Shown here: in pieces, positions 1 through 64,000 of the stretch
How the letters are laid out: every line of letters starts with the position of its first letter
Numbering within the stretch: position 1 is the first letter of the stretch
IMG/VR virus record: IMGVR_UViG_3300042516_005475
Location: 1 to 64,000 of that record
Length of the DNA: 64,000 bases
Reading direction: 5' to 3' (one strand)
Translations under genes and position numbers: made by a program
The notes under the pieces: generated by a model
Database searches by the model: none
What the model was told of the DNA's origin: nothing
The model's input: the letters and a program-made list of their open reading frames with translations, nothing else

Positions 1-1089
1 AGCAGCACCACGGCGGTGACGAACTGCAATTCTGTTTGCTTCAACGATCAACTTCTGATAGAAGTCGCGATTACGCTCAGCCAACCAGCGACCGTCAGCA
101 GCAGAAGCTGTCCAGCTTGTTACGGAACCGTAAGAAGCATACTTCAAGCAGACTTGGATCATTCTGATGACCATTTCACGATCGATTTCAGCCTGGAGCT
201 CATAGCTCATGGCGTTTGTCAATTCAGCATCGATATCGATACCGTTCATGTTCTTCAAGTCCTGCTCCAACTCAACAGACCAACGAGCAGCTAGTCTGCG
301 GGTACCAGCTTCAACGGCTGTCTTCTCGAAGGAGATAGAAGCTGTTGGGATCTGAGAAGTGAACTCGTAGTTGGCTAGCAACTGAGCAACACCTTGATCA
401 GAATCAATAATCTGGAAGTTGGTGTTGTTTTCATATGCTGCTAATTCAGCAGAAGAAGCACCAGTGAAACGGGTGTCTAGGTATTGGTAACCAAGTTCAC
501 CAGAATAGGTACCACCGAACGTACCAGTGTTACCTGGGCTCACTACACCAGCAGCAGCAGCCTGCCATGGGTAAGGTCCAGGGTTGCCGTAGGCAGCATC
601 ATTGTACTTGCCTGGGATCTGGCTACCTAGTACGTCATTGTCGTACTTGTAACGTAGAGCGAAGGCGAGACCAACTGGACCGCTCATTGGCTGAACACCA
701 ACGATTTCGTTAGTGATCAACTCAGGGAAGGTACGGCGGATCATTGGAATGAGGATCTTTGGCAAACGAGCATCACCGGTAGCATACCAGTCAGCATTCG
801 TATCGCCAGTAGAGTTGTTTACGGCTGCACCGTAACCACCCATACCACCTACTGCACCGTATGCGCCACCGAAAGCTGATTGAGTAGATCCAGAAACGTT
901 AGCGCCGGATTCTTCAATGCACCATCTCTCTTGGTTCTCAAGAAGAATGGCAGTGTTAAGACGTGTGTGATCGTCTTCGATGTTTCTCACGTTCTTGCTG
1001 TTAAAATCAAGAACAGGTGACCACTTCTCAAGAAGAGCGCCAGCTCTATCTGGAGAAATATATGACTGTGAAGGTCTGATATTTTTCAT
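1..1089 (-). CDS. gp23: Major capsid protein, T4 gp23-like (5' part; runs off the window start)
   Basis: Not in the ORF track because it is open at the edge. Manual translation from ATG 1089 gives MKNIRPSQSYISPDRAGALLEKWSPVLD...TAILLENQE...LIPMIRRTFPELITNEIVGVQPMSGPVGLAFALRY, which are gp23 motifs. It follows the scaffold gene. Confidence 0.95.
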   Translation of the reverse strand, partial: MKNIRPSQSYISPDRAGALLEKWSPVLDFNSKNVRNIEDDHTRLNTAILLENQERWCIEESGANVSGSTQSAFGGAYGAVGGMGGYGAAVNNSTGDTNADWYATGDARLPKILIPMIRRTFPELITNEIVGVQPMSGPVGLAFALRYKYDNDVLGSQIPGKYNDAAYGNPGPYPWQAAAAGVVSPGNTGTFGGTYSGELGYQYLDTRFTGASSAELAAYENNTNFQIIDSDQGVAQLLANYEFTSQIPTASISFEKTAVEAGTRRLAARWSVELEQDLKNMNGIDIDAELTNAMSYELQAEIDREMVIRMIQVCLKYASYGSVTSWTASAADGRWLAERNRDFYQKLIVEANRIAVRHRRGAA

Positions 1090-1160
1090 ATGTTTATTTA
1101 TTTTTAGACATTATATGATGTCAAATCATAATCAGGCTTATGCCTCAATGGAAATTTATT

Positions 1161-2066
1161 TTAGTGTCTTGATAGCTCCTGCATGTACAACTTCAATGGA
1201 GGGTGATCAGAAGCTTCTGATGTACCTTCCTCGATTACCTGTTGAGTATTTTCAACTACAGGGCGATCAAGATTTCTAGAAACAGACTGTGATACAGCTT
1301 GCTCGGTTAGAGTCTCGATGTTCTTAGCTTCTTGCTTTTCAAACATCTTGCTTGTATAGTCATAGTTTTCTTTAATGAATTCAGCAGACTTACCCTTGAA
1401 TACCTTGGCCAAATATGCCTTCTTGTTATCAGATAAACCAGCTGTCTTCTGTTCAAAAATTAAATTAGAGACTGCTCTATTGTAAGATTCATTGAGCTGC
1501 TTGTTATCAGCCTTAAGAGCCTCAATGATCTTGGAGCTTTCATCAATCTTTTGCTTACCATCCAATACGGCTTCGCGAATTGATTCTTTACCGAGTACTA
1601 GATCGATAGAAAGCATGCTGCGTAGTTCGTTTAGAACTTGAGCAGAGCGTCTGTTTTGTACAGCCTCTTCAATGGCTGTCTTTGGCAAGTTCTCATCGAG
1701 GTATGACTCGAGATAGTTGGAAATTGATTCAACAAGAGATTGCTTGAATGATGCAGCATCCTCATTGAGAGCCTTCTCGTACTTGCGTACAACAGTCTTG
1801 AGTTTACCAGCATGGTTCTCGTTGATTGCTTCAACAACCTTCAAAAGCTTCTCAGAGTGATTACGGTCAATAGCCTCAACGAGCTTCTCTACCTTGGCAG
1901 AGTGATCTTCGTCGATTTGTACCAATAAACTCTCGAGTTGCAATTTTGCACGATCTTCAGCAGCCTTGTTTACTTGCTGCTCGAATGCCTCAGAAATTTG
2001 ATTTAGTGATTCCTCACTAAGAATATCCTTGGTAACTTCCTTTAATTTTTCAATTAGAGCTGACAT
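1161..2066 (-). CDS. gp22: Prohead core scaffolding protein, gp22-like
   Basis: Acidic coiled-coil protein of 301 aa with LVESISNYLESYLDE; lies between protease and MCP. Confidence 0.85.
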   Translation of the reverse strand: MSALIEKLKEVTKDILSEESLNQISEAFEQQVNKAAEDRAKLQLESLLVQIDEDHSAKVEKLVEAIDRNHSEKLLKVVEAINENHAGKLKTVVRKYEKALNEDAASFKQSLVESISNYLESYLDENLPKTAIEEAVQNRRSAQVLNELRSMLSIDLVLGKESIREAVLDGKQKIDESSKIIEALKADNKQLNESYNRAVSNLIFEQKTAGLSDNKKAYLAKVFKGKSAEFIKENYDYTSKMFEKQEAKNIETLTEQAVSQSVSRNLDRPVVENTQQVIEEGTSEASDHPPLKLYMQELSRH

Positions 2067-2069
2067 ATG

Positions 2070-2210
2070 TTAAAAAAGTGGTTTGTTCAAAGCAGTTTTA
2101 ATACGGCTTTTAATCTTATTATCTAAGACTTGTTGTAAATATTTATTAGCCTCAGAGTAATTTTTTACCCCAACATGCTTAATAAATGACTTAATAAGTT
2201 GAGTTTCCAT
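2070..2210 (-). CDS. Small 46-aa protein, possible prohead core protein (gp67-like)
   Basis: Manual ORF METQLIKSFIKHVGVKNYSEANKYLQQVLDNKIKSRIKTALNKPLF* fills the gp21-gp22 gap. Confidence 0.6.
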   Translation of the reverse strand: METQLIKSFIKHVGVKNYSEANKYLQQVLDNKIKSRIKTALNKPLF

Positions 2211-2214
2211 ATAA

Positions 2215-2889
2215 TTATTTAAGCTTATTGATAAAAATTAATACTTGCTCTCTCAAATATTTATCCACATCTTTGCGAGGCAAGTTACCAATAGACTTTT
2301 CAAACTTATTATAAGCCTCTTCTAGATCACCAGTATCACTTAAAATCCATTGTTTAGACTCTAGAATACCGTTAACAAATGCTTTGGGACATGAAGGATC
2401 TGCAACTACGTCAATAGCAACAAGCTTCATGTTCTTTACTCTATTTACATCTTCTTTAATAGAGTCTGGTTCTAATTGACCTAAACATCTTGTTGAGACG
2501 CCAGGAGTAACTCCATCATCAATAAGATTTTGTACAATCTTACCCATTGGAGTACTTAGAACGAGGGACTTTCCTACAAAGTAATTACCTTCTTGTCTTA
2601 AATTTTGGACACTGTGACAGGCTCTTGCTAGATCAATATCAACAGTGGTTGGGTGGTTTAGTTCTCCTAATGCTCTACCTGACTTAATCATCTCATCGGA
2701 ATATCTCTTTACTTCAGAGACCATTTCCATTAAATCATATAGACGTCTATTTTTATTGACCTCGTTTGCCATCATGAAAGGCCCTTCGATGTATAATCTT
2801 GGCCCTTTCCCGTCGCGCAGATTCTTTTCCTCTTTAATATAAGTAAAGCTGCCGAAATCAGGAGTTTCAACTAATAGTCTGTGTGGCAT
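2215..2889 (-). CDS. gp21: Prohead protease, gp21-like
   Basis: LYIEGPFMMANEVNKNRRLY, ALGELNHP, GVSTRCLG and DVVADPS motifs. Confidence 0.95.
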   Translation of the reverse strand: MPHRLLVETPDFGSFTYIKEEKNLRDGKGPRLYIEGPFMMANEVNKNRRLYDLMEMVSEVKRYSDEMIKSGRALGELNHPTTVDIDLARACHSVQNLRQEGNYFVGKSLVLSTPMGKIVQNLIDDGVTPGVSTRCLGQLEPDSIKEDVNRVKNMKLVAIDVVADPSCPKAFVNGILESKQWILSDTGDLEEAYNKFEKSIGNLPRKDVDKYLREQVLIFINKLK

Positions 2890-2927
2890 ATAATTATAAA
2901 ATTATTTATAGTAAACGTTAGTATTTT

Positions 2928-3386
2928 TTAAGATTTTTTTGGAAAGAGCTGTTTTTCTGTCAAAATTAGGAAGTCAAAATCTTTGCCCTCACACCATTTT
3001 TTAGCAGCTTCCCACTTAGCCATATTCTTAGCATATGTTGTAGCCTCAGTAACATAAGTACTTTGTTTTTTATTACCGTGCTGTTTGGGTGGCTCTGTTT
3101 GCTTGGATGGCTTTATCTCAACGAGAAACTTCTTTACAGTATTTTCATTAATCTTGTAAACTATACTATTGTCTACATAGTACTTGTGAAATTTATTATC
3201 AAGCGGTGATTTGTATGGAATAACTACAGCTTCTGAAGTCCATTCAAGAACTTTAGGGTTATTATCACACCAACGAAAGAAAAACAATTCATAGCTACTC
3301 CTGTAAACAGGGTCTTGTGTTCCAAGATATTTTGATCTGTTTACAGGTTTATAAATTCCTTTTTTATATTGGCCAACTTTAAACAT
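2928..3386 (-). CDS. gp4: Head completion nuclease, gp4-like (TnsA-type)
   Basis: YRSSYE, WTSE, YYVD, LVEIKP, KWEAAKKWC and ILTE motifs. Confidence 0.9.
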   Translation of the reverse strand: MFKVGQYKKGIYKPVNRSKYLGTQDPVYRSSYELFFFRWCDNNPKVLEWTSEAVVIPYKSPLDNKFHKYYVDNSIVYKINENTVKKFLVEIKPSKQTEPPKQHGNKKQSTYVTEATTYAKNMAKWEAAKKWCEGKDFDFLILTEKQLFPKKS

Positions 3387-4258
3387 TATCCAACAAAGAA
3401 TAATGGAGGTTCGGCATCTCCGAAACCTGCTGTAGACTTTGTAAACAATTGAGTTTCTAGTTTTTCTTTCTCAGCTAAACCTTGACTCAACATGTCATTA
3501 TAGTTTACAGTACCACCTCCGAATAAACTTTGTCCGGCATACTTACCTCTTATTTGGCCAATTGCTATCTTTGTAAGTGCTAATGAGTATTGCTGTACCC
3601 AAGGCTCCATGACAATATATTTTATTTGACGTTCTACATAACAACCAATTAAACCAAACCAACGACTAGAAACTGTTTGTACGGATGGGTCCGGTAAAAT
3701 CTTTAGGTACTGTGTTCTTGGATCAAAATAGAAGTAATAATACTGAGTAAGAGTCTTCGCTCTTGTGCTCATATACATCTGAGTAATGTGCCAGCTTACC
3801 AAATCAAAACCGTAGTTACCAAGAGCATAGTTAAAGTAGGTTTGCTGAGCCAATGTTTGTTCAATAGTAAACAATGTATTAGTACCAGTTGTAGTACCTT
3901 GATCCAAAGAGAATACATCAACGACTTTTCTATAATTATCTAGATCATAGTCAAAGTTTGCTGAGAGAGCACTCATCAAAGGTGTAATAGTAAACAATGT
4001 ATCAAGCTTTACACCAGCATAGTGATCGTATAAAGCGCTATCAAAAATAAGAAACTCTTCAGTATAGCCTGCATACTTTGTAAACAATTCACAAGCCATG
4101 GAAATGTTCTCATATACAATATCTTGAGTAACTTCAAGCTTTAGTACTGGAGCACCGAGCTGAAAGCCAATTCTTTGAGCCAATCTACTGTAAGAATTAA
4201 TCTTAGTATCTAAATTGGTATTTTGATAATATGCTACTGGGTTACAAGGTATTGACAT
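3386..4258 (-). CDS. gp13: Neck protein, gp13-like
   Basis: LGAPVLKLEV and WVQQYSLALTKIAIGQIRGKY...LFGGGTVN; ends PPLFFVG. Confidence 0.85.
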   Translation of the reverse strand: MSIPCNPVAYYQNTNLDTKINSYSRLAQRIGFQLGAPVLKLEVTQDIVYENISMACELFTKYAGYTEEFLIFDSALYDHYAGVKLDTLFTITPLMSALSANFDYDLDNYRKVVDVFSLDQGTTTGTNTLFTIEQTLAQQTYFNYALGNYGFDLVSWHITQMYMSTRAKTLTQYYYFYFDPRTQYLKILPDPSVQTVSSRWFGLIGCYVERQIKYIVMEPWVQQYSLALTKIAIGQIRGKYAGQSLFGGGTVNYNDMLSQGLAEKEKLETQLFTKSTAGFGDAEPPLFFVG

Positions 4259-4264
4259 ATATTA

Positions 4265-6076
4265 TTAGGTTGGTAGTGCAGAAGCTTCAGCGCCTGGAGC
4301 TGGTGTTGGAGCTGCTCCACCTTCTGGTGCAGTACCTGGAGCAGGAGCCTCTCCACCCTCAGCGCCAGGTAAAGGAGTAAAGGCTGGAGGAGCTCCTCCA
4401 CCACCCATACCACCACCCCCACCACCAAAGCCAGCAATCTGACCTTCAGCGGAGGTAGGCTCGGCTTGTTTTTGTTCCCAATCAGGGCCTGTGTTAACAA
4501 TTTGAGCGAGCTCCCATTTCAATCCAGCATCTTTCTTTAACCATTCTCTGTTAGCCTTGATATCAACATCAGACCAACCCAAGTACTTCTTCATGGCAAA
4601 AGAAGTAGAGAACATTTCATTAGAAGATACTTGACCGAAGTTAGCAAATTTTAATTCAAGAATCTGGTTCTGTCTTAGTTCGTAATAATTTGTTGGTGGT
4701 ACAAATTCAAGCTGAACATCACTCTCTGCAATATCATAGGTTTCAAGCAAACCTTTTAGCTTGAGCTGAGTAATAAAGGCTGGACGTAAACCAGCAGCAA
4801 ATGTTCTTTGCAATCTAATAATAAAGTTAGCAAACTTTAGCTCTTCTCTTAAGATAGTTGCAGAATCATTAGTAGTATCTTCTGGGTTAAGTCTTGTTAC
4901 AGGTACCTTAAGAGCCTTATAAAGCTTCTTAATAAAATAGTTTAAGTCATCTAACTGGCCTAGATTCTGACCTGCAGCTAATGTTGTAACAGTTGTACCT
5001 TCACCACCTTGTCTCTTAGCAAACCAGAAAGCATCCATCATTGATTGTGGATTATAAGTCAAAACTGGTGAGCCGTTGTAAGCATCATAGCTCTTTTTGC
5101 TCCAGAAGTTATTCATCAACTTCTTTAAGTAAGCCTCAGCTTTTGGCTTAGGCATATCACCAACATCAACATTAAACACCAATCTCTCAGGAGCTCTAAC
5201 TAAACGATAAATGATAATAGAATCTTCAATCAAAGATAATTGACGATAGGCTCTTCTAGCATTTTCAATGAATGGTACACGAATAGTCTTTGATTGATTC
5301 CAAATACCAGAATTAATATACATAATCTGGTTCTTTTCCATTGGAATTAATTCAAATTTACCAGTAGTAGATTGTCTCTTGCTAGCCTCTGTCTTTGAAT
5401 TTCCAGCAAAAGGTTTGCGGAGCAAAAACCCTTTAATCAAAAGATTCTGTACATTTTCATATACTGGATCGATTAGTTCGCATGGAATGTTAATAAAGCC
5501 AAGAATACCTTTGTCTGGTTCTTTTTGACTTACAACATTTTCGAAATATAACTCACCATCCATTAAGAGCATTCTAATATACTCCCAACCTTTGCTTTCA
5601 AGATCTAGCTTCTGTAAGAACTTTTGTAGCTCTTTATTAATAATAGTTGAAACTTTTTCATCGTGTTGAAAGTTACGTAAATTAAGCTTTACTATCTCGT
5701 TATGCTCATCTTTATTAAGAAATGAATCACAAATTTCATCTAGAGCATCAGCTACCTCAGCAAACTGAGCCATGATTCTGTATTCAAGCAAACGACGAGT
5801 CTTATCAAAGTCGACGTTAGCATACATGAACTGGCTATAGTTCTTATCAATAGTAATACCACCCATTGGGTGTGTATCCAGTTTTGGTGTTGAAACAGCC
5901 TGTCGGTTCAACATTTGGGCTTTATTTGAGCCCATTCCGTAAAACAATTTATATTTTGGGTTAATTACATCTAACGGATCGACATTATTCAAAGGGGATG
6001 TGTAAGGAAGCTTTGAATATATCATATTCATTACTTGACCCATTGTGTCGTTTTTTGATGAACCATCAATTGCCAT
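4265..6076 (-). CDS. gp20: Portal protein, gp20-like
   Basis: YRIMAQFAEVADALDEI, EDSIIIYRLVRAPERLVFNVDVGDMPKPKAEAY, ILREELKF. Confidence 0.95.
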   Translation of the reverse strand: MAIDGSSKNDTMGQVMNMIYSKLPYTSPLNNVDPLDVINPKYKLFYGMGSNKAQMLNRQAVSTPKLDTHPMGGITIDKNYSQFMYANVDFDKTRRLLEYRIMAQFAEVADALDEICDSFLNKDEHNEIVKLNLRNFQHDEKVSTIINKELQKFLQKLDLESKGWEYIRMLLMDGELYFENVVSQKEPDKGILGFINIPCELIDPVYENVQNLLIKGFLLRKPFAGNSKTEASKRQSTTGKFELIPMEKNQIMYINSGIWNQSKTIRVPFIENARRAYRQLSLIEDSIIIYRLVRAPERLVFNVDVGDMPKPKAEAYLKKLMNNFWSKKSYDAYNGSPVLTYNPQSMMDAFWFAKRQGGEGTTVTTLAAGQNLGQLDDLNYFIKKLYKALKVPVTRLNPEDTTNDSATILREELKFANFIIRLQRTFAAGLRPAFITQLKLKGLLETYDIAESDVQLEFVPPTNYYELRQNQILELKFANFGQVSSNEMFSTSFAMKKYLGWSDVDIKANREWLKKDAGLKWELAQIVNTGPDWEQKQAEPTSAEGQIAGFGGGGGGMGGGGAPPAFTPLPGAEGGEAPAPGTAPEGGAAPTPAPGAEASALPT

Positions 6077-6117
6077 AAAATTATTTATTGTTTAGAACAT
6101 GTATTTCAATTTTATTA

Positions 6118-7494
6118 TTACAAATGTGTTGGTGTAGGAGTAGGGGTACTACTAGTTGTTATTGAAGGGGTAGGTGAAGCAGAAGGAGTAAAGCAGAATG
6201 GGAATACATTAGAGTTAATATAACCACCACCAGTCATAATAGTAAACGAGGTATTAATGTCGTAACCCAAACCACCTGGCTTATAAGCATAGTTAATTAC
6301 CCCTTGAGGAGTCAAACCTTGCAAGTACCAACCATTTAGAGATGGTAAGTAAGTCAAGTGAGAAGTTGGAGCTGTGTTATTTGTGTATTGTATCACATCA
6401 TCTGTAACACGGTATAATACACCGTTAATGTATAGAGAGTAAGTTAATCTGCCTACAAATGCTAATGTATAGCAACCATAAACACAGAAGTCGTTACCAA
6501 CACCTGTAATAATAATTGCAGGTCCAAGGGTTGGTGTTAATCCTGGAGTTAATGTAGGGGTAGGTGTAGGTGTCGGTGTTGTAGTTTGAGTTGGAGTAAC
6601 CCCTGGGGTGCTTGTCGGTGTAATTGTCGGTGTACCTGTAGAGGTAACAGACTGAGTTGGGGTAGGTGTTGGGGTAGGAGAAAGAATACCAGGAGTCGTA
6701 GTAACAGTGGGTGTTGGTGTAGGTGTCGCAGGACTAACATCAAATATTGTAATACCATCTGAAATACAATATCCAGACTTATTAAATGTAATAAACTTAA
6801 TTGTCTGACCACTACTAAAATTACTTAAAGGTGGTAGGGTAAATAAAGCTTTACTGTTTGATAGTTTAACGAAGTTTGTTACTCTTACAGCCGAAAATGC
6901 TGGATAAGCTGTAGAGAGATTATAAACAGTGGTTGGTAAGTATCTTAACGAAACTAGATTTGCTGGAGAGAAGAAATTAACATACTCTGTAGTTAATGGA
7001 GAAAATAACGAATTGTCAGTAGCGCTAAGATAAATTTCATCTAAGAATAAAAAGTTACCTGTAATTGTTACATCTCTAAATGTAGATCTCTTACCATATC
7101 TTGAATAATGAACATATGAAATACATGGCAAAGCTGATATAACTACAGTCTCAGTTAATATAGAACTTGCTGGTAAAGTGTATATATCCCCACCTGAAAC
7201 ATATTCAGATGTTATGTAAATTGTTTCTGTAAGATTAGAACTGGCTGGAAGAGAGTAGGTATTTCCACCTGAAACGTATTCAGATGTTATATAAATCGTT
7301 TCAGTTAAATTAGAACTAGCTGGTAAAGTATATGTATTTCCACCTGAAACATAATCAGATGTTATATAAATGGTCTCTGTAAGACTGGAACTAGGAGGTA
7401 ATGAGTAGGTGTCCCCACCTGAAACGTATGCAGCTGTAATGTATATTGTTTCGGTTAGATTCGAACTATAAGGTGGGTAGTTTGTAGAACTCAT
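6118..7494 (-). CDS. Putative virion surface protein with 25-aa tandem repeats and Pro/Thr-rich linkers
   Basis: Four SSNLTETIYITSEYVSGGNTYxLP repeats and TPTPTP tracts; embedded among structural genes. Confidence 0.6.
   Translation of the reverse strand: MSSTNYPPYSSNLTETIYITAAYVSGGDTYSLPPSSSLTETIYITSDYVSGGNTYTLPASSNLTETIYITSEYVSGGNTYSLPASSNLTETIYITSEYVSGGDIYTLPASSILTETVVISALPCISYVHYSRYGKRSTFRDVTITGNFLFLDEIYLSATDNSLFSPLTTEYVNFFSPANLVSLRYLPTTVYNLSTAYPAFSAVRVTNFVKLSNSKALFTLPPLSNFSSGQTIKFITFNKSGYCISDGITIFDVSPATPTPTPTVTTTPGILSPTPTPTPTQSVTSTGTPTITPTSTPGVTPTQTTTPTPTPTPTLTPGLTPTLGPAIIITGVGNDFCVYGCYTLAFVGRLTYSLYINGVLYRVTDDVIQYTNNTAPTSHLTYLPSLNGWYLQGLTPQGVINYAYKPGGLGYDINTSFTIMTGGGYINSNVFPFCFTPSASPTPSITTSSTPTPTPTHL
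7135..7467 (-). repeat. 75-bp (25-aa) tandem repeat, four copies plus a partial copy
   Basis: Repeated ccacctgaaac units visible in the DNA; protein repeat read directly; boundaries approximate. Confidence 0.85.
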
Positions 7495-7496
7495 TT

Positions 7497-8162
7497 TTAG
7501 TATACATCAAATCCAGAAACAGGTATGAAATTAGCGTCAATTACAAAAATATTATTAACAGACCCTTGATCTTTTGGAAACAACCAACCTTTTATAGTAA
7601 AGCTAGTATCTGCTGAGACTCTATAAGGAGTTGTACTATCAATATCTGTTGGATAGGACATGTTCATACTCTCAGACCATAACACCTCTGTTCTTATCTC
7701 TTGAGGTACTTGCACGAAAGCTGGTGGTATTTTCCAAGATATAACTACGTAAGGGTTACTGTATGGTATGAAATTGCTTAGTATCTGATCCATATCTGTT
7801 TGATATTTGGTCAAGATACTCATGTTAACATTAATGTTGATTGGGGTTGGTTGAGGTAGAAAATCTGTTGTACCAACACCATTGTTAGCATAAAAAGAAC
7901 CTAAAATCTTATTGAATACTCTTGAGCTATCTCTTTGAATACCACCAATTGTTACAGCAATTACTGGTAAAGTTAAATGCATTGACTTGTTAACTAAGTC
8001 TTGTATAACTCTTTGTTTTGGTGAATAAACGTATGAAACTCTAAGTTTTTTCTCATCAGGTACTCTGTCTTTGTCATATCGATTAATAACTACAGAGTTA
8101 AAGGCAGCTACGAACTGCGTAATCAGATCTTTTATTTCAAAATAGAATGGTTGATCTCTCAC
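7497..8162 (-). CDS. gp15: Tail sheath stabilizer/terminator, gp15-like
   Basis: FYFEIKDLITQFVAAFN, YVYSPKQ, LPVIAV, DQILSNFIPY, FTIKGWLFP. Confidence 0.85.
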   Translation of the reverse strand: MRDQPFYFEIKDLITQFVAAFNSVVINRYDKDRVPDEKKLRVSYVYSPKQRVIQDLVNKSMHLTLPVIAVTIGGIQRDSSRVFNKILGSFYANNGVGTTDFLPQPTPININVNMSILTKYQTDMDQILSNFIPYSNPYVVISWKIPPAFVQVPQEIRTEVLWSESMNMSYPTDIDSTTPYRVSADTSFTIKGWLFPKDQGSVNNIFVIDANFIPVSGFDVY

Positions 8163-8193
8163 AGAAATATTTATAAGTAGTTTAGGCTTTTAT

Positions 8194-9081
8194 ATGTTGA
8201 AAGTTCTATTTATCAACAACTTCAATCAACCAGACTATTTATCTAACATGCTCTATATAGGGCTAGCTAATAAGCAAGATGTTGAACTATATACTTATGC
8301 AGCTCCTTTTCACTTAATATCTGGCATTGGTTGGAATGATAAATTTATAGTTAATAGTAAATGGGAAGACAATATTAAAGCTCCAGGCTTTACAGTTTGT
8401 AGTAAAATTAAAAGAGGTCCTATTATAGATTTTGCACAAGAAATTAAATTTAGAATTCAAAATCATTTTTACGATAAAATTATCTATTCTTCTATTTGGA
8501 GAGATCAAATGTACTTTGAAGACGTTATAAAGACCTATAGCAAAAAAGATATTATTATGATCGATGGAGATGATCATGAATTAATACTTGAGTCGGTTGC
8601 AGATAAAGGTATCTATTTTAAGAGAGAATTATTCATTGATAGAACGGATATTAGACCAATAGCAATGGCTATACCAGATTCTATTTTACAATCAGACTCT
8701 TCAACAAACAAAACACAGCTCTTTTCTACTGTATATCCAGGTAGACCTGAAACTTATATTTTTAAAACAGAACAAAGCTATTACGAAGATTACCAAAAAT
8801 CGTATTTCGGTACTACATTTAAGAAGGGTGGTTGGGATTGCTTGAGACACTATGAAATTATAGGCAACAAATGCATCCCCTACTTTATAGGGTTAGAAGA
8901 ATGCCCAAAAAATATTTTATTTAATTGGCCAAAAAAACTTATTTTAAAGACAAATGAGTACGCAAAAAACAGTATAGCGCCTCAAGAGTATGACGAACTC
9001 TTAGAAGAGCTATACTGTTTTGCGAAGCAGTATATGACTACATCTGCTTTAGCTAATTATGTTATTGAAACCTCTGAATGA
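8194..9081 (+). CDS. Putative glycosyltransferase-like protein
   Basis: IDGDD, YFKRE and KKGGWDCLRHYEI...CIPYF resemble a GT-B C-terminal motif. Confidence 0.5.
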   Translation: MLKVLFINNFNQPDYLSNMLYIGLANKQDVELYTYAAPFHLISGIGWNDKFIVNSKWEDNIKAPGFTVCSKIKRGPIIDFAQEIKFRIQNHFYDKIIYSSIWRDQMYFEDVIKTYSKKDIIMIDGDDHELILESVADKGIYFKRELFIDRTDIRPIAMAIPDSILQSDSSTNKTQLFSTVYPGRPETYIFKTEQSYYEDYQKSYFGTTFKKGGWDCLRHYEIIGNKCIPYFIGLEECPKNILFNWPKKLILKTNEYAKNSIAPQEYDELLEELYCFAKQYMTTSALANYVIETSE

Positions 9082-10729
9082 AGTATTGAGGTAGCTTATC
9101 CTTACACTTCATGAGCACAAACTTAATTGCCCCATCTAAGATATAAGTATCACAATGATCTTCTTCAGTTCTGATACCACGACCACAAGCCTGAACAAGA
9201 CTGCTTAGCATCTTATTCTCGTACCATTCAGGATCAAGCTTAAAGAGAGTTTCTACCCGCTTAGAGCCAAGTGGCAAGTAAGGTAGTTTCAACACAATCT
9301 GAAAGCGAGCTAGCTCATCCTTAAGATCAACCCCATGAGTAAGTGAAGGAGATACTAGAACAGTTGGCTTGTCAGACTCTACATGCTCTTTAACAATATC
9401 TTCGTTAGTTTTACCTGATTGACGGTAAAGCATTCGATCACCATAGTCATCAAATTTAGCTTTAACGTATTCAGTAATTTTAAACGAATGTGTATGAATA
9501 ATACCTTTATCGTTCTTATACTTGTCAACTAGCTCTTTTGCAATATTGCAAACATGAGGTAGGTTCTGTTCAAGGTTAGCATGATTTAGCTTATACTTAG
9601 TATGAACAAAAATTGGAGCCTTCTTAGGATCAAACGATGAAGGCATTTCAACATACTCATACTCTTCAATGCCAAGACTCTTAGCAAAATTAACTGGATC
9701 AATAATAGTTGCTGACATCAGAATAATCTTCTCACCATGATTAAAGATATGACTTGAGAGCTTATCAACCTTCAACGGAGAGAAGTTAACAGCTGTAGCA
9801 GACTTCTCAATCACATACTTACAATCATTCCAATGACCAGTAACAGTCTTAACAGAGTGCACAACATTATTCAAGCCACGAAGCTTATTTTGCTGAGCAT
9901 CAGAAAGCTCTTTCTTATTACGCTTTTCAGTTAGAATCTTGATTTGTTCTTCAATAACACACAATAGATTAGTAAGCCATTCAATGACTCGATTAGGTAC
10001 ATCAGTAGCTAGCTTTTGAGTATGAATTCCAAGCTGAGCCAAACGCTCATAGCTAATATCAAACCCGAAACGCTTTACCAATTCGTCTTCAAGCTCTGCA
10101 GCCTCATCACAAATCAAAAGCTCTTTACGCTTCAGTTGGTCTGGTAGAGCCAAAAACATACTATAATTAAGAATGCCAAAATTACTAGTAACAACTCGAT
10201 TACGAGCCTCATAGTACGGGCAAATACACTTTTTCCAGCAATCATCTTTAATCTTTCCAACAACAACACAAGGAGCAATTTCAACATCCTTAGTTTCATC
10301 AATTGTACATTGATAGTTAGATTTACCTTTTAAAATATCAGAATCATCAAAAAACTCCTTGTATTGGTTCTGCAAATTCTTTGAAATTGTCAATACCATT
10401 GAACCAAAAGGTTGTTGCTTATCAATTTCTTCTTGATTAGAGAATTCACCAGACTGATCCATCTGATAAATAGAATACGAATCAACCAAATGCTTAAAGT
10501 CTTTGCTACAAGAGTCAGTCAAGTTAGCTACAGTGCGAGAAATATAAGACTTACCTGAGCCTGTAGGCGCACATAGAATAAGAAACTTTTTATCTCCACG
10601 AAGAAACTTTTCAATCTTCTTTAAGACAGCAGCCTGCTGTGCTCGAGGGGTGTGGTTACTTGGAAATGCTGATAGGATGTCTTTCTGTTTCACTACGTTG
10701 AGTATAGCGTCACGTGAAATGAAAAGCAA
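9062..10729 (-). CDS. DinG/XPD-family SF2 helicase
   Basis: APTGSGKS Walker A, KGKSNYQC plus Cys cluster, ICDEAA, MSAT, GVDL, QACGRGIR. Confidence 0.85.
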   Translation of the reverse strand: MLFISRDAILNVVKQKDILSAFPSNHTPRAQQAAVLKKIEKFLRGDKKFLILCAPTGSGKSYISRTVANLTDSCSKDFKHLVDSYSIYQMDQSGEFSNQEEIDKQQPFGSMVLTISKNLQNQYKEFFDDSDILKGKSNYQCTIDETKDVEIAPCVVVGKIKDDCWKKCICPYYEARNRVVTSNFGILNYSMFLALPDQLKRKELLICDEAAELEDELVKRFGFDISYERLAQLGIHTQKLATDVPNRVIEWLTNLLCVIEEQIKILTEKRNKKELSDAQQNKLRGLNNVVHSVKTVTGHWNDCKYVIEKSATAVNFSPLKVDKLSSHIFNHGEKIILMSATIIDPVNFAKSLGIEEYEYVEMPSSFDPKKAPIFVHTKYKLNHANLEQNLPHVCNIAKELVDKYKNDKGIIHTHSFKITEYVKAKFDDYGDRMLYRQSGKTNEDIVKEHVESDKPTVLVSPSLTHGVDLKDELARFQIVLKLPYLPLGSKRVETLFKLDPEWYENKMLSSLVQACGRGIRTEEDHCDTYILDGAIKFVLMKCKDKLPQYFIQRFQ

Positions 10730-11045
10730 GCTTATTGTTTAGGTATTTAGACTTATAAAGTTTGTAATACTCATCTATTTTAATTTTCAGAGTAATATCA
10801 TCTGTAAGAAGCTCTACTTTATAGTCGAATAAAAATCCAGCTGCAGTTTCAACTATTTTAAATGGTAGTGGTATTTCCAAATACTTGTTCTTGTTATTTG
10901 AATTGATACAAAAAACTAAATAGTATTCTTTTGGAGCAAATAAGATAAACTTACCTGTTCTCAATACTTTTTCATTCAAAAGAATTTGTATGTTCTTTTG
11001 AAAGTGTTTCTGTAATTTTTGCTCCAGTACAAGACTATCTATCAC
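10710..11045 (-). CDS. Hypothetical protein
   Basis: ORF tightly packed in the operon. Confidence 0.6.
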   Translation of the reverse strand: MIDSLVLEQKLQKHFQKNIQILLNEKVLRTGKFILFAPKEYYLVFCINSNNKNKYLEIPLPFKIVETAAGFLFDYKVELLTDDITLKIKIDEYYKLYKSKYLNNKLAFHFT

Positions 11046-11059
11046 AAATATTAATTACA

Positions 11060-11437
11060 CTAAACGCGCATAAAGTCAATTTTTTGCTTCTCTGTCATAA
11101 AGGCTAGCTTCTCATTATAGTATTGCCAAAATTCATCATTAGCCTTTATTGTAGCTACAACTTGACAGGCTGCTACATTAACTTGTCTATAGTCTTGTTC
11201 AAAAATATCCCAGGTAACAACTAAACCTTTTAATTCTGGATTATAATCTAATTGCTGGTGTGGTGGGCGGTAGTTAAGAGCAACTCTACCCTTTGTGCTG
11301 TTTAAGAGAGAATAGCTGTTGGTACAAAGCATTCTTCTAAAAAGAGGTTCGCCAGGCTGCGGTCTGCGCCTGGCGAATTTAAGTTCTACTACGTTTTGCT
11401 GTAAGAGAAGTTTTAACTGATTTAGGCTTACTTTCAC
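11060..11437 (-). CDS. WYL-like/SH3-fold phage protein (DUF2693-like)
   Basis: VVELKFARR...RRMLCT...VVTWDIFEQDYRQV pattern. Confidence 0.55.
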   Translation of the reverse strand: MKVSLNQLKLLLQQNVVELKFARRRPQPGEPLFRRMLCTNSYSLLNSTKGRVALNYRPPHQQLDYNPELKGLVVTWDIFEQDYRQVNVAACQVVATIKANDEFWQYYNEKLAFMTEKQKIDFMRV

Positions 11438-11448
11438 CTAATTATTTA

Positions 11449-11886
11449 TTAACTCATTGTAACTGCTGGCTGTTCTGCTTTAGAGCAAACACCGAAAATA
11501 CGAGTCTCATCCAAGAAAATAGACTGCTTAATCTTCCCAAGACCTCTTACAACAACGTTTGATACTGGAATGCCTTTATCATTTGGAAAGCAAACGTAAT
11601 CATCAACCTTAACATTCTTGCAATCAGGACCAGCAAGAATAATCTGTCCAATTCTCCAGGCCGCCTTGGTGTGGTCGATTGGTACTAGAATACCGTTTCT
11701 CATAACAGTTTGATTACTGTCAGGTGTATCAACATAGCGAACTAGAATAATATTATCAAGAACCTTATCAAGTTCAAAGTCATCAATAAGAGTGAATGTA
11801 TCACTGGCATGTTTGTCAAAGTTCAATGCGCTTGTTTTTTGCATATGAACTGGGACAGGAACATTAGTAGGAAGTGTTGGTACCAT
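11449..11886 (-). CDS. groES: GroES-like co-chaperonin
   Basis: DNIILV...NGILVP...GQIILAGPDCKNVKVDDYVCF. Confidence 0.8.
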   Translation of the reverse strand: MVPTLPTNVPVPVHMQKTSALNFDKHASDTFTLIDDFELDKVLDNIILVRYVDTPDSNQTVMRNGILVPIDHTKAAWRIGQIILAGPDCKNVKVDDYVCFPNDKGIPVSNVVVRGLGKIKQSIFLDETRIFGVCSKAEQPAVTMS

Positions 11887-11908
11887 ATTTGTATATAGTT
11901 ATTATTAG

Positions 11909-12268
11909 TTACTTTTCAAGATGCTCTGCGTACATTTTAATCTCTCGCTGAGATAATTCAAGATTGCGAGCAAGCATTTCCAGATTTTCATCCTCCTTAG
12001 TCTTTTCTTTCTTTACTTTTTTAATGTATTCGATTTTCTTATATCGCATGCGAGGAATTACATTAATAAGAAACTTATTTTGTTCATCCTTAGACAAACA
12101 CATCCAATAGCGATTAGATGTTTCGTTAACAATAGTAGCAACTTCACCACTATGCATACTCAACCACCTATTAACAAGGAAAAACTGATACTCCCGCTCT
12201 TCTTCAACAGAAATATCAGTCTTCTTTTTTAACGTGGTGATATTAGTAATAATATCAAAAATCGTCAT
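11909..12268 (-). CDS. gp62: Clamp loader small subunit, gp62-like
   Basis: YQFFLVNRWLSM...QNKFLINVIPR...YIKK...LSQREIKMY. Confidence 0.75.
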   Translation of the reverse strand: MTIFDIITNITTLKKKTDISVEEEREYQFFLVNRWLSMHSGEVATIVNETSNRYWMCLSKDEQNKFLINVIPRMRYKKIEYIKKVKKEKTKEDENLEMLARNLELSQREIKMYAEHLEK

Positions 12269-12849
12269 TAGATAACCTTACTAGTAGCAATAAAGATATC
12301 ATCAGTAATAGCATAAAAAATCTCAACAACCTTCTTCATAAACTCTTCAACTTGCTGATGAGTCATGTTAGTCGAGAATGCAAAAGCAGGAGCCTTCTTA
12401 CCAGCAGTAACGTTAATAGCGGTATGACCTAGAGCAGCACCATTAACCAAATGAGTAATACTCACACTAGCCTTACCCTTGGGTTGAATAATACCATGCT
12501 GGTTATGCTCAGCATGAACAATCAAATCATCCCCATCAACCTCAATAGGTTTATTGATAATGGAAGTAAGAATATTTGCAATCTGAGTATTAAAGAGACG
12601 CTGAAATGAAACAGCCGCGAAAGCATCAATATTAGGAATTTCCCAGCAAAAGTTAACTGCGTCATCACTGTAAATGTAGTCATTATTAAGAATATCTTCT
12701 GTATCAATCATACCCTCAGCTTCAACATGCATCGGTGCACGGAATGCAACAATGTTGCCGATAGGCAAGGTACGATCTCGAAAGAACTTATAGGCAAAGC
12801 GCTTATGAATGAGATTGCCATCGTAGATCGGAATATTATTCAATATCAT
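12268..12849 (-). CDS. DUF366-like protein (BPL/LplA ligase-like fold)
   Basis: YDG..., IVAFRAPMHV, D.ED, SDDAVNF, QRL, DGDDL, KASVSI, HTAINV match the archaeal DUF366 motif order as recalled. Confidence 0.7.
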   Translation of the reverse strand: MILNNIPIYDGNLIHKRFAYKFFRDRTLPIGNIVAFRAPMHVEAEGMIDTEDILNNDYIYSDDAVNFCWEIPNIDAFAAVSFQRLFNTQIANILTSIINKPIEVDGDDLIVHAEHNQHGIIQPKGKASVSITHLVNGAALGHTAINVTAGKKAPAFAFSTNMTHQQVEEFMKKVVEIFYAITDDIFIATSKVI

Positions 12850-14225
12850 GCGTTGATTCTAATATATTTTTCAGCGAGTTCAACTGAAACCTTTTCAAGT
12901 TTTAATTCTTCTAGCAGCTCTAATATTCCTACATTCCCACGCTTTGGATTTCTGCAGTCATAGAAATACAAATAATCGTCAATATAAACTTCATTCTCTG
13001 CAAATGAAGGTATAGCCAATGAATAGAATCTATCTTCTTGATCGTTCATCTCTGGAAAGAGAATATTCAGAGCAATAGATTTCTTAACAGGGGACAAATG
13101 GTTGGGGCAACGATAGTAGGTTACAGGTTGAGCTGATCCATCAATTGTACCCATTTTATGGCTCCAGTTCTTATGCTTCATTGTAATCTCAACACGTCTA
13201 GGAGTCTTACCATTGAAAGTAATAATACTGTTAAAACCAACAACATCAGGCTTGCTGTCAGTTGCTTTGAGAATTTTTTCGACATATTTTTCTGAAACCC
13301 AATCATCATCATCAATAAAAGCTATATACTCTCCTGATGCATTGTGAATTAAGTCGTTACGCTTCTTACCAATAGTTAGCTCTCTATTATCTTTTGCTAC
13401 AAGAATTTCTACTTCTGGGGTTAGTTGAGGTTTTAGTCTTGTTTTAAGGCGCTCAAGATAATTCTCTCTACCATTCACTGTGCAAATTAGCAAACTAAGT
13501 CTCTTGTAAGGCTTTGGAACAAATCTAGTATTCCATTTTTCTTTGAAGATAGCATGCTGAAAATCCATACTACATAAATTACGATCTTCTGCTTTAATAG
13601 TTCCATGAGACTTACTAAGCAAATGATGTATATGAGAGCTTGTACACAAGCCATGCTTCACATTGTAAGAGTTATACATCTCGACCCAGTCATTGTCTTG
13701 ATAATAAAAGGCAAAGCGTTCATCAAAACCACCTAAAATATTAAATAACTTTCTACGAATAATAAAACTCCAACCAGTAAACTCGTAAGAGGTTCTTGTT
13801 CCAATGTGAAGTTCTTTTAATGAGCTAAAGATAGACTCGGTATGTCTGTGCCACTTACGATCAATTGGGCTAACAGACATTAACTCAGGATCAATTTCAA
13901 ATTGTTTTGCAATAGCAGTAAACCAACCCTTGTAATAAATAACATCATTATTTGTAATTAGCACCAAATCGTTTTTACATTCTCTCAAACCAATGTTTAA
14001 GTATAGATTGTAATTAAATTTAGGTACTTGTGGGATAAGAAACTTTGCTCTTATTTCAGAAAGCTTGTGAGTAAACAAAGAAGAAACTTCTTTGCAAGAT
14101 TCAACAACAATTACGTTAAATTTATGCTCTGGTTCTGAATCATGAATAGAATCAACAGTTTGTTTAAGAATATCAAACAACTCGTTAGTAGTTGTGTTGC
14201 TAAGAATAATTACATCGACGTCCAT
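12846..14225 (-). CDS. Two-domain GT2 glycosyltransferase
   Basis: Domain 1: NNDV, GGFDERF...QDND. Domain 2: TIGKKRN, GEYIAFIDDDD, QED. Confidence 0.85.
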   Translation of the reverse strand: MDVDVIILSNTTTNELFDILKQTVDSIHDSEPEHKFNVIVVESCKEVSSLFTHKLSEIRAKFLIPQVPKFNYNLYLNIGLRECKNDLVLITNNDVIYYKGWFTAIAKQFEIDPELMSVSPIDRKWHRHTESIFSSLKELHIGTRTSYEFTGWSFIIRRKLFNILGGFDERFAFYYQDNDWVEMYNSYNVKHGLCTSSHIHHLLSKSHGTIKAEDRNLCSMDFQHAIFKEKWNTRFVPKPYKRLSLLICTVNGRENYLERLKTRLKPQLTPEVEILVAKDNRELTIGKKRNDLIHNASGEYIAFIDDDDWVSEKYVEKILKATDSKPDVVGFNSIITFNGKTPRRVEITMKHKNWSHKMGTIDGSAQPVTYYRCPNHLSPVKKSIALNILFPEMNDQEDRFYSLAIPSFAENEVYIDDYLYFYDCRNPKRGNVGILELLEELKLEKVSVELAEKYIRINA

Positions 14226-15028
14226 AGAGTTTTAGTCTTAATAGCCTTTAATCTTTGCAGAACAATGTCCTGCTTAGTATCAGAAATAGATACAGGAGAG
14301 TCTTTATATATCAAGCTGAAATAATTGGCTCCATCTTGAATATTCTTTTTCCAATCTGATCTTGGTCGAATAGTAGAATCGTTTTCTGAGCAAGCCAATT
14401 CTTCGAGAAAATCACTTGAATTAACAATATCAGGCCACCACCAATAGGCTGGTAGATACCCGTTTAGAACAGCTCTATAACTGTGTTCTACATGTTCCCA
14501 AGCATTAACAAAAGTCTCATCAAACAAACCAATTCTCATTAGGAGATCCCTGCTATAGTAACAGAAGCCACCTACGCAATTAGGGTTGAATGCTAGTTTA
14601 GTTTTACTATATTCAACTACACAGCGAGGGTCTGGCTTTTTATCTTTCTTATTAGCTGGACCGTGATATCCAAACATTAGGTGTTTAATGCCAGAATCTT
14701 TACTCGCCTTAATATATTCATCAAAGACGTTAGAGTCTTTAATAAAAATATCATCTTCAAGCAAAAAGATATCAGTGCAATCTTGGTTAAGCAAATGAAG
14801 CATAGCTTTATTTTTGCTACGACCTACACCAATATTCTTTTCATTCTTTAAGTATGTTAAATTCAGAGTATCTACTATTGATGGTAAAGGCTCATTACCA
14901 TCGTCTACAAGAACAACCTCATCAAGCCTATTAAAAGGTATTGTTTTAAGAACCTGTTTAAGGAATACAGGTCGATTGCAGGTAATAATACCCAGTCCGA
15001 TTTTTTGTTTTGTTTTAGTTTCTATCAT
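14210..15028 (-). CDS. GT2 glycosyltransferase
   Basis: IITCNRP, VLVDDG, NIGVGRSKN, FLLEDD, IGLFDE; start trimmed to MIETKTK. Confidence 0.85.
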   Translation of the reverse strand: MIETKTKQKIGLGIITCNRPVFLKQVLKTIPFNRLDEVVLVDDGNEPLPSIVDTLNLTYLKNEKNIGVGRSKNKAMLHLLNQDCTDIFLLEDDIFIKDSNVFDEYIKASKDSGIKHLMFGYHGPANKKDKKPDPRCVVEYSKTKLAFNPNCVGGFCYYSRDLLMRIGLFDETFVNAWEHVEHSYRAVLNGYLPAYWWWPDIVNSSDFLEELACSENDSTIRPRSDWKKNIQDGANYFSLIYKDSPVSISDTKQDIVLQRLKAIKTKTLWTSM

Positions 15029-15719
15029 CTTGACAAGTCCATATTTGGAGGTTAAACCGATTATTTTCCCAAGGCATAGCTGGATCACAGATTACTTCTG
15101 AGCAAGCATGCGGTAATCTAGATGGAAAAATACATAAGAAATTATTTTTAAGAGGGTATTCATAACATTTACCCTCATGCATAAACAGCTGGCTACCACC
15201 CTTAAGTAGAGATTCATCTTTGACAAGAGTATACGACATGGTAAAGACAGGTGTCATAGCTACTTCTTTACCTTTAATTGAAAGACCGTAAATTCCATCA
15301 TCAGAATGCCAATTATAATAATCACCATTACCGTAGCTAATAATATGAGTTCTTCCATTAAGACCATATCGAGAACCCAATTGAAACTCTCTACTCTTGC
15401 ATTGACCCATAAACTTGAGTATGCCTTGATGAAAGAAAAACTTATCAAGGTTGTTTAATGCATAGCCAGCTGGAATGTTATGATCAGGAAGCCAAACATC
15501 ACTACCCCAACAAAGATGGTTTAAATTATTCTTAGTTGTTTCAAAATCAGTAGAAGTATCTTGCTGTCTTGTTGCACCATCTCCAAATTTCCAAACAGGG
15601 GTACCAAAATACTGTTTGATATCAGTCATTTCTTTATAGATAGTATCAACAACAGCTCTTGGAAGAAAGTTTTCAGCCCATATAATAGGTGGGTCAGTTT
15701 CCTCATGTAGTAAGAACAT
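15015..15719 (-). CDS. 2OG-Fe(II) oxygenase (prolyl-hydroxylase-like)
   Basis: YNWHSD (HxD), GGSQL, IFPSRLPHAC, NRF; start trimmed to MFLLHEE. Confidence 0.8.
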   Translation of the reverse strand: MFLLHEETDPPIIWAENFLPRAVVDTIYKEMTDIKQYFGTPVWKFGDGATRQQDTSTDFETTKNNLNHLCWGSDVWLPDHNIPAGYALNNLDKFFFHQGILKFMGQCKSREFQLGSRYGLNGRTHIISYGNGDYYNWHSDDGIYGLSIKGKEVAMTPVFTMSYTLVKDESLLKGGSQLFMHEGKCYEYPLKNNFLCIFPSRLPHACSEVICDPAMPWENNRFNLQIWTCQDDRN

Positions 15720-15780
15720 ACATTTTATTTTAAAGTAAAAATTTGGATTTTCAACTAAATATACATATATATCTTTGATT

Positions 15781-16467
15781 ATGTCATCCAAAACTCCAAA
15801 GACATTTAATGTAGCAGAGAAGTTTGAGCTTTCTGAAAATCACAAACGGATTGTAGATGCTATATTAGATAGAGACAATAAGCTTATCTTTATTGATGGA
15901 CCAGCAGGTTCAGCCAAGACATACTGTGCTGTATTAGCAGCCTTAAAACTTGTTCAAAGAAAGAGCTTCAAGAGCATTCTTTATTTGAGAAGCATTGCTG
16001 AATGTTCTAGTCAAAAACTAGGTTCATTACCTGGAGAGTTGCATGAGAAGATTGGTCCGTTTGGAGCCCCATTTTTGGAAAAGCTTAGCGAAATGATTTC
16101 AGAGGCTGCAATTACTAAGTTAGCATCTGAAAGCGCTTTAGATATTCAGCCTCTTAACTTCTTGAGAGGTACTACATTCCATGATAAGATTGTATTGCTA
16201 GATGAGGCTCAAAATGCTGAACTCGATCAGCTCATCATTGTTCTAACCCGTCTTGGAGAACACGGAAAGCTTGTTGTTATCGGAGATAGTAACCAAGTAG
16301 ATATTAGAGATAAGAAGAGCTACGGAAATGTTGTAGCTAAGTTTAATAGTGAGGAATGTAAGAGTGTTGGCATTCAATCCTTCACTCTCACAGAAGATGA
16401 TATTAAAAGAAGTAAGATCTTAAAGTTTATTGTTGGTAAGCTTAATGAACTTAAGTCTAACCGTTGA
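15781..16467 (+). CDS. phoH: PhoH-family ATPase
   Basis: GPAGSAKT, LGSLPGEL, FLRGTTF, LDEAQN, TRLGE, GDSNQVD. Confidence 0.9.
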   Translation: MSSKTPKTFNVAEKFELSENHKRIVDAILDRDNKLIFIDGPAGSAKTYCAVLAALKLVQRKSFKSILYLRSIAECSSQKLGSLPGELHEKIGPFGAPFLEKLSEMISEAAITKLASESALDIQPLNFLRGTTFHDKIVLLDEAQNAELDQLIIVLTRLGEHGKLVVIGDSNQVDIRDKKSYGNVVAKFNSEECKSVGIQSFTLTEDDIKRSKILKFIVGKLNELKSNR

Positions 16468-16675
16468 TGTGAAACTTAAGAGCTTTGGAAATCTTTTCCA
16501 TAATCTTTTTAGGATGATTTCCTTCTTTTAAAAGTCTATTGTACTCGCTTTTGAAGCTTGTAATAAACTCTTCAGACAACTTTAGATTTCTTGGATAAAA
16601 TAATCGAGACTGTGTTCTTAACGGGGCATAGTTCTCGAGTAATTTATTGAAGTTGTTATTGAATTCTTTCATCAT
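16457..16675 (-). CDS. Hypothetical late protein (N-terminus MMKEFNNNFNKLLE)
   Basis: TAAATA box just upstream; shares the N-terminal signal family. Confidence 0.6.
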   Translation of the reverse strand: MMKEFNNNFNKLLENYAPLRTQSRLFYPRNLKLSEEFITSFKSEYNRLLKEGNHPKKIMEKISKALKFHING

Positions 16676-16680
16676 AGTAT

Positions 16681-16896
16681 TTATTTTTTGCAATGAAAAT
16701 TTAAAAACCAATTAGACTGTGCTTTTGTATGAGCAGTAGCCTTTTTGGTTTTTAGCTTTCTAGCCTTGCTACAAGTCATCTTGCCTTTACCGAATTTCTT
16801 GGTAGCTTTAGCTTTAAGAGTACCTTTACCACCTCGCGGAGTGGTGCGGGTGGTTTTTTCTAAAAGAGTAAAAAATCTCTTTTCGTACTTGTTCAC
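16681..16896 (-). CDS. Small basic late protein
   Basis: Lys/Arg-rich; GTG start 6 nt after TAAATA. Confidence 0.65.
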   Translation of the reverse strand: MNKYEKRFFTLLEKTTRTTPRGGKGTLKAKATKKFGKGKMTCSKARKLKTKKATAHTKAQSNWFLNFHCKK

Positions 16897-16937
16897 TACA
16901 ATTATTTATTCTTTTTAGTTTGTTCGCGCCAAAGATA

Positions 16938-17516
16938 TTAGTTTATTTTTTTTAAAAACGTATATAAACTCTCCCAATTATAAACTCTATCCCCTGTCCA
17001 GTTTTTATTGTATGGGTGATCCATAATTATACTTCGCAACCCAACTTGTTTACCGCTTTCTGCATGAGAAACACTATCCTCTAACCAAAAATAATTTTTA
17101 TCCTTGTACTGAACTTTAAGAAAATCTAATTTACTTTTTTTAAAATCTAAACTACAATTAATATAGTCAAACACATCTCCAAATAGGTGTTTTAAATTGT
17201 TTACTCTTAACCTTTGAGCGTATTTGTCAATATGTAAACAACTGATAACTTCAAACCTCCAACCATCTTCTGCTAATTTTTTTACAAATTCTTGAGCATC
17301 TCGGAAAGGCGGAAGAAAACCAACTGCTCCACTTTCATTAAACCTTGATATACAATCTAAGGCTACCTCTTCAGGTAGCCCATATCTAGCACCTTGATAA
17401 AAAATGTGGTCGGTGTTAGGTAATCTTTCATAGCCTCGCTCACTCATCCATACATCGAAAGCAAAAGACCAGTCAAGTAAAACACCGTCACAATCAGTGA
17501 TTAATTTCTTATGCAT
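16938..17516 (-). CDS. HAD-family 5'(3')-deoxyribonucleotidase-like phosphatase
   Basis: TDCDGVL (DxDG), WLEDS, HPYN. Confidence 0.8.
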   Translation of the reverse strand: MHKKLITDCDGVLLDWSFAFDVWMSERGYERLPNTDHIFYQGARYGLPEEVALDCISRFNESGAVGFLPPFRDAQEFVKKLAEDGWRFEVISCLHIDKYAQRLRVNNLKHLFGDVFDYINCSLDFKKSKLDFLKVQYKDKNYFWLEDSVSHAESGKQVGLRSIIMDHPYNKNWTGDRVYNWESLYTFLKKIN

Positions 17517-18234
17517 TTTTTATATACTTGTTTAATTCTTGCCAAGTACCTAAATCAATATAATCCTCTACTTCGATCCCCTTACTTAAATACAAAGGGG
17601 TACTTTTTATCTCGTTTAAAAGTACCCGCTGCTTCAAGGTACTTTTTTCCATAAATGTTATGCTTTGATCGAATGCTCTTTTTCTAAACGCAAAACTACA
17701 CCAAAAAGCATTAAATCTCTCTAATTTTTCTTGCGGCTTATCTTCATATAGTTCTATTATATTGTTTTCATTAATATAAAGGGAACCTTTTGTTTTAAGC
17801 ATAGCAGGGTTCTGTTCTCTTTTATAAAAAAAAGAGAATCCGGTTTCTGTAAGACTATTTTCTACAGATGTAAATAAATCCACCCCTAAACCTAGTTTCA
17901 TTAATGTGTCGGGTAGTAATATAACATTGTGTTCTCCAAACAAATGTTTTGCGCTTTTTATAGCACCTGTATATTCTTGCTCATTAGGGTTTTGAAAAGT
18001 AAAACTAATATCAAACCTATCTTTATACTTGGAAAGATAATTTACAACATCTAGTTTATTTTCGTTTATAACTATAACAAACTCTACATCTTTTCTACCG
18101 TAATCTCTAAAAAAATTAAACGAAAAATCAATTAGAGAAGAATCTTCATCGACTCTAAGGATTTCTTTTGAATATGGTAATTTTAACCTACTACCCTTAC
18201 CAGCTGCAGGTATAATTACAGTTAGTTTGCTCAT
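17509..18234 (-). CDS. Sugar-phosphate nucleotidyltransferase (NTP_transferase)
   Basis: IIPAAGKGSRL...SKE, LLPD, YEDKP, YIDLGTW. Confidence 0.85.
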   Translation of the reverse strand: MSKLTVIIPAAGKGSRLKLPYSKEILRVDEDSSLIDFSFNFFRDYGRKDVEFVIVINENKLDVVNYLSKYKDRFDISFTFQNPNEQEYTGAIKSAKHLFGEHNVILLPDTLMKLGLGVDLFTSVENSLTETGFSFFYKREQNPAMLKTKGSLYINENNIIELYEDKPQEKLERFNAFWCSFAFRKRAFDQSITFMEKSTLKQRVLLNEIKSTPLYLSKGIEVEDYIDLGTWQELNKYIKNA

Positions 18235-18242
18235 ATGTCTCT

Positions 18243-18959
18243 TTATTTATTTTTTTCAGGTTTCTTTTGCTCAGGTCTTGCCAAGGCTTCTAAGGCCTCA
18301 ATATCTTCCATGCCGAGATTTGGATCGTTAAAGATATTAGCATTAGGGTCCATTGAGTCTCCATCCGCATCAAGATAGAGCTTCATGATCTGAATACGTT
18401 CATTACGCTCACCGTATGTTTCAATAATAGGTGGTCGATCATCAGCATGAAAATAATTAGATTTTGGATTATCTCTATTTTCCATTGCAAACACCTTAAA
18501 GAGATTATCAATCTCAACTCGCATAAAAGGGTTAGCATCTCTCATACCATCTTCTTGAATATCAGGAGTCTTGGCTGCTCTTGTAATTGGGATATAGAAA
18601 ATAATATCAATATGTTTTAGAGCATCACGAACAACTGGGATACACTTCTTAATAAAGTCAAAATCAATATCTCCAACGTTGTGATGATAGGCCCACATAG
18701 AATACACGAGATTATCTAGCGGACAACGATCAAATACAATTCTATCACTTTTGCGAGTACCTTCTAGTTGCTTGACCATAAAGTCAAGAATAGCCTGTTG
18801 GGATTCTTTAGTAGTTTTTGAGCTATGGGTTAAACCTTTTTCAACTAAAACATCTCTATATGTCTTTTCTGGAGATTTATAGTTAGTCCACTCAGCAAGA
18901 AAATCTTTAATCAGAGTAGATTTGCCCATGCACTGGGCACCGGAAATGGCAATTCTCAT
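18243..18959 (-). CDS. P-loop nucleotide kinase (AAA_28/dNMP-kinase-like)
   Basis: ISGAQCMGKST, FDRCPLDNLVY, EDGMR. Confidence 0.75.
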   Translation of the reverse strand: MRIAISGAQCMGKSTLIKDFLAEWTNYKSPEKTYRDVLVEKGLTHSSKTTKESQQAILDFMVKQLEGTRKSDRIVFDRCPLDNLVYSMWAYHHNVGDIDFDFIKKCIPVVRDALKHIDIIFYIPITRAAKTPDIQEDGMRDANPFMRVEIDNLFKVFAMENRDNPKSNYFHADDRPPIIETYGERNERIQIMKLYLDADGDSMDPNANIFNDPNLGMEDIEALEALARPEQKKPEKNK

Positions 18960-18994
18960 GATACTATTATATAGTTCATGTATTGATAAATCTA

Positions 18995-19279
18995 CTAAAA
19001 GTTAAACATTGGTGACTCTCCCTGAAAGAACTTAACAGACCCAACATTCAATAGAGATTTAATCTTTTGTTTATCTTCCTGTGTAAGAAGTGTAAACATA
19101 TTTCTATATGTCTCGTCTGCTATATTAATGTTCTTTCGCTTGCACATACCACAGCTAGTCTTTCTAGCAGTACTAACAACACCCATGAAGCTTTGTATCT
19201 TAGTGCTTGTAAAGTGAGTATTGTTTGTATTAAGAAAATCGTAAAACTCGTTGAAGTTTTTAAAAATATGTTCGCTCAT
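18995..19279 (-). CDS. Hypothetical protein (CxxC)
   Basis: ORF with SCGMC; overlaps the upstream gene by ATGA. Confidence 0.55.
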   Translation of the reverse strand: MSEHIFKNFNEFYDFLNTNNTHFTSTKIQSFMGVVSTARKTSCGMCKRKNINIADETYRNMFTLLTQEDKQKIKSLLNVGSVKFFQGESPMFNF

Positions 19280-19623
19280 AGTTCTAGCTTTTTAATTAAT
19301 AAGTATGAAATATAGATACCATACCAATACAATGATACATAAAAAAAGTCTGGAATAATATTTATACTGAACAATAATACTGAAGACCAAAAAGAAATAC
19401 AAAACGGGCAAGCCAGCAGACTGGTAATAACATTTTTATATTCTGTTTCTAAAAACAAAGGGAAGTCAATGTTGTTTAAATTTCTTCGCCATCTCCTCAC
19501 AAGGCCTACTTGATCCATTGATACAAAAGAAAGAACATCTGGAATAAGACTAGTGTCCTTCCAGATGTAAATTAACAACGAAATAAAAATAACTAGACAT
19601 ACGCTTAAATCAAACAAGCTCAT
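19276..19623 (-). CDS. Hypothetical membrane protein
   Basis: Hydrophobic segments; CPFCISFW. Confidence 0.6.
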   Translation of the reverse strand: MSLFDLSVCLVIFISLLIYIWKDTSLIPDVLSFVSMDQVGLVRRWRRNLNNIDFPLFLETEYKNVITSLLACPFCISFWSSVLLFSINIIPDFFYVSLYWYGIYISYLLIKKLEL

Positions 19624-19660
19624 ATATCTAGTTATTTATATGTATCAGACTTTCAAGCCC

Positions 19661-20392
19661 TTAAACCTTGAGAGCTTTATTCCACAAGACCAATTGCAAT
19701 CGAGGACTAAAGTTAAAACCATGCTTCTTGCAAACCTCTGCTACCCAAGGAGCAACAGCATTATGCTCATCTCGAGAACCACAGCAAGGCATCAACCAAA
19801 TTTGATCTTCAGTAATACTAAAAGGTTTGATATACTTTTCGATAATCTCTTCAACATCACTATCTTTCTGCACAACAAACTTAAAGTAAGAGTAGATACT
19901 AGCGTGGTAAGCAATAACCTCTGGAACGTATCTCTTCTCTTCTGGATCTCCGTTAGTAGACAACTTAGGAGACACAGTAAAAGTAGCATTTATACTTTCC
20001 CAAAAACTTGAAGGATTAATCGTACAGTTAGTTTCAAAATCAATAACAGGATAGAAATCGAACTTTCTGAAAAAGGCTTCAATAAACTCAATCAAAGCCT
20101 TTTGCTGAATAAGAGGTTCACCACCAGTAATCTTAAGAACATGATTGCCTTTCAACTTATTTAGGTAATCATTATCTTCAAAGATCTTAAAGATCTCTTC
20201 AAAGGTTAGCTTATTCTTCTTAGACCAGCTAACATAGCTATCACAACCAAACGGAGAATCAGGAGACTTAAACCCGATGCAAGTCAAGTTGCACATTGCC
20301 AATCGCATGAAGATGCTTGGCTTACCAACCAAATGACCTTCACCTTCGATAGTTTCAAAGACAAAGTCATCAGAGAGAAATAATGAACTCAT
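19661..20392 (-). CDS. queE: 7-carboxy-7-deazaguanine synthase (radical SAM)
   Basis: FETIEGEG, FMRLAMCNLTC...CDS, ITGGEP, ETN, TVSPK, SPRLQ. Confidence 0.9.
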   Translation of the reverse strand: MSSLFLSDDFVFETIEGEGHLVGKPSIFMRLAMCNLTCIGFKSPDSPFGCDSYVSWSKKNKLTFEEIFKIFEDNDYLNKLKGNHVLKITGGEPLIQQKALIEFIEAFFRKFDFYPVIDFETNCTINPSSFWESINATFTVSPKLSTNGDPEEKRYVPEVIAYHASIYSYFKFVVQKDSDVEEIIEKYIKPFSITEDQIWLMPCCGSRDEHNAVAPWVAEVCKKHGFNFSPRLQLVLWNKALKV

Positions 20393-20422
20393 AATTTAAT
20401 GATATAGGAATCACTCTTAAGT

Positions 20423-21118
20423 TCAAGCCCATTTAGTACCAAAGTCCCAGGTACTAGGACGATTCTTACCACCGACTGGAACCCCTTGCGGAGGAGCATC
20501 AGTCTGCTTAGGGGTAACCCTAACTGGTTTATTTGTGTCATAAGCCAAGGCTTCAGTCTGCTTTTCAGACTTAGCAGGCGGAGCCCAGACAGGTTCAGCA
20601 GTCTTACCCTTCTTGCCTTTGCCTTTAGCAGGCGCAGCCTCAGCTTCATCAGCAACTTCTGCTGTAGATTCTTGAGCAGTTTCAGCAGAATAAATAGCAG
20701 AGTTCTTCTCATGCTCAAACACCTCAACAGAATGAGCTCGAACTCGACCGCTAGTCTTATGCTTCACGTAGCTATCTGCAGCATTAAAGCAATACTTTGC
20801 AAACAACTCAATTCCAACCCCTTCATCCATAACAACGATTGAGGCAGCTCCAGCCTTTTCAAGAGCCTCAAACTCTTTCATAGCAGGGTCATTCTTAGCA
20901 AGAACGAGAGTATGATCAAACTTCTCCTGCAAGAATCCCTTCAATTCGTCAAAGTCTCCGAAGTCAACAACCCAATTGTTGCCGTCAAGAGAATCAGAAG
21001 TAAACGTAAATTTACCAACCAATCGATAACCATGAATGAATCTGCAATGGGACTTTGCATTAGGCTGACGAAATGCAGCACTTCCGAGTTCAATAACCTT
21101 CGTGGAATAATATCTCAT
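20423..21118 (-). CDS. queD: 6-carboxy-tetrahydropterin synthase with a low-complexity C-terminal extension
   Basis: SHCRFIHGY, WVVDFG, FDHT, EHEKNSA; start trimmed to MRYYSTK. Confidence 0.85.
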   Translation of the reverse strand: MRYYSTKVIELGSAAFRQPNAKSHCRFIHGYRLVGKFTFTSDSLDGNNWVVDFGDFDELKGFLQEKFDHTLVLAKNDPAMKEFEALEKAGAASIVVMDEGVGIELFAKYCFNAADSYVKHKTSGRVRAHSVEVFEHEKNSAIYSAETAQESTAEVADEAEAAPAKGKGKKGKTAEPVWAPPAKSEKQTEALAYDTNKPVRVTPKQTDAPPQGVPVGGKNRPSTWDFGTKWA

Positions 21119-21157
21119 ACTCAGATATGTTATGAACATTTTTCCTAGAATCAAGCC

Positions 21158-21185
21158 TTGACTTGAACGAATTTGTCTCTATAAT
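21158..21185 (+). promoter_or_regulatory. Sigma70-type promoter of folE
   Basis: TTGACT-N16-TATAAT, with ATG 6 nt downstream. Confidence 0.7.
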
Positions 21186-21191
21186 AGGCGT

Positions 21192-21848
21192 ATGAATGAT
21201 GAGATTAGAGAGAAAGATTACCTCCTCCCGACTGCTAACAGTTCTATGGCTTTGACAGAAGAGCAAAAGCTTGCTATTATCGACAAGGGTGCTAAGGCAT
21301 ATGAGACTTTTTTGGATGCTCTTCGCATTGACTGGCGTAATGATCCGAATAGCGCAGGTACTCCTCGACGTGTTGCAAAGTCGTACGTGTTTGATTTAAT
21401 CTCTGGGTGCTATGAGGCTCCGCCGAAGATTACTTCTTTTCCTGCTGATGGTTATGATGGCATCGTCTCTCAGACGAATATTCCGTTGACTAGTATGTGT
21501 AGCCATCACCATTTGGCCTTTACTGGATTGGTGCATGTTGCTTATATTCCTAGTCTTGAAGGTCGTGTTATTGGCTTGAGTAAGCTCAATCGTATTGTTG
21601 AGTTTTATGGTCGTCGACCTCAGATTCAAGAAGGTTTGACGATGCAGATTCATAAGGCTATTAACGAGGTCTGCGAGCATAACAAGGGTGTTGCAGTTGT
21701 TGTTAAGGCTCAGCATACTTGTGCTTGTAATCGAGGTGTGAGACATCAAGGTTGTTATATGGTTACATCTAAGCTGTCTGGAGACTTCTATGATGACGAG
21801 AAGACTCGCAAGGAGTTTTACGACTTTATTAAAATGGCTGAAGAGTAG
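21192..21848 (+). CDS. folE: GTP cyclohydrolase I
   Basis: TPRRVAK, SMCSHH, GLSKLNRIV, RPQIQE, HTCACNRGV. Confidence 0.95.
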   Translation: MNDEIREKDYLLPTANSSMALTEEQKLAIIDKGAKAYETFLDALRIDWRNDPNSAGTPRRVAKSYVFDLISGCYEAPPKITSFPADGYDGIVSQTNIPLTSMCSHHHLAFTGLVHVAYIPSLEGRVIGLSKLNRIVEFYGRRPQIQEGLTMQIHKAINEVCEHNKGVAVVVKAQHTCACNRGVRHQGCYMVTSKLSGDFYDDEKTRKEFYDFIKMAEE

Positions 21849-21880
21849 TCTTTCTACCTGGCTGCAGTAAATAATACTGT

Positions 21881-22417
21881 ATGTCAGGCGCATTTGAACA
21901 TAAAATTTTAACTGTTAGTCAGTCAAAGCAAGCCGGTCTTCTTGGCCCAGCGAAAATCGCTGCTAGTAAACCCGATACAGGTGTTACTATAGTCAAGAAG
22001 TCGGCTTATTTTGTTATTAGGGATTGTGCAAAAATTACTGAAAAGTATCTCGTACACCATGTTTGGGGTGAAATTAAAAACCCCATTGATAGGCTCGAAG
22101 GAGCATTTACCAGAGCTGAAATTGAAGATTTCTTATCTAGAGCCAAAAGAGATACTGAAACACAGCAATTGTGTTCTGTAATTCTAGAAGACATTCATAA
22201 GAAGAATAAGCTTGAAAATACAGGCATTGTATCTCCTGTAGCTGATGCTCCGGTAGTTAAATTTGACTTTACCGAATTTGAGAATGATAAGATTTATGGT
22301 GATTATGATACTGGCGCTCCACAAGCAGACGTTGTAGAAATTCCAACTGGGGTGTTACCAGAAAAAGAAAAGTCAACTTATGAGCTATTTCTTGAAGCCT
22401 TTAAACCTAAGTTATAA
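21881..22417 (+). CDS. Hypothetical late protein upstream of the tubulin gene
   Basis: ORF preceded by TAAATA. Confidence 0.6.
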   Translation: MSGAFEHKILTVSQSKQAGLLGPAKIAASKPDTGVTIVKKSAYFVIRDCAKITEKYLVHHVWGEIKNPIDRLEGAFTRAEIEDFLSRAKRDTETQQLCSVILEDIHKKNKLENTGIVSPVADAPVVKFDFTEFENDKIYGDYDTGAPQADVVEIPTGVLPEKEKSTYELFLEAFKPKL

Positions 22418-22425
22418 ATAAAATT

Positions 22426-23532
22426 ATGAGTGATGATACATCTTTCGATATGGAGTTGCCAGACATTCCAATGCCTGGTCAAGAAATTAATACCGACATT
22501 GAAGACAAGATACAAGTAGGGTTTAAGTTTAGCTTTGTTGGAGCTGGTCAAGGTGGTTCAAGAATCGCTGAAACCTTTCACAAGCTTGGCTACAAGAGAA
22601 CCTGTGTGCTTAATACCGCTCAGCAAGACTTGGCAACAATTGAAGTTCCAAACAAGCTTAAGATTGGTACTGATTCTGGAGCAGGTAAGAATAGAGAAGT
22701 TGCTAAACAGGCTTTAATTGAACAGAGAGAAGATGTTCTTGATCTATTCAGAAAGTCTTTTGCTGGTAACTTTGATCGTATTTTTGTTTGCGCTGGTGCT
22801 GGTGGTGGTACTGGTTCTGGAACAACAACTGAGCTAATTAAGATTGCTAAAGACTACCAAGATTCAATTAAATCTACTTCTGAAAAGGTTGGTGTATTTT
22901 TAGCCTTGCCAAAGAACACTGAAGGTAAGAAGTGTGCTGAGAACGCTCTTAAGACTTTAACTGAGGTTCTTGAGCTCGTAGATCAAGGAATTGTTTCTCC
23001 ATTGGTTATTATTGATAATGAGAAGATTAATACAATCTATCCAAGATTGTCTATTAATCAGTTCTGGAATACTTCTAACAACAGCATCTGTTCTCTATTC
23101 AATCTATTCAATAACATTATTACAAAGAACAGTAGCTATACTTCTTTTGATAATAAGGATTATAAGACAGTGCTTGATAGTGGTATTATTGTATTCGGTG
23201 CAACCCAAGTTACTCAATGGTCTGACGGTACTGAGATTTCTAAAGCTATGAGAGATAACCTCAAGAAGAATATCTTGTCTGGTGGCATTGATCTCGGTAC
23301 TGGTAACATTGCTGCTGCAGTTGTTGTTGGAGATTCAAATGCTCTTGACAATATTCCACAAGAGTATCTTGATCAGGCTTTTGAGCAGCTTACCCGTACA
23401 TTGAAAAACAACTCAACTGTACACCAAGGTATCTATAAAGGTAACAAGGCTGGCTTGAGTATCTTTACTGCAATCGGTGGTTTAGGTAAACCAACCGCTA
23501 AAATAGAAGAGCTTAAGAAGTTATCTACTTAG
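22426..23532 (+). CDS. Tubulin/FtsZ-superfamily GTPase (TubZ/PhuZ/CetZ-like)
   Basis: VGAGQGGSRI (T1), GAGKN (T3), GAGGGTGSG signature, IIDNEK, FDNKD (T7-like). Confidence 0.9.
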   Translation: MSDDTSFDMELPDIPMPGQEINTDIEDKIQVGFKFSFVGAGQGGSRIAETFHKLGYKRTCVLNTAQQDLATIEVPNKLKIGTDSGAGKNREVAKQALIEQREDVLDLFRKSFAGNFDRIFVCAGAGGGTGSGTTTELIKIAKDYQDSIKSTSEKVGVFLALPKNTEGKKCAENALKTLTEVLELVDQGIVSPLVIIDNEKINTIYPRLSINQFWNTSNNSICSLFNLFNNIITKNSSYTSFDNKDYKTVLDSGIIVFGATQVTQWSDGTEISKAMRDNLKKNILSGGIDLGTGNIAAAVVVGDSNALDNIPQEYLDQAFEQLTRTLKNNSTVHQGIYKGNKAGLSIFTAIGGLGKPTAKIEELKKLST

Positions 23533-24151
23533 CCTTGTTGAGGATGTCGAATAAAGTTTTGGCATCCTCTTCACTTGTACCAGGTGGCAATGCAGCTTTA
23601 AAAGCATAATAATCACCAGCTTTAGCAAGGGCTCTTACTTTAGAGCCCTTTACTGTTTTTACATCATTAGGATCTATTTTACCCGACATTGCTCTTTCAC
23701 CACCTAGAGAAACAACACCAACCTTAGTTCCATCTCTCATTGGAGTCTTAAATGTTTCTTCGTTATCAGCTTTACGATCACTACCGCTAATTATGCTTAC
23801 AATAGGGTATTTTAAAACGTTGTGTAAGTAACCTGCAGCATGTTGAGGGGTAGTAATTCTATCATTTTCAACAACGTTAATATCTGCGTAGTTTGGATTG
23901 GTTTTAAATACAGATAGCCTTGCTTTGTATGGAACAGGGTTCTTATCTCCCTTTTCACTTGGAGATAAGAATACATAGAAGTCTGCGTTATTTTTATCTG
24001 CGTATTCTTTAGCGAGTTTAATTAGGTAGTCATGACCAGCTGTTGGAGGATGCATTCTTCCAAATATAAAGTATGCAGCATCTTTCTTCTGCTTAGAGTT
24101 TAAGTCTGCATGAGTTACAACTGCCTCGTATATCTCATTAAAGGTTTTCAT
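23525..24151 (-). CDS. Cytidylyltransferase-like (HxGH-type) nucleotidyltransferase
   Basis: FIFGRMHPPTAGH, KNP, GSDR, GSKVRA; family familiar from T4-like phages. Confidence 0.75.
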   Translation of the reverse strand: MKTFNEIYEAVVTHADLNSKQKKDAAYFIFGRMHPPTAGHDYLIKLAKEYADKNNADFYVFLSPSEKGDKNPVPYKARLSVFKTNPNYADINVVENDRITTPQHAAGYLHNVLKYPIVSIISGSDRKADNEETFKTPMRDGTKVGVVSLGGERAMSGKIDPNDVKTVKGSKVRALAKAGDYYAFKAALPPGTSEEDAKTLFDILNKAK

Positions 24152-24591
24152 TATTCGTCTCTAGTTTCAGCTGTATCTGTTTCAGATGGAATTTCAAGAA
24201 GACCAGCATCATCAATAACCTTCTTTAATACACCTAACATTTCTTCAGCGTTCTTGGCCGTTACTTTCTTAGTGAGTAAATTGGTTTGAAATCCACTAAG
24301 ATCAACTGTATTAGGATCTAACCAGAAGGCTTTTTTTATCAGGTTAATGAGATAGATTACACCTTCTGGGGTTGGTGTTTTATCTTCTTCCTCTTCTGGC
24401 TCGTCATCAATAGGAGTAGTTGCGTCTTGTGGCATTGGCATATCACCTGTTGCCAATGACTGTGGTCCTTCAGGAGCATCTCCAATTTGAGGAGAAGAAG
24501 GAATTGCGACACCACCTTCACCCTGTTCATTAATTTGAAGAAGGTATTTTACAACGGTAGCGTCAAAGGATGATATATTAGGCTTGGGCAT
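24151..24591 (-). CDS. Hypothetical acidic protein
   Basis: ORF coupled to neighbouring genes. Confidence 0.6.
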   Translation of the reverse strand: MPKPNISSFDATVVKYLLQINEQGEGGVAIPSSPQIGDAPEGPQSLATGDMPMPQDATTPIDDEPEEEEDKTPTPEGVIYLINLIKKAFWLDPNTVDLSGFQTNLLTKKVTAKNAEEMLGVLKKVIDDAGLLEIPSETDTAETRDE

Positions 24592-25039
24592 AGCTTACTC
24601 TTGGTCTATTTGGATTGTTTAAGGTTTCAACGTTATCGCTTACTACTGTCTTTGAAAGATTGGCTTCTTTATCTACATCCGGATTTAAGGAATTAACATT
24701 ACCAGTCTTCTTAATCTTACTCATGGTCTTTATCTTAGCAACAATTTCTTGCTCAGGCTGAGTCAAAGGCTTACCTACAGCTAGCTTGTTAATTGTAGTT
24801 CTGATATCACCTTCATTGTCCTGAAGTTGTAATCTTGCAATAGATCTTGGTGTACCAGCTCTAATTTTTGTCTTGTCAATATCTTGTTCTAAATCACCTG
24901 CATCCATCATACCTGGCAATGGTCTAATAGGGCTAGCATTAGGATTAATACCTGTATTGCCTGATTGGCCGAAAGTACCTGCTGACGAATACTCAAGAAG
25001 ACTGTAGTATTTGTTAAGAGTTTCCTCAAATTTACTCAT
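24578..25039 (-). CDS. Hypothetical late protein (N-terminus MSKFEETLNKYYSLLE)
   Basis: TATAAATA 5 nt before ATG 25039. Confidence 0.65.
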   Translation of the reverse strand: MSKFEETLNKYYSLLEYSSAGTFGQSGNTGINPNASPIRPLPGMMDAGDLEQDIDKTKIRAGTPRSIARLQLQDNEGDIRTTINKLAVGKPLTQPEQEIVAKIKTMSKIKKTGNVNSLNPDVDKEANLSKTVVSDNVETLNNPNRPRVSYAQA

Positions 25040-25043
25040 ACTA

Positions 25044-25577
25044 TTATTTATACAATCCATGCTTTACTTTCAGATCGTTAAAGTACTCTTCTGATAAAAA
25101 CGTTAATTTATACTTCTTTGCGAATGTTTTAATACTTCTAAATGAAAAATCTTTTTTGTTCTTTTTATCTATCTGAATCTTTAGCTTTTCTTTTAATTCC
25201 TGCATTTCTCCTGAATTAAACTTATCATCAATACATTCAAATGGAAGTTTATCACAGTAAAAAACAATAGGTAAAGTCTTGTTTAATCTACTAATTAATA
25301 ATTCTACCTCTTTATCTGATAAATTATCTTGAGTGTTAAAATAAAAAACATAAGCAAAATATGTTTTTTCTTTGTTATAGATTTCACAAACTGTCTTAAT
25401 AAAGTTGTGGTAGAAAAACTGTTTGTGGTGGTCTGTGTTTATTGAAAATAATTGACCGTAGTACTCAACAACATCGCTTATCGTCTGTGGTATAATTTCC
25501 TCTTCTAATAAGAATTTTAAATCTATTAACGAAATCGTGTTAAGATTAAGCTTCTTTATATATTTTTTCTTCTCCAC
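25044..25577 (-). CDS. Hypothetical protein
   Basis: 177-aa ORF. Confidence 0.55.
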   Translation of the reverse strand: MEKKKYIKKLNLNTISLIDLKFLLEEEIIPQTISDVVEYYGQLFSINTDHHKQFFYHNFIKTVCEIYNKEKTYFAYVFYFNTQDNLSDKEVELLISRLNKTLPIVFYCDKLPFECIDDKFNSGEMQELKEKLKIQIDKKNKKDFSFRSIKTFAKKYKLTFLSEEYFNDLKVKHGLYK

Positions 25578-25603
25578 AACGAGATTGTAACGGTGATTTA
25601 TTC

Positions 25604-26014
25604 TTATTCAACTGGTTTCTTAAGAAACTTTTTCAGTCTAATATTTATAATACCGTTGTAACAATTCGGGTCAAAAAGCACTCTGCTCTCCATCTGAAGT
25701 CTTGCTTCTTCGTACGCACAGTCCCACTTAGATTTAGCCAAGAATAGTATTTCTCTCTTGAAGCTTTCTTTTCCATATTTCTGAATATCTTTTAATAACT
25801 CTTCTGACGAGCCCCAGTACTCTTTCCAATCAGAAGATTGCTTTTCATGCCGCTTATTTTTCTTGCCTTTGAGTGGTGGTCTCTTTAGAATCTTCCAGAA
25901 GAACTTTTTACCAATGTAATATTTACCAGTTGGTATATGGGTAATTTTATAGACGAAGCCTACATAGTCGTCTAGGTTAATATCTTCTGCCAAATTTTGC
26001 CAACTTACATCCAC
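25604..26014 (-). CDS. GIY-YIG endonuclease (Seg-like)
   Basis: GFVYKIT...KYYIGKK...YWGSS...FKREIL...E...YNG. Confidence 0.85.
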   Translation of the reverse strand: MDVSWQNLAEDINLDDYVGFVYKITHIPTGKYYIGKKFFWKILKRPPLKGKKNKRHEKQSSDWKEYWGSSEELLKDIQKYGKESFKREILFLAKSKWDCAYEEARLQMESRVLFDPNCYNGIINIRLKKFLKKPVE

Positions 26015-26547
26015 ACTACACCTGTCCCGGTAATATGTCCGATGTGGGAAATATCTTCTTTTTTGTGAATAATATTATTCCAAAAAGCTCTCATTTCATT
26101 ATTAAGATGGATATCATCAAATAATAAAAGCCCTTTATAGTTAATCTTTATAAGCCAATCATAAAAAAGCTTTTCATGTATACCATTATGATCAGTATCA
26201 TACATTATAAATGGAGAATTTTTAATTAAATCCTCTCTTAAAAGAACATCTCCTATTATAAATGTGTAATTACTTGGAAGGGTACAAGTAATACTATTAT
26301 TTAAATCAAAACCAGTTACCTTATTTTCAATATTTTCACTTAATGCGCAACCAGACATACCTTTTAAAACACCAACTTCAACCAATGAGGTTTTATTAAA
26401 TTGGTAACCTAACCAAACAAGTAGCCTATAATGCTCAATTCCAGCTTGCATTGGTATATACTTTGCGTAATCATCTTCCTTTGGAATTCTATTAAGAACA
26501 CCAGACATGTCAATACTATCAAGATCTTCTTTGGATGGCCAATTCAT
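26005..26547 (-). CDS. Class I SAM-dependent methyltransferase-like protein
   Basis: VEVGVLKGMSG, YDTDH, GLLLFDDI, TGTGVV. Confidence 0.65.
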   Translation of the reverse strand: MNWPSKEDLDSIDMSGVLNRIPKEDDYAKYIPMQAGIEHYRLLVWLGYQFNKTSLVEVGVLKGMSGCALSENIENKVTGFDLNNSITCTLPSNYTFIIGDVLLREDLIKNSPFIMYDTDHNGIHEKLFYDWLIKINYKGLLLFDDIHLNNEMRAFWNNIIHKKEDISHIGHITGTGVVWM

Positions 26548-26767
26548 ATTTTTTCTTTTTCTTATTTAGCGATTTGGGTCTTTTATTCAATCTAGTAGAA
26601 CCTTTTGGAAATACCTGACGAGCGTCGTTACTGGCATACCAGTCTGTAGTTTGAATGGCATTACCAAAGCTACCCATACCACCCGGAGCATATGCATTTC
26701 CAAATGATGAATTAGTACCTCCAGCTAGGTTCATTTCAGAAAAGAATCTTTTTTCGTATGAGAGCAT
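26519..26767 (-). CDS. Small late protein (N-terminus MLSYEKRFFSE)
   Basis: TAAATA 5 nt before ATG 26767. Confidence 0.6.
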   Translation of the reverse strand: MLSYEKRFFSEMNLAGGTNSSFGNAYAPGGMGSFGNAIQTTDWYASNDARQVFPKGSTRLNKRPKSLNKKKKKYELAIQRRS

Positions 26768-26779
26768 ATAACTATTTAT

Positions 26780-26807
26780 TTGCATTCTGTTTTTTATTGT
26801 ATATAAT
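26780..26807 (+). promoter_or_regulatory. Sigma70-type promoter of the uvsY operon
   Basis: TTGCAT-N16-TATAAT, with ATG 6 nt downstream. Confidence 0.65.
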
Positions 26808-26813
26808 TCCTTT

Positions 26814-27227
26814 ATGAGTGTTGTTGCTGACGAAACGGTTCTCGAAAGATATAGTAAAGAACTAACTGATTTCTGTACTATTAATGAGTTTACTGTAAAA
26901 GAAAAACAACTTCAATTACCAGCATTTAAACACTTGTTCGTAGGCCGCCTTATTAGACATAAAATCTATGCTAGTAAGTTAAAGTCTCAAAAAGAAAAGC
27001 TCCGCTCTGAACTAGCCCACGCTGCTGCAAAGGCTGCTCCTGTAGCCCTAGACTTCTCTAAAGTGGAGAAAGCTATGGAAAGTAATGAGAAAATTGTGGA
27101 TCTTAACAATCAGATATACTATAATACACTCATAATAGAGTATCTCGAAAAAGTAGAAAAAGTTCTTTCATCAATAACATATGATATAAAGAACATCGTC
27201 GAGATAATGAAACTTGAGACTACATGA
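26814..27227 (+). CDS. uvsY: Recombination mediator, UvsY-like
   Basis: Helical 137-aa protein with EYLEKVEK...TYDIKNIVE; directly upstream of uvsW. Confidence 0.75.
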   Translation: MSVVADETVLERYSKELTDFCTINEFTVKEKQLQLPAFKHLFVGRLIRHKIYASKLKSQKEKLRSELAHAAAKAAPVALDFSKVEKAMESNEKIVDLNNQIYYNTLIIEYLEKVEKVLSSITYDIKNIVEIMKLETT

Positions 27228-28666
27228 CGGTTTTAACCATTGATGTTGATAACAGACGTAATACTGCTTCTTTAAGTGGAGACTTTAAAGCAGTTAGAGA
27301 ACACTTCTCTATAAAAAATAAGACTGCTGTCTTTGCTCGTAAACGGGGTTTCTTTGCACCGGAAAGAACATATGTTATTACACCAACTGGTAGAATAGAA
27401 CCTCATTTCCATACTGTTCTTCAAAAATACGCTCAACAAAGTGAAGACCCAACTGAAATTGTCTTAACAGAGAGCTTTAAAAAGTTATTCTCACCCAAAT
27501 TAAAGCTAGACTACCTTGATAAGAAATTACGTCTTGATTTACGTGATTATCAAACCGATGTAGTCCAAACTGCTTTAAAATCTGGTTTTGGTATTATCGA
27601 GTTAGCAACCGCGGGTGGCAAGACTCTCATAATGTCTTCTATCCTAGAAAACATTTATCATCAAAACCCAAACTTTAAATGTCTTCTCATTGTGCCTGAT
27701 TTAGGTCTTGTTAATCAATCGTTTAATGACTTTAAAGATTATAACGTTAGCTTTACTTATAGTACTTGGACAGGTAGTTCTGAGTTGGATTTAAGTACAA
27801 ATGTAATTATTGCTAATATGGGTATCTTACAATCTGAGATATCCGATACTGAATGGACGGAAAGCGTTGATCTTCTCATTGTTGACGAGGTTCACAAAGT
27901 TCGTAGAGGCAATAAGATCAACGACATTATTAAAAAGATCTATACTATTCATAAGTTTGGCTTTACTGGTACCTTGCCTGAAGAGGTATTAGATCAATGG
28001 AATATTTTTGCTAAGTTTGGAGATAGAATTTATTCCAAGATGTCTCACGAGCTAAAGTCTGAGAGTTATGTTACTCCAGCCAAGGTAACTGCTCTTGTTA
28101 TTAATTATAAAACTGGCCCTCAATTTGAAAGAACTAAAGACAGCACACCAGCTGATGAGTATATTGCTGAGCTGAAGTTCTTGCTAACAAACGATTTTCG
28201 TAATGGGGTTATCAATCACCTAGTTAACAAGTTTGACAATAACTCTCTTGTTCTTGTGGACTTAATTGACCACGGTCAAGCCATTTATGATAAAATTACT
28301 ACAAGCTCTACTACTAAAGAGGTTTATTTCATCAGAGGTGAAGTAGAAGTAGAAGAACGTAAGAGAGTTCAGACCTTAATGGAGAAGCAAACTAACGTTT
28401 GTGTAATTGCTATCTCTAAAATATTTTCGACAGGTATTAATATCAAAAATCTTCACTATTTAATCTTTGCTGGAGGTGGAAAAGCGAAGGTAAAGATAGT
28501 ACAATCAATAGGTCGTGGATTACGATTACACGAAGATAAGAAAGAGCTTATCATTATTGACATTGCTGATAACCTAAAGTATGGCATGCAGCACTATCAA
28601 AAAAGAAAGCAGCTTTACAATCAAGAGAAAATACCACATACCTTTACTAACTGCCATGAAAAATAA
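27224..28666 (+). CDS. uvsW: SF2 DNA helicase, UvsW-like
   Basis: LRDYQ, ATAGGKT, DEVH, GFTGT, STGINI, QSIGRGLR. Confidence 0.92.
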   Translation: MTVLTIDVDNRRNTASLSGDFKAVREHFSIKNKTAVFARKRGFFAPERTYVITPTGRIEPHFHTVLQKYAQQSEDPTEIVLTESFKKLFSPKLKLDYLDKKLRLDLRDYQTDVVQTALKSGFGIIELATAGGKTLIMSSILENIYHQNPNFKCLLIVPDLGLVNQSFNDFKDYNVSFTYSTWTGSSELDLSTNVIIANMGILQSEISDTEWTESVDLLIVDEVHKVRRGNKINDIIKKIYTIHKFGFTGTLPEEVLDQWNIFAKFGDRIYSKMSHELKSESYVTPAKVTALVINYKTGPQFERTKDSTPADEYIAELKFLLTNDFRNGVINHLVNKFDNNSLVLVDLIDHGQAIYDKITTSSTTKEVYFIRGEVEVEERKRVQTLMEKQTNVCVIAISKIFSTGINIKNLHYLIFAGGGKAKVKIVQSIGRGLRLHEDKKELIIIDIADNLKYGMQHYQKRKQLYNQEKIPHTFTNCHEK

Positions 28667-29162
28667 TTTACCAAAAATTAAGAAACCTGAAACCTTTGTG
28701 ATGGATCCAACATCCAAGCCACCCAAAGAACAATTTTACGTTGATCCTAAAGAGTTTTATAGGCAGATAAAAGACTATTATAAGAGCGGAGAAATAAACG
28801 ATTATTTGGCAGAATCTATCTATAAGATTGCAAAAGGTCTTTCTTACGCACCTAATTTTATTAATTATTCTTATCGAGACGACATGGTTGGTGATGCTGT
28901 CGTAAAGATGTATACAGCCCTAAAGAATAAGAAGTTTAACGTTAAGACCAAGGATAAAAACGGCTACAATTATAACCCGTTTAGTTACTTTACAACCATT
29001 GCATTCCACGCATTTATCACTAGAATTAAGAAAGAAAAGAAAGAGAAAGACACTATAGCCCTTTATCAAGAAGCGCAGTTTAGAGAGGCTATGCAATCCT
29101 TACCTAACGGTGATTGTGTTTATATCGATCCTGACAGGGAAGATAATTATAACGAAGCCTAG
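28656..29162 (+). CDS. gp55: Late transcription sigma factor, gp55-like
   Basis: IAKGLSYAPNFINYSYRDDMVGDA, NPFSYFTTIAFHAFITRIKKEK. Confidence 0.92.
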   Translation: MKNNLPKIKKPETFVMDPTSKPPKEQFYVDPKEFYRQIKDYYKSGEINDYLAESIYKIAKGLSYAPNFINYSYRDDMVGDAVVKMYTALKNKKFNVKTKDKNGYNYNPFSYFTTIAFHAFITRIKKEKKEKDTIALYQEAQFREAMQSLPNGDCVYIDPDREDNYNEA

Positions 29163-29163
29163 T

Positions 29164-30195
29164 ATGACTTTAAAAAATTCCAAAGTATGTTGTTTTAGTG
29201 ATTTACACCTTGGTGTCCATCAGAACTCTTCTCAATGGCACGATATTGCTATCGAGTTTGGTAAATGGTTAAAGAGAGAGCTCAAAGAACGGGACATCAA
29301 AGACATTATTTTTTGTGGTGATCTCTTGCATTATAGAGATGAGATTGCAGTAAACACTATTCAAGCTACTTCAGAATTTTTAAATCTTCTCAAAGAGTTC
29401 AACATAATCATGATTCCAGGCAACCATGATTGTTATTTTAAGAATAACTCTTCAGTACATTCTTTGTCTATATTAAAAGGTCATAAGAATATTACAGTGC
29501 TTGATAAGCCCACTACTGAGATTTTCTTCGGTAAGACGCTTACGTTTGCGCCTTGGGGTACTGATATGACCGAAATGCCTGCTAGTGATATTATTTTCGG
29601 TCATTTTGAAATTGCTACCTTTAAACTAAACGAGATTAAAATTTGTGAGCATGGTATGACTAGCGAGAACTTGTTATCAAGAGCTCCATTGGTTATCTCT
29701 GGCCACTTTCATACTCGTCAAGAAAGAGAGTATAGCACTGGTAAGATTGTTTATCTTGGTTCTCCATACCATATGGACTTTGGAGATTCTGGACCAAGAG
29801 GCTTTACAATTCTCGATATTGAAAACAATCAAATGGATTTTGTTCAAAACGATGTGTCTCCTGTTCATATTAAAGTTAGCCTTTCCGAAGTAAAAAACGA
29901 TAGTGTTGTTCTTAACAAAAAGTTAGTCAAGAACAACTTTATTAAAATTATTGTTGATACTAATTATGAACCAGAAGAGGTTGAAGAGCTTATTAAAACT
30001 GTTAATACAGCTAGCCCTAACAACTTAACAATTGATTATAAGTACAATACAGCTGTACAAAAAATAGTGAGTGATGTTGACTTCGCAAGCGTCGATGTTG
30101 CAGACGCAATAAAAGAATTCATTAATAAGCTGGATATTGAGAATAAAAAGAGTATAATTGATTACACTTTGGAACTTTACCAGAAAAGTAAATGA
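29164..30195 (+). CDS. gp47: Recombination nuclease, gp47/Mre11-like
   Basis: SDLHLG, GDL, GNHD, GHFE, SGHFH, YLGSP. Confidence 0.92.
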   Translation: MTLKNSKVCCFSDLHLGVHQNSSQWHDIAIEFGKWLKRELKERDIKDIIFCGDLLHYRDEIAVNTIQATSEFLNLLKEFNIIMIPGNHDCYFKNNSSVHSLSILKGHKNITVLDKPTTEIFFGKTLTFAPWGTDMTEMPASDIIFGHFEIATFKLNEIKICEHGMTSENLLSRAPLVISGHFHTRQEREYSTGKIVYLGSPYHMDFGDSGPRGFTILDIENNQMDFVQNDVSPVHIKVSLSEVKNDSVVLNKKLVKNNFIKIIVDTNYEPEEVEELIKTVNTASPNNLTIDYKYNTAVQKIVSDVDFASVDVADAIKEFINKLDIENKKSIIDYTLELYQKSK

Positions 30196-31997
30196 AGCAC
30201 GTCAATTTTAAAAATCTCACCATCAAGAACTTTTTGTCTGTTGGTGAGAAGCCTGTTGAGCTTACTTTTAAGCCAGGTCTCAACATTATTACCGGCACTA
30301 ATAAAGATAAAGAAGATCGTCGCAACGGAGTCGGTAAGTCTACTGTTGCTGATGCTCTTTACTTTGCTATCTTTGGAAACACTCTTCGCGAGATCAATAC
30401 AAAGTATATCAAGAACAATCTCACAGATGGTAAGGTCAAAGTGGCTCTAGAATTTGAGATCGTCTCTAATAATGTTACAACTGAAATATATGTTGAGCGT
30501 ACTCTGAACCCGGCTAAGGTTTTTCTCAAGATTAACGGCGAAGATAAGACTCGCGATAGTATTGCTAACACCAATACCTATATAGAGTCTCTTCTTTCTA
30601 CTAATGCTGATATCTTTCAGAACTGTGTTACATTGACTATCAATAACACTATTCCTTTCATGGGTAAGAAGAAAGGAGATAAGCGTAAGTTTATCGAAAG
30701 CATCTTTAATCTAGAAGTATTCTCTAGAATGTCTGATAGACTCAAGGCTGATATTAACGAAGTTAAGAACTCTTACAATACAGAGTTTACTCGTCTCAGT
30801 ACTTTACAGTCTAACTATAATAGTCTTAACTCTCAAAGTGATTCCTTTGAAGAAGACCGTCGCAATCGACTCGAGAAGTATCTCAATAGAAAGAAGAACA
30901 ACAATGCTGAATTGGCTGTTATTGAAGACTACTTGAGAGAGTTTAAAGATGTCTCAATTGCTCCTATTAAGGAGAAGATTGCTACTGCTAATGAGAACTT
31001 AAAGAAAACAGATACTAAAATTAATGAGTTTTTTACTAAGATATCTCAAGTTGAGACTGAAATTACTCATTTGAACCATCGTTATAAGACTATTGGTACA
31101 AAAGAGGATAAGTGCCCTGTGTGTGCAAGATCTATTCTTGATCATGATAGAGAGCATATCGATTCAGAAAAGAAGACTACTCTTGATGAAATTAATCAAA
31201 AGAAACAAGACAAACAAAAGATTGAAGCAGATAACCAAAAGTTTGATGCTGTAAAGGCTTTTGTTTGTAGTCAAATTAAAGATCTTAATCAGAAGCTTAA
31301 AGAGGCAGAACTAGAGCTTGTTAAGTACAAAAACAACTTAGAGCGTAAAGAACAGCTCAAAGGCTGGCTCACTACTTTGGACGATGATATCGATGTAGTC
31401 TCTAAGCAAGAGAACACCTATAAGAAAATCCTGACTGAATCTAAGAACAGCATAACTGAAAGCGAGACTAAGATTGAGACAATTAAGAATCTATCCAAGG
31501 TTCTCGATAACGTCAAGTTTGTTGTCTCTGAAGAAGGTGTTAAGTCTTATATTATCAAGAAGATTTTGCAATTGTTTAATAACAAGATTGCTTATTATTT
31601 GAGCAAGCTAGACTCTAACTGTGTTCTTACCTTTGATGAATACTTCGAAGAGAAGATTATCAATGATAAGGGTATTGAGTGTAGCTATAACAATTTCTCT
31701 GGTGCTGAGAAGAAGACTATTGACTTGGCATGTTTGTTTGCGTTTATGGATATTAGACGCTTGCAAGGTGATGTTGCATATAATGTTTGCTTGTTCGATG
31801 AACTGCTAGACTCCTCGTTTGATGAGAAAGGTGTAGAGTTGGTACTAGATGTACTAAAAGACCGCTCTGACATGTATAGCGAATGCTGCTACATTATTTC
31901 TCATCGCAAAGAATCTATTAAGGCTGCTACTGGAGAGATTATTTATCTTGAGAAGTATAATGGTCTTACTCAACGTATGGAATTTACTGGTCTGTAA
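30192..31997 (+). CDS. gp46: Recombination ATPase, gp46/Rad50-like
   Basis: KNFLSVG, NGVGKST, CPVC hook, FSGAEK, FDELLD, ISHR. Confidence 0.95.
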   Translation: MKHVNFKNLTIKNFLSVGEKPVELTFKPGLNIITGTNKDKEDRRNGVGKSTVADALYFAIFGNTLREINTKYIKNNLTDGKVKVALEFEIVSNNVTTEIYVERTLNPAKVFLKINGEDKTRDSIANTNTYIESLLSTNADIFQNCVTLTINNTIPFMGKKKGDKRKFIESIFNLEVFSRMSDRLKADINEVKNSYNTEFTRLSTLQSNYNSLNSQSDSFEEDRRNRLEKYLNRKKNNNAELAVIEDYLREFKDVSIAPIKEKIATANENLKKTDTKINEFFTKISQVETEITHLNHRYKTIGTKEDKCPVCARSILDHDREHIDSEKKTTLDEINQKKQDKQKIEADNQKFDAVKAFVCSQIKDLNQKLKEAELELVKYKNNLERKEQLKGWLTTLDDDIDVVSKQENTYKKILTESKNSITESETKIETIKNLSKVLDNVKFVVSEEGVKSYIIKKILQLFNNKIAYYLSKLDSNCVLTFDEYFEEKIINDKGIECSYNNFSGAEKKTIDLACLFAFMDIRRLQGDVAYNVCLFDELLDSSFDEKGVELVLDVLKDRSDMYSECCYIISHRKESIKAATGEIIYLEKYNGLTQRMEFTGL

Positions 31998-32012
31998 CTG
32001 TAAATAAAACAA

Positions 32013-33275
32013 ATGATACGTCCTGGTTTTAACGTTCTTGGTCGCCCAACTATTGGAACTCCTTCTGTTAATACAAATAACACTATTGTTGAGTATGAAA
32101 ATAAACCACCTAGAAAAGATCTAGTACAAGCAGAGACCCAACTTCCAAAGAGTGTGAACTTCTTGGCAGATCATTCTGGTTGTGGTTTTTGGCGATTGTT
32201 TTGGCCAGCTGATCAACTCAATTCAAGAATCGAATCTGTTGTTATGAATTCATGTCAGATGATTCATGACGAAATGTTCTTTAGTACCTTAAAGACTGTT
32301 CGTATTCAAAGACAGGCTACTGAGAATCAATACCGCTATGTAACTTATCTTGAGAAGATGAGAAACAAGTTTGGTTTCAATCTCGCATACGAAATCGATG
32401 ACATTATGTATTACTCAGACATTCCTGAGTATAATAAATTCAAGCCTGGATTTAGTGACCCTAAGATTGCTGAGTTCTGCACAAAGATCATGCAGACTTG
32501 CGATGAGATTACAACCACTAATAAGTTCATTGGAGATTATTACGCTGACAAGACTGGTAACAAGAATGTAACTGTTATCCCTAACTATCCACCTCGTTGG
32601 TGGATAGGTAACCACTATGATGAGAAGAAGATTAGCCAGAACTTCGATAAGAACCGTAAGAAGCCTCGTATCCTTTATGCAGGCTCTGGTGCTCATATTG
32701 ACGTTGAAGGTCGCTGCAAGTATAAGGACGACTTCTATCATATTAACGAACTTGTACGTAAAACAGTAAACGAGTTCCAGTGGGTATTCTTTGGAGCCTT
32801 GCCAATCCCTCTTGTTGATCTTTATAAGTCTGGTAAGATTGAATTCCATAATTGGACTAAGCTGTATGACTTCCCTGAGAAGATTGCTAGCCTGAATGCT
32901 CAGCTCATGATTGCTCCATTGCAAGACAATGTCTTTAATCAAGGCAAGAGTGATATTAAACTCATTGAGGCTGGGGCATTCGGTACTCCTGTTATTTGTC
33001 AAGACTTGGTAACCTACAAGGAGGCAGACTTTAAATTTAAGACTGGAGATGAACTTGGAGATCAGATTAGAAAAGTCTTGAAGCACAAAGACGACTACAT
33101 GAAGTCTTCCAGAAAGCATAGAGCTCGCTCTGAAAAGCGCTTCTTAGAGAATCCAGAGAATCTGGGCAAGTGGAAAGAAATGTACCACTTCAAGTATGGT
33201 GTAGCAGAAAGAAAGCTCCTGAATGAATTTAATGGAATAGCTTGCGTTCCTGCGAGTGTTAGCGTATCATCATGA
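32013..33275 (+). CDS. GT-B-fold glycosyltransferase-like protein
   Basis: GCGFWR, YEIDD, VIPNY, IAPLQDNVFNQGKSDIKLIEAGAFGTPVI. Confidence 0.75.
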   Translation: MIRPGFNVLGRPTIGTPSVNTNNTIVEYENKPPRKDLVQAETQLPKSVNFLADHSGCGFWRLFWPADQLNSRIESVVMNSCQMIHDEMFFSTLKTVRIQRQATENQYRYVTYLEKMRNKFGFNLAYEIDDIMYYSDIPEYNKFKPGFSDPKIAEFCTKIMQTCDEITTTNKFIGDYYADKTGNKNVTVIPNYPPRWWIGNHYDEKKISQNFDKNRKKPRILYAGSGAHIDVEGRCKYKDDFYHINELVRKTVNEFQWVFFGALPIPLVDLYKSGKIEFHNWTKLYDFPEKIASLNAQLMIAPLQDNVFNQGKSDIKLIEAGAFGTPVICQDLVTYKEADFKFKTGDELGDQIRKVLKHKDDYMKSSRKHRARSEKRFLENPENLGKWKEMYHFKYGVAERKLLNEFNGIACVPASVSVSS

Positions 33276-33279
33276 TACG

Positions 33280-35886
33280 ATGTACAGAAACGTAGCATAT
33301 CGACAGCAAAATGGAGAGGGTGTTGTCTATCATTTCACGTGGGACGAAAACGGTAAACGAATTGTCACAGAACACACCGTTCGTCCCTATTACTATCGTG
33401 AAACAACTAGTGAGCGATCGACTCATACAAGCATCTATAATACTAAGCTTGAAAAGGTTAGTTTTGATACTGAGTATGATCGCAATACTTCTATTCGCTC
33501 AAAGGGTGGAGAAGATCGAGGAGTTATACGAGTTTATGAAAATCTTCGTGTCGAGCACCAATTCCTAGTCGACTATTATTGGAAGAACTGGGATAATATC
33601 AATCCAGTTGAAATGCCTCTTAAGACCTGGTTTCTTGATATTGAGGTGTACTCACCAGATGAATTCCCTGAGGCTTCTAAGGCAGCTCACCCTGTTAATG
33701 TAATTACGATTTATGATACTCTTAAAGAGAAATACTTCTCTTGGGGTTATAAAGAGTATACTCCTAAGTCTGCTGATCATGAATACTTTTGTTGTTCTGA
33801 TGAACGAGACATGTTCAAGAAGTTTCTTGACTTTGAGGCTCTAGATTATCCTGATATTATTTCTGGTTGGAACTCAGAGTTTTTCGACTTACCTTACTTG
33901 ATTAATCGTTTGGCTCTGCTCTTCGATGAAGATGAACCTAAGCGTTTGTCTCCTGTTGGACGTCTTCGTGCTCGTGAGATTAGAACTGCGTTTGGTAAAC
34001 TTCAGACTAAGTGGGGTATTGAAGGTATCTCTTGCGTAGATTATATTGAGTTATATAAGACGTTTACTCAGCAACCTCGAGAAAGTTACAAGTTGAATGC
34101 TATTGCTCAGCTTGAGTTGGGTGAGGCTAAGATTGACTATGGTGAGTCTAATCTTGCATCTTTGGCAGAGAAGAACTGGGAGCTGTTTATTGATTATAAC
34201 GTTCAAGACGTTAAGCTGCTTGTTAAGCTCGATCAGGCTAAGATGTATGTTAAGCTGCTTCGTACTTTGGCATTCGTTGGACTTACTCCTCTCGAGAATG
34301 CTCTCGGTACTATTTCTACTGTAACTGGTGCTGCTATTATTGAGGCTCGTAGAAATAATGTTGTTATTCCAACATTTGTGAGAACTGATGATGAGCGAGC
34401 TGAGAAGTACGAAGGAGCATATGTGAGTGATCCTCAGAAAGGATTTCAAGACTATGTTGTATCTTTCGATGCTAACTCGCTGTATCCTTCAGTTATGATT
34501 TCACTTAATCTTTCACCAGAGACTAAGTTCGGTAGTATTGTATCTAAGAATAAGGATTACGTTGTTGTAAGGGATGTCAACAACAGTGAATATAAGTTGA
34601 CTCCAACTAAGTTCTTGGCCTTTTGTCAAAAAGAAGGTATTGCTATTACTAAGGCTGATAAACTATTCTTGCAGAATAAGAAAGGTATTTTTCCGACTAT
34701 TACTGAGAGGTTCTGGCGAGTTCGTCAAGACTATAAGAAGCAATGGGATAAGACTCGAGCTCAACAATCTAAGCTTGATAAGAACTCCGAAGAGTATAAG
34801 AAGCTTAGCATTGAGGTTGAACGTCTTTGGATTCAGCAGCTTACCTATAAGATTTTGATCAATCGTATTTACGGATACTTTGGTAATAAGAGTTCGCCAA
34901 TGGGTGATCCTGATATTGCTCGTTCAATTACTCTTACTGGTCAAGGAGTTATTAAGAAGAGTAACGAAGTTCTTAGACGTTATATCAAAGAGAAGACTAA
35001 TATGACTGATCAAGAGATTGAGAAGTTTGATCCAGTTATCTATAACGATACTGACTCTGTGTATATTACCATTAAAGAAATCGTTAAACGTAATAAGATT
35101 AACTTCTTTAACGATAAAGAAGTCTCAGCTGAGATATACAATATTGTAAATGATATTGAATCTGTCTTGAATAAAGAGATTGTTGATTGGGCTAAGAACT
35201 GTTTGAACTCTAAAGACCCTTGGTTTAAGTTCAAGCGGGAGTCTATTTGTGATACTGGCTTATTCTTGCAAAAGAAGCGTTATGTATTGCACAAGCTTGA
35301 TGACGAAGGTCTTAAGTGTAATAAGTTTAAGTATACTGGTGTTGAGGTTGTGAGATCTACAATGCCGAATCCGATCAAGCCATTGGTCAAGAAGTTGATT
35401 GAGACTTTGATCTTAACTAAGAGTTATCCAGAGACTAACAAGCTGTTTAATGAGACTTATGCTGTGTTTAAAGAGCTACCTATTGAGAGCTACGCACAGG
35501 TAATGGGTGTATCTAATTACGATCACTATGCATTTAAGTGTCAAGGCTTCAAGACTGTTAAGGGTATGCCTTATCATGTTAAGTCTGCATACTTTTATAA
35601 CTTGTTGTTGGATAAGCTTAACTTGAAGCACAAGTATGAGCCAATTGTATCAGGTGATAAGATTCGATTTATTCGAGTTGAAGAACCTAACAAGTTTGGT
35701 GTTAAGTCAATTGCTTACAAGTATAACTTTCCAGAAGAGTTTAAAGAGTTTCTCAAGCCTGATGTTGACATGATGTTTGAGAAGATTGTAAGCAATGTTA
35801 TTGAGAGATTTTATGAGGCTGTCGACTTTAAGTTTGCACCACCAGGACAGCAACTCAAGGCTAATTTATTTGAGTTGTTCTCTTGA
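33280..35886 (+). CDS. gp43: Family B DNA polymerase, gp43-like
   Basis: DIE exonuclease, GWNSEFFD, YNVQDV, FDANSLYPS, KILINRIYG, YNDTDS, KKRY. Confidence 0.95.
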   Translation: MYRNVAYRQQNGEGVVYHFTWDENGKRIVTEHTVRPYYYRETTSERSTHTSIYNTKLEKVSFDTEYDRNTSIRSKGGEDRGVIRVYENLRVEHQFLVDYYWKNWDNINPVEMPLKTWFLDIEVYSPDEFPEASKAAHPVNVITIYDTLKEKYFSWGYKEYTPKSADHEYFCCSDERDMFKKFLDFEALDYPDIISGWNSEFFDLPYLINRLALLFDEDEPKRLSPVGRLRAREIRTAFGKLQTKWGIEGISCVDYIELYKTFTQQPRESYKLNAIAQLELGEAKIDYGESNLASLAEKNWELFIDYNVQDVKLLVKLDQAKMYVKLLRTLAFVGLTPLENALGTISTVTGAAIIEARRNNVVIPTFVRTDDERAEKYEGAYVSDPQKGFQDYVVSFDANSLYPSVMISLNLSPETKFGSIVSKNKDYVVVRDVNNSEYKLTPTKFLAFCQKEGIAITKADKLFLQNKKGIFPTITERFWRVRQDYKKQWDKTRAQQSKLDKNSEEYKKLSIEVERLWIQQLTYKILINRIYGYFGNKSSPMGDPDIARSITLTGQGVIKKSNEVLRRYIKEKTNMTDQEIEKFDPVIYNDTDSVYITIKEIVKRNKINFFNDKEVSAEIYNIVNDIESVLNKEIVDWAKNCLNSKDPWFKFKRESICDTGLFLQKKRYVLHKLDDEGLKCNKFKYTGVEVVRSTMPNPIKPLVKKLIETLILTKSYPETNKLFNETYAVFKELPIESYAQVMGVSNYDHYAFKCQGFKTVKGMPYHVKSAYFYNLLLDKLNLKHKYEPIVSGDKIRFIRVEEPNKFGVKSIAYKYNFPEEFKEFLKPDVDMMFEKIVSNVIERFYEAVDFKFAPPGQQLKANLFELFS

Positions 35887-35912
35887 AATCTTGAAAAAAG
35901 CCTTTATATATT

Positions 35913-36299
35913 ATGAGTATGGAAAAGAAAAACCTAATTGTATTCGTTGATAACGTTGGTCGTAACATCTATGGTGAGCTTGTTTCACGTGAAGAAAAGT
36001 ATTTCTTCGTTAAGAACCCAGCCATCATAAATATTGTGCCGAACCCTAGCTCTGGCCAGCTACAGGTCCAGGTGTTGCCTTACTTCTTTGGAGAGTTTCT
36101 AAAGAACAAGGAAGAGCCTAAGACTGTATGGAAGTTTAGTGCCAAGAGTGTGGTGGAGGCAACAGAACTCGACTTGGATGATAAGTTGGTCAGCCAGTAC
36201 GAGAGAATGTTTAGCAACTCCAAGATCATTACTCCTGAGCGCCAGGTAACTCCTGCTGCTGCGGGTACTGCAGCTAAAGTTGTTAAACTATTTGAATAA
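35913..36299 (+). CDS. Hypothetical protein (small beta-rich fold)
   Basis: ORF between gp43 and uvsX. Confidence 0.6.
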   Translation: MSMEKKNLIVFVDNVGRNIYGELVSREEKYFFVKNPAIINIVPNPSSGQLQVQVLPYFFGEFLKNKEEPKTVWKFSAKSVVEATELDLDDKLVSQYERMFSNSKIITPERQVTPAAAGTAAKVVKLFE

Positions 36300-36326
36300 C
36301 AAATAGAAAACAATATAATAGAAAAT

Positions 36327-37472
36327 ATGAGTAAAGAAACGCAAAAAGCAATTGATAACGTATTTGAAGCATTAAACAAAATTAATCCTGAAGCAAACTA
36401 TCTTTCAGAACAAACGCTTTCTGAAGTTAGTGAATTTATCGATACAGGCTGTTATGTACTTAACGCCATTATGTCAGGGTCTCTCCTAACTGGAGGTATT
36501 CCAAAGGGCCGAATCACAGGGTTTATTGGACCATCTCAGACAGGTAAGACCTATATTATCAACAAGATTCTCGGCAATGCTCAGAAGAAGGGAATGATCC
36601 CAGTCATTTTCGATACTGAAATTGCTGTTGAGAGTCGTGGTGCAGAAAATGTTGGTCTTGATCCTAAAAAGACAAAGCATGTACCTGTTGATACTGTTGA
36701 AAATTGCCGTAATCAGATCTTTGCTCTACTCGATGGTATTGAAAAGAATCCTAGTTTAAAGGGTAAGTTTATTATTAGCATTGATTCGCTAGGTAACTTG
36801 TCTGCACAGAAAGAACTCAATGACGCTGAGGCTGGTAAGTCAGCTGGCGATATGGGTTTGAGAGCCAAGCAATTGAAGTCAATGCTCAGAACTTTGACTT
36901 ACAAGGCTGCTCGTACTGGAACTACTATTCTATTCAGTAACCATACTTACGATGACCCTGCTGCTATGTATCCGACGCTTGTAAAGAAGCAGTCTGGTGG
37001 CTCTGGTCCAATTTACATGGCTAGTTTGCTTGTGCAATTAGCCAGCCGTTCTGAAAAGCAGGACGATAAAAACGAAAACGATAAGATGCTCCCTGAGGCT
37101 AAAAACTATAGTGGTGTTACTCTCAGAGCTCTTACTGTAAAAAACAGATTTGTGCCTCCTTATCTTGAAGCAGAAATGTATCTGAACTTCCTTACTGGCC
37201 TCGATAAGTATGCTGGCATTCTCGGTCTTGCTGTTAACCATGGTGTTATTATTCAAACCGGAAGCACGTATACTTTGCCAGATGGAACCAAGTTAGGTTA
37301 CTATAGCAAATTTAAGGAGGACAAAAATTTCTGGGACAATAAAATCATCCCTGAAGTAGAAAAGATAATTAAGGAAAAATACAAATATGGTAACTCCAGC
37401 ACAAGTGCTAACATCGAAATCGATGAAGAGTTTCCAGATGAGGGAGGGGGTGTTGAAGATGGCCAAGACTAA
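36327..37472 (+). CDS. uvsX: RecA-like recombinase, UvsX
   Basis: GPSQTGKT, FDTE, IDSLGNL, DMGLRAK, NHTY, SGGSG, KNRF. Confidence 0.92.
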   Translation: MSKETQKAIDNVFEALNKINPEANYLSEQTLSEVSEFIDTGCYVLNAIMSGSLLTGGIPKGRITGFIGPSQTGKTYIINKILGNAQKKGMIPVIFDTEIAVESRGAENVGLDPKKTKHVPVDTVENCRNQIFALLDGIEKNPSLKGKFIISIDSLGNLSAQKELNDAEAGKSAGDMGLRAKQLKSMLRTLTYKAARTGTTILFSNHTYDDPAAMYPTLVKKQSGGSGPIYMASLLVQLASRSEKQDDKNENDKMLPEAKNYSGVTLRALTVKNRFVPPYLEAEMYLNFLTGLDKYAGILGLAVNHGVIIQTGSTYTLPDGTKLGYYSKFKEDKNFWDNKIIPEVEKIIKEKYKYGNSSTSANIEIDEEFPDEGGGVEDGQD

Positions 37473-37530
37473 AGAAATCAAGAAGGAAGTTGTAAAGGAC
37501 GTAAAGAAGGAAGTCAAGAAGGGTAAGTAA
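37459..37530 (+). CDS. Putative 23-aa Lys-rich peptide
   Basis: MAKTKEIKKEVVKDVKKEVKKGK*; preceded by GGAGGGGG and followed by a hairpin. Confidence 0.35.
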   Translation: MAKTKEIKKEVVKDVKKEVKKGK

Positions 37531-37543
37531 GACTTCAACGAAA

Positions 37544-37579
37544 AAGGGCAACGATATAAAACTTGTTGCCCTTAATTTT
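37544..37579 (+). terminator. Hairpin, probable terminator after uvsX, overlapping the queC -35 box
   Basis: aagggcaacga...ttgttgccctt followed by aatttt. Confidence 0.5.
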
Positions 37580-37594
37580 GTTTTCATATATACT
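37566..37594 (+). promoter_or_regulatory. Sigma70-type promoter of the queC operon
   Basis: TTGCCC-N17-TATACT, with ATG 37601 6 nt downstream. Confidence 0.6.
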
Positions 37595-37600
37595 GTGTGT

Positions 37601-38311
37601 ATGAGTAAGTGTGTAATTCCTGTTAGTGGTGGCATTGATTCAACGGTCATGCTTTATGATGCTGCTGCATCTAAGACCTATTCAGATATCTTCGCGATTA
37701 GTTTTTATTACGGTCAGCGTCATGCTACGAATGAGCTGGCTTGTGCAACTAAATCTGTTAATACTTTAAAGGAAAAGTACCCAGAGATTAATATCTATCA
37801 CCGAAACATTGATCTAAGCTTCTTTGGTGAGATTGCTATTAGCTCTTCAATTACCAATAATGATATTGCTGTTGCTCAGACTAAAGATGTTCTTGGTGAT
37901 CCACAGCCGGTTAATTATGTACCGTTTCGTAATCTAATGATGCTTTCTATTCTCTGCTCTTTTGCAGAGGCTCATGGTGCTCGAGATGTTTACTATGGTA
38001 GTGCTCTTGTTGATTCTCAGGCTGGGTATTGGGACTCTAGTAATGAATTCTACTTGAATCTCGCTTCTGTTATTGGTCTCAATCGTAAGAATAAGATTTC
38101 TATTATTACACCGTTGATTAAGCTTGATAAGAAAGATATTATCAAGTTAGGTGATGAGCGTGGGGTTGACTTTAAGAGTACCTGGACTTGTTATGAAGGT
38201 AAAGAACAAGCCTGTGGATATTGTCCAGCCTGCTCTAGTCGAATCAAAGGCTTTATGGATTATATGATGGTTGACCCTATTGAATACAGCCGAAAGATTA
38301 AATTTATCTAA
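37601..38311 (+). CDS. queC: 7-cyano-7-deazaguanine synthase
   Basis: SGGIDS, YGQRH, YVPFRN, TWTCY...CGYCPAC. Confidence 0.95.
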   Translation: MSKCVIPVSGGIDSTVMLYDAAASKTYSDIFAISFYYGQRHATNELACATKSVNTLKEKYPEINIYHRNIDLSFFGEIAISSSITNNDIAVAQTKDVLGDPQPVNYVPFRNLMMLSILCSFAEAHGARDVYYGSALVDSQAGYWDSSNEFYLNLASVIGLNRKNKISIITPLIKLDKKDIIKLGDERGVDFKSTWTCYEGKEQACGYCPACSSRIKGFMDYMMVDPIEYSRKIKFI

Positions 38312-38312
38312 T

Positions 38313-38963
38313 ATGTGTGCAATATTTGGTTCTGCTTCTAAAGAAAAATTTGTTAAACTATACGAGTTAAATAAACCTAGAGGTGTATCTGCTTCCAGTT
38401 ATTTAACTATAACTGATAATGGTTGGATTGATTGTTACAAGAGCGCTGGTGCATTTGATGAAAATAGATTAAAATCTAGTAAGTTATATCTTGGTCATTG
38501 CCAGGCTCCAACCACAGTTAATCAGAGCTTTAACCCTGAACTAGCTCACCCATTTTATTGGAATCGCTTTTATGTCGCTCACAATGGTATTATTACCAAT
38601 GTAGAAGAGCTTTGTGAAAAGTACTTTATTAAGCTTGAAGATATTAAAGTTGACTCTAGTATCATACCTGCTTTGATAGGTTACTTCTATCATAAAAAGA
38701 ACTCTGACCAACTTCAAGACATTATTAAGCGTGTTGCTGAGTTGCTCAAAGGTACTTTTGCTTGTTATATTGTAGATGAAAGATCTAATCGAATATTTCT
38801 TATTCGATCAGGTTCTACCTTGTTCTATGATCAAGATAGCAATATCTCCTCTACTAAGTTTGATAATGCTATTCCTTTTGAAGAAGGTAGGGTAGGTGAA
38901 ATTGTTAAAAACAAGATTATATATCACAATACCTTTATTTGTAACTCCCCATTTTTTATATGA
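38313..38963 (+). CDS. Class II (Ntn) glutamine amidotransferase
   Basis: M-C-AIFG start (Cys1 nucleophile), GHCQAPT, AHPF, HNGII, VDS. Confidence 0.8.
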   Translation: MCAIFGSASKEKFVKLYELNKPRGVSASSYLTITDNGWIDCYKSAGAFDENRLKSSKLYLGHCQAPTTVNQSFNPELAHPFYWNRFYVAHNGIITNVEELCEKYFIKLEDIKVDSSIIPALIGYFYHKKNSDQLQDIIKRVAELLKGTFACYIVDERSNRIFLIRSGSTLFYDQDSNISSTKFDNAIPFEEGRVGEIVKNKIIYHNTFICNSPFFI

Positions 38964-39694
38964 AAATTTTATTTTATACTTGTACTAAACAGAACGTAGA
39001 TGCATTTCTTAAGTTCTCTCCATTAATTAAATGTCTTGGTCTTGGCAACGATTTGCCTTACAAGCCTAAGAAAGCCTCTCTTAATGAACCTCTCGAACTC
39101 AATTACAAGTTTAAGAATCTTCGTTATGGTGCTGATCTGATTGTTTGGACTGAAAATACTGATAGTCTCAGTGTTCAGTATAACAAGGCTAAGAAGTATT
39201 ATGATCAATACGATGCTATTATATTCTTGCACGATGATGTGTTTATTACTGATGCCTTCTTAATTGAGAAGCTCCAGGTAGCCTTTGCACAATTTGACGT
39301 TGTTGGATTGGCAGGTGGAGCTGATATTAGTCTTAAGAGCTATGGCTTGTGGCATATGATGTGTGATCCAAAGACCTTTAGTGGTGCAGTTTCACATTTT
39401 GATAATTCTGGAAAAGAGTTTGTTACAGCCTTTGGACCGTTTGGCAAGCGTTGTTTGCTTTTAGATGGTTTGTTCTTGGCTGTAAACACTAAGACAGCTA
39501 AGGCTGTTAATTGGGACGAAAATGTAAAGTTCCACCATTACGACTTGCTATTCTGCTTGGAAGCTAATAAACTCAAGCTGAAGCTAGGTACTGCTCCTAT
39601 TTACGTGACTCATGAATCTCCTGGATTAAAAGGATTTAGTGAGGAATTTAAGAAGAGTGATGCTTACTTCAAAGAATACTTTAACAAATACTAA
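38960..39694 (+). CDS. GT-A-fold glycosyltransferase-like protein
   Basis: SLSVQYN, FLHDDV, VVGLAG, LDGLFLA, WDE..FHHYD, HESPG. Confidence 0.75.
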   Translation: MKILFYTCTKQNVDAFLKFSPLIKCLGLGNDLPYKPKKASLNEPLELNYKFKNLRYGADLIVWTENTDSLSVQYNKAKKYYDQYDAIIFLHDDVFITDAFLIEKLQVAFAQFDVVGLAGGADISLKSYGLWHMMCDPKTFSGAVSHFDNSGKEFVTAFGPFGKRCLLLDGLFLAVNTKTAKAVNWDENVKFHHYDLLFCLEANKLKLKLGTAPIYVTHESPGLKGFSEEFKKSDAYFKEYFNKY

Positions 39695-41046
39695 TGGAAA
39701 AGAAATCAAAAACGAGCAAGATAGATAGCGACTTTTTTGAGTACGTTATTCTATTTAACTGTCTGACTGATGAGACCTACATGGGTACAGTTGTAGAGTA
39801 CTTGAAGCCAGATCTCTTTAATAGTAAAGATGTTCAGAACATCGTAGAGATTATTAAAGAATACTTTAACAAGCGTTCTAATGTACCTACTCTTACTGAA
39901 GTTAAGACTTATCTTGTAACTGATGAGCTAAAAAACTCTTTCAAGCGTCTTGTTGAGCAATTCAAGACGCTTGAAAAGTCTAATAACAAGCAAGAGCTTC
40001 TTGAGAATACTGAAAGGTTTATTAAAGAGAAGACTGTATTTAATACAATGCTTGAAGTCACTGATATGTGTACTAAGGCAGAAGTTATTGATACAAATAT
40101 CGTCTTGGATAAGTTCGAGCATGCATGTTCTATCTCGCTTAATAATGAGAAGGGTCACGACTACTTTGCTGATATTGATAAGCATTGTAAAGATCTAGTC
40201 AAGGTTGATAATCATATTAAGACAGGTTGGGAATGGCTCGATAAGAAGCTTGGTGGTGGATTCTTGCAAGATGGTAGAGCAATCTATGTCTTCGCAGGCG
40301 AAACTAACGTAGGTAAGAGTATCTTTTTGCAGAACCTGGCTGTTAATATTGCGAATCAGAATAAGAGTGTTATTATCTTGTCTCTTGAAATGTCTGAGAT
40401 GGCTTACTGTAAACGTATTTCATCTAACATTACTCAGATTCCATTTAATGACTTGCGTAATAATGTTGATAGTCTAAAGCAGACTGTTACTAATAAGAAA
40501 CTTAATCTACCGAGCTCTCGATTGCTTGTTAAAGAGTTTCCACCTAATACTGTTACTCCAGGTCAGATGACTGCATTCATTAAGAAGCTGCAACAGTCTG
40601 GGTATAAGTTCGATGCTATTGTTATTGACTATTTGAATCTACTTAATGCCCCAAAAGGGGATAACTCTTATGAGCGAATTAAGTATACTGCTGAGCAAGT
40701 TCGTGCAATGAGCTATGTTTTTAATTGTCCAATTATTACAGCAACTCAGTTGAATCGCAGTGGTTACAATCAAGAGAATCCTGGACTAGAGTCTATTAGT
40801 GAAAGTATTGGTACTGCTGCTACTGCTGATTGTGTGATGGGTCTATGGCAGCTCGATGAAGATAAAGAGCTCGGTGTTATTAAAATGAGTTTGTTGAAGA
40901 ACCGTTATGGTCCTAACTTCGGTACAATCAACATGAAAATTAACTACCCAACTCTTACTCTTGAAGAGGATAACACATTGAATGCAGATGAAGAGATCGT
41001 AAATACCTCAGAAGCGCTCAAAGCGTTATCTGAAGAAATGACATGA
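39694..41046 (+). CDS. gp41: Replicative DnaB-like helicase, gp41
   Basis: GETNVGKS, SLEMSE, KEFP, IDYLNL, TATQLNRSG, ISES, KNRYG. Confidence 0.93.
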   Translation: MEKKSKTSKIDSDFFEYVILFNCLTDETYMGTVVEYLKPDLFNSKDVQNIVEIIKEYFNKRSNVPTLTEVKTYLVTDELKNSFKRLVEQFKTLEKSNNKQELLENTERFIKEKTVFNTMLEVTDMCTKAEVIDTNIVLDKFEHACSISLNNEKGHDYFADIDKHCKDLVKVDNHIKTGWEWLDKKLGGGFLQDGRAIYVFAGETNVGKSIFLQNLAVNIANQNKSVIILSLEMSEMAYCKRISSNITQIPFNDLRNNVDSLKQTVTNKKLNLPSSRLLVKEFPPNTVTPGQMTAFIKKLQQSGYKFDAIVIDYLNLLNAPKGDNSYERIKYTAEQVRAMSYVFNCPIITATQLNRSGYNQENPGLESISESIGTAATADCVMGLWQLDEDKELGVIKMSLLKNRYGPNFGTINMKINYPTLTLEEDNTLNADEEIVNTSEALKALSEEMT

Positions 41047-41948
41047 AAAACGAACTGCTAATTATTAATCAAGATTTAGACGGAGCTGGCTGTTACACTG
41101 CTTACAGCTGGTTTCATAAAGACGCACCTGAAGTATTTTTTGTAACGCAAAAGAAGGCTGAAAGTATGATCAAAGGTTTCTTTGATCGTCATTCTTTGCC
41201 TGACTTTAAACGAATCACTGTTCTCGGTCTAGATGTTTCTGGATTCGAAGACTTTCTTGACTGTAAAAATGTAATTATTATTACAGCTCATAAGAAGATG
41301 GTTGAGCTAAAGTACAACTTTAAGCTCGCAACTGCCTTAACTAAGATTGATGGTTCATCTACTCGATTAACCTTTAATATTTTTAAGAAGTTATACCCTG
41401 ATATTAAGCCAACAGAGCATCAAAAGCTTTTGGTTGTTTTAATTGATGATGCAGTTAGTAAGACATATGCACTAAAACAATCTAAACAACTTGAGACGTT
41501 GTATTGGAACTCAAAGTCTTTCGAAAGAGTCTTTAACTTCTATCAAGACTTTCGCAAAGGCTTCTTTCAATTCAATGACTATCAATTGAGACAAATCGAA
41601 TACTTTCAAAAGAAGTGCGATACTATTATCGACTCTCTAGCATTGTATCATACTAATTTACCTGTTAAGAATAAAAAGTATAATTTTTATGCTACATTTG
41701 CTGAAGGCTGTTTTCAGGAAGTAGCTGACTATATTTTTAACGAATATAGCGCTGATGTTGTTGCAGTAGTTAGCCTAGAGGCTGGCAAGGTATATTTTAG
41801 ACGTAGCAAAGTTTGTGATGTTAAGGTAAATAACCTGGCTAAGACTCTCTGTGATGGTGACGGCTATGAATATGCCGCTAGTGGTAGCCTAACAGATAAG
41901 TTTGTAGAATTTACAAAGCTGTTAAAGCGCCATAAAAGTCAAATATGA
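41043..41948 (+). CDS. DHH/DHHA1-fold protein with degenerate catalytic motifs
   Basis: NQDLDGAGC (motif I), LGLD, TAHK in place of DHH, GDGYEYAASG in place of GGGH..AAG. Confidence 0.6.
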   Translation: MKNELLIINQDLDGAGCYTAYSWFHKDAPEVFFVTQKKAESMIKGFFDRHSLPDFKRITVLGLDVSGFEDFLDCKNVIIITAHKKMVELKYNFKLATALTKIDGSSTRLTFNIFKKLYPDIKPTEHQKLLVVLIDDAVSKTYALKQSKQLETLYWNSKSFERVFNFYQDFRKGFFQFNDYQLRQIEYFQKKCDTIIDSLALYHTNLPVKNKKYNFYATFAEGCFQEVADYIFNEYSADVVAVVSLEAGKVYFRRSKVCDVKVNNLAKTLCDGDGYEYAASGSLTDKFVEFTKLLKRHKSQI

Positions 41949-42238
41949 TTCAACCATACGATAGCATATGTTCAATTGAGACTAGAAATAACTTCTATAG
42001 AGCCTGCTCTTTTGTGTGCATGCTTAAAAATAAACGATTGAACTATGCTAACATTCTTATTATACTTCTTCAAGAGAAAAAACTAATCAGACTTTTTAAG
42101 AATCTTTGTAGCTTTGAAAACGATTTTGAGTGCATTAGATTCTTTTTAGAGTGTGATCCTAATATTTACAAGTCTAAATACATAAAACGATTCCTTAAAA
42201 AGCACTATGATAACGTCTACAGAAAAGAGAATATATAA
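41945..42238 (+). CDS. Hypothetical protein (position of gp33, similarity weak)
   Basis: 97-aa ORF before the gp59-like and gp32 genes. Confidence 0.5.
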   Translation: MIQPYDSICSIETRNNFYRACSFVCMLKNKRLNYANILIILLQEKKLIRLFKNLCSFENDFECIRFFLECDPNIYKSKYIKRFLKKHYDNVYRKENI

Positions 42239-42860
42239 TACTTTTCTAGCCATATCACGCAAAAAGCAAAACAAGCCATTTAAATTACGTCAAGATTTCG
42301 AGAACTTTGAACAGGATGAAAAGTACCCTGCTATTAAAAAGCTCGCTTACTTCTTTGAACGTTTTCCGAATATTGATATCAACGATTATTTCTTGGCTCC
42401 GTATTCCATTTACGTAAACGATGAGAATACCTATTACGATCTTCAGTTTTATTTGAGCCAAAAGGCTCGTTCTGTGTATACTATGCACATGAAGAAGAAA
42501 GAAAACGTAGAGGCTGATTCAGAAGAAAATTTGAAAAAATGCAAAGAATCTCTGCTGTTTATCTATAAATATTGTAAAGACCAAGGCTGCTCTGTAGAAG
42601 AGTATTTGAATCTTAAAGAGGAGAATTCACTCTTGCCTGCCTTTGCTGTTCATTTAAAAAATAGAGACATTAACGTCTACGCGTTATTTGCCTTTGAAGA
42701 CTTTGAGAATAAATTCTTTCAGATTCCTGCGGATTTGCTTGAATTCATCTTTGGGAGTCTGTATAATGATTTCGCACAACTTAGACGGAAATTTGTGATG
42801 TCTGAGAAGTGCAAACAGATCTGTAGATCAGGTCTGAAAATAATAGAAACAAAAAGCTAG
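42207..42860 (+). CDS. Probable helicase loader, gp59-like
   Basis: 217 aa, directly upstream of gp32; RIYNTFLAI...KYPAIKKLAYFF loosely resembles the gp59 N-terminus. Confidence 0.5.
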   Translation: MITSTEKRIYNTFLAISRKKQNKPFKLRQDFENFEQDEKYPAIKKLAYFFERFPNIDINDYFLAPYSIYVNDENTYYDLQFYLSQKARSVYTMHMKKKENVEADSEENLKKCKESLLFIYKYCKDQGCSVEEYLNLKEENSLLPAFAVHLKNRDINVYALFAFEDFENKFFQIPADLLEFIFGSLYNDFAQLRRKFVMSEKCKQICRSGLKIIETKS

Positions 42861-42896
42861 AAAAAACTAAAAATAGAAATATAATAAAAACGAAAT

Positions 42897-43781
42897 ATGA
42901 GTACATTTAATAAATCAATGTTTGAGTCGATTAAGGAAGAGTTGAACAAGTCCAAGGCTAAGTCCGGTCTTCGTGATATTCTTCGTACACCTCCTGGTCA
43001 TACTTACACTGTGAGGCTTATTCCCAACATCCAGGATCCTAAGAAGACCTTTTTCCATTACTACAACTTTGGTTGGGAGTCTTATGCTACTGGTGAGTAT
43101 GTTCAGTTTATCTCTCCTTCTACTTGGGGTGAGCGCGATCCGATTGCTGAAGGTCGTTTGAAGTGCTTGAAGCATGGTTCTGCTGAAGATAAGGCAAAGG
43201 CTGAGAAGCTCTTGCGTCGCGAAAATTGGTTGGTTAACGTTTATGTTATCAACGATACCAATGAACCTGATAATAACGGCAAGGTGAAGATGCTCCGTTA
43301 TGGTCGTCAGATTCAGAAGATCATTGACGAGGCTATGAACGGTGAAGATTCAGATCAGTTCGGTGCTCGTATCTTTGACTTGAGTGGTACTGGTTGCTCG
43401 TTCAAGATCAAGGCTGAAAAGCAAGGCGACTTCCCGACGTTTGTCTCTTCTCGATTCTCATCTCCTGGTGAGGTGCCAGCTCTTGGTAGCGATAACAAGA
43501 AGATTGAGGCTATTTATAACTCAGTCCATGCCCTCGATACTGTGTTCCGTGTTCAGTCTTACGATGAGCTCAAGGCTGCTTTCGAGAAGCATTTCTTGTG
43601 TGAGACTCCTGCAGCTCCTGCTCCTAAGGCTGAGGCTGCTACTGATGATAGTCCGTTCGTTGAGTCTAAGAAGTCTGCTGTTCGTACGTTGCCTAAGCCA
43701 GTTGAGCCTGAGGCTGCGGATGAGGATGAAGATGGATTGGATGATGCTAAGGTTGCTGAACTTCTCAAGGGTTTGAGTTAA
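42897..43781 (+). CDS. gp32: Single-stranded DNA-binding protein, gp32-like
   Basis: VRLIP, GERDPI, NVYVIND..PDNNGKVK..YG, IFD...G, acidic tail. Confidence 0.9.
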   Translation: MSTFNKSMFESIKEELNKSKAKSGLRDILRTPPGHTYTVRLIPNIQDPKKTFFHYYNFGWESYATGEYVQFISPSTWGERDPIAEGRLKCLKHGSAEDKAKAEKLLRRENWLVNVYVINDTNEPDNNGKVKMLRYGRQIQKIIDEAMNGEDSDQFGARIFDLSGTGCSFKIKAEKQGDFPTFVSSRFSSPGEVPALGSDNKKIEAIYNSVHALDTVFRVQSYDELKAAFEKHFLCETPAAPAPKAEAATDDSPFVESKKSAVRTLPKPVEPEAADEDEDGLDDAKVAELLKGLS

Positions 43782-43798
43782 GATAGTTAGTTGTTGCG

Positions 43799-43831
43799 AC
43801 GGCAGAGCTCAAAAGGCTCTGCCGTTTTTTT
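43799..43831 (+). terminator. Rho-independent terminator after gp32
   Basis: acggcagagc-loop-gctctgccgt followed by a T run. Confidence 0.85.
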
Positions 43832-43865
43832 GTGGCTATCTCTAATCAATCTCATAAAATATTGT

Positions 43866-44429
43866 ATGAACAATCAGGATGAACCAATCGATCAAGAAGC
43901 TATTTATGCTATTGCACACTTAGCTGGGCAGGCAGCTAGTGAGCTTAAGGCTCTAGATAAACTAGCGCTTGGTTCTAGTCCTAACATGAAAGGATTACAA
44001 TTTGAACCTCAAGAACTTATTCGCCAGAATTTTTTACCAAGGATGCAGGCTAATGGAGCTCCTCCTGCATCCGCAAACCCTAATTATCGCATGCGTGCAC
44101 CAGCTCCTCGACCACCATTCCAGCCACCTCAACATCAACACCCACCACAGCAAATGATGCAACCACCCCCTCAGCAAATGATGCACCCTCAACCAGCGCA
44201 ACAGGCCCCTCAAGTCTTTGCTGGGGTAGCTCCTAATATTTCAGAAGCTCAGATTTCATTGTTGATGGAGAAGTTGCTTAGAGTTGAGCGTTTGCTTGAT
44301 TCTTGTGTTAGTGGTCAAGAACGTCTGCAAACAACTCTTGATAAGAGCTTGGAAAAGTTGTTGCAAAAGAAAATGAAAGACATTAAAATTACGTTCAAAG
44401 ATGACAATACCGATTCACAACAAGAATGA
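43866..44429 (+). CDS. Hypothetical Pro/Gln-rich protein with C-terminal coiled coil
   Basis: Start trimmed to MNNQDE, downstream of the terminator; PPQQMMQPPPQQMM tract. Confidence 0.65.
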   Translation: MNNQDEPIDQEAIYAIAHLAGQAASELKALDKLALGSSPNMKGLQFEPQELIRQNFLPRMQANGAPPASANPNYRMRAPAPRPPFQPPQHQHPPQQMMQPPPQQMMHPQPAQQAPQVFAGVAPNISEAQISLLMEKLLRVERLLDSCVSGQERLQTTLDKSLEKLLQKKMKDIKITFKDDNTDSQQE

Positions 44430-45138
44430 ATTTGTTGACAAGTTTCTTACTCCCTTGTCTCGAATTAATAACTCCTGCTCATTACATCTCAAGGGTGATA
44501 AGCTAACGGCTCTAGTTGCTACTCCAGATGCATCAGTTATTTTGAATGCTGTCTGGAAGTTTAGTGATGATATTTCTGAAGAGAATAAGCTTAACATTCC
44601 AGACATTAATAAGTTTATTAAGGTTCTTGATTGTATCAGAGAAGATTATCTTTCTCTTAAGATTAACTCTAATAACATTAGTTACAATGAGAAGGGTATT
44701 AAGTTTAAGTATCATCTTCTTGAAGATGGTATTTTGTCTACTCCTGCTATTAACATTGAAAAGGTAAAGGCCTTGAAGTATGATACTGAGTTTAATATTG
44801 CTGGTCCTGACTTGCAATCATTGATCAAGAGCTCTACCTTTGCTTCAGAGACTGATAAGCTTTACATTAGAACGGGTGAAGGAATTGTTTACAGTGAGTT
44901 GACTGATAAGAACAAGTCTAATGTTGATTCTATTGAATTAGTATTGTCTCCAGAGTTCTCTGGTTCTGAGATTGATAATCCATTGGCTCTTAGCTTTGAG
45001 ATTATTCGTATTGTATCATGCAATCGCTTTGGTAATGTATCAACAAAGATTAATACTAACCTTGGAGTTTTGCTTTTTGAGCTAAATAATGATAACGTTG
45101 AACTCATCTATGTCGCATCAGGATTGGCAGAAACCTAA
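44401..45138 (+). CDS. gp45: Sliding clamp, gp45/PCNA-like
   Basis: 245 aa, two-domain beta/alpha pattern, IPDINKFIKVL; replication-module context. Confidence 0.7.
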   Translation: MTIPIHNKNEFVDKFLTPLSRINNSCSLHLKGDKLTALVATPDASVILNAVWKFSDDISEENKLNIPDINKFIKVLDCIREDYLSLKINSNNISYNEKGIKFKYHLLEDGILSTPAINIEKVKALKYDTEFNIAGPDLQSLIKSSTFASETDKLYIRTGEGIVYSELTDKNKSNVDSIELVLSPEFSGSEIDNPLALSFEIIRIVSCNRFGNVSTKINTNLGVLLFELNNDNVELIYVASGLAET

Positions 45139-45469
45139 GAATAAAATAACAACTCAAGGCTACTTTATTAAGAGATTGAGAGACTCTGGTTATACTGCCT
45201 GTAGAATCTTTAACGGTTACAAGATATATGATCCACGCAAATGGACTATTCTTGTAAACCCAGAGAATGAGGCTATATGGGTTACCTTAGTACAAAACAA
45301 ACAAAATATAGGTGACTTTTACTTTGAACTGAATGATGGTGGTTTAAGATTTCCAAAAAACTTCGGTATAAATACCGATAGCTTTGAAGTTGTTTTAAAC
45401 TTCTTAAACGAGAAAGGTATTACTGGTATATGGACGAGAAATCAAGAAAAGAATTACAGAAACGTTTAA
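45110..45469 (+). CDS. Hypothetical protein
   Basis: ORF in the operon. Confidence 0.55.
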   Translation: MSHQDWQKPKNKITTQGYFIKRLRDSGYTACRIFNGYKIYDPRKWTILVNPENEAIWVTLVQNKQNIGDFYFELNDGGLRFPKNFGINTDSFEVVLNFLNEKGITGIWTRNQEKNYRNV

Positions 45470-45693
45470 CTACGGCTCTACAAGAAGAGCCAGACAGCGA
45501 ATTTAATAGAAACTGTAAAATGACTGTCGATTTTCTGGATCAGGTTCTGTCTAACTATATGGTTATTGGTTATGATTTAAACAATGTTCCATTTGTTATT
45601 TGCAATAACAGAACTCAGAAAGACGCTGATGCTCTTAAAACTCTCATAACAAAAGTTATGATGGGACAAGACTTGAACATCAAAAAAATCTAG
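45430..45693 (+). CDS. Hypothetical protein
   Basis: ORF in the operon. Confidence 0.55.
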   Translation: MDEKSRKELQKRLTTALQEEPDSEFNRNCKMTVDFLDQVLSNYMVIGYDLNNVPFVICNNRTQKDADALKTLITKVMMGQDLNIKKI

Positions 45694-45701
45694 TATATAA
45701 T
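45673..45701 (+). promoter_or_regulatory. Sigma70-type promoter
   Basis: TTGAAC-N17-TATAAT, with ATG 6 nt downstream. Confidence 0.65.
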
Positions 45702-45707
45702 TTTATT

Positions 45708-46580
45708 ATGCATACACCTGGTGTGGCCATCTTCGGTGGGGGCTATGTAGGCTCCAACCTCTTTAAAGAACTACAAAAATCATACAAGCTTGAATCTTTT
45801 TTAATTGATAGACAGAAGCTTGATTATACAAACGAAAGAGCTCTTAGAGAATTTTTCGAAGCCTGTGAGCCAGACTACGTTGTTAACTGTGTCGGCTTTA
45901 CTGGCCGACCTAATGTTGATGCCTGTGAACTCAACAAAGAGGAAACATACAAGCTAAACGTTCAATTGCCTATCTTGATGGCTAAGCTTTGTGAAGAGTA
46001 TAGAGCAAGCTTGTATCATATTTCTTCTGGTTGTATCTATTCAGGTTATGAATTTCCGTATAGCGAAACTCACATACCTGACTTTGGGGCTTTTAGTGAT
46101 AAAAGTTCTTTCTATTCTAAGACAAAGCACGCTGCTGAATTGGCATTGGCTCAGTTTAACAATGTAAAGATTTTTCGTATTAGAATGCCGTTTTGTGGTG
46201 AACACACAGATCGCAACTATCTATTGAAGATTCGTAAGTATAGCAACCTTCTAAACGAAGTTAATTCAAAGACTCATATCCCTGGATTCGTTGAAATCTT
46301 GAAAAAGCTTCTTGAAACCAATAATGAGAGAACTCCTAAGTACACTCTCAATGTTTGTAACCCTTACCCTCTCAGAACAGATCAAGTTGTAGAGATTTAC
46401 CGCAAGCATAATTTTGATAACCCTAGTTGGAAGTTTATTAGCTATGATGAATTGCCAATTAAGGCTAATCGTTCAAATTGTGTTATGGATTGTACAAAGC
46501 TGAAGGACTTTGGTTTTGAATTCGAAACAGAAGAAGAGGCTATCACCAAGAGTATCATTTCCTTGAGAGACAATGCTTAA
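45708..46580 (+). CDS. NDP-sugar epimerase/reductase (RmlD or NRS/ER-like, rhamnose synthesis)
   Basis: GGGYVG Rossmann motif, GFTGRPNVDACE, SSGCIY, YSKTK, RIRMP. Confidence 0.8.
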   Translation: MHTPGVAIFGGGYVGSNLFKELQKSYKLESFLIDRQKLDYTNERALREFFEACEPDYVVNCVGFTGRPNVDACELNKEETYKLNVQLPILMAKLCEEYRASLYHISSGCIYSGYEFPYSETHIPDFGAFSDKSSFYSKTKHAAELALAQFNNVKIFRIRMPFCGEHTDRNYLLKIRKYSNLLNEVNSKTHIPGFVEILKKLLETNNERTPKYTLNVCNPYPLRTDQVVEIYRKHNFDNPSWKFISYDELPIKANRSNCVMDCTKLKDFGFEFETEEEAITKSIISLRDNA

Positions 46581-46941
46581 CAAACTTAAGAATTTATACA
46601 GGAGCAAGTCATATAACAATGACTATGAAGGTAATCTTTACTTCGTAAATGGAGGTAAGTATAAAGGAGATTATTATGTAATCGTAGGTGAAAGCCATGG
46701 CAATTATACAATGTTCAATCTCACACCTGACTCTGATGGAATCAAAGTTTTCGAAGTGCCTAGAGAGAAGTTACTTTCTGGAGTAAATGAGAAAATAGTT
46801 GACTTCGTTGAGAGGCTTCCATATAATATCTATATAGACTGCAAAAACGTCTACCTAAAAAATGAAAACTCTAATTCTAGATTGCAACAATCTACTGTAC
46901 CGGACGTTTTGGCTGTCGAAGAACAAGACCCTGACGAATAG
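46573..46941 (+). CDS. Hypothetical protein
   Basis: ORF in the operon. Confidence 0.5.
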   Translation: MLNKLKNLYRSKSYNNDYEGNLYFVNGGKYKGDYYVIVGESHGNYTMFNLTPDSDGIKVFEVPREKLLSGVNEKIVDFVERLPYNIYIDCKNVYLKNENSNSRLQQSTVPDVLAVEEQDPDE

Positions 46942-47767
46942 TAGAGGAGAAAATGTTGGTGGGGTCTATTACTTTCTCAATTGTGTAAAGTCTTATACTA
47001 AGCAATATGAACCTGATCGCATTTTCGCAGCCTGGGATAAAAAGCTTACCTGGCCATCTTCTAACTTTCGTAAGGAGATGCTTACTGTTCAATACAAAGG
47101 TAATCGTAATTATACCCCTTTTGAGGGAGTTCACAACTATGATGATCTGATTCAACAAATGCTTTCAAATCTTAACATTAAGAACATTTATCCTAATGTT
47201 ATGGAAGCAGATGATGTAATTGCCTGGCTTTGTCATACCCTAGATGGAGAAAAAGTTGTAGTTTCAACTGATAAGGATATGTGGCAATTGGTTAATCAAG
47301 ATACAAAGATCTTCTTTCCAACTGGTAAGAAAGAGATTAATCTAGATAACTTTGCAAGAGAGGCTGGTATTGCTAAAGAGCATTACTTGCTTTACAAGTG
47401 TATTCTTGGTGATATTTCTGATAATGTTAAAGGGGTTGAAGGTTACGGTAAAGTAAAGGCAAAGAAGGTTGCTGAGAATGGAGTTTCTATGCTCACCGAA
47501 GAGCAACAACAGATTGTTCAGACTAATTTGAAGCTTTCTGATTTGCTTTATGGTTATCGATACTACCCTGAAGAGGAAATTTGCTACAAAGAGCAGATGG
47601 AACAACTCAAGGAGAATACTTTGGATATGGAATCTTTCAAAGATATTATTTCTTACTTAGAGCTTGATTCTATCACGAAAGATATTAACATTTGGGTCAA
47701 TACCTTCGAGAAAAAGAAAAACATCACTAAGTGTATAGAAGATTTGAAGAAGCGACTAAATATTTGA
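46862..47767 (+). CDS. rnh: 5'-3' exonuclease / T4 RNase H (FEN family)
   Basis: LILDCNN, YKGNR, EADDVIA, STDKD, GDISDNVKGV. Confidence 0.9.
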   Translation: MKTLILDCNNLLYRTFWLSKNKTLTNSRGENVGGVYYFLNCVKSYTKQYEPDRIFAAWDKKLTWPSSNFRKEMLTVQYKGNRNYTPFEGVHNYDDLIQQMLSNLNIKNIYPNVMEADDVIAWLCHTLDGEKVVVSTDKDMWQLVNQDTKIFFPTGKKEINLDNFAREAGIAKEHYLLYKCILGDISDNVKGVEGYGKVKAKKVAENGVSMLTEEQQQIVQTNLKLSDLLYGYRYYPEEEICYKEQMEQLKENTLDMESFKDIISYLELDSITKDINIWVNTFEKKKNITKCIEDLKKRLNI

Positions 47768-47768
47768 T

Positions 47769-47972
47769 ATGAATAACGAACCGTTTGTTAGACCTGTCAA
47801 AGTCCCTTCTCCATACACAGGAGATTATTGTCAACCTCGTATCAGAGAAACTTCCGATAAGAACTATCGTATCAAGGAAGCTATCTGGATCTGTCCTACT
47901 ACTGGAGAATTCTTCAAGAGAGGTATCGTTTCACGCGATCCAATCAATCCACCAAATGAGAGTGCTTCCTAA
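47769..47972 (+). CDS. Hypothetical small protein
   Basis: 67 aa; SPYTG...CPTTGEFF. Confidence 0.55.
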   Translation: MNNEPFVRPVKVPSPYTGDYCQPRIRETSDKNYRIKEAIWICPTTGEFFKRGIVSRDPINPPNESAS

Positions 47973-49023
47973 CGATTACGCTGTTCAAAAGTTTTTACAA
48001 TTTGCTGGTTATCCAAAGTTCAAGCGCCACACTCAAGTTTATGAGGGTGGCTGCCCTACTTGTAGAGAAGGTAATTCTTGGGGTAGAAAGAGACGTTTAT
48101 ATTTCATTACCAAGAAGAATCTCATTTGTTGTCACAATTGTGGTTTGAGTCTTTCAACCTATAGCTGGGTTAAAGAGGTGTGTAAGTTGTCTGATAAAGA
48201 CATTCTCAAAGAGCTGTCAGAGAGAGATTTCTTACTCACAGATATTGTTTCTGCTCCCGAGCAGAAATCTGAGAATGAGCAGACAATTAAAAAGCAAAGT
48301 GCTCTGCCTGAGGATAGTATTAATCTTAGCGATCAGAACCAAATAGAATATTACAAGAACGAACCAGGTGTTAAGGCTGCCTTAGAATACATAAAAGAAC
48401 GTAAGCTTGACGTGGCATGTAACAAGCCAAAGGACTTCTGGATCTCTCTTAAAGACCCTATTCATAAGAATCGTTTAGTTATTCCATTCTATGATAAAGG
48501 TAAGATTGTATATTATCAGACTCGTACAATTATTGAGAATAATACTAAACACTTCCCGAAGTATCTTAGTAAAATGGGAGCTCAAAAGACATTGTTTAAT
48601 ATTGACAATGTAGATGCATCTAATGAGAATTACTTTGTATTTGAAGGACCGATCAATGCTTGCTTTAGTAAGAACAGTATAGCTGTTGCTGGTATTCAGG
48701 AGAGTAGCAAAAAGAACTTTACTGATTTACAAGAACAGCAATTGAAAAGATTGTTCTTAATGAAGAGAGTCTGGGTTCTAGATAGTCAATGGTTAGATAA
48801 TGCTAGTAGAAAGAAGAGTAAGATCTTGCTTGATCAAGGAGAGACTGTGTTTATTTGGCCTAAAGAATATGGTACTGTGTTCAAGGACTTTAATGACATT
48901 TCAAAAAAATTGAACCTTTCCGAGATTCCAGAAAGGTTCATTCTTGATAATAGTTATGATAAGCTTAAAGGTAACGTTAAGCTGGGTATTATTAATTATT
49001 CTTCGTCGCTAGAGAGCATGTAA
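47956..49023 (+). CDS. gp61: DNA primase, gp61-like
   Basis: CPTC...CHNC Zn ribbon, RLVIPF, YYQTR, VFEGPIN, KDFND; start trimmed to MRVLPND. Confidence 0.88.
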   Translation: MRVLPNDYAVQKFLQFAGYPKFKRHTQVYEGGCPTCREGNSWGRKRRLYFITKKNLICCHNCGLSLSTYSWVKEVCKLSDKDILKELSERDFLLTDIVSAPEQKSENEQTIKKQSALPEDSINLSDQNQIEYYKNEPGVKAALEYIKERKLDVACNKPKDFWISLKDPIHKNRLVIPFYDKGKIVYYQTRTIIENNTKHFPKYLSKMGAQKTLFNIDNVDASNENYFVFEGPINACFSKNSIAVAGIQESSKKNFTDLQEQQLKRLFLMKRVWVLDSQWLDNASRKKSKILLDQGETVFIWPKEYGTVFKDFNDISKKLNLSEIPERFILDNSYDKLKGNVKLGIINYSSSLESM

Positions 49024-49427
49024 CCCTTGAAAGATTCAGTCAAAGAAGACATTTCTTGGGCTAATCTTGCGATTCTCTTTCTTTCACCTCTTGCGATTTC
49101 AGCAAATAAGGTACCTTCACCAGCATCATTTAATACCTTTTGAATAGAGTTATTGTCAACTCCATTTAGGTATGATGTGAAATTTGTTAGTTTGTCAATC
49201 CACTGCCCTAATTGCTGCACTTGCTTTTCTCTAATTTGATTTTCAGGAGATACAGCTGGTGCACCGGTTGGGGTATTTGTATCAAAATCTCCTGGGTTTG
49301 TGCCGTCATCCAATGAAGCAGCAAAAGCGTCTTCATCACCAATATCGTCTGGTTTAACGTCTAGTTCTGGATTTTCTGGCTCGTCTTGTTCTAACAGATG
49401 AAAAACTCTGTGATTAAATGCTTTCAT
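48996..49427 (-). CDS. Hypothetical acidic late protein (N-terminus MKAFNHRVFHLLE)
   Basis: Divergent from 49447 across a palindromic late box. Confidence 0.65.
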   Translation of the reverse strand: MKAFNHRVFHLLEQDEPENPELDVKPDDIGDEDAFAASLDDGTNPGDFDTNTPTGAPAVSPENQIREKQVQQLGQWIDKLTNFTSYLNGVDNNSIQKVLNDAGEGTLFAEIARGERKRIARLAQEMSSLTESFKGYMLSSDEE

Positions 49428-49431
49428 AGCT

Positions 49432-49443
49432 ATAAATATTTAT
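49432..49443. promoter_or_regulatory. Palindromic bidirectional late promoter ATAAATATTTAT
   Basis: Two overlapping TAAATA boxes in a 19-bp divergent gap. Confidence 0.65.
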
Positions 49444-49446
49444 GTT

Positions 49447-49818
49447 ATGAAACGACTTTTATTCGAGGATATGGATATGTATTACAACAAATACAATGCC
49501 AATGTCGCTGCTCGAGATCTCAAGCCACCCACACATACTTTACAAGACTTACTAAACTATTTCACTAATCAATATCCAAACATTATTAGAGCACCTAAGC
49601 AGTACCCTGCTCCTCTAATTAATGCTGATACTAAGACTCTTGAAATGTATAACTTGGTATTAGATCTAAAGTCTAATATTCAGGCCTCTATGGGCAACCC
49701 AGTTATTAGAAAAAACCCTAAGTTACTAGCCAGAGCCAGCCATGCAGTTAAGTTATTGAACAGTGTGTTAAAGAGTATTATGACAGTTGATAAATTGCTC
49801 ATACATTATAAAATCTAG
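49447..49818 (+). CDS. Hypothetical late protein (N-terminus MKRLLFE)
   Basis: ORF after TATAAATA. Confidence 0.65.
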   Translation: MKRLLFEDMDMYYNKYNANVAARDLKPPTHTLQDLLNYFTNQYPNIIRAPKQYPAPLINADTKTLEMYNLVLDLKSNIQASMGNPVIRKNPKLLARASHAVKLLNSVLKSIMTVDKLLIHYKI

Positions 49819-49819
49819 T

Positions 49820-50191
49820 ATGGTTAAGAAGCTTCTTCTATCTTTAACAGTCACGATGAGCATTAGCTCTGGCGTTTCATATTTTTTAACTAGCTTTGAA
49901 ATACCTTTTATCAAGACGTTTATTCTTGCAACAGTTGTGCAATTCTTATTCTTCTATTTCTACAACACCTATAGCCAGGCAAAATTTAACAAGTTTGCTG
50001 TTGAGCAGTTGTCTGAAACTGAAACTCAATTTGAACAGGCTGGAGCAGATGTTGTATGTGCCAATTGTAAGAAAGAGGTTTTTGCTCCTATTGAATTGCC
50101 TGAGCCTAACAACTTTACTTGCCCGCATTGTGGTTCAGAGAACTCTATTTACCTAAATATCGAGACTGCAGTTACCACTCGACCTGTATGA
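49820..50191 (+). CDS. Membrane-anchored Zn-ribbon protein
   Basis: Two hydrophobic helices, then CANC...CPHC. Confidence 0.6.
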   Translation: MVKKLLLSLTVTMSISSGVSYFLTSFEIPFIKTFILATVVQFLFFYFYNTYSQAKFNKFAVEQLSETETQFEQAGADVVCANCKKEVFAPIELPEPNNFTCPHCGSENSIYLNIETAVTTRPV

Positions 50192-50592
50192 TTAAAATGG
50201 ATGAAAAAGAGTCTGGGTTAAAACCTGTTAAACTCGAAGAAAAGAAAGTAAATTACTCTGATATTGTTGAGCAACTCAAACAATACTTTTTAAGCCGCAG
50301 AGGTTTAGATAAAGGAGAGTTTCTCAGCGCAGTTGAGCTTTCCAAGTTTCACAATGCTGATTTCTTCAAAGTAGAACCTCAGGTCTACTCAGCCAATTTA
50401 CTCAAGCTTGTTTTTGATGAAATTCTCAACGAAGAGAAAAACGTTGAAAAGAGAGAATATAAAAAAGCTGTTTTGGCTACTATGATGAATTCTCTAAACG
50501 AAATGTTTCCGGAAAAGTCTAAAGACAAAGGTCGTATTTTTTGCCTATTTGCAGCCTACACAATTGGAATATTCGAACTCTTTGACGAATAA
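50188..50592 (+). CDS. Hypothetical protein
   Basis: ATGA overlap with the previous gene. Confidence 0.55.
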   Translation: MIKMDEKESGLKPVKLEEKKVNYSDIVEQLKQYFLSRRGLDKGEFLSAVELSKFHNADFFKVEPQVYSANLLKLVFDEILNEEKNVEKREYKKAVLATMMNSLNEMFPEKSKDKGRIFCLFAAYTIGIFELFDE

Positions 50593-50597
50593 AAAGC

Positions 50598-50626
50598 TTG
50601 ACGAAACTTAACTTTCCCTCTATACT
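50598..50626 (+). promoter_or_regulatory. Sigma70-type promoter
   Basis: TTGACG-N17-TATACT, with GTG 6 nt downstream. Confidence 0.7.
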
Positions 50627-50632
50627 AAGAGT

Positions 50633-50866
50633 GTGAAGAAAAATACTACTAAGAACATTTCCACCGAAATCATCGACAGCAATGAGAAGCTTTCTCGTTG
50701 GCTTGCTCTTATGGAAGGTATTGAGATTATTGAACAGAAGGCTACCGAGCTCAAGGTTGACAAGGCAGAGTTTGATAGCCTGTTGAAGCCATTGGCTTTG
50801 CAGAAGTATATTAACGAGCGTTATAATTCTATTAAGCTCGAGCTCGATTACCAAAGTGGTTGTTAA
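50633..50866 (+). CDS. Hypothetical early protein
   Basis: 77 aa, behind a consensus-like promoter. Confidence 0.6.
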   Translation: MKKNTTKNISTEIIDSNEKLSRWLALMEGIEIIEQKATELKVDKAEFDSLLKPLALQKYINERYNSIKLELDYQSGC

Positions 50867-51648
50867 TTATAACCACCGTATACATCATCGGTATTACCAT
50901 AGGCTCCGTAATCGAAGATATCGTTAGATACTTCGTTAGTAGTCTGTTCAAATGGGTTCATATTACCATCGATTAGAACATCGTTTCCAGTAAACGTACC
51001 AGTAAATGTATCATCAATAACTTGATTAGATGCACCTTCTCTAGGTGAGTTAGTCTCGTAAGTAAAGTCAAAGCGCTTGGCTTTTACCATCCATAAGTAG
51101 TGACCCATCAACGGATTAATACGAGCTACATCTTCATCAAGACGTTGAGTGAGCTGGAATATTCTTCCAGTTCTGCCATTAATTCTATCGCTACCGTATT
51201 CGTTTAATTCAATTAAATCTCCAGCCTTAGGCTCTGGAATACCAGAAGAGTAATACGCTGAAACAGCAGATAAGGCAGTACCAAAAGCGCTAATAGTTAC
51301 AATAGCAGTTAAGTCGTCATCTGAGATTAAACCGAACTTACTCAATAATGGAGAGGCATCATTTACTTCAATATACATGACGAAGTAATAAGGTAAAGAG
51401 TAACCATCGAGAGGAGCCTCTCCGTAAAGATTATCAGCATTTTCAAGATTAGTACCGTTGATATAGTAGTTAACCCTTTGACCGTACATTGTAATCATCT
51501 CAGTATAATAGTTCTGAGTTATTTCTCTTTCCCCTTGATTAGTTCCTTTATCAAGTACACGATATACCTCACCACAACTCAAAAACATATTGTCTAAGAG
51601 ATTGCAGTCAGATATTACTGTAAACATTGATGCTGTATCTATGGCCAT
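50863..51648 (-). CDS. gp14: Neck protein, gp14-like
   Basis: EMITMYGQRVNY, LYGEAP, LSKFGL, PKAGDLI. Confidence 0.8.
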   Translation of the reverse strand: MAIDTASMFTVISDCNLLDNMFLSCGEVYRVLDKGTNQGEREITQNYYTEMITMYGQRVNYYINGTNLENADNLYGEAPLDGYSLPYYFVMYIEVNDASPLLSKFGLISDDDLTAIVTISAFGTALSAVSAYYSSGIPEPKAGDLIELNEYGSDRINGRTGRIFQLTQRLDEDVARINPLMGHYLWMVKAKRFDFTYETNSPREGASNQVIDDTFTGTFTGNDVLIDGNMNPFEQTTNEVSNDIFDYGAYGNTDDVYGGYN

Positions 51649-51649
51649 A

Positions 51650-51985
51650 TTACTTCTTTAAGTAGAAAGATTTTTGTTGTGGGTTATATCCAATATAAAT
51701 GCCGCTTGTACTTAACTGCTTTTCGTTTTGGCCAGGTTTAAAGTCTTTTAAATTGTATTTTTTAAGAATGTCTTGAGCAGTTAAGTTGGAAATATTTAAC
51801 ATGCCATTTCTTTGCTTCTTTAGTTTATCAACCTCAGGAGCATCATTTGGATCTTTCTTTTTGTAATTTGGGACTAAATTAGCGTGCAATCTAGAATCAG
51901 AATCTGTACCGGTTTGGATTCTAGTTTTGAGCTTGTCTTGTACTTTAACAATTTGCTCGAAAAAATATTTTTCGTATAGATTCAC
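51650..51985 (-). CDS. Hypothetical late protein (N-terminus MNLYEKYFFE)
   Basis: TAAATA 5 nt before GTG. Confidence 0.6.
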   Translation of the reverse strand: MNLYEKYFFEQIVKVQDKLKTRIQTGTDSDSRLHANLVPNYKKKDPNDAPEVDKLKKQRNGMLNISNLTAQDILKKYNLKDFKPGQNEKQLSTSGIYIGYNPQQKSFYLKK

Positions 51986-52016
51986 GTAATTATTTATGAT
52001 TTAAGTAGCAGTAAAC

Positions 52017-52047
52017 AAAAAAAAGCTGGATACTTTCGTATCCAGCT
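52017..52047 (-). terminator. Rho-independent terminator
   Basis: agctggatac/gtatccagct stem with GAAA loop and a U tract on the minus strand. Confidence 0.85.
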
Positions 52048-52070
52048 AATTTAGCGTAGTTTAGCGACCG

Positions 52071-52958
52071 TTATACCTGAAATAGTTCTTGGCCTGGCTT
52101 TGTGATCTTGCTGTGAGGCTGTGGCTTACCCTTGGTGTTAGTCATAGCGTTTACAGCTGGCTGAGTGTTGTGTTGCTTTGGATCAGCCTGTACATTTGGA
52201 ATCTTACCATTGTCGGCCTTGCCAGTTGAAGCAGCATAACCTGGAGCGCTTGGCTGTGGCTTACCCTTGGTGTTAGTCATAGCGTTTACAGCTGGCTGAG
52301 TGTTGTGAACCTTTGGTTCTGGCTCACTAACAATGGCCTCTTCTGGCATATCTTGGCCACCTTCATACATTGCACCCTCGTCAGCGTCCTCGAGACCTTC
52401 TTCACCCTCATCTTCATCACCGAAATCATCTTCACCTTCAGCTGCTTCTTCGCCAGCTAGAGATGCCTTGAGATCAGAGAGAGCTGAAATAATATCTTCA
52501 ATCTTTTGAGCTAGATCACCGTGCGCACCAGCAGTAGCTCCGAGGTTTTCCATGCCATCATTGAGATCGGCATCCATTTCCATATCACCGGCGCCGTCAG
52601 CACCTAGAGTTACATCTAGATCTTCGTCACCCATGACATTTTCGAATAATTCATCAAATTTGTTTTTTTGAGATTTCATAGTGTTGCTTCTGAAATTATT
52701 TATGCTCTCCTTTAGCTTTTTTCTAGCCTTTTTAATCTTTTTCTTGCCCTTAGAGCCTTTTGATGGCTCATAGGCCTTAGCCATTACAGGGTCTTTATCG
52801 TCAACATAAGAGGCCTTTGAATTGGCTGAATAATGCGGAGCATCCTTAGGTGTTACAAGGTCTTTCTTAACCTTTGCATCACCGGTAATTTTGAATGGTT
52901 CAAGGAGTTTTTCAAATCCAGGAAATGAGTGAACTACATCTTCTGATAGATCTTTCAT
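52071..52958 (-). CDS. Acidic low-complexity late protein, possible prohead core/internal protein
   Basis: Start trimmed to MKDLSED, since the track start overlaps terminase; D/E-rich centre and duplicated C-terminal motif. Confidence 0.6.
   Translation of the reverse strand: MKDLSEDVVHSFPGFEKLLEPFKITGDAKVKKDLVTPKDAPHYSANSKASYVDDKDPVMAKAYEPSKGSKGKKKIKKARKKLKESINNFRSNTMKSQKNKFDELFENVMGDEDLDVTLGADGAGDMEMDADLNDGMENLGATAGAHGDLAQKIEDIISALSDLKASLAGEEAAEGEDDFGDEDEGEEGLEDADEGAMYEGGQDMPEEAIVSEPEPKVHNTQPAVNAMTNTKGKPQPSAPGYAASTGKADNGKIPNVQADPKQHNTQPAVNAMTNTKGKPQPHSKITKPGQELFQV
52117..52307. repeat. Perfect 56-bp direct repeat (52117-52172 and 52252-52307)
   Basis: Identical ggctgtggcttaccc...gagtgttgtg; encodes HNTQPAVNAMTNTKGKPQP twice. 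Confidence 0.9.
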
Positions 52959-52978
52959 AAATAGTTTTAAATATTTAT

Positions 52979-55741
52979 ATGCCAGCCGAAGAAAATTACT
53001 ACTTAGGTAATAAAAATCTCCCCAAACCAGACACACAGTTCGATTGGACTCCGGAAATGCTCGAGCATTTGGAGAGAAGCCGTGATGATATTTTATATTT
53101 TGCCCAAACGTTCTTCTTTATTATCAACCTAGATAAAGGTAAACAGCTAATTAAACTGCATCCTTGTCAATTAAGAGTGCTAAAAACACTAGATGATGAG
53201 AGATTCGTATCTTTGCTAGCCTCCCGTCAATCTGGTAAAGCTTTAGCGCTTGATACACCTATACCTACCCCTAATGGTTGGACTACTATGGGTGATTTAA
53301 AGGCTGGGGATAAAGTTTATAGTAGTTCAGGACAACCTTGTAATGTTGTTATGGCTCATGAAATTCTTCATAATAGAAATTGTTATGAAGTTGAATTTGA
53401 TAACGGGGAAAAAATCGTTGCAGATGAAGAGCATTTATGGTTCACTCAATCAAGAACCGAACGAAGCAAAGATATTAGTGGTTCTGTAAAAAATACTAAA
53501 CAGCTTTTTGAGACGCTAACCTCCGGTAACAAAAAGAAAGAACCTAATCACAGAATACAAGTAAATGTAAATGGTGTTTGTGGAGAACACAAAGATTTAT
53601 TAATCGATCCTTATGTTCTTGGTTTATGGTTAGGTGATGGTAGTTCTAACTCCTCAGTTATTACTGTTGGTAAGAGAGACATTCACGATTTAATTGATAT
53701 ATTAAATACTCAGCACAAGCAATTTAATAAGATTATTTTAAATGAGTATAATAAAAGTGTATATAGTTTAAGATTGACTGTTGAAGATAAGGTTAAGACT
53801 AAATGTTTAAGCACCCTTTTAAATATAGCGAATTTAAAAGATAATAAACATATACCTGCAGAATATTTGTTAGCTAGCAGAGCACAGCGTTTAGAGTTAT
53901 TAAAGGGTCTTATAGATTCAGATGGTTATATTGATTCGAGAGGCAATGCTAACTTTTACAATACAAACATTGATTTGGTTAAACAGGTAAAGAAGTTAGT
54001 TGAAAGCTTAGGCTACAAGGTAACCTTTAAAACTTTTATACCAAAATTAAAAGGGGTAGAGTGTAAGGAATGTGGTGTTCTGTATTTTAAGCCTATAGAA
54101 TATGTTTGTAAACTAGCGTTTAAAAAAAATAGAATAAAAATTAAAGAGGATATTAATGATTCTAAGCTTAGAAATCAGTGGCATTACATAAAAAATATTA
54201 AATCTATTGACTCTGTTCCAGTAAGATGTATAACAGTCGATAGTGTTGATAGTTTATACTTGTGTGGAAATCAGTATATACCCACTCATAACACGACTCT
54301 AATGACAATCTATGCTCTTTGGATTGCATGCTTCAACAAGGATAAGAGGGTACTTGTTGTAGCAAACAAAGAGAAGACAGCGATTAACATCTTTCGTCGT
54401 ATCCGCACAGCCTATGAGATGTTACCGAACTACTTAAAACCGGGTGTTAAAGAGTATGGTAAAACATCTATAACCCTAGAAAATGATTCATCAATTGGTA
54501 TTTCGACTACAAGTTCAGATGCTGGTCGTGGTGATTCCGTAAACGTTCTAATCCTGGATGAGTTAGCATTCATTCCAAATAACATTGTTGATAAGTTCTG
54601 GAAATCAGTATACCCAATTATTTCTTCATCCAAACAATCTAAGATCTTCGTTGCTTCTACTCCTAATGGTACGAAGAATTTATTCTATGATTTGTATTCT
54701 GGAGCCATGGAGGGTAAGAACGGTTGGGCAGCAGAGCGCATTGATTGGTGGGAAATACCTGGTAGAGATGAAGTTTGGAAGCAAAATACAATCAGAGAGA
54801 TTGGTAGTGAAGAAACTTTCAATCAAGAGTTCGGCAACGAATTTATTGAAGTTGGAGAGAGTACTCTTTCAGACAAATTATACGAATTTCTTAAATCAAA
54901 TGTAGCTCCACCTTTGCATATATTCGATGACGGAGCATATAAGATGTGGGAGAATCCAAACAAGGCTAGCCTGTATGTTATAGGTGTAGATGTCGCTGAG
55001 GGTGTAGGTCAGAATGCTAGCTCAATAGAAGTATTTGACATTACAGATTTAGGAAACATTAGACAAGTAGCAGAGTATTGCAACAATAATATCAATCCCT
55101 ACACGTTCACTCAAAAGATCAATCAGATATGTAAGCATTGGGGTTCTCCTCCGGTTTTGATTGAGCGTAATAATCATGGTGGTGGTGTTTGTGATAACCT
55201 TAAAAACGAATACAACTACACGAAGATTGTAACCTATACCGTAAAAGCTGGCAAGCTACATTTTGACAGACCTGGTATTCATTCTCATACAAACACCAAG
55301 TACAAGTGTATGACCAATATGAGATATTGGTTGAATGAAACAATGAGAGTTAAGATTAAATCTGTTGATTTGCTCAACGAATTAAAGAGCTTCACCCGTA
55401 ACAAGAACGGTACTTGGAGTGCTAGATCTGGTGAGTTAGATGACAGAGTAATGGGTATGGCTTGGGCCTTAATTATTCTAGACAGAGAAGTTTGTGAGAA
55501 GTATTTTGAAGTTTTAGAGTTCGATAAGAATCAAAAACCATTCAAAATTAGGAGATTAAGCTATTCTCAACCAGGAGAGTTTGTTGATGATTTTGGCATA
55601 TTAACTAATAGAAAGATTGCTCAAAATGATGGAGAAGAAGACTTTAACGAAATGCCTTCTTTCTTTACTAACTTTGGTAATGAGCCAGAAAATCCAGAAA
55701 TGGATGATTTAATTTCACAAGGATGGGAGCGTTGGGGATAA
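52979..55741 (+). CDS. gp17: Terminase large subunit, gp17-like, containing an intein
   Basis: ASRQSGK|TT Walker A, ILDELAF, STPNG, FNQEF, GVDVAEG, IERNN, DDRVM. Confidence 0.95.
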   Translation: MPAEENYYLGNKNLPKPDTQFDWTPEMLEHLERSRDDILYFAQTFFFIINLDKGKQLIKLHPCQLRVLKTLDDERFVSLLASRQSGKALALDTPIPTPNGWTTMGDLKAGDKVYSSSGQPCNVVMAHEILHNRNCYEVEFDNGEKIVADEEHLWFTQSRTERSKDISGSVKNTKQLFETLTSGNKKKEPNHRIQVNVNGVCGEHKDLLIDPYVLGLWLGDGSSNSSVITVGKRDIHDLIDILNTQHKQFNKIILNEYNKSVYSLRLTVEDKVKTKCLSTLLNIANLKDNKHIPAEYLLASRAQRLELLKGLIDSDGYIDSRGNANFYNTNIDLVKQVKKLVESLGYKVTFKTFIPKLKGVECKECGVLYFKPIEYVCKLAFKKNRIKIKEDINDSKLRNQWHYIKNIKSIDSVPVRCITVDSVDSLYLCGNQYIPTHNTTLMTIYALWIACFNKDKRVLVVANKEKTAINIFRRIRTAYEMLPNYLKPGVKEYGKTSITLENDSSIGISTTSSDAGRGDSVNVLILDELAFIPNNIVDKFWKSVYPIISSSKQSKIFVASTPNGTKNLFYDLYSGAMEGKNGWAAERIDWWEIPGRDEVWKQNTIREIGSEETFNQEFGNEFIEVGESTLSDKLYEFLKSNVAPPLHIFDDGAYKMWENPNKASLYVIGVDVAEGVGQNASSIEVFDITDLGNIRQVAEYCNNNINPYTFTQKINQICKHWGSPPVLIERNNHGGGVCDNLKNEYNYTKIVTYTVKAGKLHFDRPGIHSHTNTKYKCMTNMRYWLNETMRVKIKSVDLLNELKSFTRNKNGTWSARSGELDDRVMGMAWALIILDREVCEKYFEVLEFDKNQKPFKIRRLSYSQPGEFVDDFGILTNRKIAQNDGEEDFNEMPSFFTNFGNEPENPEMDDLISQGWERWG
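53240..54292 (+). mobile_element. Intein (351 aa) with LAGLIDADG homing endonuclease; class 3 signature
   Basis: Begins ALALDTPIPTP and ends PVRCITV...PTHN before Thr; contains LGLWLGDG and LKGLIDSDG motifs. Confidence 0.9.
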
Positions 55742-55749
55742 ATATTAAC

Positions 55750-56058
55750 ATGAAGTACGACATACTTGTACAACAATTATTAACAGAAGCTAAAAAGGGA
55801 CCATCTTTGTCTATTAAACGTGGAGAGAAATTACCAGTTAGCAAAGGAGCAGGTTTAACTGCTAAGGGTAGAGCCAAGTATAATAGAGCCACAGGCAGTA
55901 AATTAAAGGCTCCTGTAACTGGTAAAGTAAAGAAAGGTTCTAAAGCATCTAAGAGACGCAAGAGTTTCTGTTCAAGATCCAAGGCCTGGATACCATCTGG
56001 TGGTTGCGCAGGTAAGGATACAAGAGGTTGTGCAGCTCGTAGAAGATGGAAATGCTAA
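55750..56058 (+). CDS. Small basic late protein (N-terminus MKYDILVQQLLTE)
   Basis: TAAATA 5 nt before ATG; GLTAKGRAKYN...RRKSFCSR...RRRWKC. Confidence 0.7.
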   Translation: MKYDILVQQLLTEAKKGPSLSIKRGEKLPVSKGAGLTAKGRAKYNRATGSKLKAPVTGKVKKGSKASKRRKSFCSRSKAWIPSGGCAGKDTRGCAARRRWKC

Positions 56059-56059
56059 T

Positions 56060-56212
56060 ATGAAATTCGACGATATTATAAATCAAATATTATCCGAAAA
56101 ACAAGATAGATGTTATCACCGAGCTGTCCAGGCTTACGGTAAAAAGACGTCTGCTTATAGATCAGCAGCAATGGTAAAGTGTAGAAAAGGTAAAATTTGG
56201 AAGAAGAAATGA
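56060..56212 (+). CDS. Small basic protein (N-terminus MKFDDIINQILSE)
   Basis: DRCYH...TSAYRSAAMVKCRK. Confidence 0.6.
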   Translation: MKFDDIINQILSEKQDRCYHRAVQAYGKKTSAYRSAAMVKCRKGKIWKKK

Positions 56213-56475
56213 AAAACTTTATTTCATTTAAAGCCTTTTTTGAAGCTTCAGATAATTTGCATCAATGGTTTAAACGCAAGGCAAAAGACCCAAAAACAGG
56301 TAAAACCTTTCATGGTTGGGTAAATTGTAAAACTGGCGGGCCTTGTGGTAGAAAATCAAAGAGCTCAGGAGGTAGTTATCCTGCTTGTAGACCTACAAAA
56401 GCTGCTTGTAATTCTATAAAAGGGAGCATGTATAAAAAGAAAGGTTCTAAGCGAGTTAATTGGAAAAAGAAATAA
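56209..56475 (+). CDS. Small basic Cys-containing protein (N-terminus MKNFISFKAFFE)
   Basis: LHQWF...WVNCKTGGPCGR...YPACRP. Confidence 0.65.
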   Translation: MKNFISFKAFFEASDNLHQWFKRKAKDPKTGKTFHGWVNCKTGGPCGRKSKSSGGSYPACRPTKAACNSIKGSMYKKKGSKRVNWKKK

Positions 56476-56478
56476 AGT

Positions 56479-57120
56479 ATGAGCTATAAAGACATTACAG
56501 ACAAACATAATTATCTTAACCAGGCTGTTCTTAATAAAGCAAGAGTAGACAAGTTTTTGCTTATTATTACTATGCCTGAAGCCTTGCGTAAAATTGATGT
56601 AAGGTATGGTAATGAAACACCATCAAAAATTATTTCTGATAAGCTACAGATGTCTGTTTGGGGTAATGTTGTACCAGCTATTAGTGTACCATCTATTGCT
56701 GTGCCTTATCAAGGGCAAGTACCAAAGGTATCTTCTTTTTCTAGACCAGCCTATGACCCTGTTACAGTTAATTTTAATGTTGATAGCGAATTTTATAATT
56801 ACTATGTAATTTGGAAATGGTTAGCCTTATTAAATGATCCAAAGACATCTGTTTTTGATGCAGCTAATAATTCAGGATTAGTAGATGCTGGTACCAATAG
56901 ATTGATTAACCCAAATGCTCCAGGATATATTCCAAAATATGCTTCTCAGATATCCTTGCAGCCATTAAATGAGTATAATCAGGTATTAGGGGAGTTTGTA
57001 TTTTCTCAGTGTTTTGCTACTTCGTTGAACGGTATAAATTTTAATTATCAAGGCAGTGAAGAAATCTCTTCTAGTTTTACTTTTGAATTTAGTCAATTAA
57101 CTTTTACTATTATTCCTTAG
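56479..57120 (+). CDS. gp3: Tail tube terminator/completion protein, gp3-like
   Basis: VPAISV, YDPVTVNFNVDSEFYNYYVIWKWL, F...FATSL. Confidence 0.7.
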   Translation: MSYKDITDKHNYLNQAVLNKARVDKFLLIITMPEALRKIDVRYGNETPSKIISDKLQMSVWGNVVPAISVPSIAVPYQGQVPKVSSFSRPAYDPVTVNFNVDSEFYNYYVIWKWLALLNDPKTSVFDAANNSGLVDAGTNRLINPNAPGYIPKYASQISLQPLNEYNQVLGEFVFSQCFATSLNGINFNYQGSEEISSSFTFEFSQLTFTIIP

Positions 57121-57157
57121 AAAACTTTCATTGCCGAAACATAAATAATTAAAACAT

Positions 57158-59656
57158 ATGCCAACACAAACTATAGAAAGTCCTGGTGTTCAGATTAATG
57201 AGGTAGATTTATCTCTTAGAGCAGTTGTTCCAAATGGTACTAATGTTTTGGTATTAGGTTACGCTAATCAAGGCCCGATTGAAGAGGTGCTTGAAATTCC
57301 TGATATTCAAACATTTACAACCATTTATGGAACTCCTACAAACGCAGCAGAAAGATACTTTTACTACTCAGTAAGAGGGGTTCTAAACGGAGGTGGTAGA
57401 CCCATCGTTTCCAGATTGCCTTACGGCTCTGGTACTGGTGTTGGTTCAACCTCAGCAAAATATAGCTGCTTAGCTTATCCGGCTGTTCCGTTTGCTCAAA
57501 CTTGCTTTGCTTTCAATTTATCAAGCACAGCAACATTTTCAACTGAACAATCTGGGTATTTTGTCGGTGCTCCTGAATATTTACAATTAACAGAAGATCA
57601 GTATTTGTCTATTTTACAGGGCAATATTAATTGGATTGACTCTTCTACTGTAAGTCAATTTGTAAGAACATCTGCTGGAGAATTTTCAACATTTGCAAAT
57701 TTAGCTTCTGCTGGTTTTCTTGTTCTAAATAAGTTCCAATCAACATTTGATAACAAGTCTCTTGAAGGATATACAATTGGCATTGCAGATAGCTTAGATA
57801 CTGACCCACAATCAGATTTTAATAGTGTTACATCAATTAAATACTCTCCGCTTAATGAGACTCATACTAACTATGGTGAGTATTTAACAATTCCAAGTTC
57901 TAGACTTAACTTTGTACTTGAATCTGGTGCAACAAGCAATATTCCATCTGTTTCTCGTCAAATTGAGCAACAAGATCCAAATATTAACTTGTTCCAGGGA
58001 GCATTTATTGATTCAATTAGCTTAAGAATTGCTAAATTAAGACAATCAATTTACACACCACAGGCTGTAACATTGGATTACACTTTCCCTGATGGATTCT
58101 TAGGTTCTTTCAATAGCAGAAGACAAGTACAATCTCAAAACGGTGGACAGCCAGTCAACTTCTTCGTTGGAGATGTTGAGGATAGTTCAACTTATATCTC
58201 TATTATTGTAAACCCAAATATCTCAACTGTTTCTGGTGATTGGACAAATGCTGCCGGTAAACCTAGTAAGTTTGTTCTCTTCAACCATTCTACAAGCGGT
58301 ACTGTAGCTAAAACAGAGCAAGTAAAGAACAATGCTGCTTTTGCTAATACTCCATTATTCGGTAATGGTTTGTCAGCATGGGTAACTCCAGCTTCTGGAT
58401 CCTTATATGCTAATATTGAAGCATATTTAAATGCATTCTTATTCCCGGTAGATGCTCTTTATAGCTATTGCCCAACAATCCTTAACAGTACAGTTAACGG
58501 TGCTACTACATTCGCAATTGGTAACGCTCCAGCTAAGATTGATAGAGTATTCCAAACAATTGATGATGTTGATGCATTGAGAATCGACTTGTCTGTTGAA
58601 GCAGGTTTGGGTACAATGTATTCAATTTGCAATACGCTAAGTTCACCATCTGCTCAGTTGCAGGCATTTGATGATACAGTTGTTGTTGATATTGGTGCTA
58701 CTGTTAGCGGTCAAACATCAACAGGCTTCTATCGTACAAATGGCAATCTTGATGCAGATACGCTTTCTGCTACAGTTCCAGGAGTAGGGTCTGCACCATT
58801 CACTTATAAGGCTCAGGATTTGAAGAACAATTACTTGGCTGTATATGAAGTGTTTAGAACATTTGCTCAGGATGTGAGAAAAGATCACTTGTTCATTGCT
58901 GATGCTCTACGCCCTATCTTTATTACAGGTGCTAGAACAAAAGTTCTTTCTAACAGAAATAATACTTTTACTCAGCACATTAATACACCGTTGAGAAATC
59001 AATTTGATACAACAAGCACAAGTTATGCTACAGTTTACGGTAACTGGGCCTTGGTCAATGATTTAACTTCTGGTGATAATGTTTGGATTCCAGTCTCTGG
59101 TTTAATTGCCGGTATGATGGCCAAGGATGACGCTAACTACGCTCCATGGTTCGCACCAGCAGGCTTTACAAGAGGTAAGTTCCCAACACCAGTGCTTGAT
59201 ATTGCAGTATCTCCAAGCCAACGCAACAGAGACTTGCTCTACAAGCAGGGTATCAATCCAATTACTAAGTTCCCTAACGACGGTATCACAGTATTCGGTC
59301 AAAAGACTAAGTTGTCAACACCTTCAGCCTTTGACAGAATCAACGTTAGAAGATTGTTCTTGTATTTGGAGAAGGTTACAAGAACAACACTTAAGTACTT
59401 CGTATTCGAGCCTAACACGCTCTTTACAAGAACAAATGTTGTTAACGTTCTCAATCCAATTTTTGAGAATGTCAAGAACAATCAGGGTATGTATGATTAC
59501 CTCATCGTTTGCGATGCAAGAAATAACACCCCAACTGTAATTGACAACAATCAATTGGTTGTAGACATTTACATCAAGCCTACTCGCTCAGCTGAGTTCA
59601 TCTTGGTAAACTTCTACGCAACTAGAACAGACCAAAACTTCAACGAGTTAGTCTAA
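57158..59656 (+). CDS. gp18: Tail sheath protein, gp18-like
   Basis: SPGVQINEVDLS, PWFAPAGFTRG, FGQKT, AFDRINVRRL, FEPN, IKPTRSAEFI. Confidence 0.95.
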   Translation: MPTQTIESPGVQINEVDLSLRAVVPNGTNVLVLGYANQGPIEEVLEIPDIQTFTTIYGTPTNAAERYFYYSVRGVLNGGGRPIVSRLPYGSGTGVGSTSAKYSCLAYPAVPFAQTCFAFNLSSTATFSTEQSGYFVGAPEYLQLTEDQYLSILQGNINWIDSSTVSQFVRTSAGEFSTFANLASAGFLVLNKFQSTFDNKSLEGYTIGIADSLDTDPQSDFNSVTSIKYSPLNETHTNYGEYLTIPSSRLNFVLESGATSNIPSVSRQIEQQDPNINLFQGAFIDSISLRIAKLRQSIYTPQAVTLDYTFPDGFLGSFNSRRQVQSQNGGQPVNFFVGDVEDSSTYISIIVNPNISTVSGDWTNAAGKPSKFVLFNHSTSGTVAKTEQVKNNAAFANTPLFGNGLSAWVTPASGSLYANIEAYLNAFLFPVDALYSYCPTILNSTVNGATTFAIGNAPAKIDRVFQTIDDVDALRIDLSVEAGLGTMYSICNTLSSPSAQLQAFDDTVVVDIGATVSGQTSTGFYRTNGNLDADTLSATVPGVGSAPFTYKAQDLKNNYLAVYEVFRTFAQDVRKDHLFIADALRPIFITGARTKVLSNRNNTFTQHINTPLRNQFDTTSTSYATVYGNWALVNDLTSGDNVWIPVSGLIAGMMAKDDANYAPWFAPAGFTRGKFPTPVLDIAVSPSQRNRDLLYKQGINPITKFPNDGITVFGQKTKLSTPSAFDRINVRRLFLYLEKVTRTTLKYFVFEPNTLFTRTNVVNVLNPIFENVKNNQGMYDYLIVCDARNNTPTVIDNNQLVVDIYIKPTRSAEFILVNFYATRTDQNFNELV

Positions 59657-59677
59657 ACTAAGAAAGGAATTTAACAT

Positions 59678-60268
59678 ATGGCATTAAACATAACAGATTA
59701 TTTCAGAGTGATGCAGCAAAGAGATTTCTTGCGCAATCACCAGTACAGAATCTCAGCACTCTCTTACGAGGGATTCACTCTTGGTTTAGACTCACTCGTC
59801 TACCTCAAGACAGCTGAGGTACCTAACCGTACAATTAATTCAGTACCTGTACCATTCATGGGATTAAACTTCTCAGTACCGGGTACAGCTCAATACGCAG
59901 GCACAATGGATTTACAATTCTATTGTGACCAACCTCAAATCATCAGATCATTCTTCGAAGGTATCTCTTTTGCTACATTCGATGAAAGACAGTCTGGTGG
60001 TGCTTATACAGTTAAGCAAGAAAATGTACTTTCCTTCTATACTTACAACAATGTAAGTGCTGAATCCCCAACAACTCAATATACTTTAATCGGTATTTAT
60101 CCAACAGTTGTAGGTAATTTAGGAATGGATACTACAGGTTCTGGTGATGTTGTAAACTTCACTGCAACTATTGCTTACCAATTCTGGACTAAGACACAGA
60201 TTCAGAACCCACTTGTTGCTGCTGCTCAACGTCCAGTTGCTCCGTTAGCCGGGGTTGCTGTACCTTAA
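59678..60268 (+). CDS. gp19: Tail tube protein, gp19-like
   Basis: Follows the sheath gene; VPFMGLNFSVPG, GIYPTVVG, FTATIAYQFW. Confidence 0.85.
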   Translation: MALNITDYFRVMQQRDFLRNHQYRISALSYEGFTLGLDSLVYLKTAEVPNRTINSVPVPFMGLNFSVPGTAQYAGTMDLQFYCDQPQIIRSFFEGISFATFDERQSGGAYTVKQENVLSFYTYNNVSAESPTTQYTLIGIYPTVVGNLGMDTTGSGDVVNFTATIAYQFWTKTQIQNPLVAAAQRPVAPLAGVAVP

Positions 60269-60283
60269 TTTGTAAGATAATTC

Positions 60284-60315
60284 AAGCCCTTGGCCAAAAA
60301 GCCAAGGGCTTTTTT
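60284..60315 (+). terminator. Rho-independent terminator after the tail tube gene
   Basis: aagcccttggc-loop-gccaagggctt followed by a T run. Confidence 0.9.
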
Positions 60316-60348
60316 ATGCAATAATGTCTATAATCTATAAATAATTAC

Positions 60349-61248
60349 ATGGGTCTCTTAGATACACTAAATGTTATTAATCCGCTGGTTAACGGTAACC
60401 AGCCTGCTATTAATGATAATTTAGCTCTTGTGAATGGGGCTGGTCAACAGCTCCCATATACCACCCCTCAGTTTGGCTCTAATTTAATTTTAAATTTTCC
60501 AGCCCCTCACATGGGTTTCTTAGATGCTCTTTCTCAGTATGCTGCTGCAGTACCACTAAGAACTTTTTGGGTTGTTCAGTTTAAAATACCAAACTTGATA
60601 GTGGAGCAAAATTTAATTGATTTGAGCGAAACATTTCGCAACAATGATTTAGCTAAACAAACGTTATCTAATCCAAAGTTCACTAGAAATATTGGTTGTA
60701 TATTCTGTAGAAGTTTTAATTTTTCAGGGGAAAACAACAATTCATCTGTTCCAGAAATGGATATTAGAGGCTTTAGAAGTGTACCATATGCAGGTGGTAG
60801 AAGTAGTGCATTTTTAAATAACCTTAATCTTACATTCTACGAAAGTACAATTAGCTTCATTGATCATATTATTAGACCTTGGATTGTTTTAATGTCATAT
60901 TACTCTACCATTGCAAGAGATAATGGTAACCCAAGCAACAACGCAATATACGATTTAAAACAAGATATTACTTGCCATTTAATGACTAGAACCGGTGTTG
61001 GTCAAACTGATCAGCAAAGACAGGCTAACCAACAGATTAACAGCAACTCTAATTCCGCAATACCTAATTACAATAACCCTTGGGCAGCAAGAAAAACTAT
61101 TGTGTTTAAGAATTGCTTTCCTAAAGACATGGGTACTTTAGAGTATGTTCAATCAGATAATAACTCCCTGGAGACTGTTAATACAACATTCTGTTATACT
61201 AATTACGAGGTTTCTCACACCCCTATTGCCATCCAGCAGGTTACTTAA
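60349..61248 (+). CDS. Tail-tube-like baseplate initiator (gp54/gp48-like)
   Basis: LNLTFYES...IRPW, FKNCFPK...VNTTFCY tube-fold pattern; TATAAATA 5 nt upstream. Confidence 0.6.
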   Translation: MGLLDTLNVINPLVNGNQPAINDNLALVNGAGQQLPYTTPQFGSNLILNFPAPHMGFLDALSQYAAAVPLRTFWVVQFKIPNLIVEQNLIDLSETFRNNDLAKQTLSNPKFTRNIGCIFCRSFNFSGENNNSSVPEMDIRGFRSVPYAGGRSSAFLNNLNLTFYESTISFIDHIIRPWIVLMSYYSTIARDNGNPSNNAIYDLKQDITCHLMTRTGVGQTDQQRQANQQINSNSNSAIPNYNNPWAARKTIVFKNCFPKDMGTLEYVQSDNNSLETVNTTFCYTNYEVSHTPIAIQQVT

Positions 61249-61259
61249 TAATTAATACG

Positions 61260-62063
61260 GTGCCGTATTATACATTTAAGATCTACTCTTCTGGAAAAAA
61301 TGTACTCGCTAAACAATTCTCAACACAGGATTGCATTGATTTACATTTTTTATTAGCCAATGAAGATTATACAGGAGTAGACTTATTTTGCCAGTTAAAA
61401 TTTGAAGAATATACTAATGATAAAACTAAGCTAAACTCTTTTGATAAGTTTTTATTTCTGGTTTCTCAAAAAATTATTAGCCACACCTTTGATACTTCTG
61501 TTGTACACTCTATTCAAGGAAGTGAAACTAAATTAACTAAGCTTGTCAGCCTTGTTAAGATTTACAATACAATTTCTGATATCAGCTTCAGAGTTAAAAA
61601 TGTTTTTTCAGAAGGTAATTTGCAAATAGAATATGGTATTCCTTACGATTTAGCTGATAAGAAATCCTTTAATTTTTATTCTATAAAATTAGGAGATATA
61701 GAATATAAAGACGTTAACGAATATGATTGTTCTAGTCTTTCCTTCCTCCCAGTAAAATTATATATGGATTTACAGAACATGCAACTGGAAAACAATAAAA
61801 AAATTAAATCAGAATATTTCCAATCTAATTTTATTCGAGAGCTGACGTTTAGTAATGAATGTTTTCTGTATTTTTTAGACTTTATATACAGTGAAAATGT
61901 TGCTGATTTCTTTTCTTTAACATATAATATGAATAAAGATTTCGGTGTTGCTTTTAGTCACATAAAATCAATAACAATGAGAGAATTGTATCTCCTTGTA
62001 GATACAATAAATAAGAGTACACAAGACAAGAAGAAAAAGACTACCGATGAACGAGCTATTTAA
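61260..62063 (+). CDS. Putative baseplate hub assembly protein (gp26/gp51-like)
   Basis: Tail-module position; SITMRELYL resembles a hub-chaperone motif. Confidence 0.4.
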   Translation: MPYYTFKIYSSGKNVLAKQFSTQDCIDLHFLLANEDYTGVDLFCQLKFEEYTNDKTKLNSFDKFLFLVSQKIISHTFDTSVVHSIQGSETKLTKLVSLVKIYNTISDISFRVKNVFSEGNLQIEYGIPYDLADKKSFNFYSIKLGDIEYKDVNEYDCSSLSFLPVKLYMDLQNMQLENNKKIKSEYFQSNFIRELTFSNECFLYFLDFIYSENVADFFSLTYNMNKDFGVAFSHIKSITMRELYLLVDTINKSTQDKKKKTTDERAI

Positions 62064-62763
62064 TATAATCAAAAATTCCTTAAGAACAAATTCCTTTTAC
62101 ATTCCAAGCCAGAACACATATGTAAATGGTTGCTCTCTTACTATTAAGCAATACAATGATTTGTTAGAGCTTGACGCAACACTTGAATTCGGCTTTGAGC
62201 AGTATATCAAACATTCTATCTTAACTGATAGCATTATAAAAGAAAATGTTGATAATTACGAAAGTCTGCTTTATTTTGACAAGCCATTCCTACTAGCTCA
62301 AATTAAATTAGCTCAAGAAAGCAACTTTCTAGGTTTTTCTTTGGGGGAATATAAAGAAGGTATTTCTAATAGAATTAGTACTGTAACCCTATCTTCATAC
62401 GAGGCAGTATACAACAGTAATAATCTTGTTATAAGCTTTGGGTTGAACACATTTAAAGATGTTCAGCTGATTAATAAAGAATATTTTGAAACATTAAACG
62501 GTAAGTACAATTTGGCTGGAGATGTAATATCATTAGAGATTTTCAAACACTTAAAAGAAATTTCTTATCTTAATCAAAGCATTGGTAGTGTAAGAAATAT
62601 TAAAGAGCTCAAACCATTAATTGATCAAATGCCTGCTGGCTTGGTTGAAACCTTTAATGGGTTGCTTAGTAAAGTAAACGAAGATATAAGAGAGCTTAAT
62701 AAGTTCGAAATTGACGGTGAAAACTTTGTTTTTAATCCTTCGCTAGAGTTTATGTTGTCGTAA
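62047..62763 (+). CDS. Putative baseplate hub protein (gp26-like)
   Basis: FYIPS...SLTIKQ...LLYFDKPFLLAQIK; tail-module position. Confidence 0.45.
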   Translation: MNELFNIIKNSLRTNSFYIPSQNTYVNGCSLTIKQYNDLLELDATLEFGFEQYIKHSILTDSIIKENVDNYESLLYFDKPFLLAQIKLAQESNFLGFSLGEYKEGISNRISTVTLSSYEAVYNSNNLVISFGLNTFKDVQLINKEYFETLNGKYNLAGDVISLEIFKHLKEISYLNQSIGSVRNIKELKPLIDQMPAGLVETFNGLLSKVNEDIRELNKFEIDGENFVFNPSLEFMLS

Positions 62764-62774
62764 TAAATATTTAC

Positions 62775-64000
62775 ATGGGTGTAAAAGATAGTAACACACA
62801 GGCTATAATAGATGCCATTACAAATCTTGTAAAAGAGACGCAGCAATCCAACCGTATTGTTGAAAGAGAGATTAAAAATCTAAGCGTCAACACCAAGTCT
62901 TACATTGAGAAAGCACAAAGTAGTGCAAACTTTGAAAAGGTTTTTGAGTCCTTTTCAAAAGAATTCTCTACAAATATATCTGAATCAATTAATGAAACTG
63001 TTAAAGATGCAAATGAGAAGACCTTTAAGCAGCTAAAAGAAGGTATTCAGTCTAAAAAGCAGGAGATAGAAAAAAGAAAAAAGGATTTAAAGAGCTCTGC
63101 ATCCCTTGGACCTGAGTTTCAAAAAGATCTTAACAAAAAAATTAAGCAATCTGAAAAAGAGTTAAGAGAGCTTATTGAAAACTACGATAAAACTGCTAGA
63201 ACAAACAACCAGAATTTAATTCAGCAGATTAGAGAATCTCAAGCTAAACTAACAGAAGAGCTTACTGGTGGTCTACAGGAATTTGGTAAATCTTCCTTTA
63301 AAAACTATGTAAAAGAAACAAACAATGTAGATGAAGCACTAGTAAAATATAAAAACGCTTTAAAAGAACAGTATACTTCCCTTGAAAAAAATGTAGAGAC
63401 AAGAAAAAAACTTGGCTTAACTGACAAGAAAATGGAAGAAATAAAAGAAGATCTTTATGATTCTTATTTTAAGGAACTAGAAGCTCAGGGTAACAGAGCA
63501 GATATTGATGAAAAGACAAGAAAAGTTCTCACTGACAAATTAAAGAGAGAGCAAATATTAGCTGGTAGATCTACCTATGAACAAACTTATGGTAAGACTT
63601 CTTCTATAGGCCAGCTAGCTGGTAGATTAGCTGATTTTACTACAAGTAGATACAAAAAGCAAGATCAAAATACCTCTGCTTTGGGTAAAGCCTTTAACGC
63701 AGGTTTAGGTGCTTTATTTAAAGGTAAAGATGCTAAGGAACCTTTCCTAGAAGCAGATAAAAACGACTTATCAACAAAACCATCTATTACTCAAAAAGAT
63801 ATAGAAGGTGGAGAAGGTAGCACTTATATTAAACCATATAGTGAATCAGAAAATAAAGAAACTGTTGAAACAGCTGAAGCAGATAAAATAGCAGCTGAAA
63901 ATGCAAATGCTTCTGTAAATCCTTCTGCTCAAGTAGAGGCTCTAGAAGCTATTCAACAATCATTTGAAGAAGCAAAAGAAAATGTACCGTTTAAGGTAGT
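62775..64000 (+). CDS. Long coiled-coil protein, possibly tape measure/hub (5' part; runs off the window end)
   Basis: Manual ORF MGVKDSNTQAIIDAITNLVKETQQ...; Lys/Glu-rich helical; TAAATA 5 nt before ATG. Confidence 0.55.
   Translation, partial: MGVKDSNTQAIIDAITNLVKETQQSNRIVEREIKNLSVNTKSYIEKAQSSANFEKVFESFSKEFSTNISESINETVKDANEKTFKQLKEGIQSKKQEIEKRKKDLKSSASLGPEFQKDLNKKIKQSEKELRELIENYDKTARTNNQNLIQQIRESQAKLTEELTGGLQEFGKSSFKNYVKETNNVDEALVKYKNALKEQYTSLEKNVETRKKLGLTDKKMEEIKEDLYDSYFKELEAQGNRADIDEKTRKVLTDKLKREQILAGRSTYEQTYGKTSSIGQLAGRLADFTTSRYKKQDQNTSALGKAFNAGLGALFKGKDAKEPFLEADKNDLSTKPSITQKDIEGGEGSTYIKPYSESENKETVETAEADKIAAENANASVNPSAQVEALEAIQQSFEEAKENVPFKV

Follow-up and report, generated by a model that had tools for sequence, protein, structure and literature searches.

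Sigma70-type promoter sequences abut the start codons of early-type genes in an uncultured T4-like lake phage and predict leaderless mRNAs

Results

Genes and predicted promoter sites of the locus

The window analyzed here is a stretch of 64,000 nucleotides (positions 1 to 64,000 of the IMG/VR record IMGVR_UViG_3300042516_005475) from an uncultured 230-kb T4-like lake phage with 36% G+C. The region of interest within it (18957 to 50635; 43 genes) carries genes of replication, recombination and nucleotide metabolism, among them folE, queC, queD, queE, uvsX, uvsY, a kinase, the DNA polymerase gene (gp43), gp32 and a gp55-like late sigma factor gene. A sequence-only reading of this DNA had proposed that at seven of these genes a TATAAT, TATACT or TATCAT hexamer is followed by exactly 6 nt and then by the start codon, and that six of the seven have a TTG-led -35 box at 16-17 nt. 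Inspection of the sequence confirmed this observation at every one of the seven sites. The start codon is ATG at all of them except 50633, which is GTG, and all hexamers have 0-1 mismatch to TATAAT.

At folE (21158-21194, plus strand), the -35 box TTGACT (21158-63) is followed by 16 nt, the -10 box TATAAT (21180-85), 6 nt and the ATG at 21192; the product matches the Pfam family GTP_cyclohydroI. Relatives keep the hexamers while the spacer changes (aggcgt, aggtgt, agacgt), and a 77% relative has TTGAAA-16-TATAAT-7-ATG. The divergent queD (PTPS) promoter (21116-21154, minus strand) consists of TTGATT (21149-54), 16 nt, TAACAT, 8 nt and the ATG at 21118, and in one relative the same gene has TTGACT-16-TATAAT-6-ATG. 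The queE site (20390-20426, minus strand) reads TTGAAC (20421-26), 16 nt, TATCAT (20399-404), 6 nt and ATG 20392. The kinase gene (AAA_28/dNK-like; 18957-18971, minus strand) has TATAAT (18966-71) 6 nt before ATG 18959 but no recognizable -35 box; its Pfam profile starts at residue 2, so that no downstream start is possible, and a 90% relative has TATATT at 7 nt.

The uvsY site (26780-26816, plus strand) comprises TTGCAT, 16 nt, TATAAT (26802-07), 6 nt and ATG 26814. In most relatives, down to 44% identity, the hexamer lies at 6 nt with unrelated spacers, whereas it lies at 7 nt in the 80% relatives and at 8 nt in the 43% one. The spacer of this phage is all pyrimidine, so the first purine available for initiation is the A of the ATG. 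At queC (37544-37603, plus strand), an intrinsic terminator hairpin with an 11-bp stem (37544-37573 plus a T-run) lies immediately upstream of the promoter and overlaps it; the promoter reads TTGCCC (37566-71), 17 nt, TATACT (37589-94), 6 nt and ATG 37601. In 10 of 15 distinct relatives (97% to 48% identity), the queC hexamer is exactly 6 nt from the ATG, with nine different spacer sequences, and the Pfam QueC profile begins at residue 3. The RmlD-like reductase gene (45673-45710, plus strand) has TTGAAC, 17 nt, TATAAT (45696-701), 6 nt and ATG 45708, while a gene of 77 amino acids (50598-50635, plus strand) has TTGACG, 17 nt, TATACT (50621-26), 6 nt and GTG 50633. At the latter gene, an 86% relative has TTGACA-17-TATCAT-6-GTG, so that hexamer and spacer differ but the geometry and the GTG are kept.

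Further sites of the same kind were found in or near the region. At 25575-25611 (minus strand), TTGAAT, 16 nt, TACAAT and 6 nt precede GTG 25577, and a 56% relative has TATAAT-6-GTG. At 35883-35921 (plus strand), TTGAAA, 18 nt, TATATT and 6 nt precede ATG 35919, the ATG at 35913 being not conserved. At uvsX (36292-36329, plus strand), TTGAAT, 16 nt, TATAAT and 7 nt precede ATG 36327; the four distinct 93-98% relatives have 6 nt, and more distant relatives have other hexamers at 6 nt, a late motif at 5 nt, or a stop/start overlap. Additional sites lie at 12849 (minus strand), 15719 (minus strand; 7 nt) and 49820 (5 nt). The gp43 promoter (33242-33282, plus strand) consists of TTGCGT, 17 nt, TATCAT, 9 nt and ATG 33280, a predicted near-leaderless start, and gp32 (42880-42899, plus strand) has TATAAT 11 nt before ATG 42897, corresponding to a short leader of about 5 nt, although some 50-56% relatives have 6-7 nt.

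The spacing rule also corrected over-long starts in the open reading frame list, as the sequence-only reading had claimed. The start of queC moves from 37595 to 37601, that of queD from 21154 to 21118, that of gp43 from 33256 (GTG) to 33280, and 49787 moves to 49820; in two of these promoter cases, including queD, the supposed TTG start is actually the -35 box. The start of the amidotransferase gene moves from 38271 to 38313, but there the true start is a stop/start junction (TAA-T-ATG; 38309-38315, plus strand) that couples the gene to queC.

Positional statistics

In-frame internal start codons were used as decoys, of which 1.3% have such a hexamer at exactly 6 nt and 0.13% also have a TTG-led -35 box. 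Among the 43 genes of the region (78 candidate starts), 9 genes with a hexamer at exactly 6 nt were observed against 1.04 expected (Poisson P = 1.6e-6), and 8 that also have a -35 box at 16-18 nt against 0.1 expected (P = 2e-13). Genome-wide, 13 sites with a -35 box were observed against 0.55 expected (P = 5e-14). Sites with a -10 box only were, as a class, at about the decoy rate genome-wide (14 genes). Sigma70-like sites as such were not over-represented (66 against 61 in shuffled sequence); the signal lies wholly in their position relative to starts. In accordance with this, the distances of 155 full promoter-like sites to gene starts gave 10 sites at 6 nt, 6 at 7 nt, 5 at 10 nt and 2 at 11 nt, over a background of about 0.3 per bin. 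An unbiased positional k-mer count ranked TATAAT at 6 nt (8 observed, 0.19 expected) as the top motif outside the late class.

Conservation in relatives

The geometry is conserved in uncultured relatives down to about 45% protein identity, while the 6-nt spacer changes freely, as seen for the orthologues of queC, uvsY, uvsX, folE, queD, 50633, 25577 and gp32. The same peak appeared independently in three divergence tiers of relatives, with 12, 11 and 8 sites at 6 nt and 5, 6 and 0 sites at 7 nt, respectively, and flat decoys. A footprint over 29 orthologous pairs showed higher identity at the -35 box, the -10 box, position -1 and the start codon than in the spacers.

Translation signals and the late promoter class

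No Shine-Dalgarno enrichment was detected in any gene class: GGAG occurred in 3.2% of upstream regions against a background of 3.9%, and most relatives were likewise at background. Genes not abutted by a promoter mostly start at stop/start junctions, and the hexamer motif was absent before the 88 coupled internal genes. The start codons of the 67 promoter-abutted genes were 57 ATG, 10 GTG and 0 TTG, while other genes had 18 TTG of 170 (Fisher P = 0.002). This matches the ATG/GTG-only rule shown experimentally for mycobacterial leaderless translation (PMC4633059). A pyrimidine at -1 and weak 5' structure, which might have supported a transcription start on the start codon, occur at all gene starts of this genome and are not specific.

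The late promoter class shows the same design. TAAATA followed by 5 nt (equivalent to ATAAAT plus 6 nt) was found at 49 genes against 1 of 1568 decoys; these genes, with TAAATA at 5-6 nt, include portal, sheath, tube and terminase genes. A search by tblastn with gp55 of the Pelagibacter phage HTVC008M identified a homologue at 28581-29162 (plus strand; 38% identity, E = 2.5e-14), in the same synteny (uvsY, helicase, gp55) as in HTVC008M and S-PM2; this gp55-like late sigma factor is the presumed reader of the late promoters. By contrast, the sigma70-type sites precede nucleotide-metabolism and recombination genes.

Discussion

The evidence is best explained by genuine -35/-10 promoters, read by the primary sigma factor of the host. 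The phage encodes no sigma70-family domain other than the divergent gp55. With the last base of the -10 hexamer 6 nt (sometimes 7) upstream of an ATG or GTG, and with the hexamer at -12 to -7 as in the established geometry, RNA polymerase should initiate with the purine of the start codon. The mRNA should then have no 5' leader and no ribosome-binding site, and is expected to be bound directly by the ribosome with initiator tRNA at its 5'-terminal AUG or GUG. In this view, downstream cistrons without a promoter of their own would mostly be translated by re-initiation at overlapping or abutting stop/start junctions (ATGA, TAATG, TAA-N-ATG). The geometry, its statistical excess, its conservation, the lack of Shine-Dalgarno signals and the restriction to ATG and GTG were demonstrated by the sequence analyses, whereas promoter activity, initiation by the holoenzyme at the exact +1 position, the mode of ribosome binding and the early/middle timing (from gene functions only) are inferences. 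The only public RNA runs holding this phage gave a handful of read-length contigs at depth 2-3 and no 5' ends, and were too thin to map a transcription start. Likewise, the host, expected to be a lineage rich in leaderless translation, could not be identified. Leaderlessness also appears to be the mode and not a rule, because promoters of the same type lie 9-11 nt from the start at gp43, gp32 and five other genes genome-wide, and a distinct, early-looking TTGAGGTTCCTG-type promoter class in the small-gene region has leaders of roughly 4-19 nt. A probability of about 0.78 was assigned to this explanation. The interpretation given in the sequence-only reading, namely sigma70-type promoters positioned for leaderless mRNA as a second class of the same design, is supported in each part that could be checked.

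An alternative is that the promoters are real but abut the start codons as a by-product of extreme genome compaction, the genes being translated mainly from longer read-through transcripts in which the AT-rich promoter DNA serves as an unstructured leader, and the 5'-AUG transcripts being minor or poorly translated. Intergenic spacers are only about 28-55 nt, so that read-through transcripts from upstream promoters may also carry these genes; divergent promoters overlap; and all starts, promoter-abutted or not, lie in A/T-rich, weakly structured surroundings. In addition, the phage PAU, which lacks Shine-Dalgarno sites and infects a Bacteroidetes-type host, uses A-rich leaders of about 10-25 nt rather than abutting promoters, showing that translation from leaders without Shine-Dalgarno sites is possible. 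However, compaction alone predicts a broad distribution of short distances, not a spike at exactly 6-7 nt kept across relatives with free spacer sequence, nor does it predict the exclusion of TTG starts, and at queC the terminator blocks read-through directly in front of the promoter. This alternative is considered unlikely.

Even less likely is that the hexamer is an AT-rich, non-Shine-Dalgarno translation-initiation signal resembling the upstream motif of Bacteroidetes-type (GeneMarkS-2 group B) genomes. The lack of Shine-Dalgarno signals, the non-SD motifs described at short distance from starts in the FCB group (PMC6028130), and the prediction that a T4-like environmental genome carrying queuosine genes infects marine Bacteroidetes (PMC7198788) would agree with it. 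Group B motifs, however, occur before all genes, including internal ones, while here the motif is missing before the 88 coupled genes and comes with a TTG-led -35 box at 16-18 nt about 60-fold (region) to 24-fold (genome) more often than expected from decoys. Moreover, the TATAAT-like and TAAATA motifs partition by gene function as temporal promoter classes do, and the late motif matches the T4 late-promoter consensus in a genome with a gp55 homologue. The sites do not follow the Bacteroidetes promoter consensus (TTTG at -33, TAnnTTTG at -7): by eye, none of the inspected sites with a hexamer at 6 nt has TTTG at hexamer positions 5-8, and the base before the TTG is T in only about a quarter. 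Chance occurrence of TAnnnT hexamers in AT-rich DNA, selected because they fit, would be in line with the frequency of loose sigma70-like matches and of sites with a -10 box only, but it is refuted by the distance statistics and by the independent replication in relatives.

A broader reading, possible but rather less likely than not, is that a whole, widespread, uncultured aquatic clade of T4-like phages runs a fully Shine-Dalgarno-independent expression programme, in which nearly every cistron is either 5'-terminal on its own transcript or re-initiated at a stop/start junction, the 5'-terminal ones starting both from host-sigma promoters and from gp55-dependent late promoters that initiate on the start codon. 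This would imply an abundant freshwater host lineage outside the known Actinobacteria/Deinococcota set, possibly Bacteroidota or another SD-poor group, whose ribosomes translate leaderless mRNA as a main route. It would also be the first case of gp55-directed transcription beginning on the initiator codon.

The architecture inferred here is known from other lineages but has not been reported for T4-like phages. In the leaderless genes of Actinobacteria and Deinococcus-Thermus (GeneMarkS-2 group C; "TA-like signal about 10 bp upstream"; "-10 region adjacent to ORFs"), a Pribnow box likewise lies 6-8 nt from an ATG or GTG start and no Shine-Dalgarno site is present (PMC6028130; PMC3160421; PMC12340547; PMC4633059), the 6-8 nt distance being reported for Mycobacterium tuberculosis (PMC6028130) and for Deinococcus-Thermus (PMC12340547). 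In those genomes, however, leadered and internal genes use Shine-Dalgarno sites, whereas here no gene class shows one; the present genome also has a well-conserved TTG -35 box and lacks the actinophage marker WhiB. In the Thermus phages phiYS40 and Lalka27a, most transcripts, across temporal classes, were shown experimentally to begin with the A or G of the initiator codon (bioRxiv 10.64898/2026.04.20.719267, citing Sevostyanova 2007). These phages are unrelated to T4-like phages, have thermophilic Deinococcota hosts, and have late promoters of another consensus (TAGGGT in Lalka) instead of a gp55-type TATAAATA motif; in the present phage, leaderlessness is inferred from sequence.

The cultured T4-like phages nearest in sequence, HTVC008M and Synechococcus phage S-PM2 (Kyanoviridae), share core genes and synteny (uvsY, helicase, gp55, gp43, uvsX, gp20), with identities of about 29-36% for uvsX, gp43 and gp20, as well as sigma70-like early promoters and ATAAATA late promoters. 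They instead use leaders and Shine-Dalgarno sites, which were found at 46 and 24% of ORFs, respectively, against a background of 3-8%, and their late promoters lie 15-35 nt from the start. HTVC008M has only two sigma70-type sites at 6 nt in 49 kb and S-PM2 none in 40 kb. T4 middle promoters combine a MotA box at -30, in place of a -35 element, with a sigma70 -10 box; compared by eye, the -35 boxes of the present phage read TTGAnn and TTGCnn and not a MotA box. The cI mRNA of phage lambda, transcribed from PRM, is another phage message that starts on its AUG (see the references of PMC12340547), but it represents a single regulatory gene in an otherwise Shine-Dalgarno-using genome and not a genome-wide design.

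Identity of the phage and its promoter-abutted genes

The 64-kb window is the first part of a complete virus record of 230,047 bp, which was found in many lake-water metagenomes and has a G+C content of about 36%. The record represents a distant T4-like myovirus: its DNA polymerase (gp43), UvsX and portal protein (gp20) are only 29-36% identical to those of Pelagibacter phage HTVC008M, cyanomyoviruses, Caulobacter phage Cr30 and Sinorhizobium phages, and no near nucleotide match was found in the collection of deposited phages. Pfam searches confirmed the genes named in the sequence-only reading, namely GTP cyclohydrolase I (folE), QueC, a QueE-like radical-SAM protein, PTPS/QueD, UvsY, a RecA-like UvsX, gp32, an AAA_28/dNK-like kinase and an RmlD-like reductase.

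The sequence-only reading had described seven sites in which a -10 hexamer is followed by exactly 6 nt and then the start codon, and this observation held at every one of them. TATAAT, TATACT or TATCAT, six bases and then ATG were read at folE (21192), uvsY (26814), queC (37601), the reductase (45708), queE (20392, minus strand) and the kinase (18959, minus strand), with GTG as the start codon at 50633. Six of the sites have a TTG-led -35 hexamer at 16-17 nt, while the kinase site has none. At six of the seven genes the start is the first possible start of the open frame, and for the kinase, QueC and the reductase the Pfam profile begins at residues 2-10, so that no downstream start is possible.

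Position of the hexamers relative to gene starts

Loose sigma70-like matches were not over-represented in this AT-rich DNA (66 against 61 in shuffled sequence), and the test was therefore positional. A set of 251 genes was built by our own codon-usage scoring, and 1,568 in-frame internal start codons served as decoys; of the genes, 82 remained unclassified, many of them with the same motifs at 8-12 nt. A -10-like hexamer at exactly 6 nt occurred at 1.3% of the decoys, and at 0.13% when a TTG-led -35 was also required. Within the range of the seven sites (18957-50635), 9 of 43 genes had the hexamer (1.04 expected, P 1.6e-6) and eight had it together with a -35 (0.1 expected, P 2e-13), while genome-wide 13 genes had both (0.55 expected). 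Among 155 full promoter-like sites in the genome, the distance to the next gene start was 6 nt in 10 and 7 nt in 6, with a minor group at 10-11 nt (7 sites) and a flat background of about 0.3 per position. An unbiased count of positional 6-mers before first starts ranked the late motif first and TATAAT at 6 nt next (8 observed, 0.19 expected), and no Shine-Dalgarno-like word appeared.

The claim that the rule also corrects over-long starts held as well. Standard callers mis-place starts in this clade, and ORF lists and the public gene calls take either the TTG of a -35 box or an upstream in-frame TTG/GTG as the start codon, as seen at window positions 21154 (QueD), 38271 and 49787 and at uvsY in the relative L103; the TTG of the -35 box itself is taken at QueD, 49787 and L103 uvsY. 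The true starts lie 6-42 nt downstream, at a promoter-abutted or stop-coupled ATG. A rule of hexamer plus 6 nt fixes this for thousands of metagenomic contigs.

Conservation in uncultured relatives

Searches with UvsX, the UvsW-like helicase and the 5'-3' exonuclease recovered about 95 related uncultured contigs at 26-100% identity. At queC, the hexamer lies exactly 6 nt before the ATG in 10 of 15 distinct relatives, from 97% down to 48% protein identity, and the six spacer bases are unrelated from one relative to the next. The 6-nt geometry of uvsY is kept in most relatives, down to 44% identity, there with a GTG start, and the two GTG-start genes (50633 and 25577) keep GTG at 6 nt while hexamer and spacer change. 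In contrast, uvsX has 7 nt here but 6 nt in its 93-98% relatives, and further relatives carry other hexamers at 6 nt, a late motif at 5 nt, or a stop/start overlap with the upstream gene. In a relative whose FolE is 77% identical, the 55-nt spacer between the divergent QueD and folE genes holds two full promoters, each 6-7 nt from its ATG.

Counting all full promoter-like sites in the flanks of the relatives gave the same spike at 6-7 nt in three separate divergence tiers, with flat decoys. Furthermore, a footprint over 29 orthologous pairs showed higher identity at the -35 box, the -10 box, position -1 and the start codon than in the two spacers. Two further features were discarded as support after controls, since a pyrimidine at -1 is common to all starts in this genome and weak structure in the first 25-35 nt is shared by the coupled genes.

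A genome without Shine-Dalgarno signals

The words GGAG, GAGG and AGGA were no more frequent upstream of genes than elsewhere. Besides the sigma70-type class, a late class was found in which TAAATA lies 5-6 nt before the start (that is, ATAAAT plus 6 nt, the same geometry) at 49 genes, against 1 of the 1,568 decoys. This class precedes portal, sheath, tube and terminase genes, and a gp55 homologue lies at 28581-29162, in the same synteny as in HTVC008M. Another 88 genes start within -20 to +15 nt of the upstream stop codon, with peaks at -4, -1 and +1. The promoter-abutted genes use 57 ATG, 10 GTG and no TTG, whereas other genes include 18 TTG of 170; ATG or GTG at the 5' end, but not TTG, is exactly what supports leaderless translation in mycobacteria (PMC4633059).

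At queC, a terminator with an 11-bp stem and a T-run overlaps the -35 box, so that read-through from uvsX should stop just before the promoter. Terminator hairpins that carry the -35 box of the next promoter in their 3' arm or loop, forming compact terminator-promoter units, were seen at window 37544-37594 and upstream of uvsX in the relatives L031-L039. A different arrangement was seen upstream of gp32 in the 40-47% relatives (L040, L034, L059 and others), where the gene is preceded by long C/A-rich, G-poor leaders, one of which fills the 48 nt shown upstream of the ATG with AACT repeats. This looks like an SD-independent translational enhancer, in contrast to the abutting promoter in closer relatives.

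Comparison with other phages

The nearest cultured relatives, HTVC008M and S-PM2, have Shine-Dalgarno sites (46% and 24% of ORFs, respectively, against 3-8% background), and their late promoters lie 15-35 nt from the start. Phage PAU, whose real host is a Sphingobacterium, has no Shine-Dalgarno sites but has A-rich leaders of about 10-25 nt. Thus, neither T4-likeness nor an SD-free host alone produces the abutting geometry. Among the uncultured relatives, a subgroup of uvsX relatives (L023, L024, L026 and L028; about 30-34% G+C) showed clear Shine-Dalgarno enrichment (20-38% against 2-4% background); three of the four have no hexamer at 6 nt and L028 has one such site, which suggests a host switch with a matching change of expression signals.

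The design matches the leaderless genes of Actinobacteria and Deinococcus-Thermus (PMC3160421, PMC6028130, PMC12340547) and, among phages, the Thermus phages phiYS40 and Lalka27a, in which most transcripts were shown to begin with the A or G of the initiator codon (as cited in bioRxiv 10.64898/2026.04.20.719267). No paper describing leaderless transcripts in T4-like phages or cyanophages was found, the only hits being citations of the gene finder GeneMarkS-2. What distinguishes the present phage from the known cases is its T4-like lineage, a gp55 late class with the same geometry, and the complete lack of SD sites even at internal genes.

Interpretation and significance

The sequence-only reading had interpreted the sites as sigma70-type promoters positioned for leaderless mRNA, and the present evidence supports this interpretation, although the transcription starts themselves are inferred from sequence. 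A -10 hexamer occupies -12 to -7, so a 6-nt spacer puts +1 on the first base of the start codon, and GeneMarkS-2 reports the Pribnow box 6-8 nt from leaderless starts in M. tuberculosis (PMC6028130). The analysis itself demonstrated the geometry, its excess over chance, its conservation, the absence of SD signals and the restriction to ATG and GTG; in contrast, it is by inference that host holoenzyme would initiate with ATP (or GTP at the GTG genes) on the start codon, that the 5'-terminal AUG or GUG would be bound directly by the ribosome, and that downstream cistrons would re-initiate at the stop/start junctions. Four metatranscriptome runs contained fragments of this phage or a relative, but only as scattered, read-length contigs of 150-260 nt at depth 2-3, and no 5' ends were seen in either of the two 5.9-kb stretches examined.

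The geometry also has exceptions. The promoters of gp43 (9 nt), gp32 (11 nt), QueD (8 nt) and a few others should give leaders of 1-5 nt. In addition, a third promoter-like class has an extended -35 (TTGAGGTTCCTG or variants) and a TATACT- or CATAAT-like -10, and lies upstream of many small ORFs, mostly in the small-gene region at 147-194 kb of the genome (e.g., 154548, 180660, 187703, 189448, 192168 and 193538), with variants elsewhere, including window 33242 (gp43). It is followed by leaders of roughly 4-19 nt, several of which share a conserved A-rich stretch ending in gaaaataagat before the ATG. These transcripts would be leadered and may be the immediate-early class.

T4-like phages are the textbook case of leadered translation under Shine-Dalgarno and RegA control, and a sister lineage with no leaders would remove that layer of control and need other ways to regulate. 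The architecture is a host-dependent trait. The subgroup of relatives with Shine-Dalgarno sites lacks it, so it could serve as a marker for the translation system of an unknown, abundant lake bacterium. It also offers synthetic biology compact promoter/start modules only 37 nt long.

Search for the host

Searches for the host lineage gave no identification. A scan of 185,579 species genomes with uvsX found only an unrelated RecA-like hit, and a search of a protein atlas gave viral clusters. The FolE homologues at 70-94% identity all lie on metagenomic contigs, and the two whose genomic context was read are phage-like. Marker searches were negative for WhiB (actinophages), psbA (cyanophages), ribosomal S21 (S21-bearing phages), S1, IF1, IF3, sigma70 regions 2 and 4, and TGT. 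As judged by eye at the inspected sites with a hexamer at 6 nt, the promoters are not of the Bacteroidetes TAnnTTTG type, although a T4-like environmental genome with queuosine genes has been predicted to infect marine Bacteroidetes (PMC7198788). Related phage contigs encode, next to folE, a 65-aa protein that hits Pfam Hc1 (histone H1-like), and this may be a weak hint to the host lineage.

Other features of the genome

A 7-deazaguanine cluster is located at window 18243-21848 and 37601-38963, and comprises folE, QueD, QueE and QueC plus an Ntn-type glutamine amidotransferase whose start (ATG 38313, Met-Cys...) is coupled to queC. No TGT/DpdA-family hit was found in the genome with Pfam PF01702, so that either DNA or tRNA could be the target. 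Outside the window (whole genome 142843-143222, and 108.6-164.9 kb; locus L069), the phage encodes a one-piece tmRNA (Rfam RF00023, 113 bits) and 24 tRNA genes in several clusters, and ARAGORN read an unusually long tag peptide ending in AVA. Also outside the window, at genome 116443-120564, an ORF of 1,373 amino acids is full of collagen-like Gly-X-Y repeats (GIPGISG...) and is probably a fibre protein.

What the first reader, a model, noticed from the sequence alone, without database searches (positions are those of the whole stretch)
19661..21848. queE-queD / folE divergent cluster: preQ0 pathway with no DpdA or TGT visible
FolE, QueD and QueE here, plus QueC at 37601, make the complete established route from GTP to preQ0. 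In phages this normally feeds a DpdA transglycosylase that inserts 7-deazaguanines into DNA to block restriction. No DpdA/TGT, QueF or ArcS is recognisable in this 64 kb. Either the inserting enzyme lies outside the window or a different insertion route is used; the nearby kinase and HAD phosphatase would fit a nucleotide-level route (speculative).
Basis: partly seen in the sequence, partly recalled or inferred. Interest (0 to 1): 0.6.

Follow-up and report, generated by a model that had tools for sequence, protein, structure and literature searches.

The report
Split 7-deazaguanine DNA modification system
The preQ0 genes are real, and the "missing" inserting enzyme is a DpdA3-type transglycosylase about 3.9 kb before the window start on this circular phage genome, so this is a known kind of anti-restriction DNA modification system; a nucleoside-kinase-like gene that always travels with DpdA3 is not explained in the DpdA3 papers I could read.

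Summary
FolE (21192-21848, +), QueD (20423-21118/21154, -), QueE (19661-20392, -) and QueC (37601-38311, +) are present, and no TGT, DpdA, QueF or ArcS lies in the 64 kb.

The window is the first 64 kb of a circular 230 kb T4-like jumbo phage contig. The two contig ends overlap inside the capsid gene gp23. About 3.9 kb upstream of window base 1 lies a four-gene cassette:
- dpdA3 (226049-226882)
- dpdN-like formyltransferase (226886-227815)
- AAA_28 kinase (227825-228511)
- queF (228515-229405)

[quoted passage not shown] In that phage all G is replaced by 7-formamidomethyl-7-deazaguanine (fdPreQ1).

The DpdA3 model (pLDDT 91) superposes on TGT, ArcTGT and DpdA at Z 17-18.

This is a new member of a known kind.

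One question remains open. DpdA3 is always next to a nucleoside/dNMP-kinase-like gene, in this lineage, in immuto, in Campylobacter CP220 and in phiST. DpdA3's substrate has never been shown, so insertion at the nucleoside or nucleotide level is not excluded; I put it at about 0.3.

The parts
21192..21848 (+). folE, GTP cyclohydrolase I. First step: GTP to dihydroneopterin triphosphate.
   Evidence: Pfam PF01227 E 7e-48; TIGR00063 E 2.5e-48; phrog_2197 E 3e-61. 58% identical to FolE of phage immuto_2-6A.
20423..21154 (-). queD, 6-carboxytetrahydropterin synthase of the phage type. Likely start is the ATG at 21118. It carries an Ala/Pro/Lys-rich C-terminal tail of about 85 aa that ends in a conserved GTxW motif.
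   Evidence: PF01242 E 8e-16; phrog_2389 E 3e-37. The alignment with QueD of immuto, phiST, phiSM and MA9V-3 shows a shared FRQ..HCxFxHGY motif, and the tail is shared with related contigs.
19661..20392 (-). queE, radical-SAM 7-carboxy-7-deazaguanine synthase.
   Evidence: phrog_2076 E 4e-44; QueE TIGRFAMs E 4.5e-15 and weaker, all below their cut-offs. tblastn: 35% to Chryseobacterium phage MA9V-3 QueE (E 1e-39) and 36% to Cellulophaga phiSM QueE (E 4e-32). Cys triad aligned with other phage QueE.
18243..18959 (-). Kin1, a P-loop kinase of the AAA_28 / NadR-ribosylnicotinamide-kinase / dNK type. It is a paralogue of the kinase next to dpdA3. Substrate unknown.
   Evidence: PF13521 E 1e-12; dNK E 2e-4; phrog_2107 E 6e-15. 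31% identical to the immuto kinase (E 1e-13). Lies within about 1.2 kb downstream of queE in 4 of 4 related genomes, directly after it in 2.
37601..38311 (+). queC, 7-cyano-7-deazaguanine (preQ0) synthase. An alternative GTG start is at 37595.
   Evidence: TIGR00364 at 154.8 bits (cut-off 150.3); phrog_1550 E 4e-57. SGGIDS motif and Cys cluster present. UvsX-QueC gene order is conserved in 4 of 4 relatives.
38313..38963 (+). Stand-alone class-II (Ntn) glutamine amidotransferase. It starts with Met-Cys 1 nt after the queC stop codon. Proposed role: supplying ammonia to QueC.
   Evidence: GATase_6 E 2e-8; glmS/purF N-terminal domains E 1e-10 to 1e-8. The N-terminal MCAIFG is visible. Homologues lie beside queC in KVP40-like vibriophages and in 2 of 4 relatives.
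21881..22417 (+). orf178, unknown function. It is linked to the system: next to folE here, and about 3.7 kb downstream of queF in 10-11 related contigs.
   Evidence: No Pfam, NCBIfam or PHROG hit. Atlas search empty. Neighbourhood counts.
1..1089 (-). N-terminal 363 codons of gp23, the major capsid protein. The rest of the gene is at the far end of the contig. This marks the circular junction that places the dpdA3-dpdN-kinase-queF cassette (genome 226049-229405) just upstream of the window.
   Evidence: The joined ORF is 87% identical to Gp23 of a related contig, apart from a duplicated 48-aa stretch at the junction, which is a 144-nt end overlap.

Best explanation
The queE-queD/folE cluster and queC form the precursor-supply part of a DpdA3-type 7-deazaguanine DNA hypermodification system. 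The system is split over three places on a circular, roughly 230 kb T4-like phage genome.

Predicted pathway:
- FolE, QueD, QueE and QueC convert GTP to preQ0. The adjacent glutamine amidotransferase probably supplies ammonia to QueC.
- The bimodular QueF (228515-229405) reduces preQ0 to preQ1 with NADPH.
- The DpdA3 transglycosylase (226049-226882) exchanges guanine for the deazaguanine.
- The DpdN-like formyltransferase (226886-227815) formylates the aminomethyl group.

Shown here: gene presence, homology, fold, conserved catalytic motifs and synteny. Inferred: every enzymatic step, the identity of the final base, the degree of replacement, and whether DpdA3 acts on DNA after replication, as the literature proposes.
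For: Precursor genes:
- The four preQ0 genes are verified.

DpdA3 (P0001, 277 aa):
- 46.6% identical over its full length (blastp E 3e-73) to the annotated DNA guanine transglycosylase of immuto_2-6A.
- About 45% identical to CP220 gp056.
- blastp E 3e-7 to phiST CGPG_00065, the founding DpdA3.
- phrog_19058 E 2e-60.
- AlphaFold2 model with pLDDT 90.9. All top-50 Foldseek hits are TGT, best E 3e-9.
- VIA-align Z 17.2-17.9, rmsd 3.1-3.3 A over 232-239 residues, to ArcTGT 1iq8, bacterial TGT and the DNA preQ0 insertase DpdA 7ui4.
- D57-x3-F61, D88 and D211 are invariant in 45 homologues. Their spacing matches the three invariant Asp and the stacking Phe of bDpdA/TGT (PMC10164549).

Rest of the cassette:
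- DpdN-like N-terminal domain is 45% identical (E 1e-52) to immuto DpdN YP_010114479. The N-x-H and D-D-G motifs are present.
- QueF is 47% identical to immuto QueF, and has both the ESKSIKLY NADPH motif and the Cys-x-V-T-x-QPDW motif.
- Gene order dpdA3-dpdN-kinase-queF is identical to immuto.

Genome context and experimental precedent:
- The circular junction is shown by the split gp23.
- Immuto DNA carries 345,000 fdPreQ1 per 10^6 nt and no dG (PMC10516641).
Against: - Nothing here is experimental. The phage is a metagenomic contig, so the DNA base is only predicted.
- DpdA3 has never been shown to be active in vitro or in E. coli; attempts were unsuccessful (PMC10516641).
- It gets no hit from Pfam TGT, from a profile search of PDB sequences, or from hhalign against single DpdA1/DpdA4 sequences.
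- It lacks the Zn-binding Cys/His cluster of TGT and DpdA: there is no Cys after residue 192.
- The formyltransferase is 309 aa rather than 175 aa, because of a C-terminal DUF1599/Nmad1-like domain. The paper set 'longer forms' aside as probably doing other reactions.
- The amidotransferase next to queC could divert preQ0 to G+.
- A conserved kinase, which has no role in the published pathway, sits inside the cassette.
Confidence: 0.8

Rival explanations
1. Insertion at the nucleoside or nucleotide level, which is the reader's speculative route in modified form. DpdA3 would swap guanine for the deazaguanine on deoxyguanosine or dGMP rather than on DNA. The co-inherited dNK/NadR-RNK-like kinases would phosphorylate the product, and the phage family-B polymerase would incorporate the modified dNTP. 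This follows the logic of T4: dCTPase, then dCMP hydroxymethylase, then dNMP kinase.
For: - A P-loop nucleoside/NMP-kinase-like gene lies within two genes of dpdA3 in every lineage examined:
  - 79 of 80 IMG/VR loci of this T4-like clade.
  - immuto.
  - CP220 gp057.
  - phiST gene 66 and MA9V-3, which carry a different kinase family, AAA_18/AAA_33.
- Among 50,697 phage records, Kin2 homologues occur only in 17 Campylobacter and 4 immuto records. That is essentially the same set as the DpdA3 homologues.
- The Kin2 profile best matches the ribosylnicotinamide (nucleoside) kinase domain of NadR, E 2e-5, including the DDGxR motif. Its model's top structural matches are deoxyadenosine kinase, thymidylate kinase and NadR, with dCK and Dm-dNK further down, all at TM about 0.5-0.6.
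- The three experimentally characterised DpdA3 phages also have a nucleotide hydrolase within 1-3 genes of dpdA3:
  - PRA-PH/MazG-like in immuto.
  - HD domain fused to a P-loop kinase in CP220.
  - MazG in phiST.
- Relatives carry a GMP reductase inside the cassette (7 of 80).
- An XGPRT-like phosphoribosyltransferase is conserved near the cassette.
- DpdA3 is a minimal barrel without the Zn subdomain.
- From my own knowledge of T4, SPO1, PBS1 and S-2L: the known complete base replacements are made at the nucleotide level. DpdA1, DpdA2 and DpdA4, proposed to act after replication, reach at most about 30%.
- ADG nucleoside was seen in CP220-infected cells, as cited in PMC10516641.
Against: - No TGT-family enzyme is known to act on a mononucleotide.
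- bDpdA acts on DNA (PMC10164549).
- The authors who defined DpdA3 propose insertion after replication.
- This genome has no detectable dGTP-removing enzyme. MazG, HD, Nudix, dUTPase_2 and GMP reductase are all absent, and only an ordinary trimeric dUTPase is present.
- The kinase and the PRTase can equally be read as salvage of guanine released by a DNA-level exchange: G to GMP to GTP and back to FolE.
- The 80 loci are one lineage, so there are only about 3-4 independent observations of the linkage.
Confidence: 0.3
2. The final base is dPreQ1, or another preQ1 derivative, rather than fdPreQ1. The 309-aa formyltransferase-Nmad1 fusion would do something else.
For: - 57 of 80 related loci have dpdA3-kinase-queF without any DpdN, so the core cassette works without formylation.
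- The protein here is a 'longer form' of the formylase, a class that the paper thought might have other roles.
- DpdN activity itself is only predicted.
Against: - The N-terminal domain is 45% identical to immuto DpdN over that protein's whole length, and sits in the same position between dpdA3 and the kinase.
- The extra length is a separate small protein in relatives (22 of 23 DpdN loci have it). It is not an Fmt- or ArnA-type C-terminal domain.
Confidence: 0.15
3. The product is archaeosine-type dG+. QueC and the adjacent amidotransferase would act together like the Gat-QueC fusion of phage 9g.
For: - A class-II amidotransferase with the catalytic N-terminal Cys is translationally adjacent to queC.
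- In 9g, Gat-QueC plus DpdA gives dG+ (PMC6884629).
Against: - The two proteins are separate and in the opposite order to the fusion.
- A true QueF with the NADPH motif, and a DpdN, are present.
- Homologous amidotransferases lie next to queC in vibriophages phi-Grn1 and phi-ST2. Their DNA contains dPreQ1 and mdPreQ1 and no dG+ (Table 1 of PMC10516641).
- The amidotransferase is missing in 2 of 4 relatives.
Confidence: 0.07
4. The pathway makes preQ0 or preQ1 for tRNA queuosine, via the host TGT, rather than for DNA.
For: The genes are the tRNA-Q precursor pathway. No canonical TGT or DpdA is encoded.
Against: - A DpdA3 homologue, a DpdN homologue and full synteny with a phage whose DNA is 100% modified.
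- queC is embedded in the replication module: polB, UvsX, DnaB and gp32.
Confidence: 0.03

Closest known systems
[quoted passage not shown] 2023, PMC10516641)
   Same: - Same gene set: FolE, QueD, QueE, QueC, QueF, DpdA3 and DpdN, plus an AAA_28 kinase and a purine-type phosphoribosyltransferase.
- Same order: dpdA3-dpdN-kinase-queF.
- Identities of 22-58%: DpdA3 47%, DpdN 45%, QueF 47%, FolE 58%.
   Different: - The host phage is a 230 kb T4-like myovirus from metagenomes, not an Immutovirus.
- The genes are split over three loci 14-24 kb apart rather than lying in one block of about 7 kb.
- DpdN is fused to a DUF1599/Nmad1-like domain.
- A glutamine amidotransferase follows queC.
- There is a second kinase paralogue next to queE.
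- No PRA-PH/MazG-like hydrolase is found next to dpdA3.
dADG system of Campylobacter Firehammervirus CP220 and dDG system of Cellulophaga phage phiST (DpdA3 systems with complete G replacement)
   Same: - DpdA3 homologue: 45% identical to CP220 gp056, and E 3e-7 to phiST CGPG_00065.
- FolE, QueD and QueE are shared.
- A small P-loop kinase is adjacent to dpdA3.
   Different: - Those phages stop at CDG-derived bases: they have no QueF, and phiST has no QueC.
- They carry an HD or MazG hydrolase beside dpdA3, which was not found here.
DpdA1/DpdA2 systems (phage 9g, CAjan, phiSM, nt-1) and the bacterial DpdA/DpdB system
   Same: - Same precursor pathway.
- Same TGT fold, and the three catalytic Asp, in the inserting enzyme.
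   Different: - Those enzymes are found by Pfam TGT or phrog_887, and are proposed to modify 0.1-30% of G after replication. For bDpdA a specific target guanine was identified.
- bDpdA needs the ParB-like ATPase DpdB.
- No such protein is detected here. The partner gene here is a nucleoside-kinase-like protein instead.
T4 hydroxymethylcytosine pathway (gp56 dCTPase, gp42 dCMP hydroxymethylase, gp1 dNMP kinase). This is an analogy from my own knowledge, not homology.
   Same: A modifying enzyme sits next to a dNMP/nucleoside-type kinase in a T4-like phage with predicted complete replacement of a base. Other DpdA3 phages also have a (d)NTP hydrolase there.
   Different: There is no homology between the enzymes. 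No dGTPase was found in this genome. Nucleotide-level action of DpdA3 is hypothetical.

Membership tests
DpdA3 subfamily of DNA transglycosylases | Sequence homology to the founding members: phiST CGPG_00065, Campylobacter phage homologues and immuto KNV73_gp206. | tested here: met
   blastp/tblastn: 46.6% to immuto (E 3e-73), 45% to CP220 (E 5e-54), E 3e-7 over the full length to phiST, E 2e-14 to MA9V-3. phrog_19058 E 2e-60.
DpdA3 subfamily of DNA transglycosylases | TGT-like (beta/alpha)8 fold. | tested here: met
   AF2 pLDDT 90.9. Foldseek top 50 hits are all TGT (best E 3e-9). VIA-align Z 17-18, including DpdA 7ui4.
DpdA3 subfamily of DNA transglycosylases | The three active-site Asp (general acid/base, base-binding, nucleophile) that are invariant in TGT and DpdA. 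| tested here: inconclusive
   D57 (with F61), D88 and D211 are invariant in 45 homologues, and sit in motifs resembling those of TGT and bDpdA. The assignment rests on motif and spacing, plus two short hhalign pieces. No residue-level structural superposition was available.
DpdA3 subfamily of DNA transglycosylases | Co-occurrence with 7-deazaguanine synthesis genes in the same genome. | tested here: met
DpdA3 subfamily of DNA transglycosylases | Exchange of guanine in DNA for a 7-deazaguanine, with complete replacement. | not testable with these tools
   This needs biochemistry or LC-MS. It has not been shown for any DpdA3 (PMC10516641).
Canonical TGT / DpdA1 / DpdA2 / DpdA4 | A match to Pfam PF01702 or to the phage DpdA families, and the Zn-binding Cys/His cluster. 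| tested here: not met
   - No PF01702 or phrog_887 match in the genome.
- No blastp hit with phiSM DpdA or HVTV-1 DpdA4.
- No Cys after residue 192 of P0001.
DpdN (preQ1/dPreQ1 formyltransferase) | Homology to YP_010114479, with the PurN-type catalytic Asn/His/Asp, and encoded beside dpdA3 and queF. | tested here: met
   45% identity, E 1e-52, covering all 175 aa of immuto DpdN. Formyl_trans_N E 2e-13. N101-G-H103 and D-D-G are present. Same position in the cassette.
DpdN (preQ1/dPreQ1 formyltransferase) | Short single-domain architecture of about 175-190 aa. | tested here: not met
   The protein is 309 aa. Residues of about 195-309 are a DUF1599/Nmad1-like domain, which is a separate ORF in relatives.
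preQ0 pathway (FolE, QueD, QueE, QueC) | All four enzymes present with their signature motifs. | tested here: met
   Only QueC passes its NCBIfam equivalog cut-off. The others pass Pfam or PHROG thresholds and group with phage versions from experimentally modified phages.
QueF (NADPH-dependent nitrile reductase, bimodular) | QueF_N plus QueF domains, the E(S/L)K(S/A)hK(L/Y)(Y/F/W) motif and the catalytic Cys. | tested here: met
   PF14819 E 1.5e-32; PF14489 E 6e-22; TIGR03138 E 2e-74. ESKSIKLY at residue 82. C194 lies in the motif C-K-V-T-S-QPDW. The gene is outside the window, at 228515-229405.
Gat-QueC (G+ synthase of phage 9g) | A class-II amidotransferase domain fused N-terminally to QueC. 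| tested here: not met
   The two are separate genes in the order queC then gat. The amidotransferase does have the N-terminal Met-Cys nucleophile.

The most novel reading that the evidence does not exclude
DpdA3 systems, including this one, may not modify finished DNA. The minimal, Zn-less TGT-fold enzyme would exchange the base on deoxyguanosine or dGMP. The co-inherited dNK/NadR-RNK-like kinases (Kin2 next to dpdA3, Kin1 next to queE) would then feed the modified nucleotide to the polymerase. That would make this the first pre-replicative 7-deazaguanine pathway and the first TGT-family enzyme acting on a mononucleotide.

The evidence here is a strict phyletic and positional link between DpdA3 and these kinases. 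The DpdA3 paper does not mention this link.
Probability: 0.3. Interest if true: 0.8.

Novelty: new member of a known kind. Interest (0 to 1): 0.35.

Why it matters
For the scan, the apparent anomaly of a preQ0 pathway with no inserting enzyme is an effect of where the window was cut. The enzyme is encoded about 3.9 kb before the window start and belongs to a subfamily that standard TGT models miss.

Biologically, this places the DpdA3/fdPreQ1-type system in a large, environmentally abundant clade of T4-like jumbo phages.

The core cassette in that clade is dpdA3-kinase-queF. DpdN plus an Nmad1-like protein is an optional add-on.

The constant kinase partner bears on how complete guanine replacement is achieved. 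It is a concrete, testable lead in cultivable relatives such as immuto, CP220 and phiST.

Tried and rejected
Searches that found nothing or were too weak to use:
- Pfam TGT and phrog_887 on the whole genome gave nothing. The phrog_887 control rang nowhere, so that result is weak.
- DNA similarity of 19-24 kb to known phages: none.
- BLASTP with DpdA of phiSM, DpdA4 of HVTV-1 and several CP220/MA9V-3 neighbours: nothing. My first guess for the CP220 DpdA3, gp021, was wrong; it is gp056.
- Profile of DpdA3 homologues against PDB sequences: no real hit.
- hhalign of that profile against single DpdA1/DpdA4 sequences: probability about 1%, with only short motif-level pieces.
- Complex prediction for DpdA3 with Kin2 gave no verdict, so it is evidence neither for nor against binding.
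- A dGTP-removing enzyme in this genome: MazG, HD, Nudix, dUTPase_2 and GMP reductase families are all absent, and only a trimeric dUTPase is present at 70329-70697.
- BLASTP with the immuto PRA-PH, phiST MazG and CP220 HD proteins found nothing in this genome or in the 80 related loci.
- The idea that the DUF1599/Nmad1-like domain is a MazG-like pyrophosphatase got no support from hhalign or from PDB sequences. The domain also travels with DpdN rather than with DpdA3.
- Atlas search for orf178 was empty.

Ideas rejected:
- I considered Kin2 as a DpdB-like motor ATPase. Its fold is that of small-molecule nucleoside/NMP kinases, so this is unlikely.
- The HAD protein and the nucleotidyltransferase as part of the system: they are not conserved beside the que genes in relatives.

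Steps that failed for other reasons:
- A literature search for DUF366 matched only DUF3669 papers.
- The supplementary tables of PMC10516641 are not held.


Full report
**What the window is.** The window is bases 1-64000 of a single 230,047-bp IMG/VR virus contig with 36% GC, estimated 100% complete by CheckV. Related contigs carry T4-type Gp23, Portal_T4, gp13 and the S77 prohead protease. The window itself holds a family-B polymerase, UvsX/RecA, a DnaB-like helicase and gp32. It is therefore a T4-like jumbo myovirus.

The contig is a circle cut inside the major capsid gene. Window bases 1-1089 (minus strand) encode the N-terminal 363 codons of gp23, and the last 582 bases of the contig encode the rest. 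The joined protein is 87% identical to Gp23 of a relative, apart from a duplicated 48-aa stretch exactly at the junction. That duplication is a 144-nt assembly overlap.

**The observation.**
- FolE, 21192-21848 (+): PF01227 E 7e-48.
- QueD, 20423-21154 (-), likely start 21118: PTPS E 8e-16, phrog_2389 E 3e-37.
- QueE, 19661-20392 (-): phrog_2076 E 4e-44.
- QueC, 37601-38311 (+): TIGR00364 at 154.8 bits, above its cut-off.

QueD has the FRQ..HCxFxHGY variant motif. The QueD proteins of phiST, phiSM, immuto and MA9V-3 share it, and three of those phages have experimentally modified DNA. The QueE Cys triad aligns with other phage QueE proteins.

The window contains no TGT, DpdA, QueF or ArcS core.

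**The missing enzyme.** The key paper on phage 7-deazaguanines (Hutinet et al. 2023, PMC10516641) defines DpdA3. [quoted passage not shown]

I fetched phiST CGPG_00065 and compared it with all ORFs of the genome. One ORF matched over its full length: 226049-226882 (+), 277 aa, stored as P0001. The match was E 3e-7 to phiST and E 2e-14 to the Chryseobacterium phage MA9V-3 homologue.

Against the phage collection, P0001 is 45.5% identical by tblastn (46.6% by blastp) to the annotated 'DNA guanine transglycosylase' of the immuto phages, and about 45% identical to an unannotated gene of 14 of the 15 Campylobacter phage records that matched.

An HMM of 45 homologues finds no second copy in any frame of the genome.

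The AlphaFold2 model has pLDDT 90.9 and is a (beta/alpha)8 barrel. All top-50 Foldseek matches in the PDB are tRNA-guanine transglycosylases. VIA-align gives Z 17.2-17.9, rmsd 3.1-3.3 A over 232-239 residues, to archaeosine TGT, bacterial TGT and the DNA preQ0 insertase DpdA 7ui4.

D57 (followed by F61), D88 and D211 are invariant in the family. By motif and spacing they correspond to the acid/base Asp, the base-binding Asp and the nucleophile Asp that are invariant in TGT and bDpdA. The Zn-binding cluster is absent, because there is no Cys after residue 192.

**The cassette.** Three genes follow dpdA3 directly.
- A 309-aa formyltransferase at 226886-227815. Residues 2-179 are 45% identical (E 1e-52) to immuto DpdN.
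- An AAA_28 P-loop kinase at 227825-228511, called Kin2 here.
- A bimodular QueF at 228515-229405, 47% identical to immuto QueF, with the NADPH motif and the catalytic Cys.

Immuto has the same order, dpdA3-dpdN-kinase-queF. Its DNA contains 345,000 fdPreQ1 per 10^6 nt and no dG.

An XGPRT-like phosphoribosyltransferase lies 4.2 kb upstream of dpdA3, at 221404-221853. It also has an immuto homologue.

Because the genome is circular, the cassette ends about 0.5 kb before window base 1. dpdA3 is therefore about 24 kb from queE, with the capsid and portal block in between.

**Conclusion on the finding.** The system is a new member of the known DpdA3/fdPreQ1 kind. The predicted product is fdPreQ1 replacing most or all G.

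**Details that differ from the model system.**
1. The extra 115 aa of the formyltransferase are a DUF1599 'nucleotide modification associated domain 1'-like module (10 of 18 family members hit PF07659, best E 0.0023). In relatives it is a separate ORF, found in 22 of 23 DpdN-containing loci and in none of the loci without DpdN.
2. A class-II glutamine amidotransferase with the Met-Cys N-terminus starts 1 nt after the queC stop codon.
   - Homologues sit beside queC in KVP40-like vibriophages. Of these, phi-Grn1 and phi-ST2 carry dPreQ1 and mdPreQ1 and no dG+.
   - The gene is absent in 2 of 4 relatives.
   - I therefore read it as an ammonia supplier for QueC rather than as a G+ synthase.
3. 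A glycosyltransferase (38960-39694) overlaps the amidotransferase stop codon by 4 nt, and is conserved there in at least one relative.

**The kinase question.** In 79 of 80 IMG/VR loci with a DpdA3 homologue, the gene is followed by Kin2 and then QueF. The single exception is truncated. DpdN is present in only 23 of the 80. All 80 loci sit between the baseplate hub and gp23, so they count as one lineage.

The same kinase family flanks dpdA3 in immuto and in CP220 (gp057, 33% identical to Kin2). Among 50,697 phage records it occurs only in Campylobacter (17 records) and immuto (4 records) phages, which is the same set that has this DpdA3.

phiST and MA9V-3 have a different small P-loop kinase (AAA_18/AAA_33) next to dpdA3.

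The Kin2 profile best matches the nucleoside-kinase (RNK) domain of NadR, E 2e-5. Its model's top structural matches are deoxyadenosine kinase, thymidylate kinase and NadR, with dCK and Dm-dNK further down.

It lies within about 1.2 kb downstream of queE in 4 of 4 related genomes, and directly after it in 2 of them. The HAD-like protein and the nucleotidyltransferase do not.

The three characterised DpdA3 phages also carry a nucleotide hydrolase within 1-3 genes of dpdA3:
- PRA-PH/MazG-like in immuto.
- HD domain fused to a P-loop kinase in CP220.
- MazG in phiST.

Some relatives of this phage carry a GMP reductase inside the cassette.

The DpdA3 paper mentions no kinase and no phosphoribosyltransferase. 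No paper in the library other than the one defining DpdA3 uses that name for this protein.

**How to read the kinase.** I see two readings.
- Salvage. Guanine released by a DNA-level exchange is recycled by the PRTase and the kinase to GTP, which is the substrate of FolE.
- A nucleoside- or nucleotide-level route. DpdA3 exchanges the base on dG or dGMP, and the kinases feed the polymerase, following the logic of T4 gp56/gp42/gp1.

Against the second reading:
- This genome has no detectable dGTP-removing enzyme.
- No TGT-family enzyme is known to use mononucleotides.
- bDpdA acts on DNA.

I give the second reading about 0.3.

**Limits.** Everything here is inference from sequence. The DNA base, the extent of replacement and the substrate of DpdA3 were not and could not be measured. 

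Noticed in passing
window 22426-23532 (+): A tubulin/FtsZ-like protein with a TubZ-like C-terminal domain lies two genes after folE, in a T4-like phage. Scores: Tubulin E 2e-17, TubZ-like_C E 6e-6, FtsZ TIGR00065 E 1e-22.
   Followed up: no
window 20423-20680 (-), C-terminal about 85 aa of QueD: QueD carries a low-complexity Ala/Pro/Lys-rich tail ending in a conserved G-T-x-W motif. Related jumbo-phage contigs share it; immuto, phiST and phiSM QueD do not. It may be a docking peptide. The overlapping 112-aa ORF at 20389-20727 in another frame is probably not a gene.
   Followed up: partly
window 38960-39694 (+): A Glyco_tranf_2_5 glycosyltransferase overlaps the amidotransferase stop codon by 4 nt, giving a queC-gat-GT operon. 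It is conserved after the amidotransferase in relative G002. Its function, and any link to the base modification, are unknown.
   Followed up: partly
window 12268-15088 (-) and 16938-18234 (-): A group of sugar-nucleotide and glycosylation-type genes: a DUF366 protein (E 2e-23), two family-2 glycosyltransferases, a HAD-like protein and a sugar-1-phosphate nucleotidylyltransferase-like protein. One GT2 stays near Kin1/QueE in relatives; the HAD protein and the nucleotidyltransferase do not.
   Followed up: partly
window 15775-16467 (+): A PhoH-like ATPase (E 4e-47). In four related genomes it sits between queD and queE. CP220 also has a PhoH-like gene a few kb from dpdA3.
   Followed up: no
genome 226886-227815 (L006:11887-12816), residues about 195-309: A DUF1599/'nucleotide modification associated domain 1'-like module is fused to the DpdN-like formyltransferase. 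In relatives it is a separate protein of about 115 aa, present in 22 of 23 DpdN loci and in no locus lacking DpdN. Function unknown.
   Followed up: partly
L011:11375-12340 and L064/L065/L068/L071/L076/L077/L089: A GMP reductase (NF003966 at 331 bits) is inserted between dpdN and the kinase in 7 of 80 related cassettes.
   Followed up: partly
genome 221404-222364 (L006:6405-7365): An XGPRT-like purine phosphoribosyltransferase (NF006613 E 5e-20) and a dCMP deaminase lie 4 kb upstream of dpdA3. The PRTase has a homologue near folE in phage immuto.
   Followed up: partly
window 23525-24151 (-): A cytidylyltransferase-like protein (phrog_3041 E 2e-24; weak NMN-adenylyltransferase PHROG hit). Together with the NadR-RNK-like Kin1 it could instead form a split NadR-type NAD salvage pair.
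   Followed up: no
contig ends: genome 229904-230047 and window 1-144: There is a 144-nt near-identical terminal overlap with one amino-acid difference (His versus Asn in gp23). This indicates a circular or circularly permuted assembly with strain variation.
   Followed up: yes

What the first reader, a model, noticed from the sequence alone, without database searches (positions are those of the whole stretch)
22413..23532. Tubulin/FtsZ-family GTPase under a late promoter in a T4-like phage
All main tubulin motifs are present, including GGGTGSG, with an acidic N-terminal extension and no FtsZ-type C-terminal tail. A perfect TATAAATA lies 5 nt upstream. Known phage tubulins (PhuZ in nucleus-forming jumbo phages, TubZ in plasmid-like phages) position DNA or move capsids. 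Late expression in a gp55-type phage suggests capsid trafficking, assembly-site organisation or interference with host division.
Basis: partly seen in the sequence, partly recalled or inferred. Interest (0 to 1): 0.72.

Follow-up and report, generated by a model that had tools for sequence, protein, structure and literature searches.

The report
TubZ-like tubulin in T4-like lake phage
A freshwater T4-like jumbo phage carries an intact, strongly conserved tubulin gene of the plasmid-TubZ type directly behind a late-promoter box; it belongs to a large, virus-only and unstudied tubulin family that in many other phages sits inside the capsid-assembly genes.

Summary
ORF 22426..23532 (+, 368 aa) is a complete tubulin/FtsZ-superfamily GTPase with GGGTGSG, all nucleotide loops and the catalytic T7 aspartates. 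TATAAATA lies at 22413-22420, exactly 5 nt before the ATG. The genome (230 kb, lake metagenomes) is a deep-branching T4-like phage with a gp55 homologue.

The box is not chance. ATAAATA-N5-ATG occurs 33 times in the genome against 1.8 expected, including before portal and tail-tube genes. By T4 geometry this implies leaderless late mRNAs.

The protein is neither a degraded host FtsZ nor a PhuZ. By profile and fold it is closest to plasmid TubZ/RepX, and dN/dS is 0.03-0.10. It belongs to a large virus-only family, with 209 clusters (50% identity) at E<1e-30. I found no paper on this family, and Bacillus phage G holds the only match among GenBank phages.

It differs from TubZ in four ways: no TubR, no centromere repeats, no long C-terminal tail, and a family-specific N-terminal FDxxLPDIPxP motif. 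An unknown 178-aa protein is its conserved upstream partner.

In many relatives the gene lies between the portal and capsid genes. The best reading is a late cytomotive filament serving virion assembly or DNA/capsid positioning. That function is inferred, not shown.

The parts
22426..23532 (+). TubZ-like tubulin/FtsZ-superfamily GTPase, 368 aa (end includes the stop codon)
   Evidence: ORF. Pfam PF00091 1.8e-17, PF13809 2.6e-9, PF22453 TubZ-like_C 6.3e-6. AF2 model pLDDT 94.7. VIA Z 37.3 to B. cereus TubZ. dN/dS 0.03-0.10.
22413..22420 (+). TATAAATA, T4-type (gp55) late-promoter box, 5 nt before the ATG. It contains the TAA stop of the upstream ORF.
   Evidence: Sequence. Genome-wide ATAAATA-N5-ATG occurs 33 times vs 1.8 expected. 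Box and spacing are kept in relatives with dS 0.4-1.6, with the last sense codon always ending in A. Its function as a promoter is inferred from T4 (PMC2988020).
22444..22476 (+). Family-specific N-terminal motif FDMELPDIPMP (residues 7-17) within the acidic extension (residues 1-33)
   Evidence: D8, P12, P15 and P17 are at least 90% conserved in A2. A motif of the type hydrophobic-D-hydrophobic-P-D/E-hydrophobic lies about 25 aa before strand 1. A strict pattern found it in 39 of 100 representative family members with an N-terminal extension; looser variants by eye bring this to about half. Model residues 1-27 have no counterpart in any solved homologue.
22540..22557 (+). T1 loop GAGQGG (residues 39-44), phosphate binding
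   Evidence: G39, G41 and G44 are at least 90% conserved in 122 sequences.
22801..22821 (+). Tubulin signature GGGTGSG (residues 126-132, T4 loop)
   Evidence: Sequence. G126-G128, G130 and G132 are conserved or invariant.
23146..23160 (+). T7 loop FDNKD (residues 241-245), the catalytic aspartates that complete the GTPase site of the next subunit in a filament
   Evidence: D242 is invariant in 122 sequences and D245 is invariant in A2. It aligns with FtsZ NVDFAD.
21881..22417 (+). ORF178, conserved upstream partner. It has a helical N-domain (1-113), a disordered acidic linker with invariant IYGDY, and a C-terminal helix. Candidate adaptor.
   Evidence: It lies immediately upstream of the tubulin in all 16 loci of the clade. 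The same holds in a 49%-identical T4-like lineage (L086) and in a ClpB/QueF-type backbone (L089/L090). Alignment; model. No fold or family match.
21192..21848 (+). GTP cyclohydrolase I (FolE), first gene of the three-gene + strand block
   Evidence: Pfam PF01227 7e-48.
21158..21185 (+). sigma70-like promoter TTGACT-16-TATAAT (11/12) before FolE. Possible early transcription reading through to the tubulin.
   Evidence: Consensus scan. The number of such sites in the region is not above chance, so this is a lead only.
28581..29162 (+). gp55-type late sigma factor
   Evidence: 41% identity to T4 gp55 over residues 21-117, E 3.5e-9.

Best explanation
The gene encodes a working, self-assembling TubZ-like tubulin. 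It binds GTP through the canonical loops. Like its relatives, it should polymerise head to tail, with the T7 aspartates of one subunit activating hydrolysis in the next, giving dynamic (treadmilling) filaments. This step is inferred from intact motifs and fold.

It is transcribed by host RNA polymerase carrying the phage's gp55-type sigma, from the TATAAATA box. With T4 geometry (box at -13 to -6) the transcript would start on the A of the ATG, so the late mRNA would be leaderless, as for about 30 other genes of this phage. This step is also inferred.

Acting late, together with the virion genes, the filament most likely organises morphogenesis. It could position or move replicated DNA, proheads or the packaging site. 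Coupling to cargo would go through the family-specific N-terminal FDxxLPDIPxP peptide and, in this lineage, through the co-transcribed ORF178 as adaptor. These take the place of the C-terminal tail and TubR of plasmid TubZ systems. This last step is an inference from gene context only.
For: Identity and integrity:
- Pfam and profile matches.
- AF2 model pLDDT 94.7.
- Best fold matches are B. cereus TubZ/RepX (Z 37.3) and pBtoxis TubZ (36.8), against FtsZ at 31.4 or less. TM-scores agree: 0.79-0.81 vs 0.65-0.69.
- All GTP loops and T7 D242 are conserved in 122 homologues.
- dN/dS is 0.03-0.10.

Late expression:
- A gp55 homologue is present.
- ATAAATA-N5-ATG occurs 33 times vs 1.8 expected. With this 5-nt gap it precedes the portal, tail tube and a virion structural protein. 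Sheath and TerL carry the box at gaps of 10 and 15 nt.
- The box and its spacing are conserved in relatives despite saturated synonymous change.
- T4 box geometry is taken from PMC2988020.

Assembly link:
- In about 30 related viral contigs the tubulin lies between TerL/portal and the cement and other virion-structural genes.

Partner:
- ORF178 is adjacent in three different lineages and backbones.

Virus-specific family:
- The nearest Atlas clusters are 87-100% viral.
- The family has 209 clusters (50% identity) at E<1e-30.
Against: - No experiment or transcript map exists. The only RNA-library signal is one 252-nt contig of a relative, and it may be DNA.
- A fixed 5-nt AT-rich element before the ATG could also be a translation-initiation signal in a host that hardly uses Shine-Dalgarno sites (245 of 293 genes have none). 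It need not be only a promoter.
- A sigma70-like promoter before FolE may give earlier expression.
- In this genome the gene sits among nucleotide-modification genes, not head genes.
- The complex prediction of two tubulin copies plus ORF178 gave no answer (0.28, under the 0.32 mark).
- ORF178 has no recognisable DNA-binding or other fold.
- No cargo has been identified.
Confidence: 0.5

Rival explanations
1. Interference with host division or cytoskeleton. The phage tubulin, or its N-terminal DIP-containing peptide, poisons or competes with host FtsZ or its partners. This would stop division and enlarge or stabilise the infected cell.
For: It is a superfamily relative of FtsZ, and sources annotate it as 'cell division GTPase FtsZ'. 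The acidic N-terminal peptide with a D-I-P core loosely recalls the FtsZ C-terminal peptide (own knowledge; a lead only). Possible early transcription from the FolE promoter.
Against: Identity to FtsZ is only about 20-25%, and fold and profile scores are lower than to self-contained TubZ/RepX systems. Copolymerisation at that distance is unlikely. The aromatic/leucine half of the FtsZ peptide is not conserved in the motif. Late timing and a head-module position in relatives do not fit a division block. Known phage division inhibitors are small early proteins (own knowledge).
Confidence: 0.12
2. Genome partition in a carrier or pseudolysogenic state. This would be a type III (TubZRC-like) segregation system keeping the 230-kb phage genome as an episome in slowly growing lake bacteria, with ORF178 as an unconventional centromere-binding adaptor.
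For: The closest characterised relatives, RepX/TubZ of Bacillus plasmids and TubZ of Clostridium phage c-st, do exactly this. A small gene lies immediately upstream of the tubulin there as well, as with ORF178 here.
Against: No TubR homologue was found and ORF178 is not a winged helix. There are no iterated centromere-like repeats near the operon. The conserved C-terminal tail that binds TubR is missing. The backbone is that of a T4-like lytic phage. A late-promoter box and a head-module position in relatives fit lytic morphogenesis better.
Confidence: 0.13
3. Positioning of the replication or DNA-modification compartment rather than of capsids. The filament would centre or cluster replicating, 7-deazaguanine-modified phage DNA, like PhuZ without a protein nucleus. 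The link to the neighbouring FolE/QueD/QueE genes would then be functional.
For: It is co-located with FolE/QueD/QueE here. It lies next to QueD in L086 and near QueF in L089/L090, and next to DnaE in the marine clade. PhuZ centres phage DNA (PMC4244570, listed).
Against: The Que neighbourhood is absent from most family contexts. Replication genes in this genome lack the late box. No chimallin is present. This rival overlaps with the best explanation and differs only in the cargo.
Confidence: 0.2

Closest known systems
Plasmid TubZ/RepX of Bacillus (pXO1-type RepX = B. cereus TubZ, PDB 4ei7; pBtoxis TubZ, PDB 2xka): type III partition motors
   Same: Best match by family profile (E 3e-45, full length), by hhalign (99.9%, 318 columns) and by fold (Z 37.3 and 36.8; TM 0.79-0.81). 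It has a TubZ-like C-terminal domain (PF22453), intact GTP loops and T7 loop, and a small gene directly upstream in the same orientation.
   Different: Identity is only 21-24%. The upstream gene is not a TubR winged helix. There are no tubC-like repeats. The roughly 60-aa C-terminal tail is absent, while a conserved N-terminal peptide is present. It is carried by a lytic T4-like phage and preceded by a late-promoter box. The tree does not resolve whether the viral family is sister to, or includes, the plasmid clade.
TubZ of Clostridium phage c-st (TubZRC plus TubY; PDB 3v3t, 4xcq)
   Same: It is a phage-encoded TubZ-type tubulin. Fold Z is 32-32.7 and profile E is 6e-30.
   Different: c-st is a plasmid-like prophage, and its TubZ has a TubR next to it. 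The match is weaker than to the Bacillus plasmid proteins. No partition context is seen here.
PhuZ of nucleus-forming jumbo phages (phiKZ gp39, 201phi2-1 gp59)
   Same: It is a tubulin encoded by a lytic phage of more than 200 kb. PhuZ filaments position phage DNA and carry capsids, which is the kind of role proposed here.
   Different: Similarity is confined to the GTPase domain (hhalign 92.9%, E 3.6e-7, 173 columns). PhuZ is not among the 60 best PDB profile hits or the 50 best fold hits. PHROG PhuZ scores only 6e-4. There is no chimallin. The phage uses host RNA polymerase with gp55. There is no acidic C-terminal tail.
FtsZ and archaeal CetZ
   Same: Same superfamily fold and motifs. CetZ2 scores Z 36.0 and FtsZ up to 31.4.
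   Different: There is no FtsZ_C or CetZ_C Pfam match and no linker plus C-terminal peptide. Profile scores are 12 orders of magnitude weaker than for RepX. The nearest clusters are viral, not cellular.
Bacillus phage G gp138 ('putative FtsZ-like')
   Same: It is the only match among 50,697 GenBank phage records (26% identity, 95% coverage). It also has a small upstream gene.
   Different: It groups with the plasmid TubZ/RepX clade in the tree, lacks the N-terminal extension, and is uncharacterised (PMC12484599).

Membership tests
Tubulin/FtsZ superfamily | Signature GGGTG(S/T)G and nucleotide-binding loops T1-T6 | tested here: met
   GGGTGSG at residues 126-132. G39/G41/G44, G85-A86-K88, P162/E166 and N173 are conserved in 122 homologues. 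PF00091 E 1.8e-17, 64.7 bits against a cut-off of 33.
Tubulin/FtsZ superfamily | T7 loop acidic residues that activate GTP hydrolysis across the longitudinal interface | tested here: met
   FDNKD at 241-245. D242 is invariant and D245 is invariant in the closer set. It aligns to FtsZ NVDFAD.
Tubulin/FtsZ superfamily | Two-domain fold (Rossmann-like GTPase domain, helix H7, C-terminal activation domain) | tested here: met
   AF2 pLDDT 94.7 and pTM 0.91. Z 30-37 over about 300-330 residues to TubZ, CetZ and FtsZ.
Tubulin/FtsZ superfamily | GTP-dependent polymerisation | not testable with these tools
   This needs purified protein. The one complex job contained two copies but scored only the partner and gave no answer.
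TubZ (type III partition tubulins) | Closest sequence and fold relationship, with a TubZ-type C-terminal domain | tested here: met
   RepX is the best profile hit at 3e-45. hhalign 99.9%. Z 37.3 and 36.8. PF22453 scores 26.7 bits against a cut-off of 26, so it only just passes.
TubZ (type III partition tubulins) | Monophyly with characterised TubZ in a tree | tested here: inconclusive
   In the 45-row IQ-TREE, the viral family, the plasmid TubZ/RepX plus phage G clade, c-st TubZ and PhuZ form an unresolved base. There was one FtsZ outgroup only and the branches are long.
TubZ (type III partition tubulins) | TubR winged-helix adaptor encoded upstream | tested here: not met
   No match to pBtoxis TubR in the genome. 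The upstream ORF178 is an all-helical domain with a disordered acidic tail and no fold match.
TubZ (type III partition tubulins) | Centromere (tubC) of iterated repeats next to the operon | tested here: not met
   Only short two-copy chance-level repeats occur in 19000-26500. The flanks are almost entirely coding.
TubZ (type III partition tubulins) | Extended C-terminal tail that binds the adaptor and the next subunit | tested here: not met
   The protein ends at residue 368, where the RepX and TubZ alignments reach chain residues 374-393 of 435-484. C-terminal extensions in a few relatives are not conserved.
PhuZ (Chimalliviridae spindle tubulin) | Co-occurrence with chimallin nuclear-shell protein | tested here: not met
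   No match to phiKZ gp54 at E<=1 in the complete genome. This was a single-sequence search, so a very remote homologue cannot be excluded.
PhuZ (Chimalliviridae spindle tubulin) | Full-length sequence relationship and acidic C-terminal tail | tested here: not met
   hhalign covers only 173 columns of the N-domain, E 3.6e-7. PHROG PhuZ 6e-4. There is no C-terminal tail.
FtsZ (host-derived copy) | FtsZ_C domain, disordered linker and conserved C-terminal peptide; nesting among bacterial FtsZ | tested here: not met
   No PF12327 match. No tail. FtsZ scores are below TubZ and CetZ. The nearest clusters are viral. dN/dS of 0.03-0.10 excludes decay.
T4-type (gp55-dependent) late promoter | TATAAATA box, gp55 in the genome, and enrichment before late (structural) genes | tested here: met
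   Box at 22413-22420. gp55 homologue. 33 ATAAATA-N5-ATG against 1.8 expected. The box lies before portal, TerL, sheath, tail tube and a virion protein.
T4-type (gp55-dependent) late promoter | Late transcription start about 6 nt downstream of the box | not testable with these tools
   No usable RNA reads. One RNA-library run held only a 252-nt contig of a relative.

The most novel reading that the evidence does not exclude
A large, virus-only branch of the TubZ radiation is a dedicated morphogenesis cytoskeleton of non-nucleus-forming tailed phages. It is spread by exchange among T4-like, DnaE/ClpB-type and other aquatic phage backbones. Filaments made late in infection would use a conserved N-terminal FDxxLPDIPxP peptide, instead of the C-terminal tail and TubR of plasmids, to engage proheads, portals or lineage-specific adaptors such as ORF178. 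They would organise capsid assembly and DNA packaging. Capsid trafficking on tubulin tracks would then not be peculiar to Chimalliviridae but common in environmental phages.
Probability: 0.3. Interest if true: 0.82.

Novelty: new variant of a known kind. Interest (0 to 1): 0.7.

Why it matters
Phage tubulins are known from two settings only: PhuZ of nucleus-forming jumbo phages, and TubZ of plasmid-like prophages. The literature held here treats tubulin as a hallmark of Chimalliviridae, with 'a handful' of scattered exceptions (PMC11835377).

This gene belongs to a family with hundreds of sequence clusters in lake and ocean viromes. It has its own conserved N-terminal peptide and no TubR, centromere or nucleus shell. 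It is found in T4-like phages and, in other phages, inside the head-gene block.

If it forms filaments that serve virion assembly, then cytoskeleton-guided morphogenesis is a widespread phage strategy. It would also offer a simple non-nucleus model for how a tubulin is coupled to viral cargo.

The accompanying ATAAATA-N5-ATG signature points to systematic leaderless late mRNAs in a T4-like phage. That is directly testable.

Tried and rejected
1. Degraded host FtsZ copy: rejected on intact motifs, dN/dS of 0.03-0.10, higher TubZ scores and viral nearest clusters.

2. PhuZ or nucleus-forming phage: rejected. There is no chimallin and only N-domain similarity.

3. Canonical TubZRC: there is no TubR, no repeats and no C-terminal tail.

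4. ORF178 as a TubR-like or otherwise recognisable adaptor: Pfam, PHROGs, Foldseek PDB, AFDB clusters and Atlas all gave nothing above noise.

5. Predicted complex of two tubulins plus ORF178: 'no answer', score 0.28 against a mark of 0.32. It is not evidence either way.

6. Transcript evidence: a single RNA-library run holds a 252-nt contig of a relative, with no ends and no direction.

7. ClpB-like chaperone as obligate partner: it is adjacent in the DnaE-type marine clade and present elsewhere in this genome. It is absent from four other tubulin-bearing phage records, which also lack gp55.

8. Functional link to the 7-deazaguanine genes: the neighbourhood is not conserved across the family.

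9. Tree against references: the deep order is unresolved, with long branches and only one FtsZ. No CetZ or archaeal FtsZ sequences were obtainable as loci.

10. The search for related loci with the 122-sequence alignment failed for lack of a conserved block. It was repeated with a closer set.

11. Four literature searches found no description of this family.

12. T4 gp45 was not detected by a single-sequence search. This is not evidence of absence.
Full report
**1. What is there**

The window is the first 64 kb of a 230,047-bp IMG/VR virus record (one contig, CheckV 100% complete, 36% G+C).

ORF 22426..23532 (+) encodes 368 residues. TATAAATA lies at 22413-22420 and five bases separate it from the ATG. 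The TAA stop of the preceding ORF (21881..22417) lies inside the box.

The protein matches three Pfam families: Tubulin (PF00091, 1.8e-17), Tubulin_2 (PF13809, 2.6e-9) and, just above its cut-off, TubZ-like_C (PF22453, 6.3e-6). GGGTGSG is residues 126-132.

In an alignment of 122 homologues the following are invariant or nearly so:
- T1 glycines (G39, G41, G44)
- T3 G85-A86-K88
- T4 G126-G132
- T5 P162/E166
- T6 N173
- T7 D242

The T7 loop FDNKD aligns with FtsZ NVDFAD. That includes the acidic N-terminal extension (9 acidic and 1 basic residue in residues 1-33) and the lack of an FtsZ-type tail.

**2. The phage**

PHROG matches identify a T4-type set of genes:
- portal
- large terminase
- tail sheath and tail tube
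- family-B DNA polymerase
- SbcC-like nuclease
- DnaB-like and other helicases

The portal and polymerase are only 29-33% identical to those of cyanophages, Pelagibacter phage HTVC008M, Caulobacter phage Cr30 and Sinorhizobium phages. No GenBank phage matches at the DNA level. This is therefore a deep, uncultivated T4-like lineage.

A gp55 homologue lies at 28581..29162, 41% identical to T4 gp55 over residues 21-117.

The DNA is found almost word for word in more than twenty lake-water metagenome runs.

**3. The promoter box**

ATAAATA is about 20-fold enriched in the 40 nt upstream of crude gene starts (53 genes against 2.6 expected).

Of 119 ATAAATA sites in the genome, 33 are followed by ATG after exactly 5 nt, against 1.8 expected. 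Genes carrying the box with this 5-nt gap include the portal, tail tube and a virion structural protein. Sheath and TerL carry it at gaps of 10 and 15 nt. Replication genes lack it.

In relatives of the tubulin gene with dS 0.4-1.6, the box and the 5-nt gap are kept. The last sense codon of the upstream ORF always ends in A, even when the amino acid changes.

T4 late promoters are an 8-bp box whose first base is at -13 (PMC2988020; PMC7892883). A 5-nt gap therefore puts +1 on the A of the ATG, giving a leaderless late mRNA. This fits the near absence of Shine-Dalgarno-like motifs (245 of 293 genes have none).

This is inference, for three reasons:
- No usable RNA data exist.
- A fixed AT-rich element could also serve translation.
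- A near-consensus sigma70-type promoter (TTGACT-16-TATAAT, 21158-21185) before FolE could give earlier read-through transcription of the FolE-ORF178-tubulin block.

**4. Which tubulin**

Single-sequence and profile searches of PDB sequences rank B. cereus/pXO1-type RepX (TubZ) first. Profile E-values:

| PDB group | Profile E-value |
|---|---|
| RepX (B. cereus TubZ), full length | 3e-45 |
| Archaeal FtsZ | 3e-33 |
| CetZ | 1e-32 |
| c-st TubZ | 6e-30 |
| pBtoxis TubZ | 1e-24 |

hhalign gives 99.9% (E 4e-32, 318 columns) to RepX. To phiKZ PhuZ it gives only 92.9% (E 3.6e-7, 173 columns of the GTPase domain).

The AF2 model is confident (pLDDT 94.7). Fold comparison gives:

| Structure | Z | TM |
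|---|---|---|
| B. cereus TubZ | 37.3 | 0.79 |
| pBtoxis TubZ | 36.8 | 0.80-0.81 |
| CetZ2 | 36.0 | 0.74 |
| c-st TubZ | 32.7 | not listed |
| FtsZ | 31.4 or less | 0.65-0.69 |

Model residues 1-27 align to nothing in any solved homologue.

A 45-row maximum-likelihood tree puts the query in a well-supported viral subclade. It leaves the deep order unresolved among the viral family, the plasmid TubZ/RepX plus phage G clade, c-st TubZ and PhuZ.

The gene is under strong purifying selection, with dN/dS of 0.03 at dS 0.4-1.1 and 0.10 at dS 1.5. It is single-copy in the genome. It is thus a TubZ-like tubulin, not a decayed FtsZ and not a PhuZ.

**5. The family**

- The word-index search found more than 1,759 relatives.
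- The exhaustive search found 209 clusters (50% identity) at E<1e-30 and 808 at E<1e-10.
- The nearest ESM-Atlas clusters are 87-100% viral.
- Members come from lakes and from Tara ocean samples.
- Among 50,697 GenBank phages, only Bacillus phage G matches (26% identity).
- Among plasmids, the matches are the Bacillus RepX group and a few Alicyclobacillus and Lysinibacillus proteins.
- The papers held here do not describe the family. One states that tubulin distinguishes Chimalliviridae apart from 'a handful' of scattered large phages (PMC11835377).

**6. Family-specific features**

A motif of the form F-D-x-x-(L/M)-P-D-I-P-x-P lies about 25 residues before the first strand. D8, P12, P15 and P17 are at least 90% conserved among the closer relatives. 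Recognisable variants occur in about half of the representative clusters.

The AF2 confidence of this non-helical segment is fairly high (77-88 for residues 11-30). This suggests that it docks on the tubulin body, its own or a neighbour's. I could not inspect coordinates, so this remains a suggestion.

The long C-terminal tail of TubZ and PhuZ is absent.

**7. Context**

In this lineage the order FolE - ORF178 - tubulin is fixed, and ORF178 is always immediately upstream (16 of 16 loci).

ORF178 homologues at 40-50% identity are again directly upstream of a tubulin in two other settings: another T4-like lineage (L086, with UvsY and PhoH) and a quite different ClpB/QueF-type backbone (L089/L090). 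One lineage has the ORF178 homologue without an adjacent tubulin (L087/L088).

ORF178 has a confident helical N-domain (1-113), a disordered acidic stretch with an invariant IYGDY, and a short C-terminal helix. It matches no family or fold.

Plasmid and phage G tubulins also have a small gene directly upstream, so the two-gene layout is shared even though the partner is not.

Other family contexts are:
- A marine DnaE(intein)-ClpB-like-small ORF-tubulin block.
- The largest group: TerL - portal-sized protein - (unknown) - tubulin - unknown - about 500-aa protein - cement protein (PF22758) - about 390-aa protein, followed by tail-fibre-like genes. This places the tubulin inside the head-gene block.

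Four long tubulin-bearing records lack both gp55 and ClpB-like genes. The gene has therefore moved among unrelated phage backbones at 53-63% protein identity.

This genome has no chimallin or TubR homologue and no centromere-like repeats.

**8. Interpretation**

Shown:
- An intact, selected, TubZ-like tubulin.
- A T4-like phage with gp55.
- A statistically strong late-box signature that includes this gene.
- A conserved partner gene.
- A virus-only family with its own N-terminal motif.

Inferred:
- GTP-driven filament formation.
- Late, leaderless expression.

Proposed:
- A role in organising virion morphogenesis or the position of DNA or capsids.
- Cargo coupling through the N-terminal peptide and ORF178.

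The rivals are less well supported (see the rival list). They are a host-division block, episome partition, and positioning of the replication or modification compartment.

The complex prediction gave no answer and counts for nothing.

**9. Verdict**

The protein is a new variant of a known kind: a TubZ-type phage tubulin without TubR, tubC or tail, with a new N-terminal motif and a new partner, in a T4-like lytic phage. Its function is open and experimentally approachable.

Noticed in passing
whole genome; in the window e.g. 6077-6088 (portal), 22413-22425, 60336-60348: ATAAATA-N5-ATG is a genome-wide signature: 33 of 119 ATAAATA sites against 1.8 expected. With the T4 box at -13..-6 this implies leaderless late mRNAs. 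245 of 293 crude genes have no Shine-Dalgarno-like motif.
   Followed up: partly
window 21158-21192: A near-consensus sigma70 promoter (TTGACT-16-TATAAT) ends 6 nt before the FolE ATG, so early or middle mRNAs may be leaderless as well.
   Followed up: no
window 17509-21848: A 7-deazaguanine/queuosine-precursor cluster: QueE-like radical SAM (19661-20392, -), QueD (20423-21154, -) and FolE (21192-21848, +). It is accompanied by an AAA_28/dNK-like kinase (18243-18959) and a nucleotidyl transferase (17509-18234). This suggests modified DNA. DpdA and QueC were not looked for.
   Followed up: no
window 20423-21154 (-): QueD is 243 aa. About 85 residues of Ala/Lys/Glu/Pro-rich low-complexity sequence are appended to the PTPS domain (matched at residues 24-156).
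   Followed up: no
genome 105035-107425 (+), locus L100: A ClpB/ClpC-like two-AAA chaperone (811 aa) in a T4-like phage. Its homologue sits next to the tubulin in the marine DnaE-type phages (L001-L003, L021-L039). It is absent from four other tubulin phages.
   Followed up: partly
window 52979-55741 (+): The large terminase is 920 aa. Terminase profile matches are split into residues 71-329 and 438-851, and there is a weak primase-family match in the first part. This may be an insertion, an intein or a fused domain.
   Followed up: no
genome 94381-104982 (+): A 3,533-aa ORF preceded by ATAAATA with a 6-nt gap. Presumably a giant late or structural protein.
   Followed up: no
window 25604-26014 (-): A 136-aa ORF with a GIY-YIG-like N-terminus (YVGFVYKITH..GKYYIGKK), probably a homing endonuclease. 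A SegE-type GIY-YIG gene also lies near the tubulin in L086.
   Followed up: no
L087:5001-5549, L088:3110-3658: An ORF178 homologue (182 aa) sits next to a ClpB-like gene and QueF, but with no tubulin gene beside it. The partner family can therefore occur without an adjacent tubulin.
   Followed up: partly
L001:1046-5227: The DnaE-type polymerase of the marine tubulin-bearing phages carries an intein with a LAGLIDADG domain.
   Followed up: no
L021-L031, L056: the 12 nt before the tubulin start: In the marine DnaE clade a TATAAT or TATAA element directly abuts the annotated ATG (gap 0-3 nt). This is too close for a promoter of that start. The start may be miscalled, or the AT-rich element may serve translation.
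   Followed up: no
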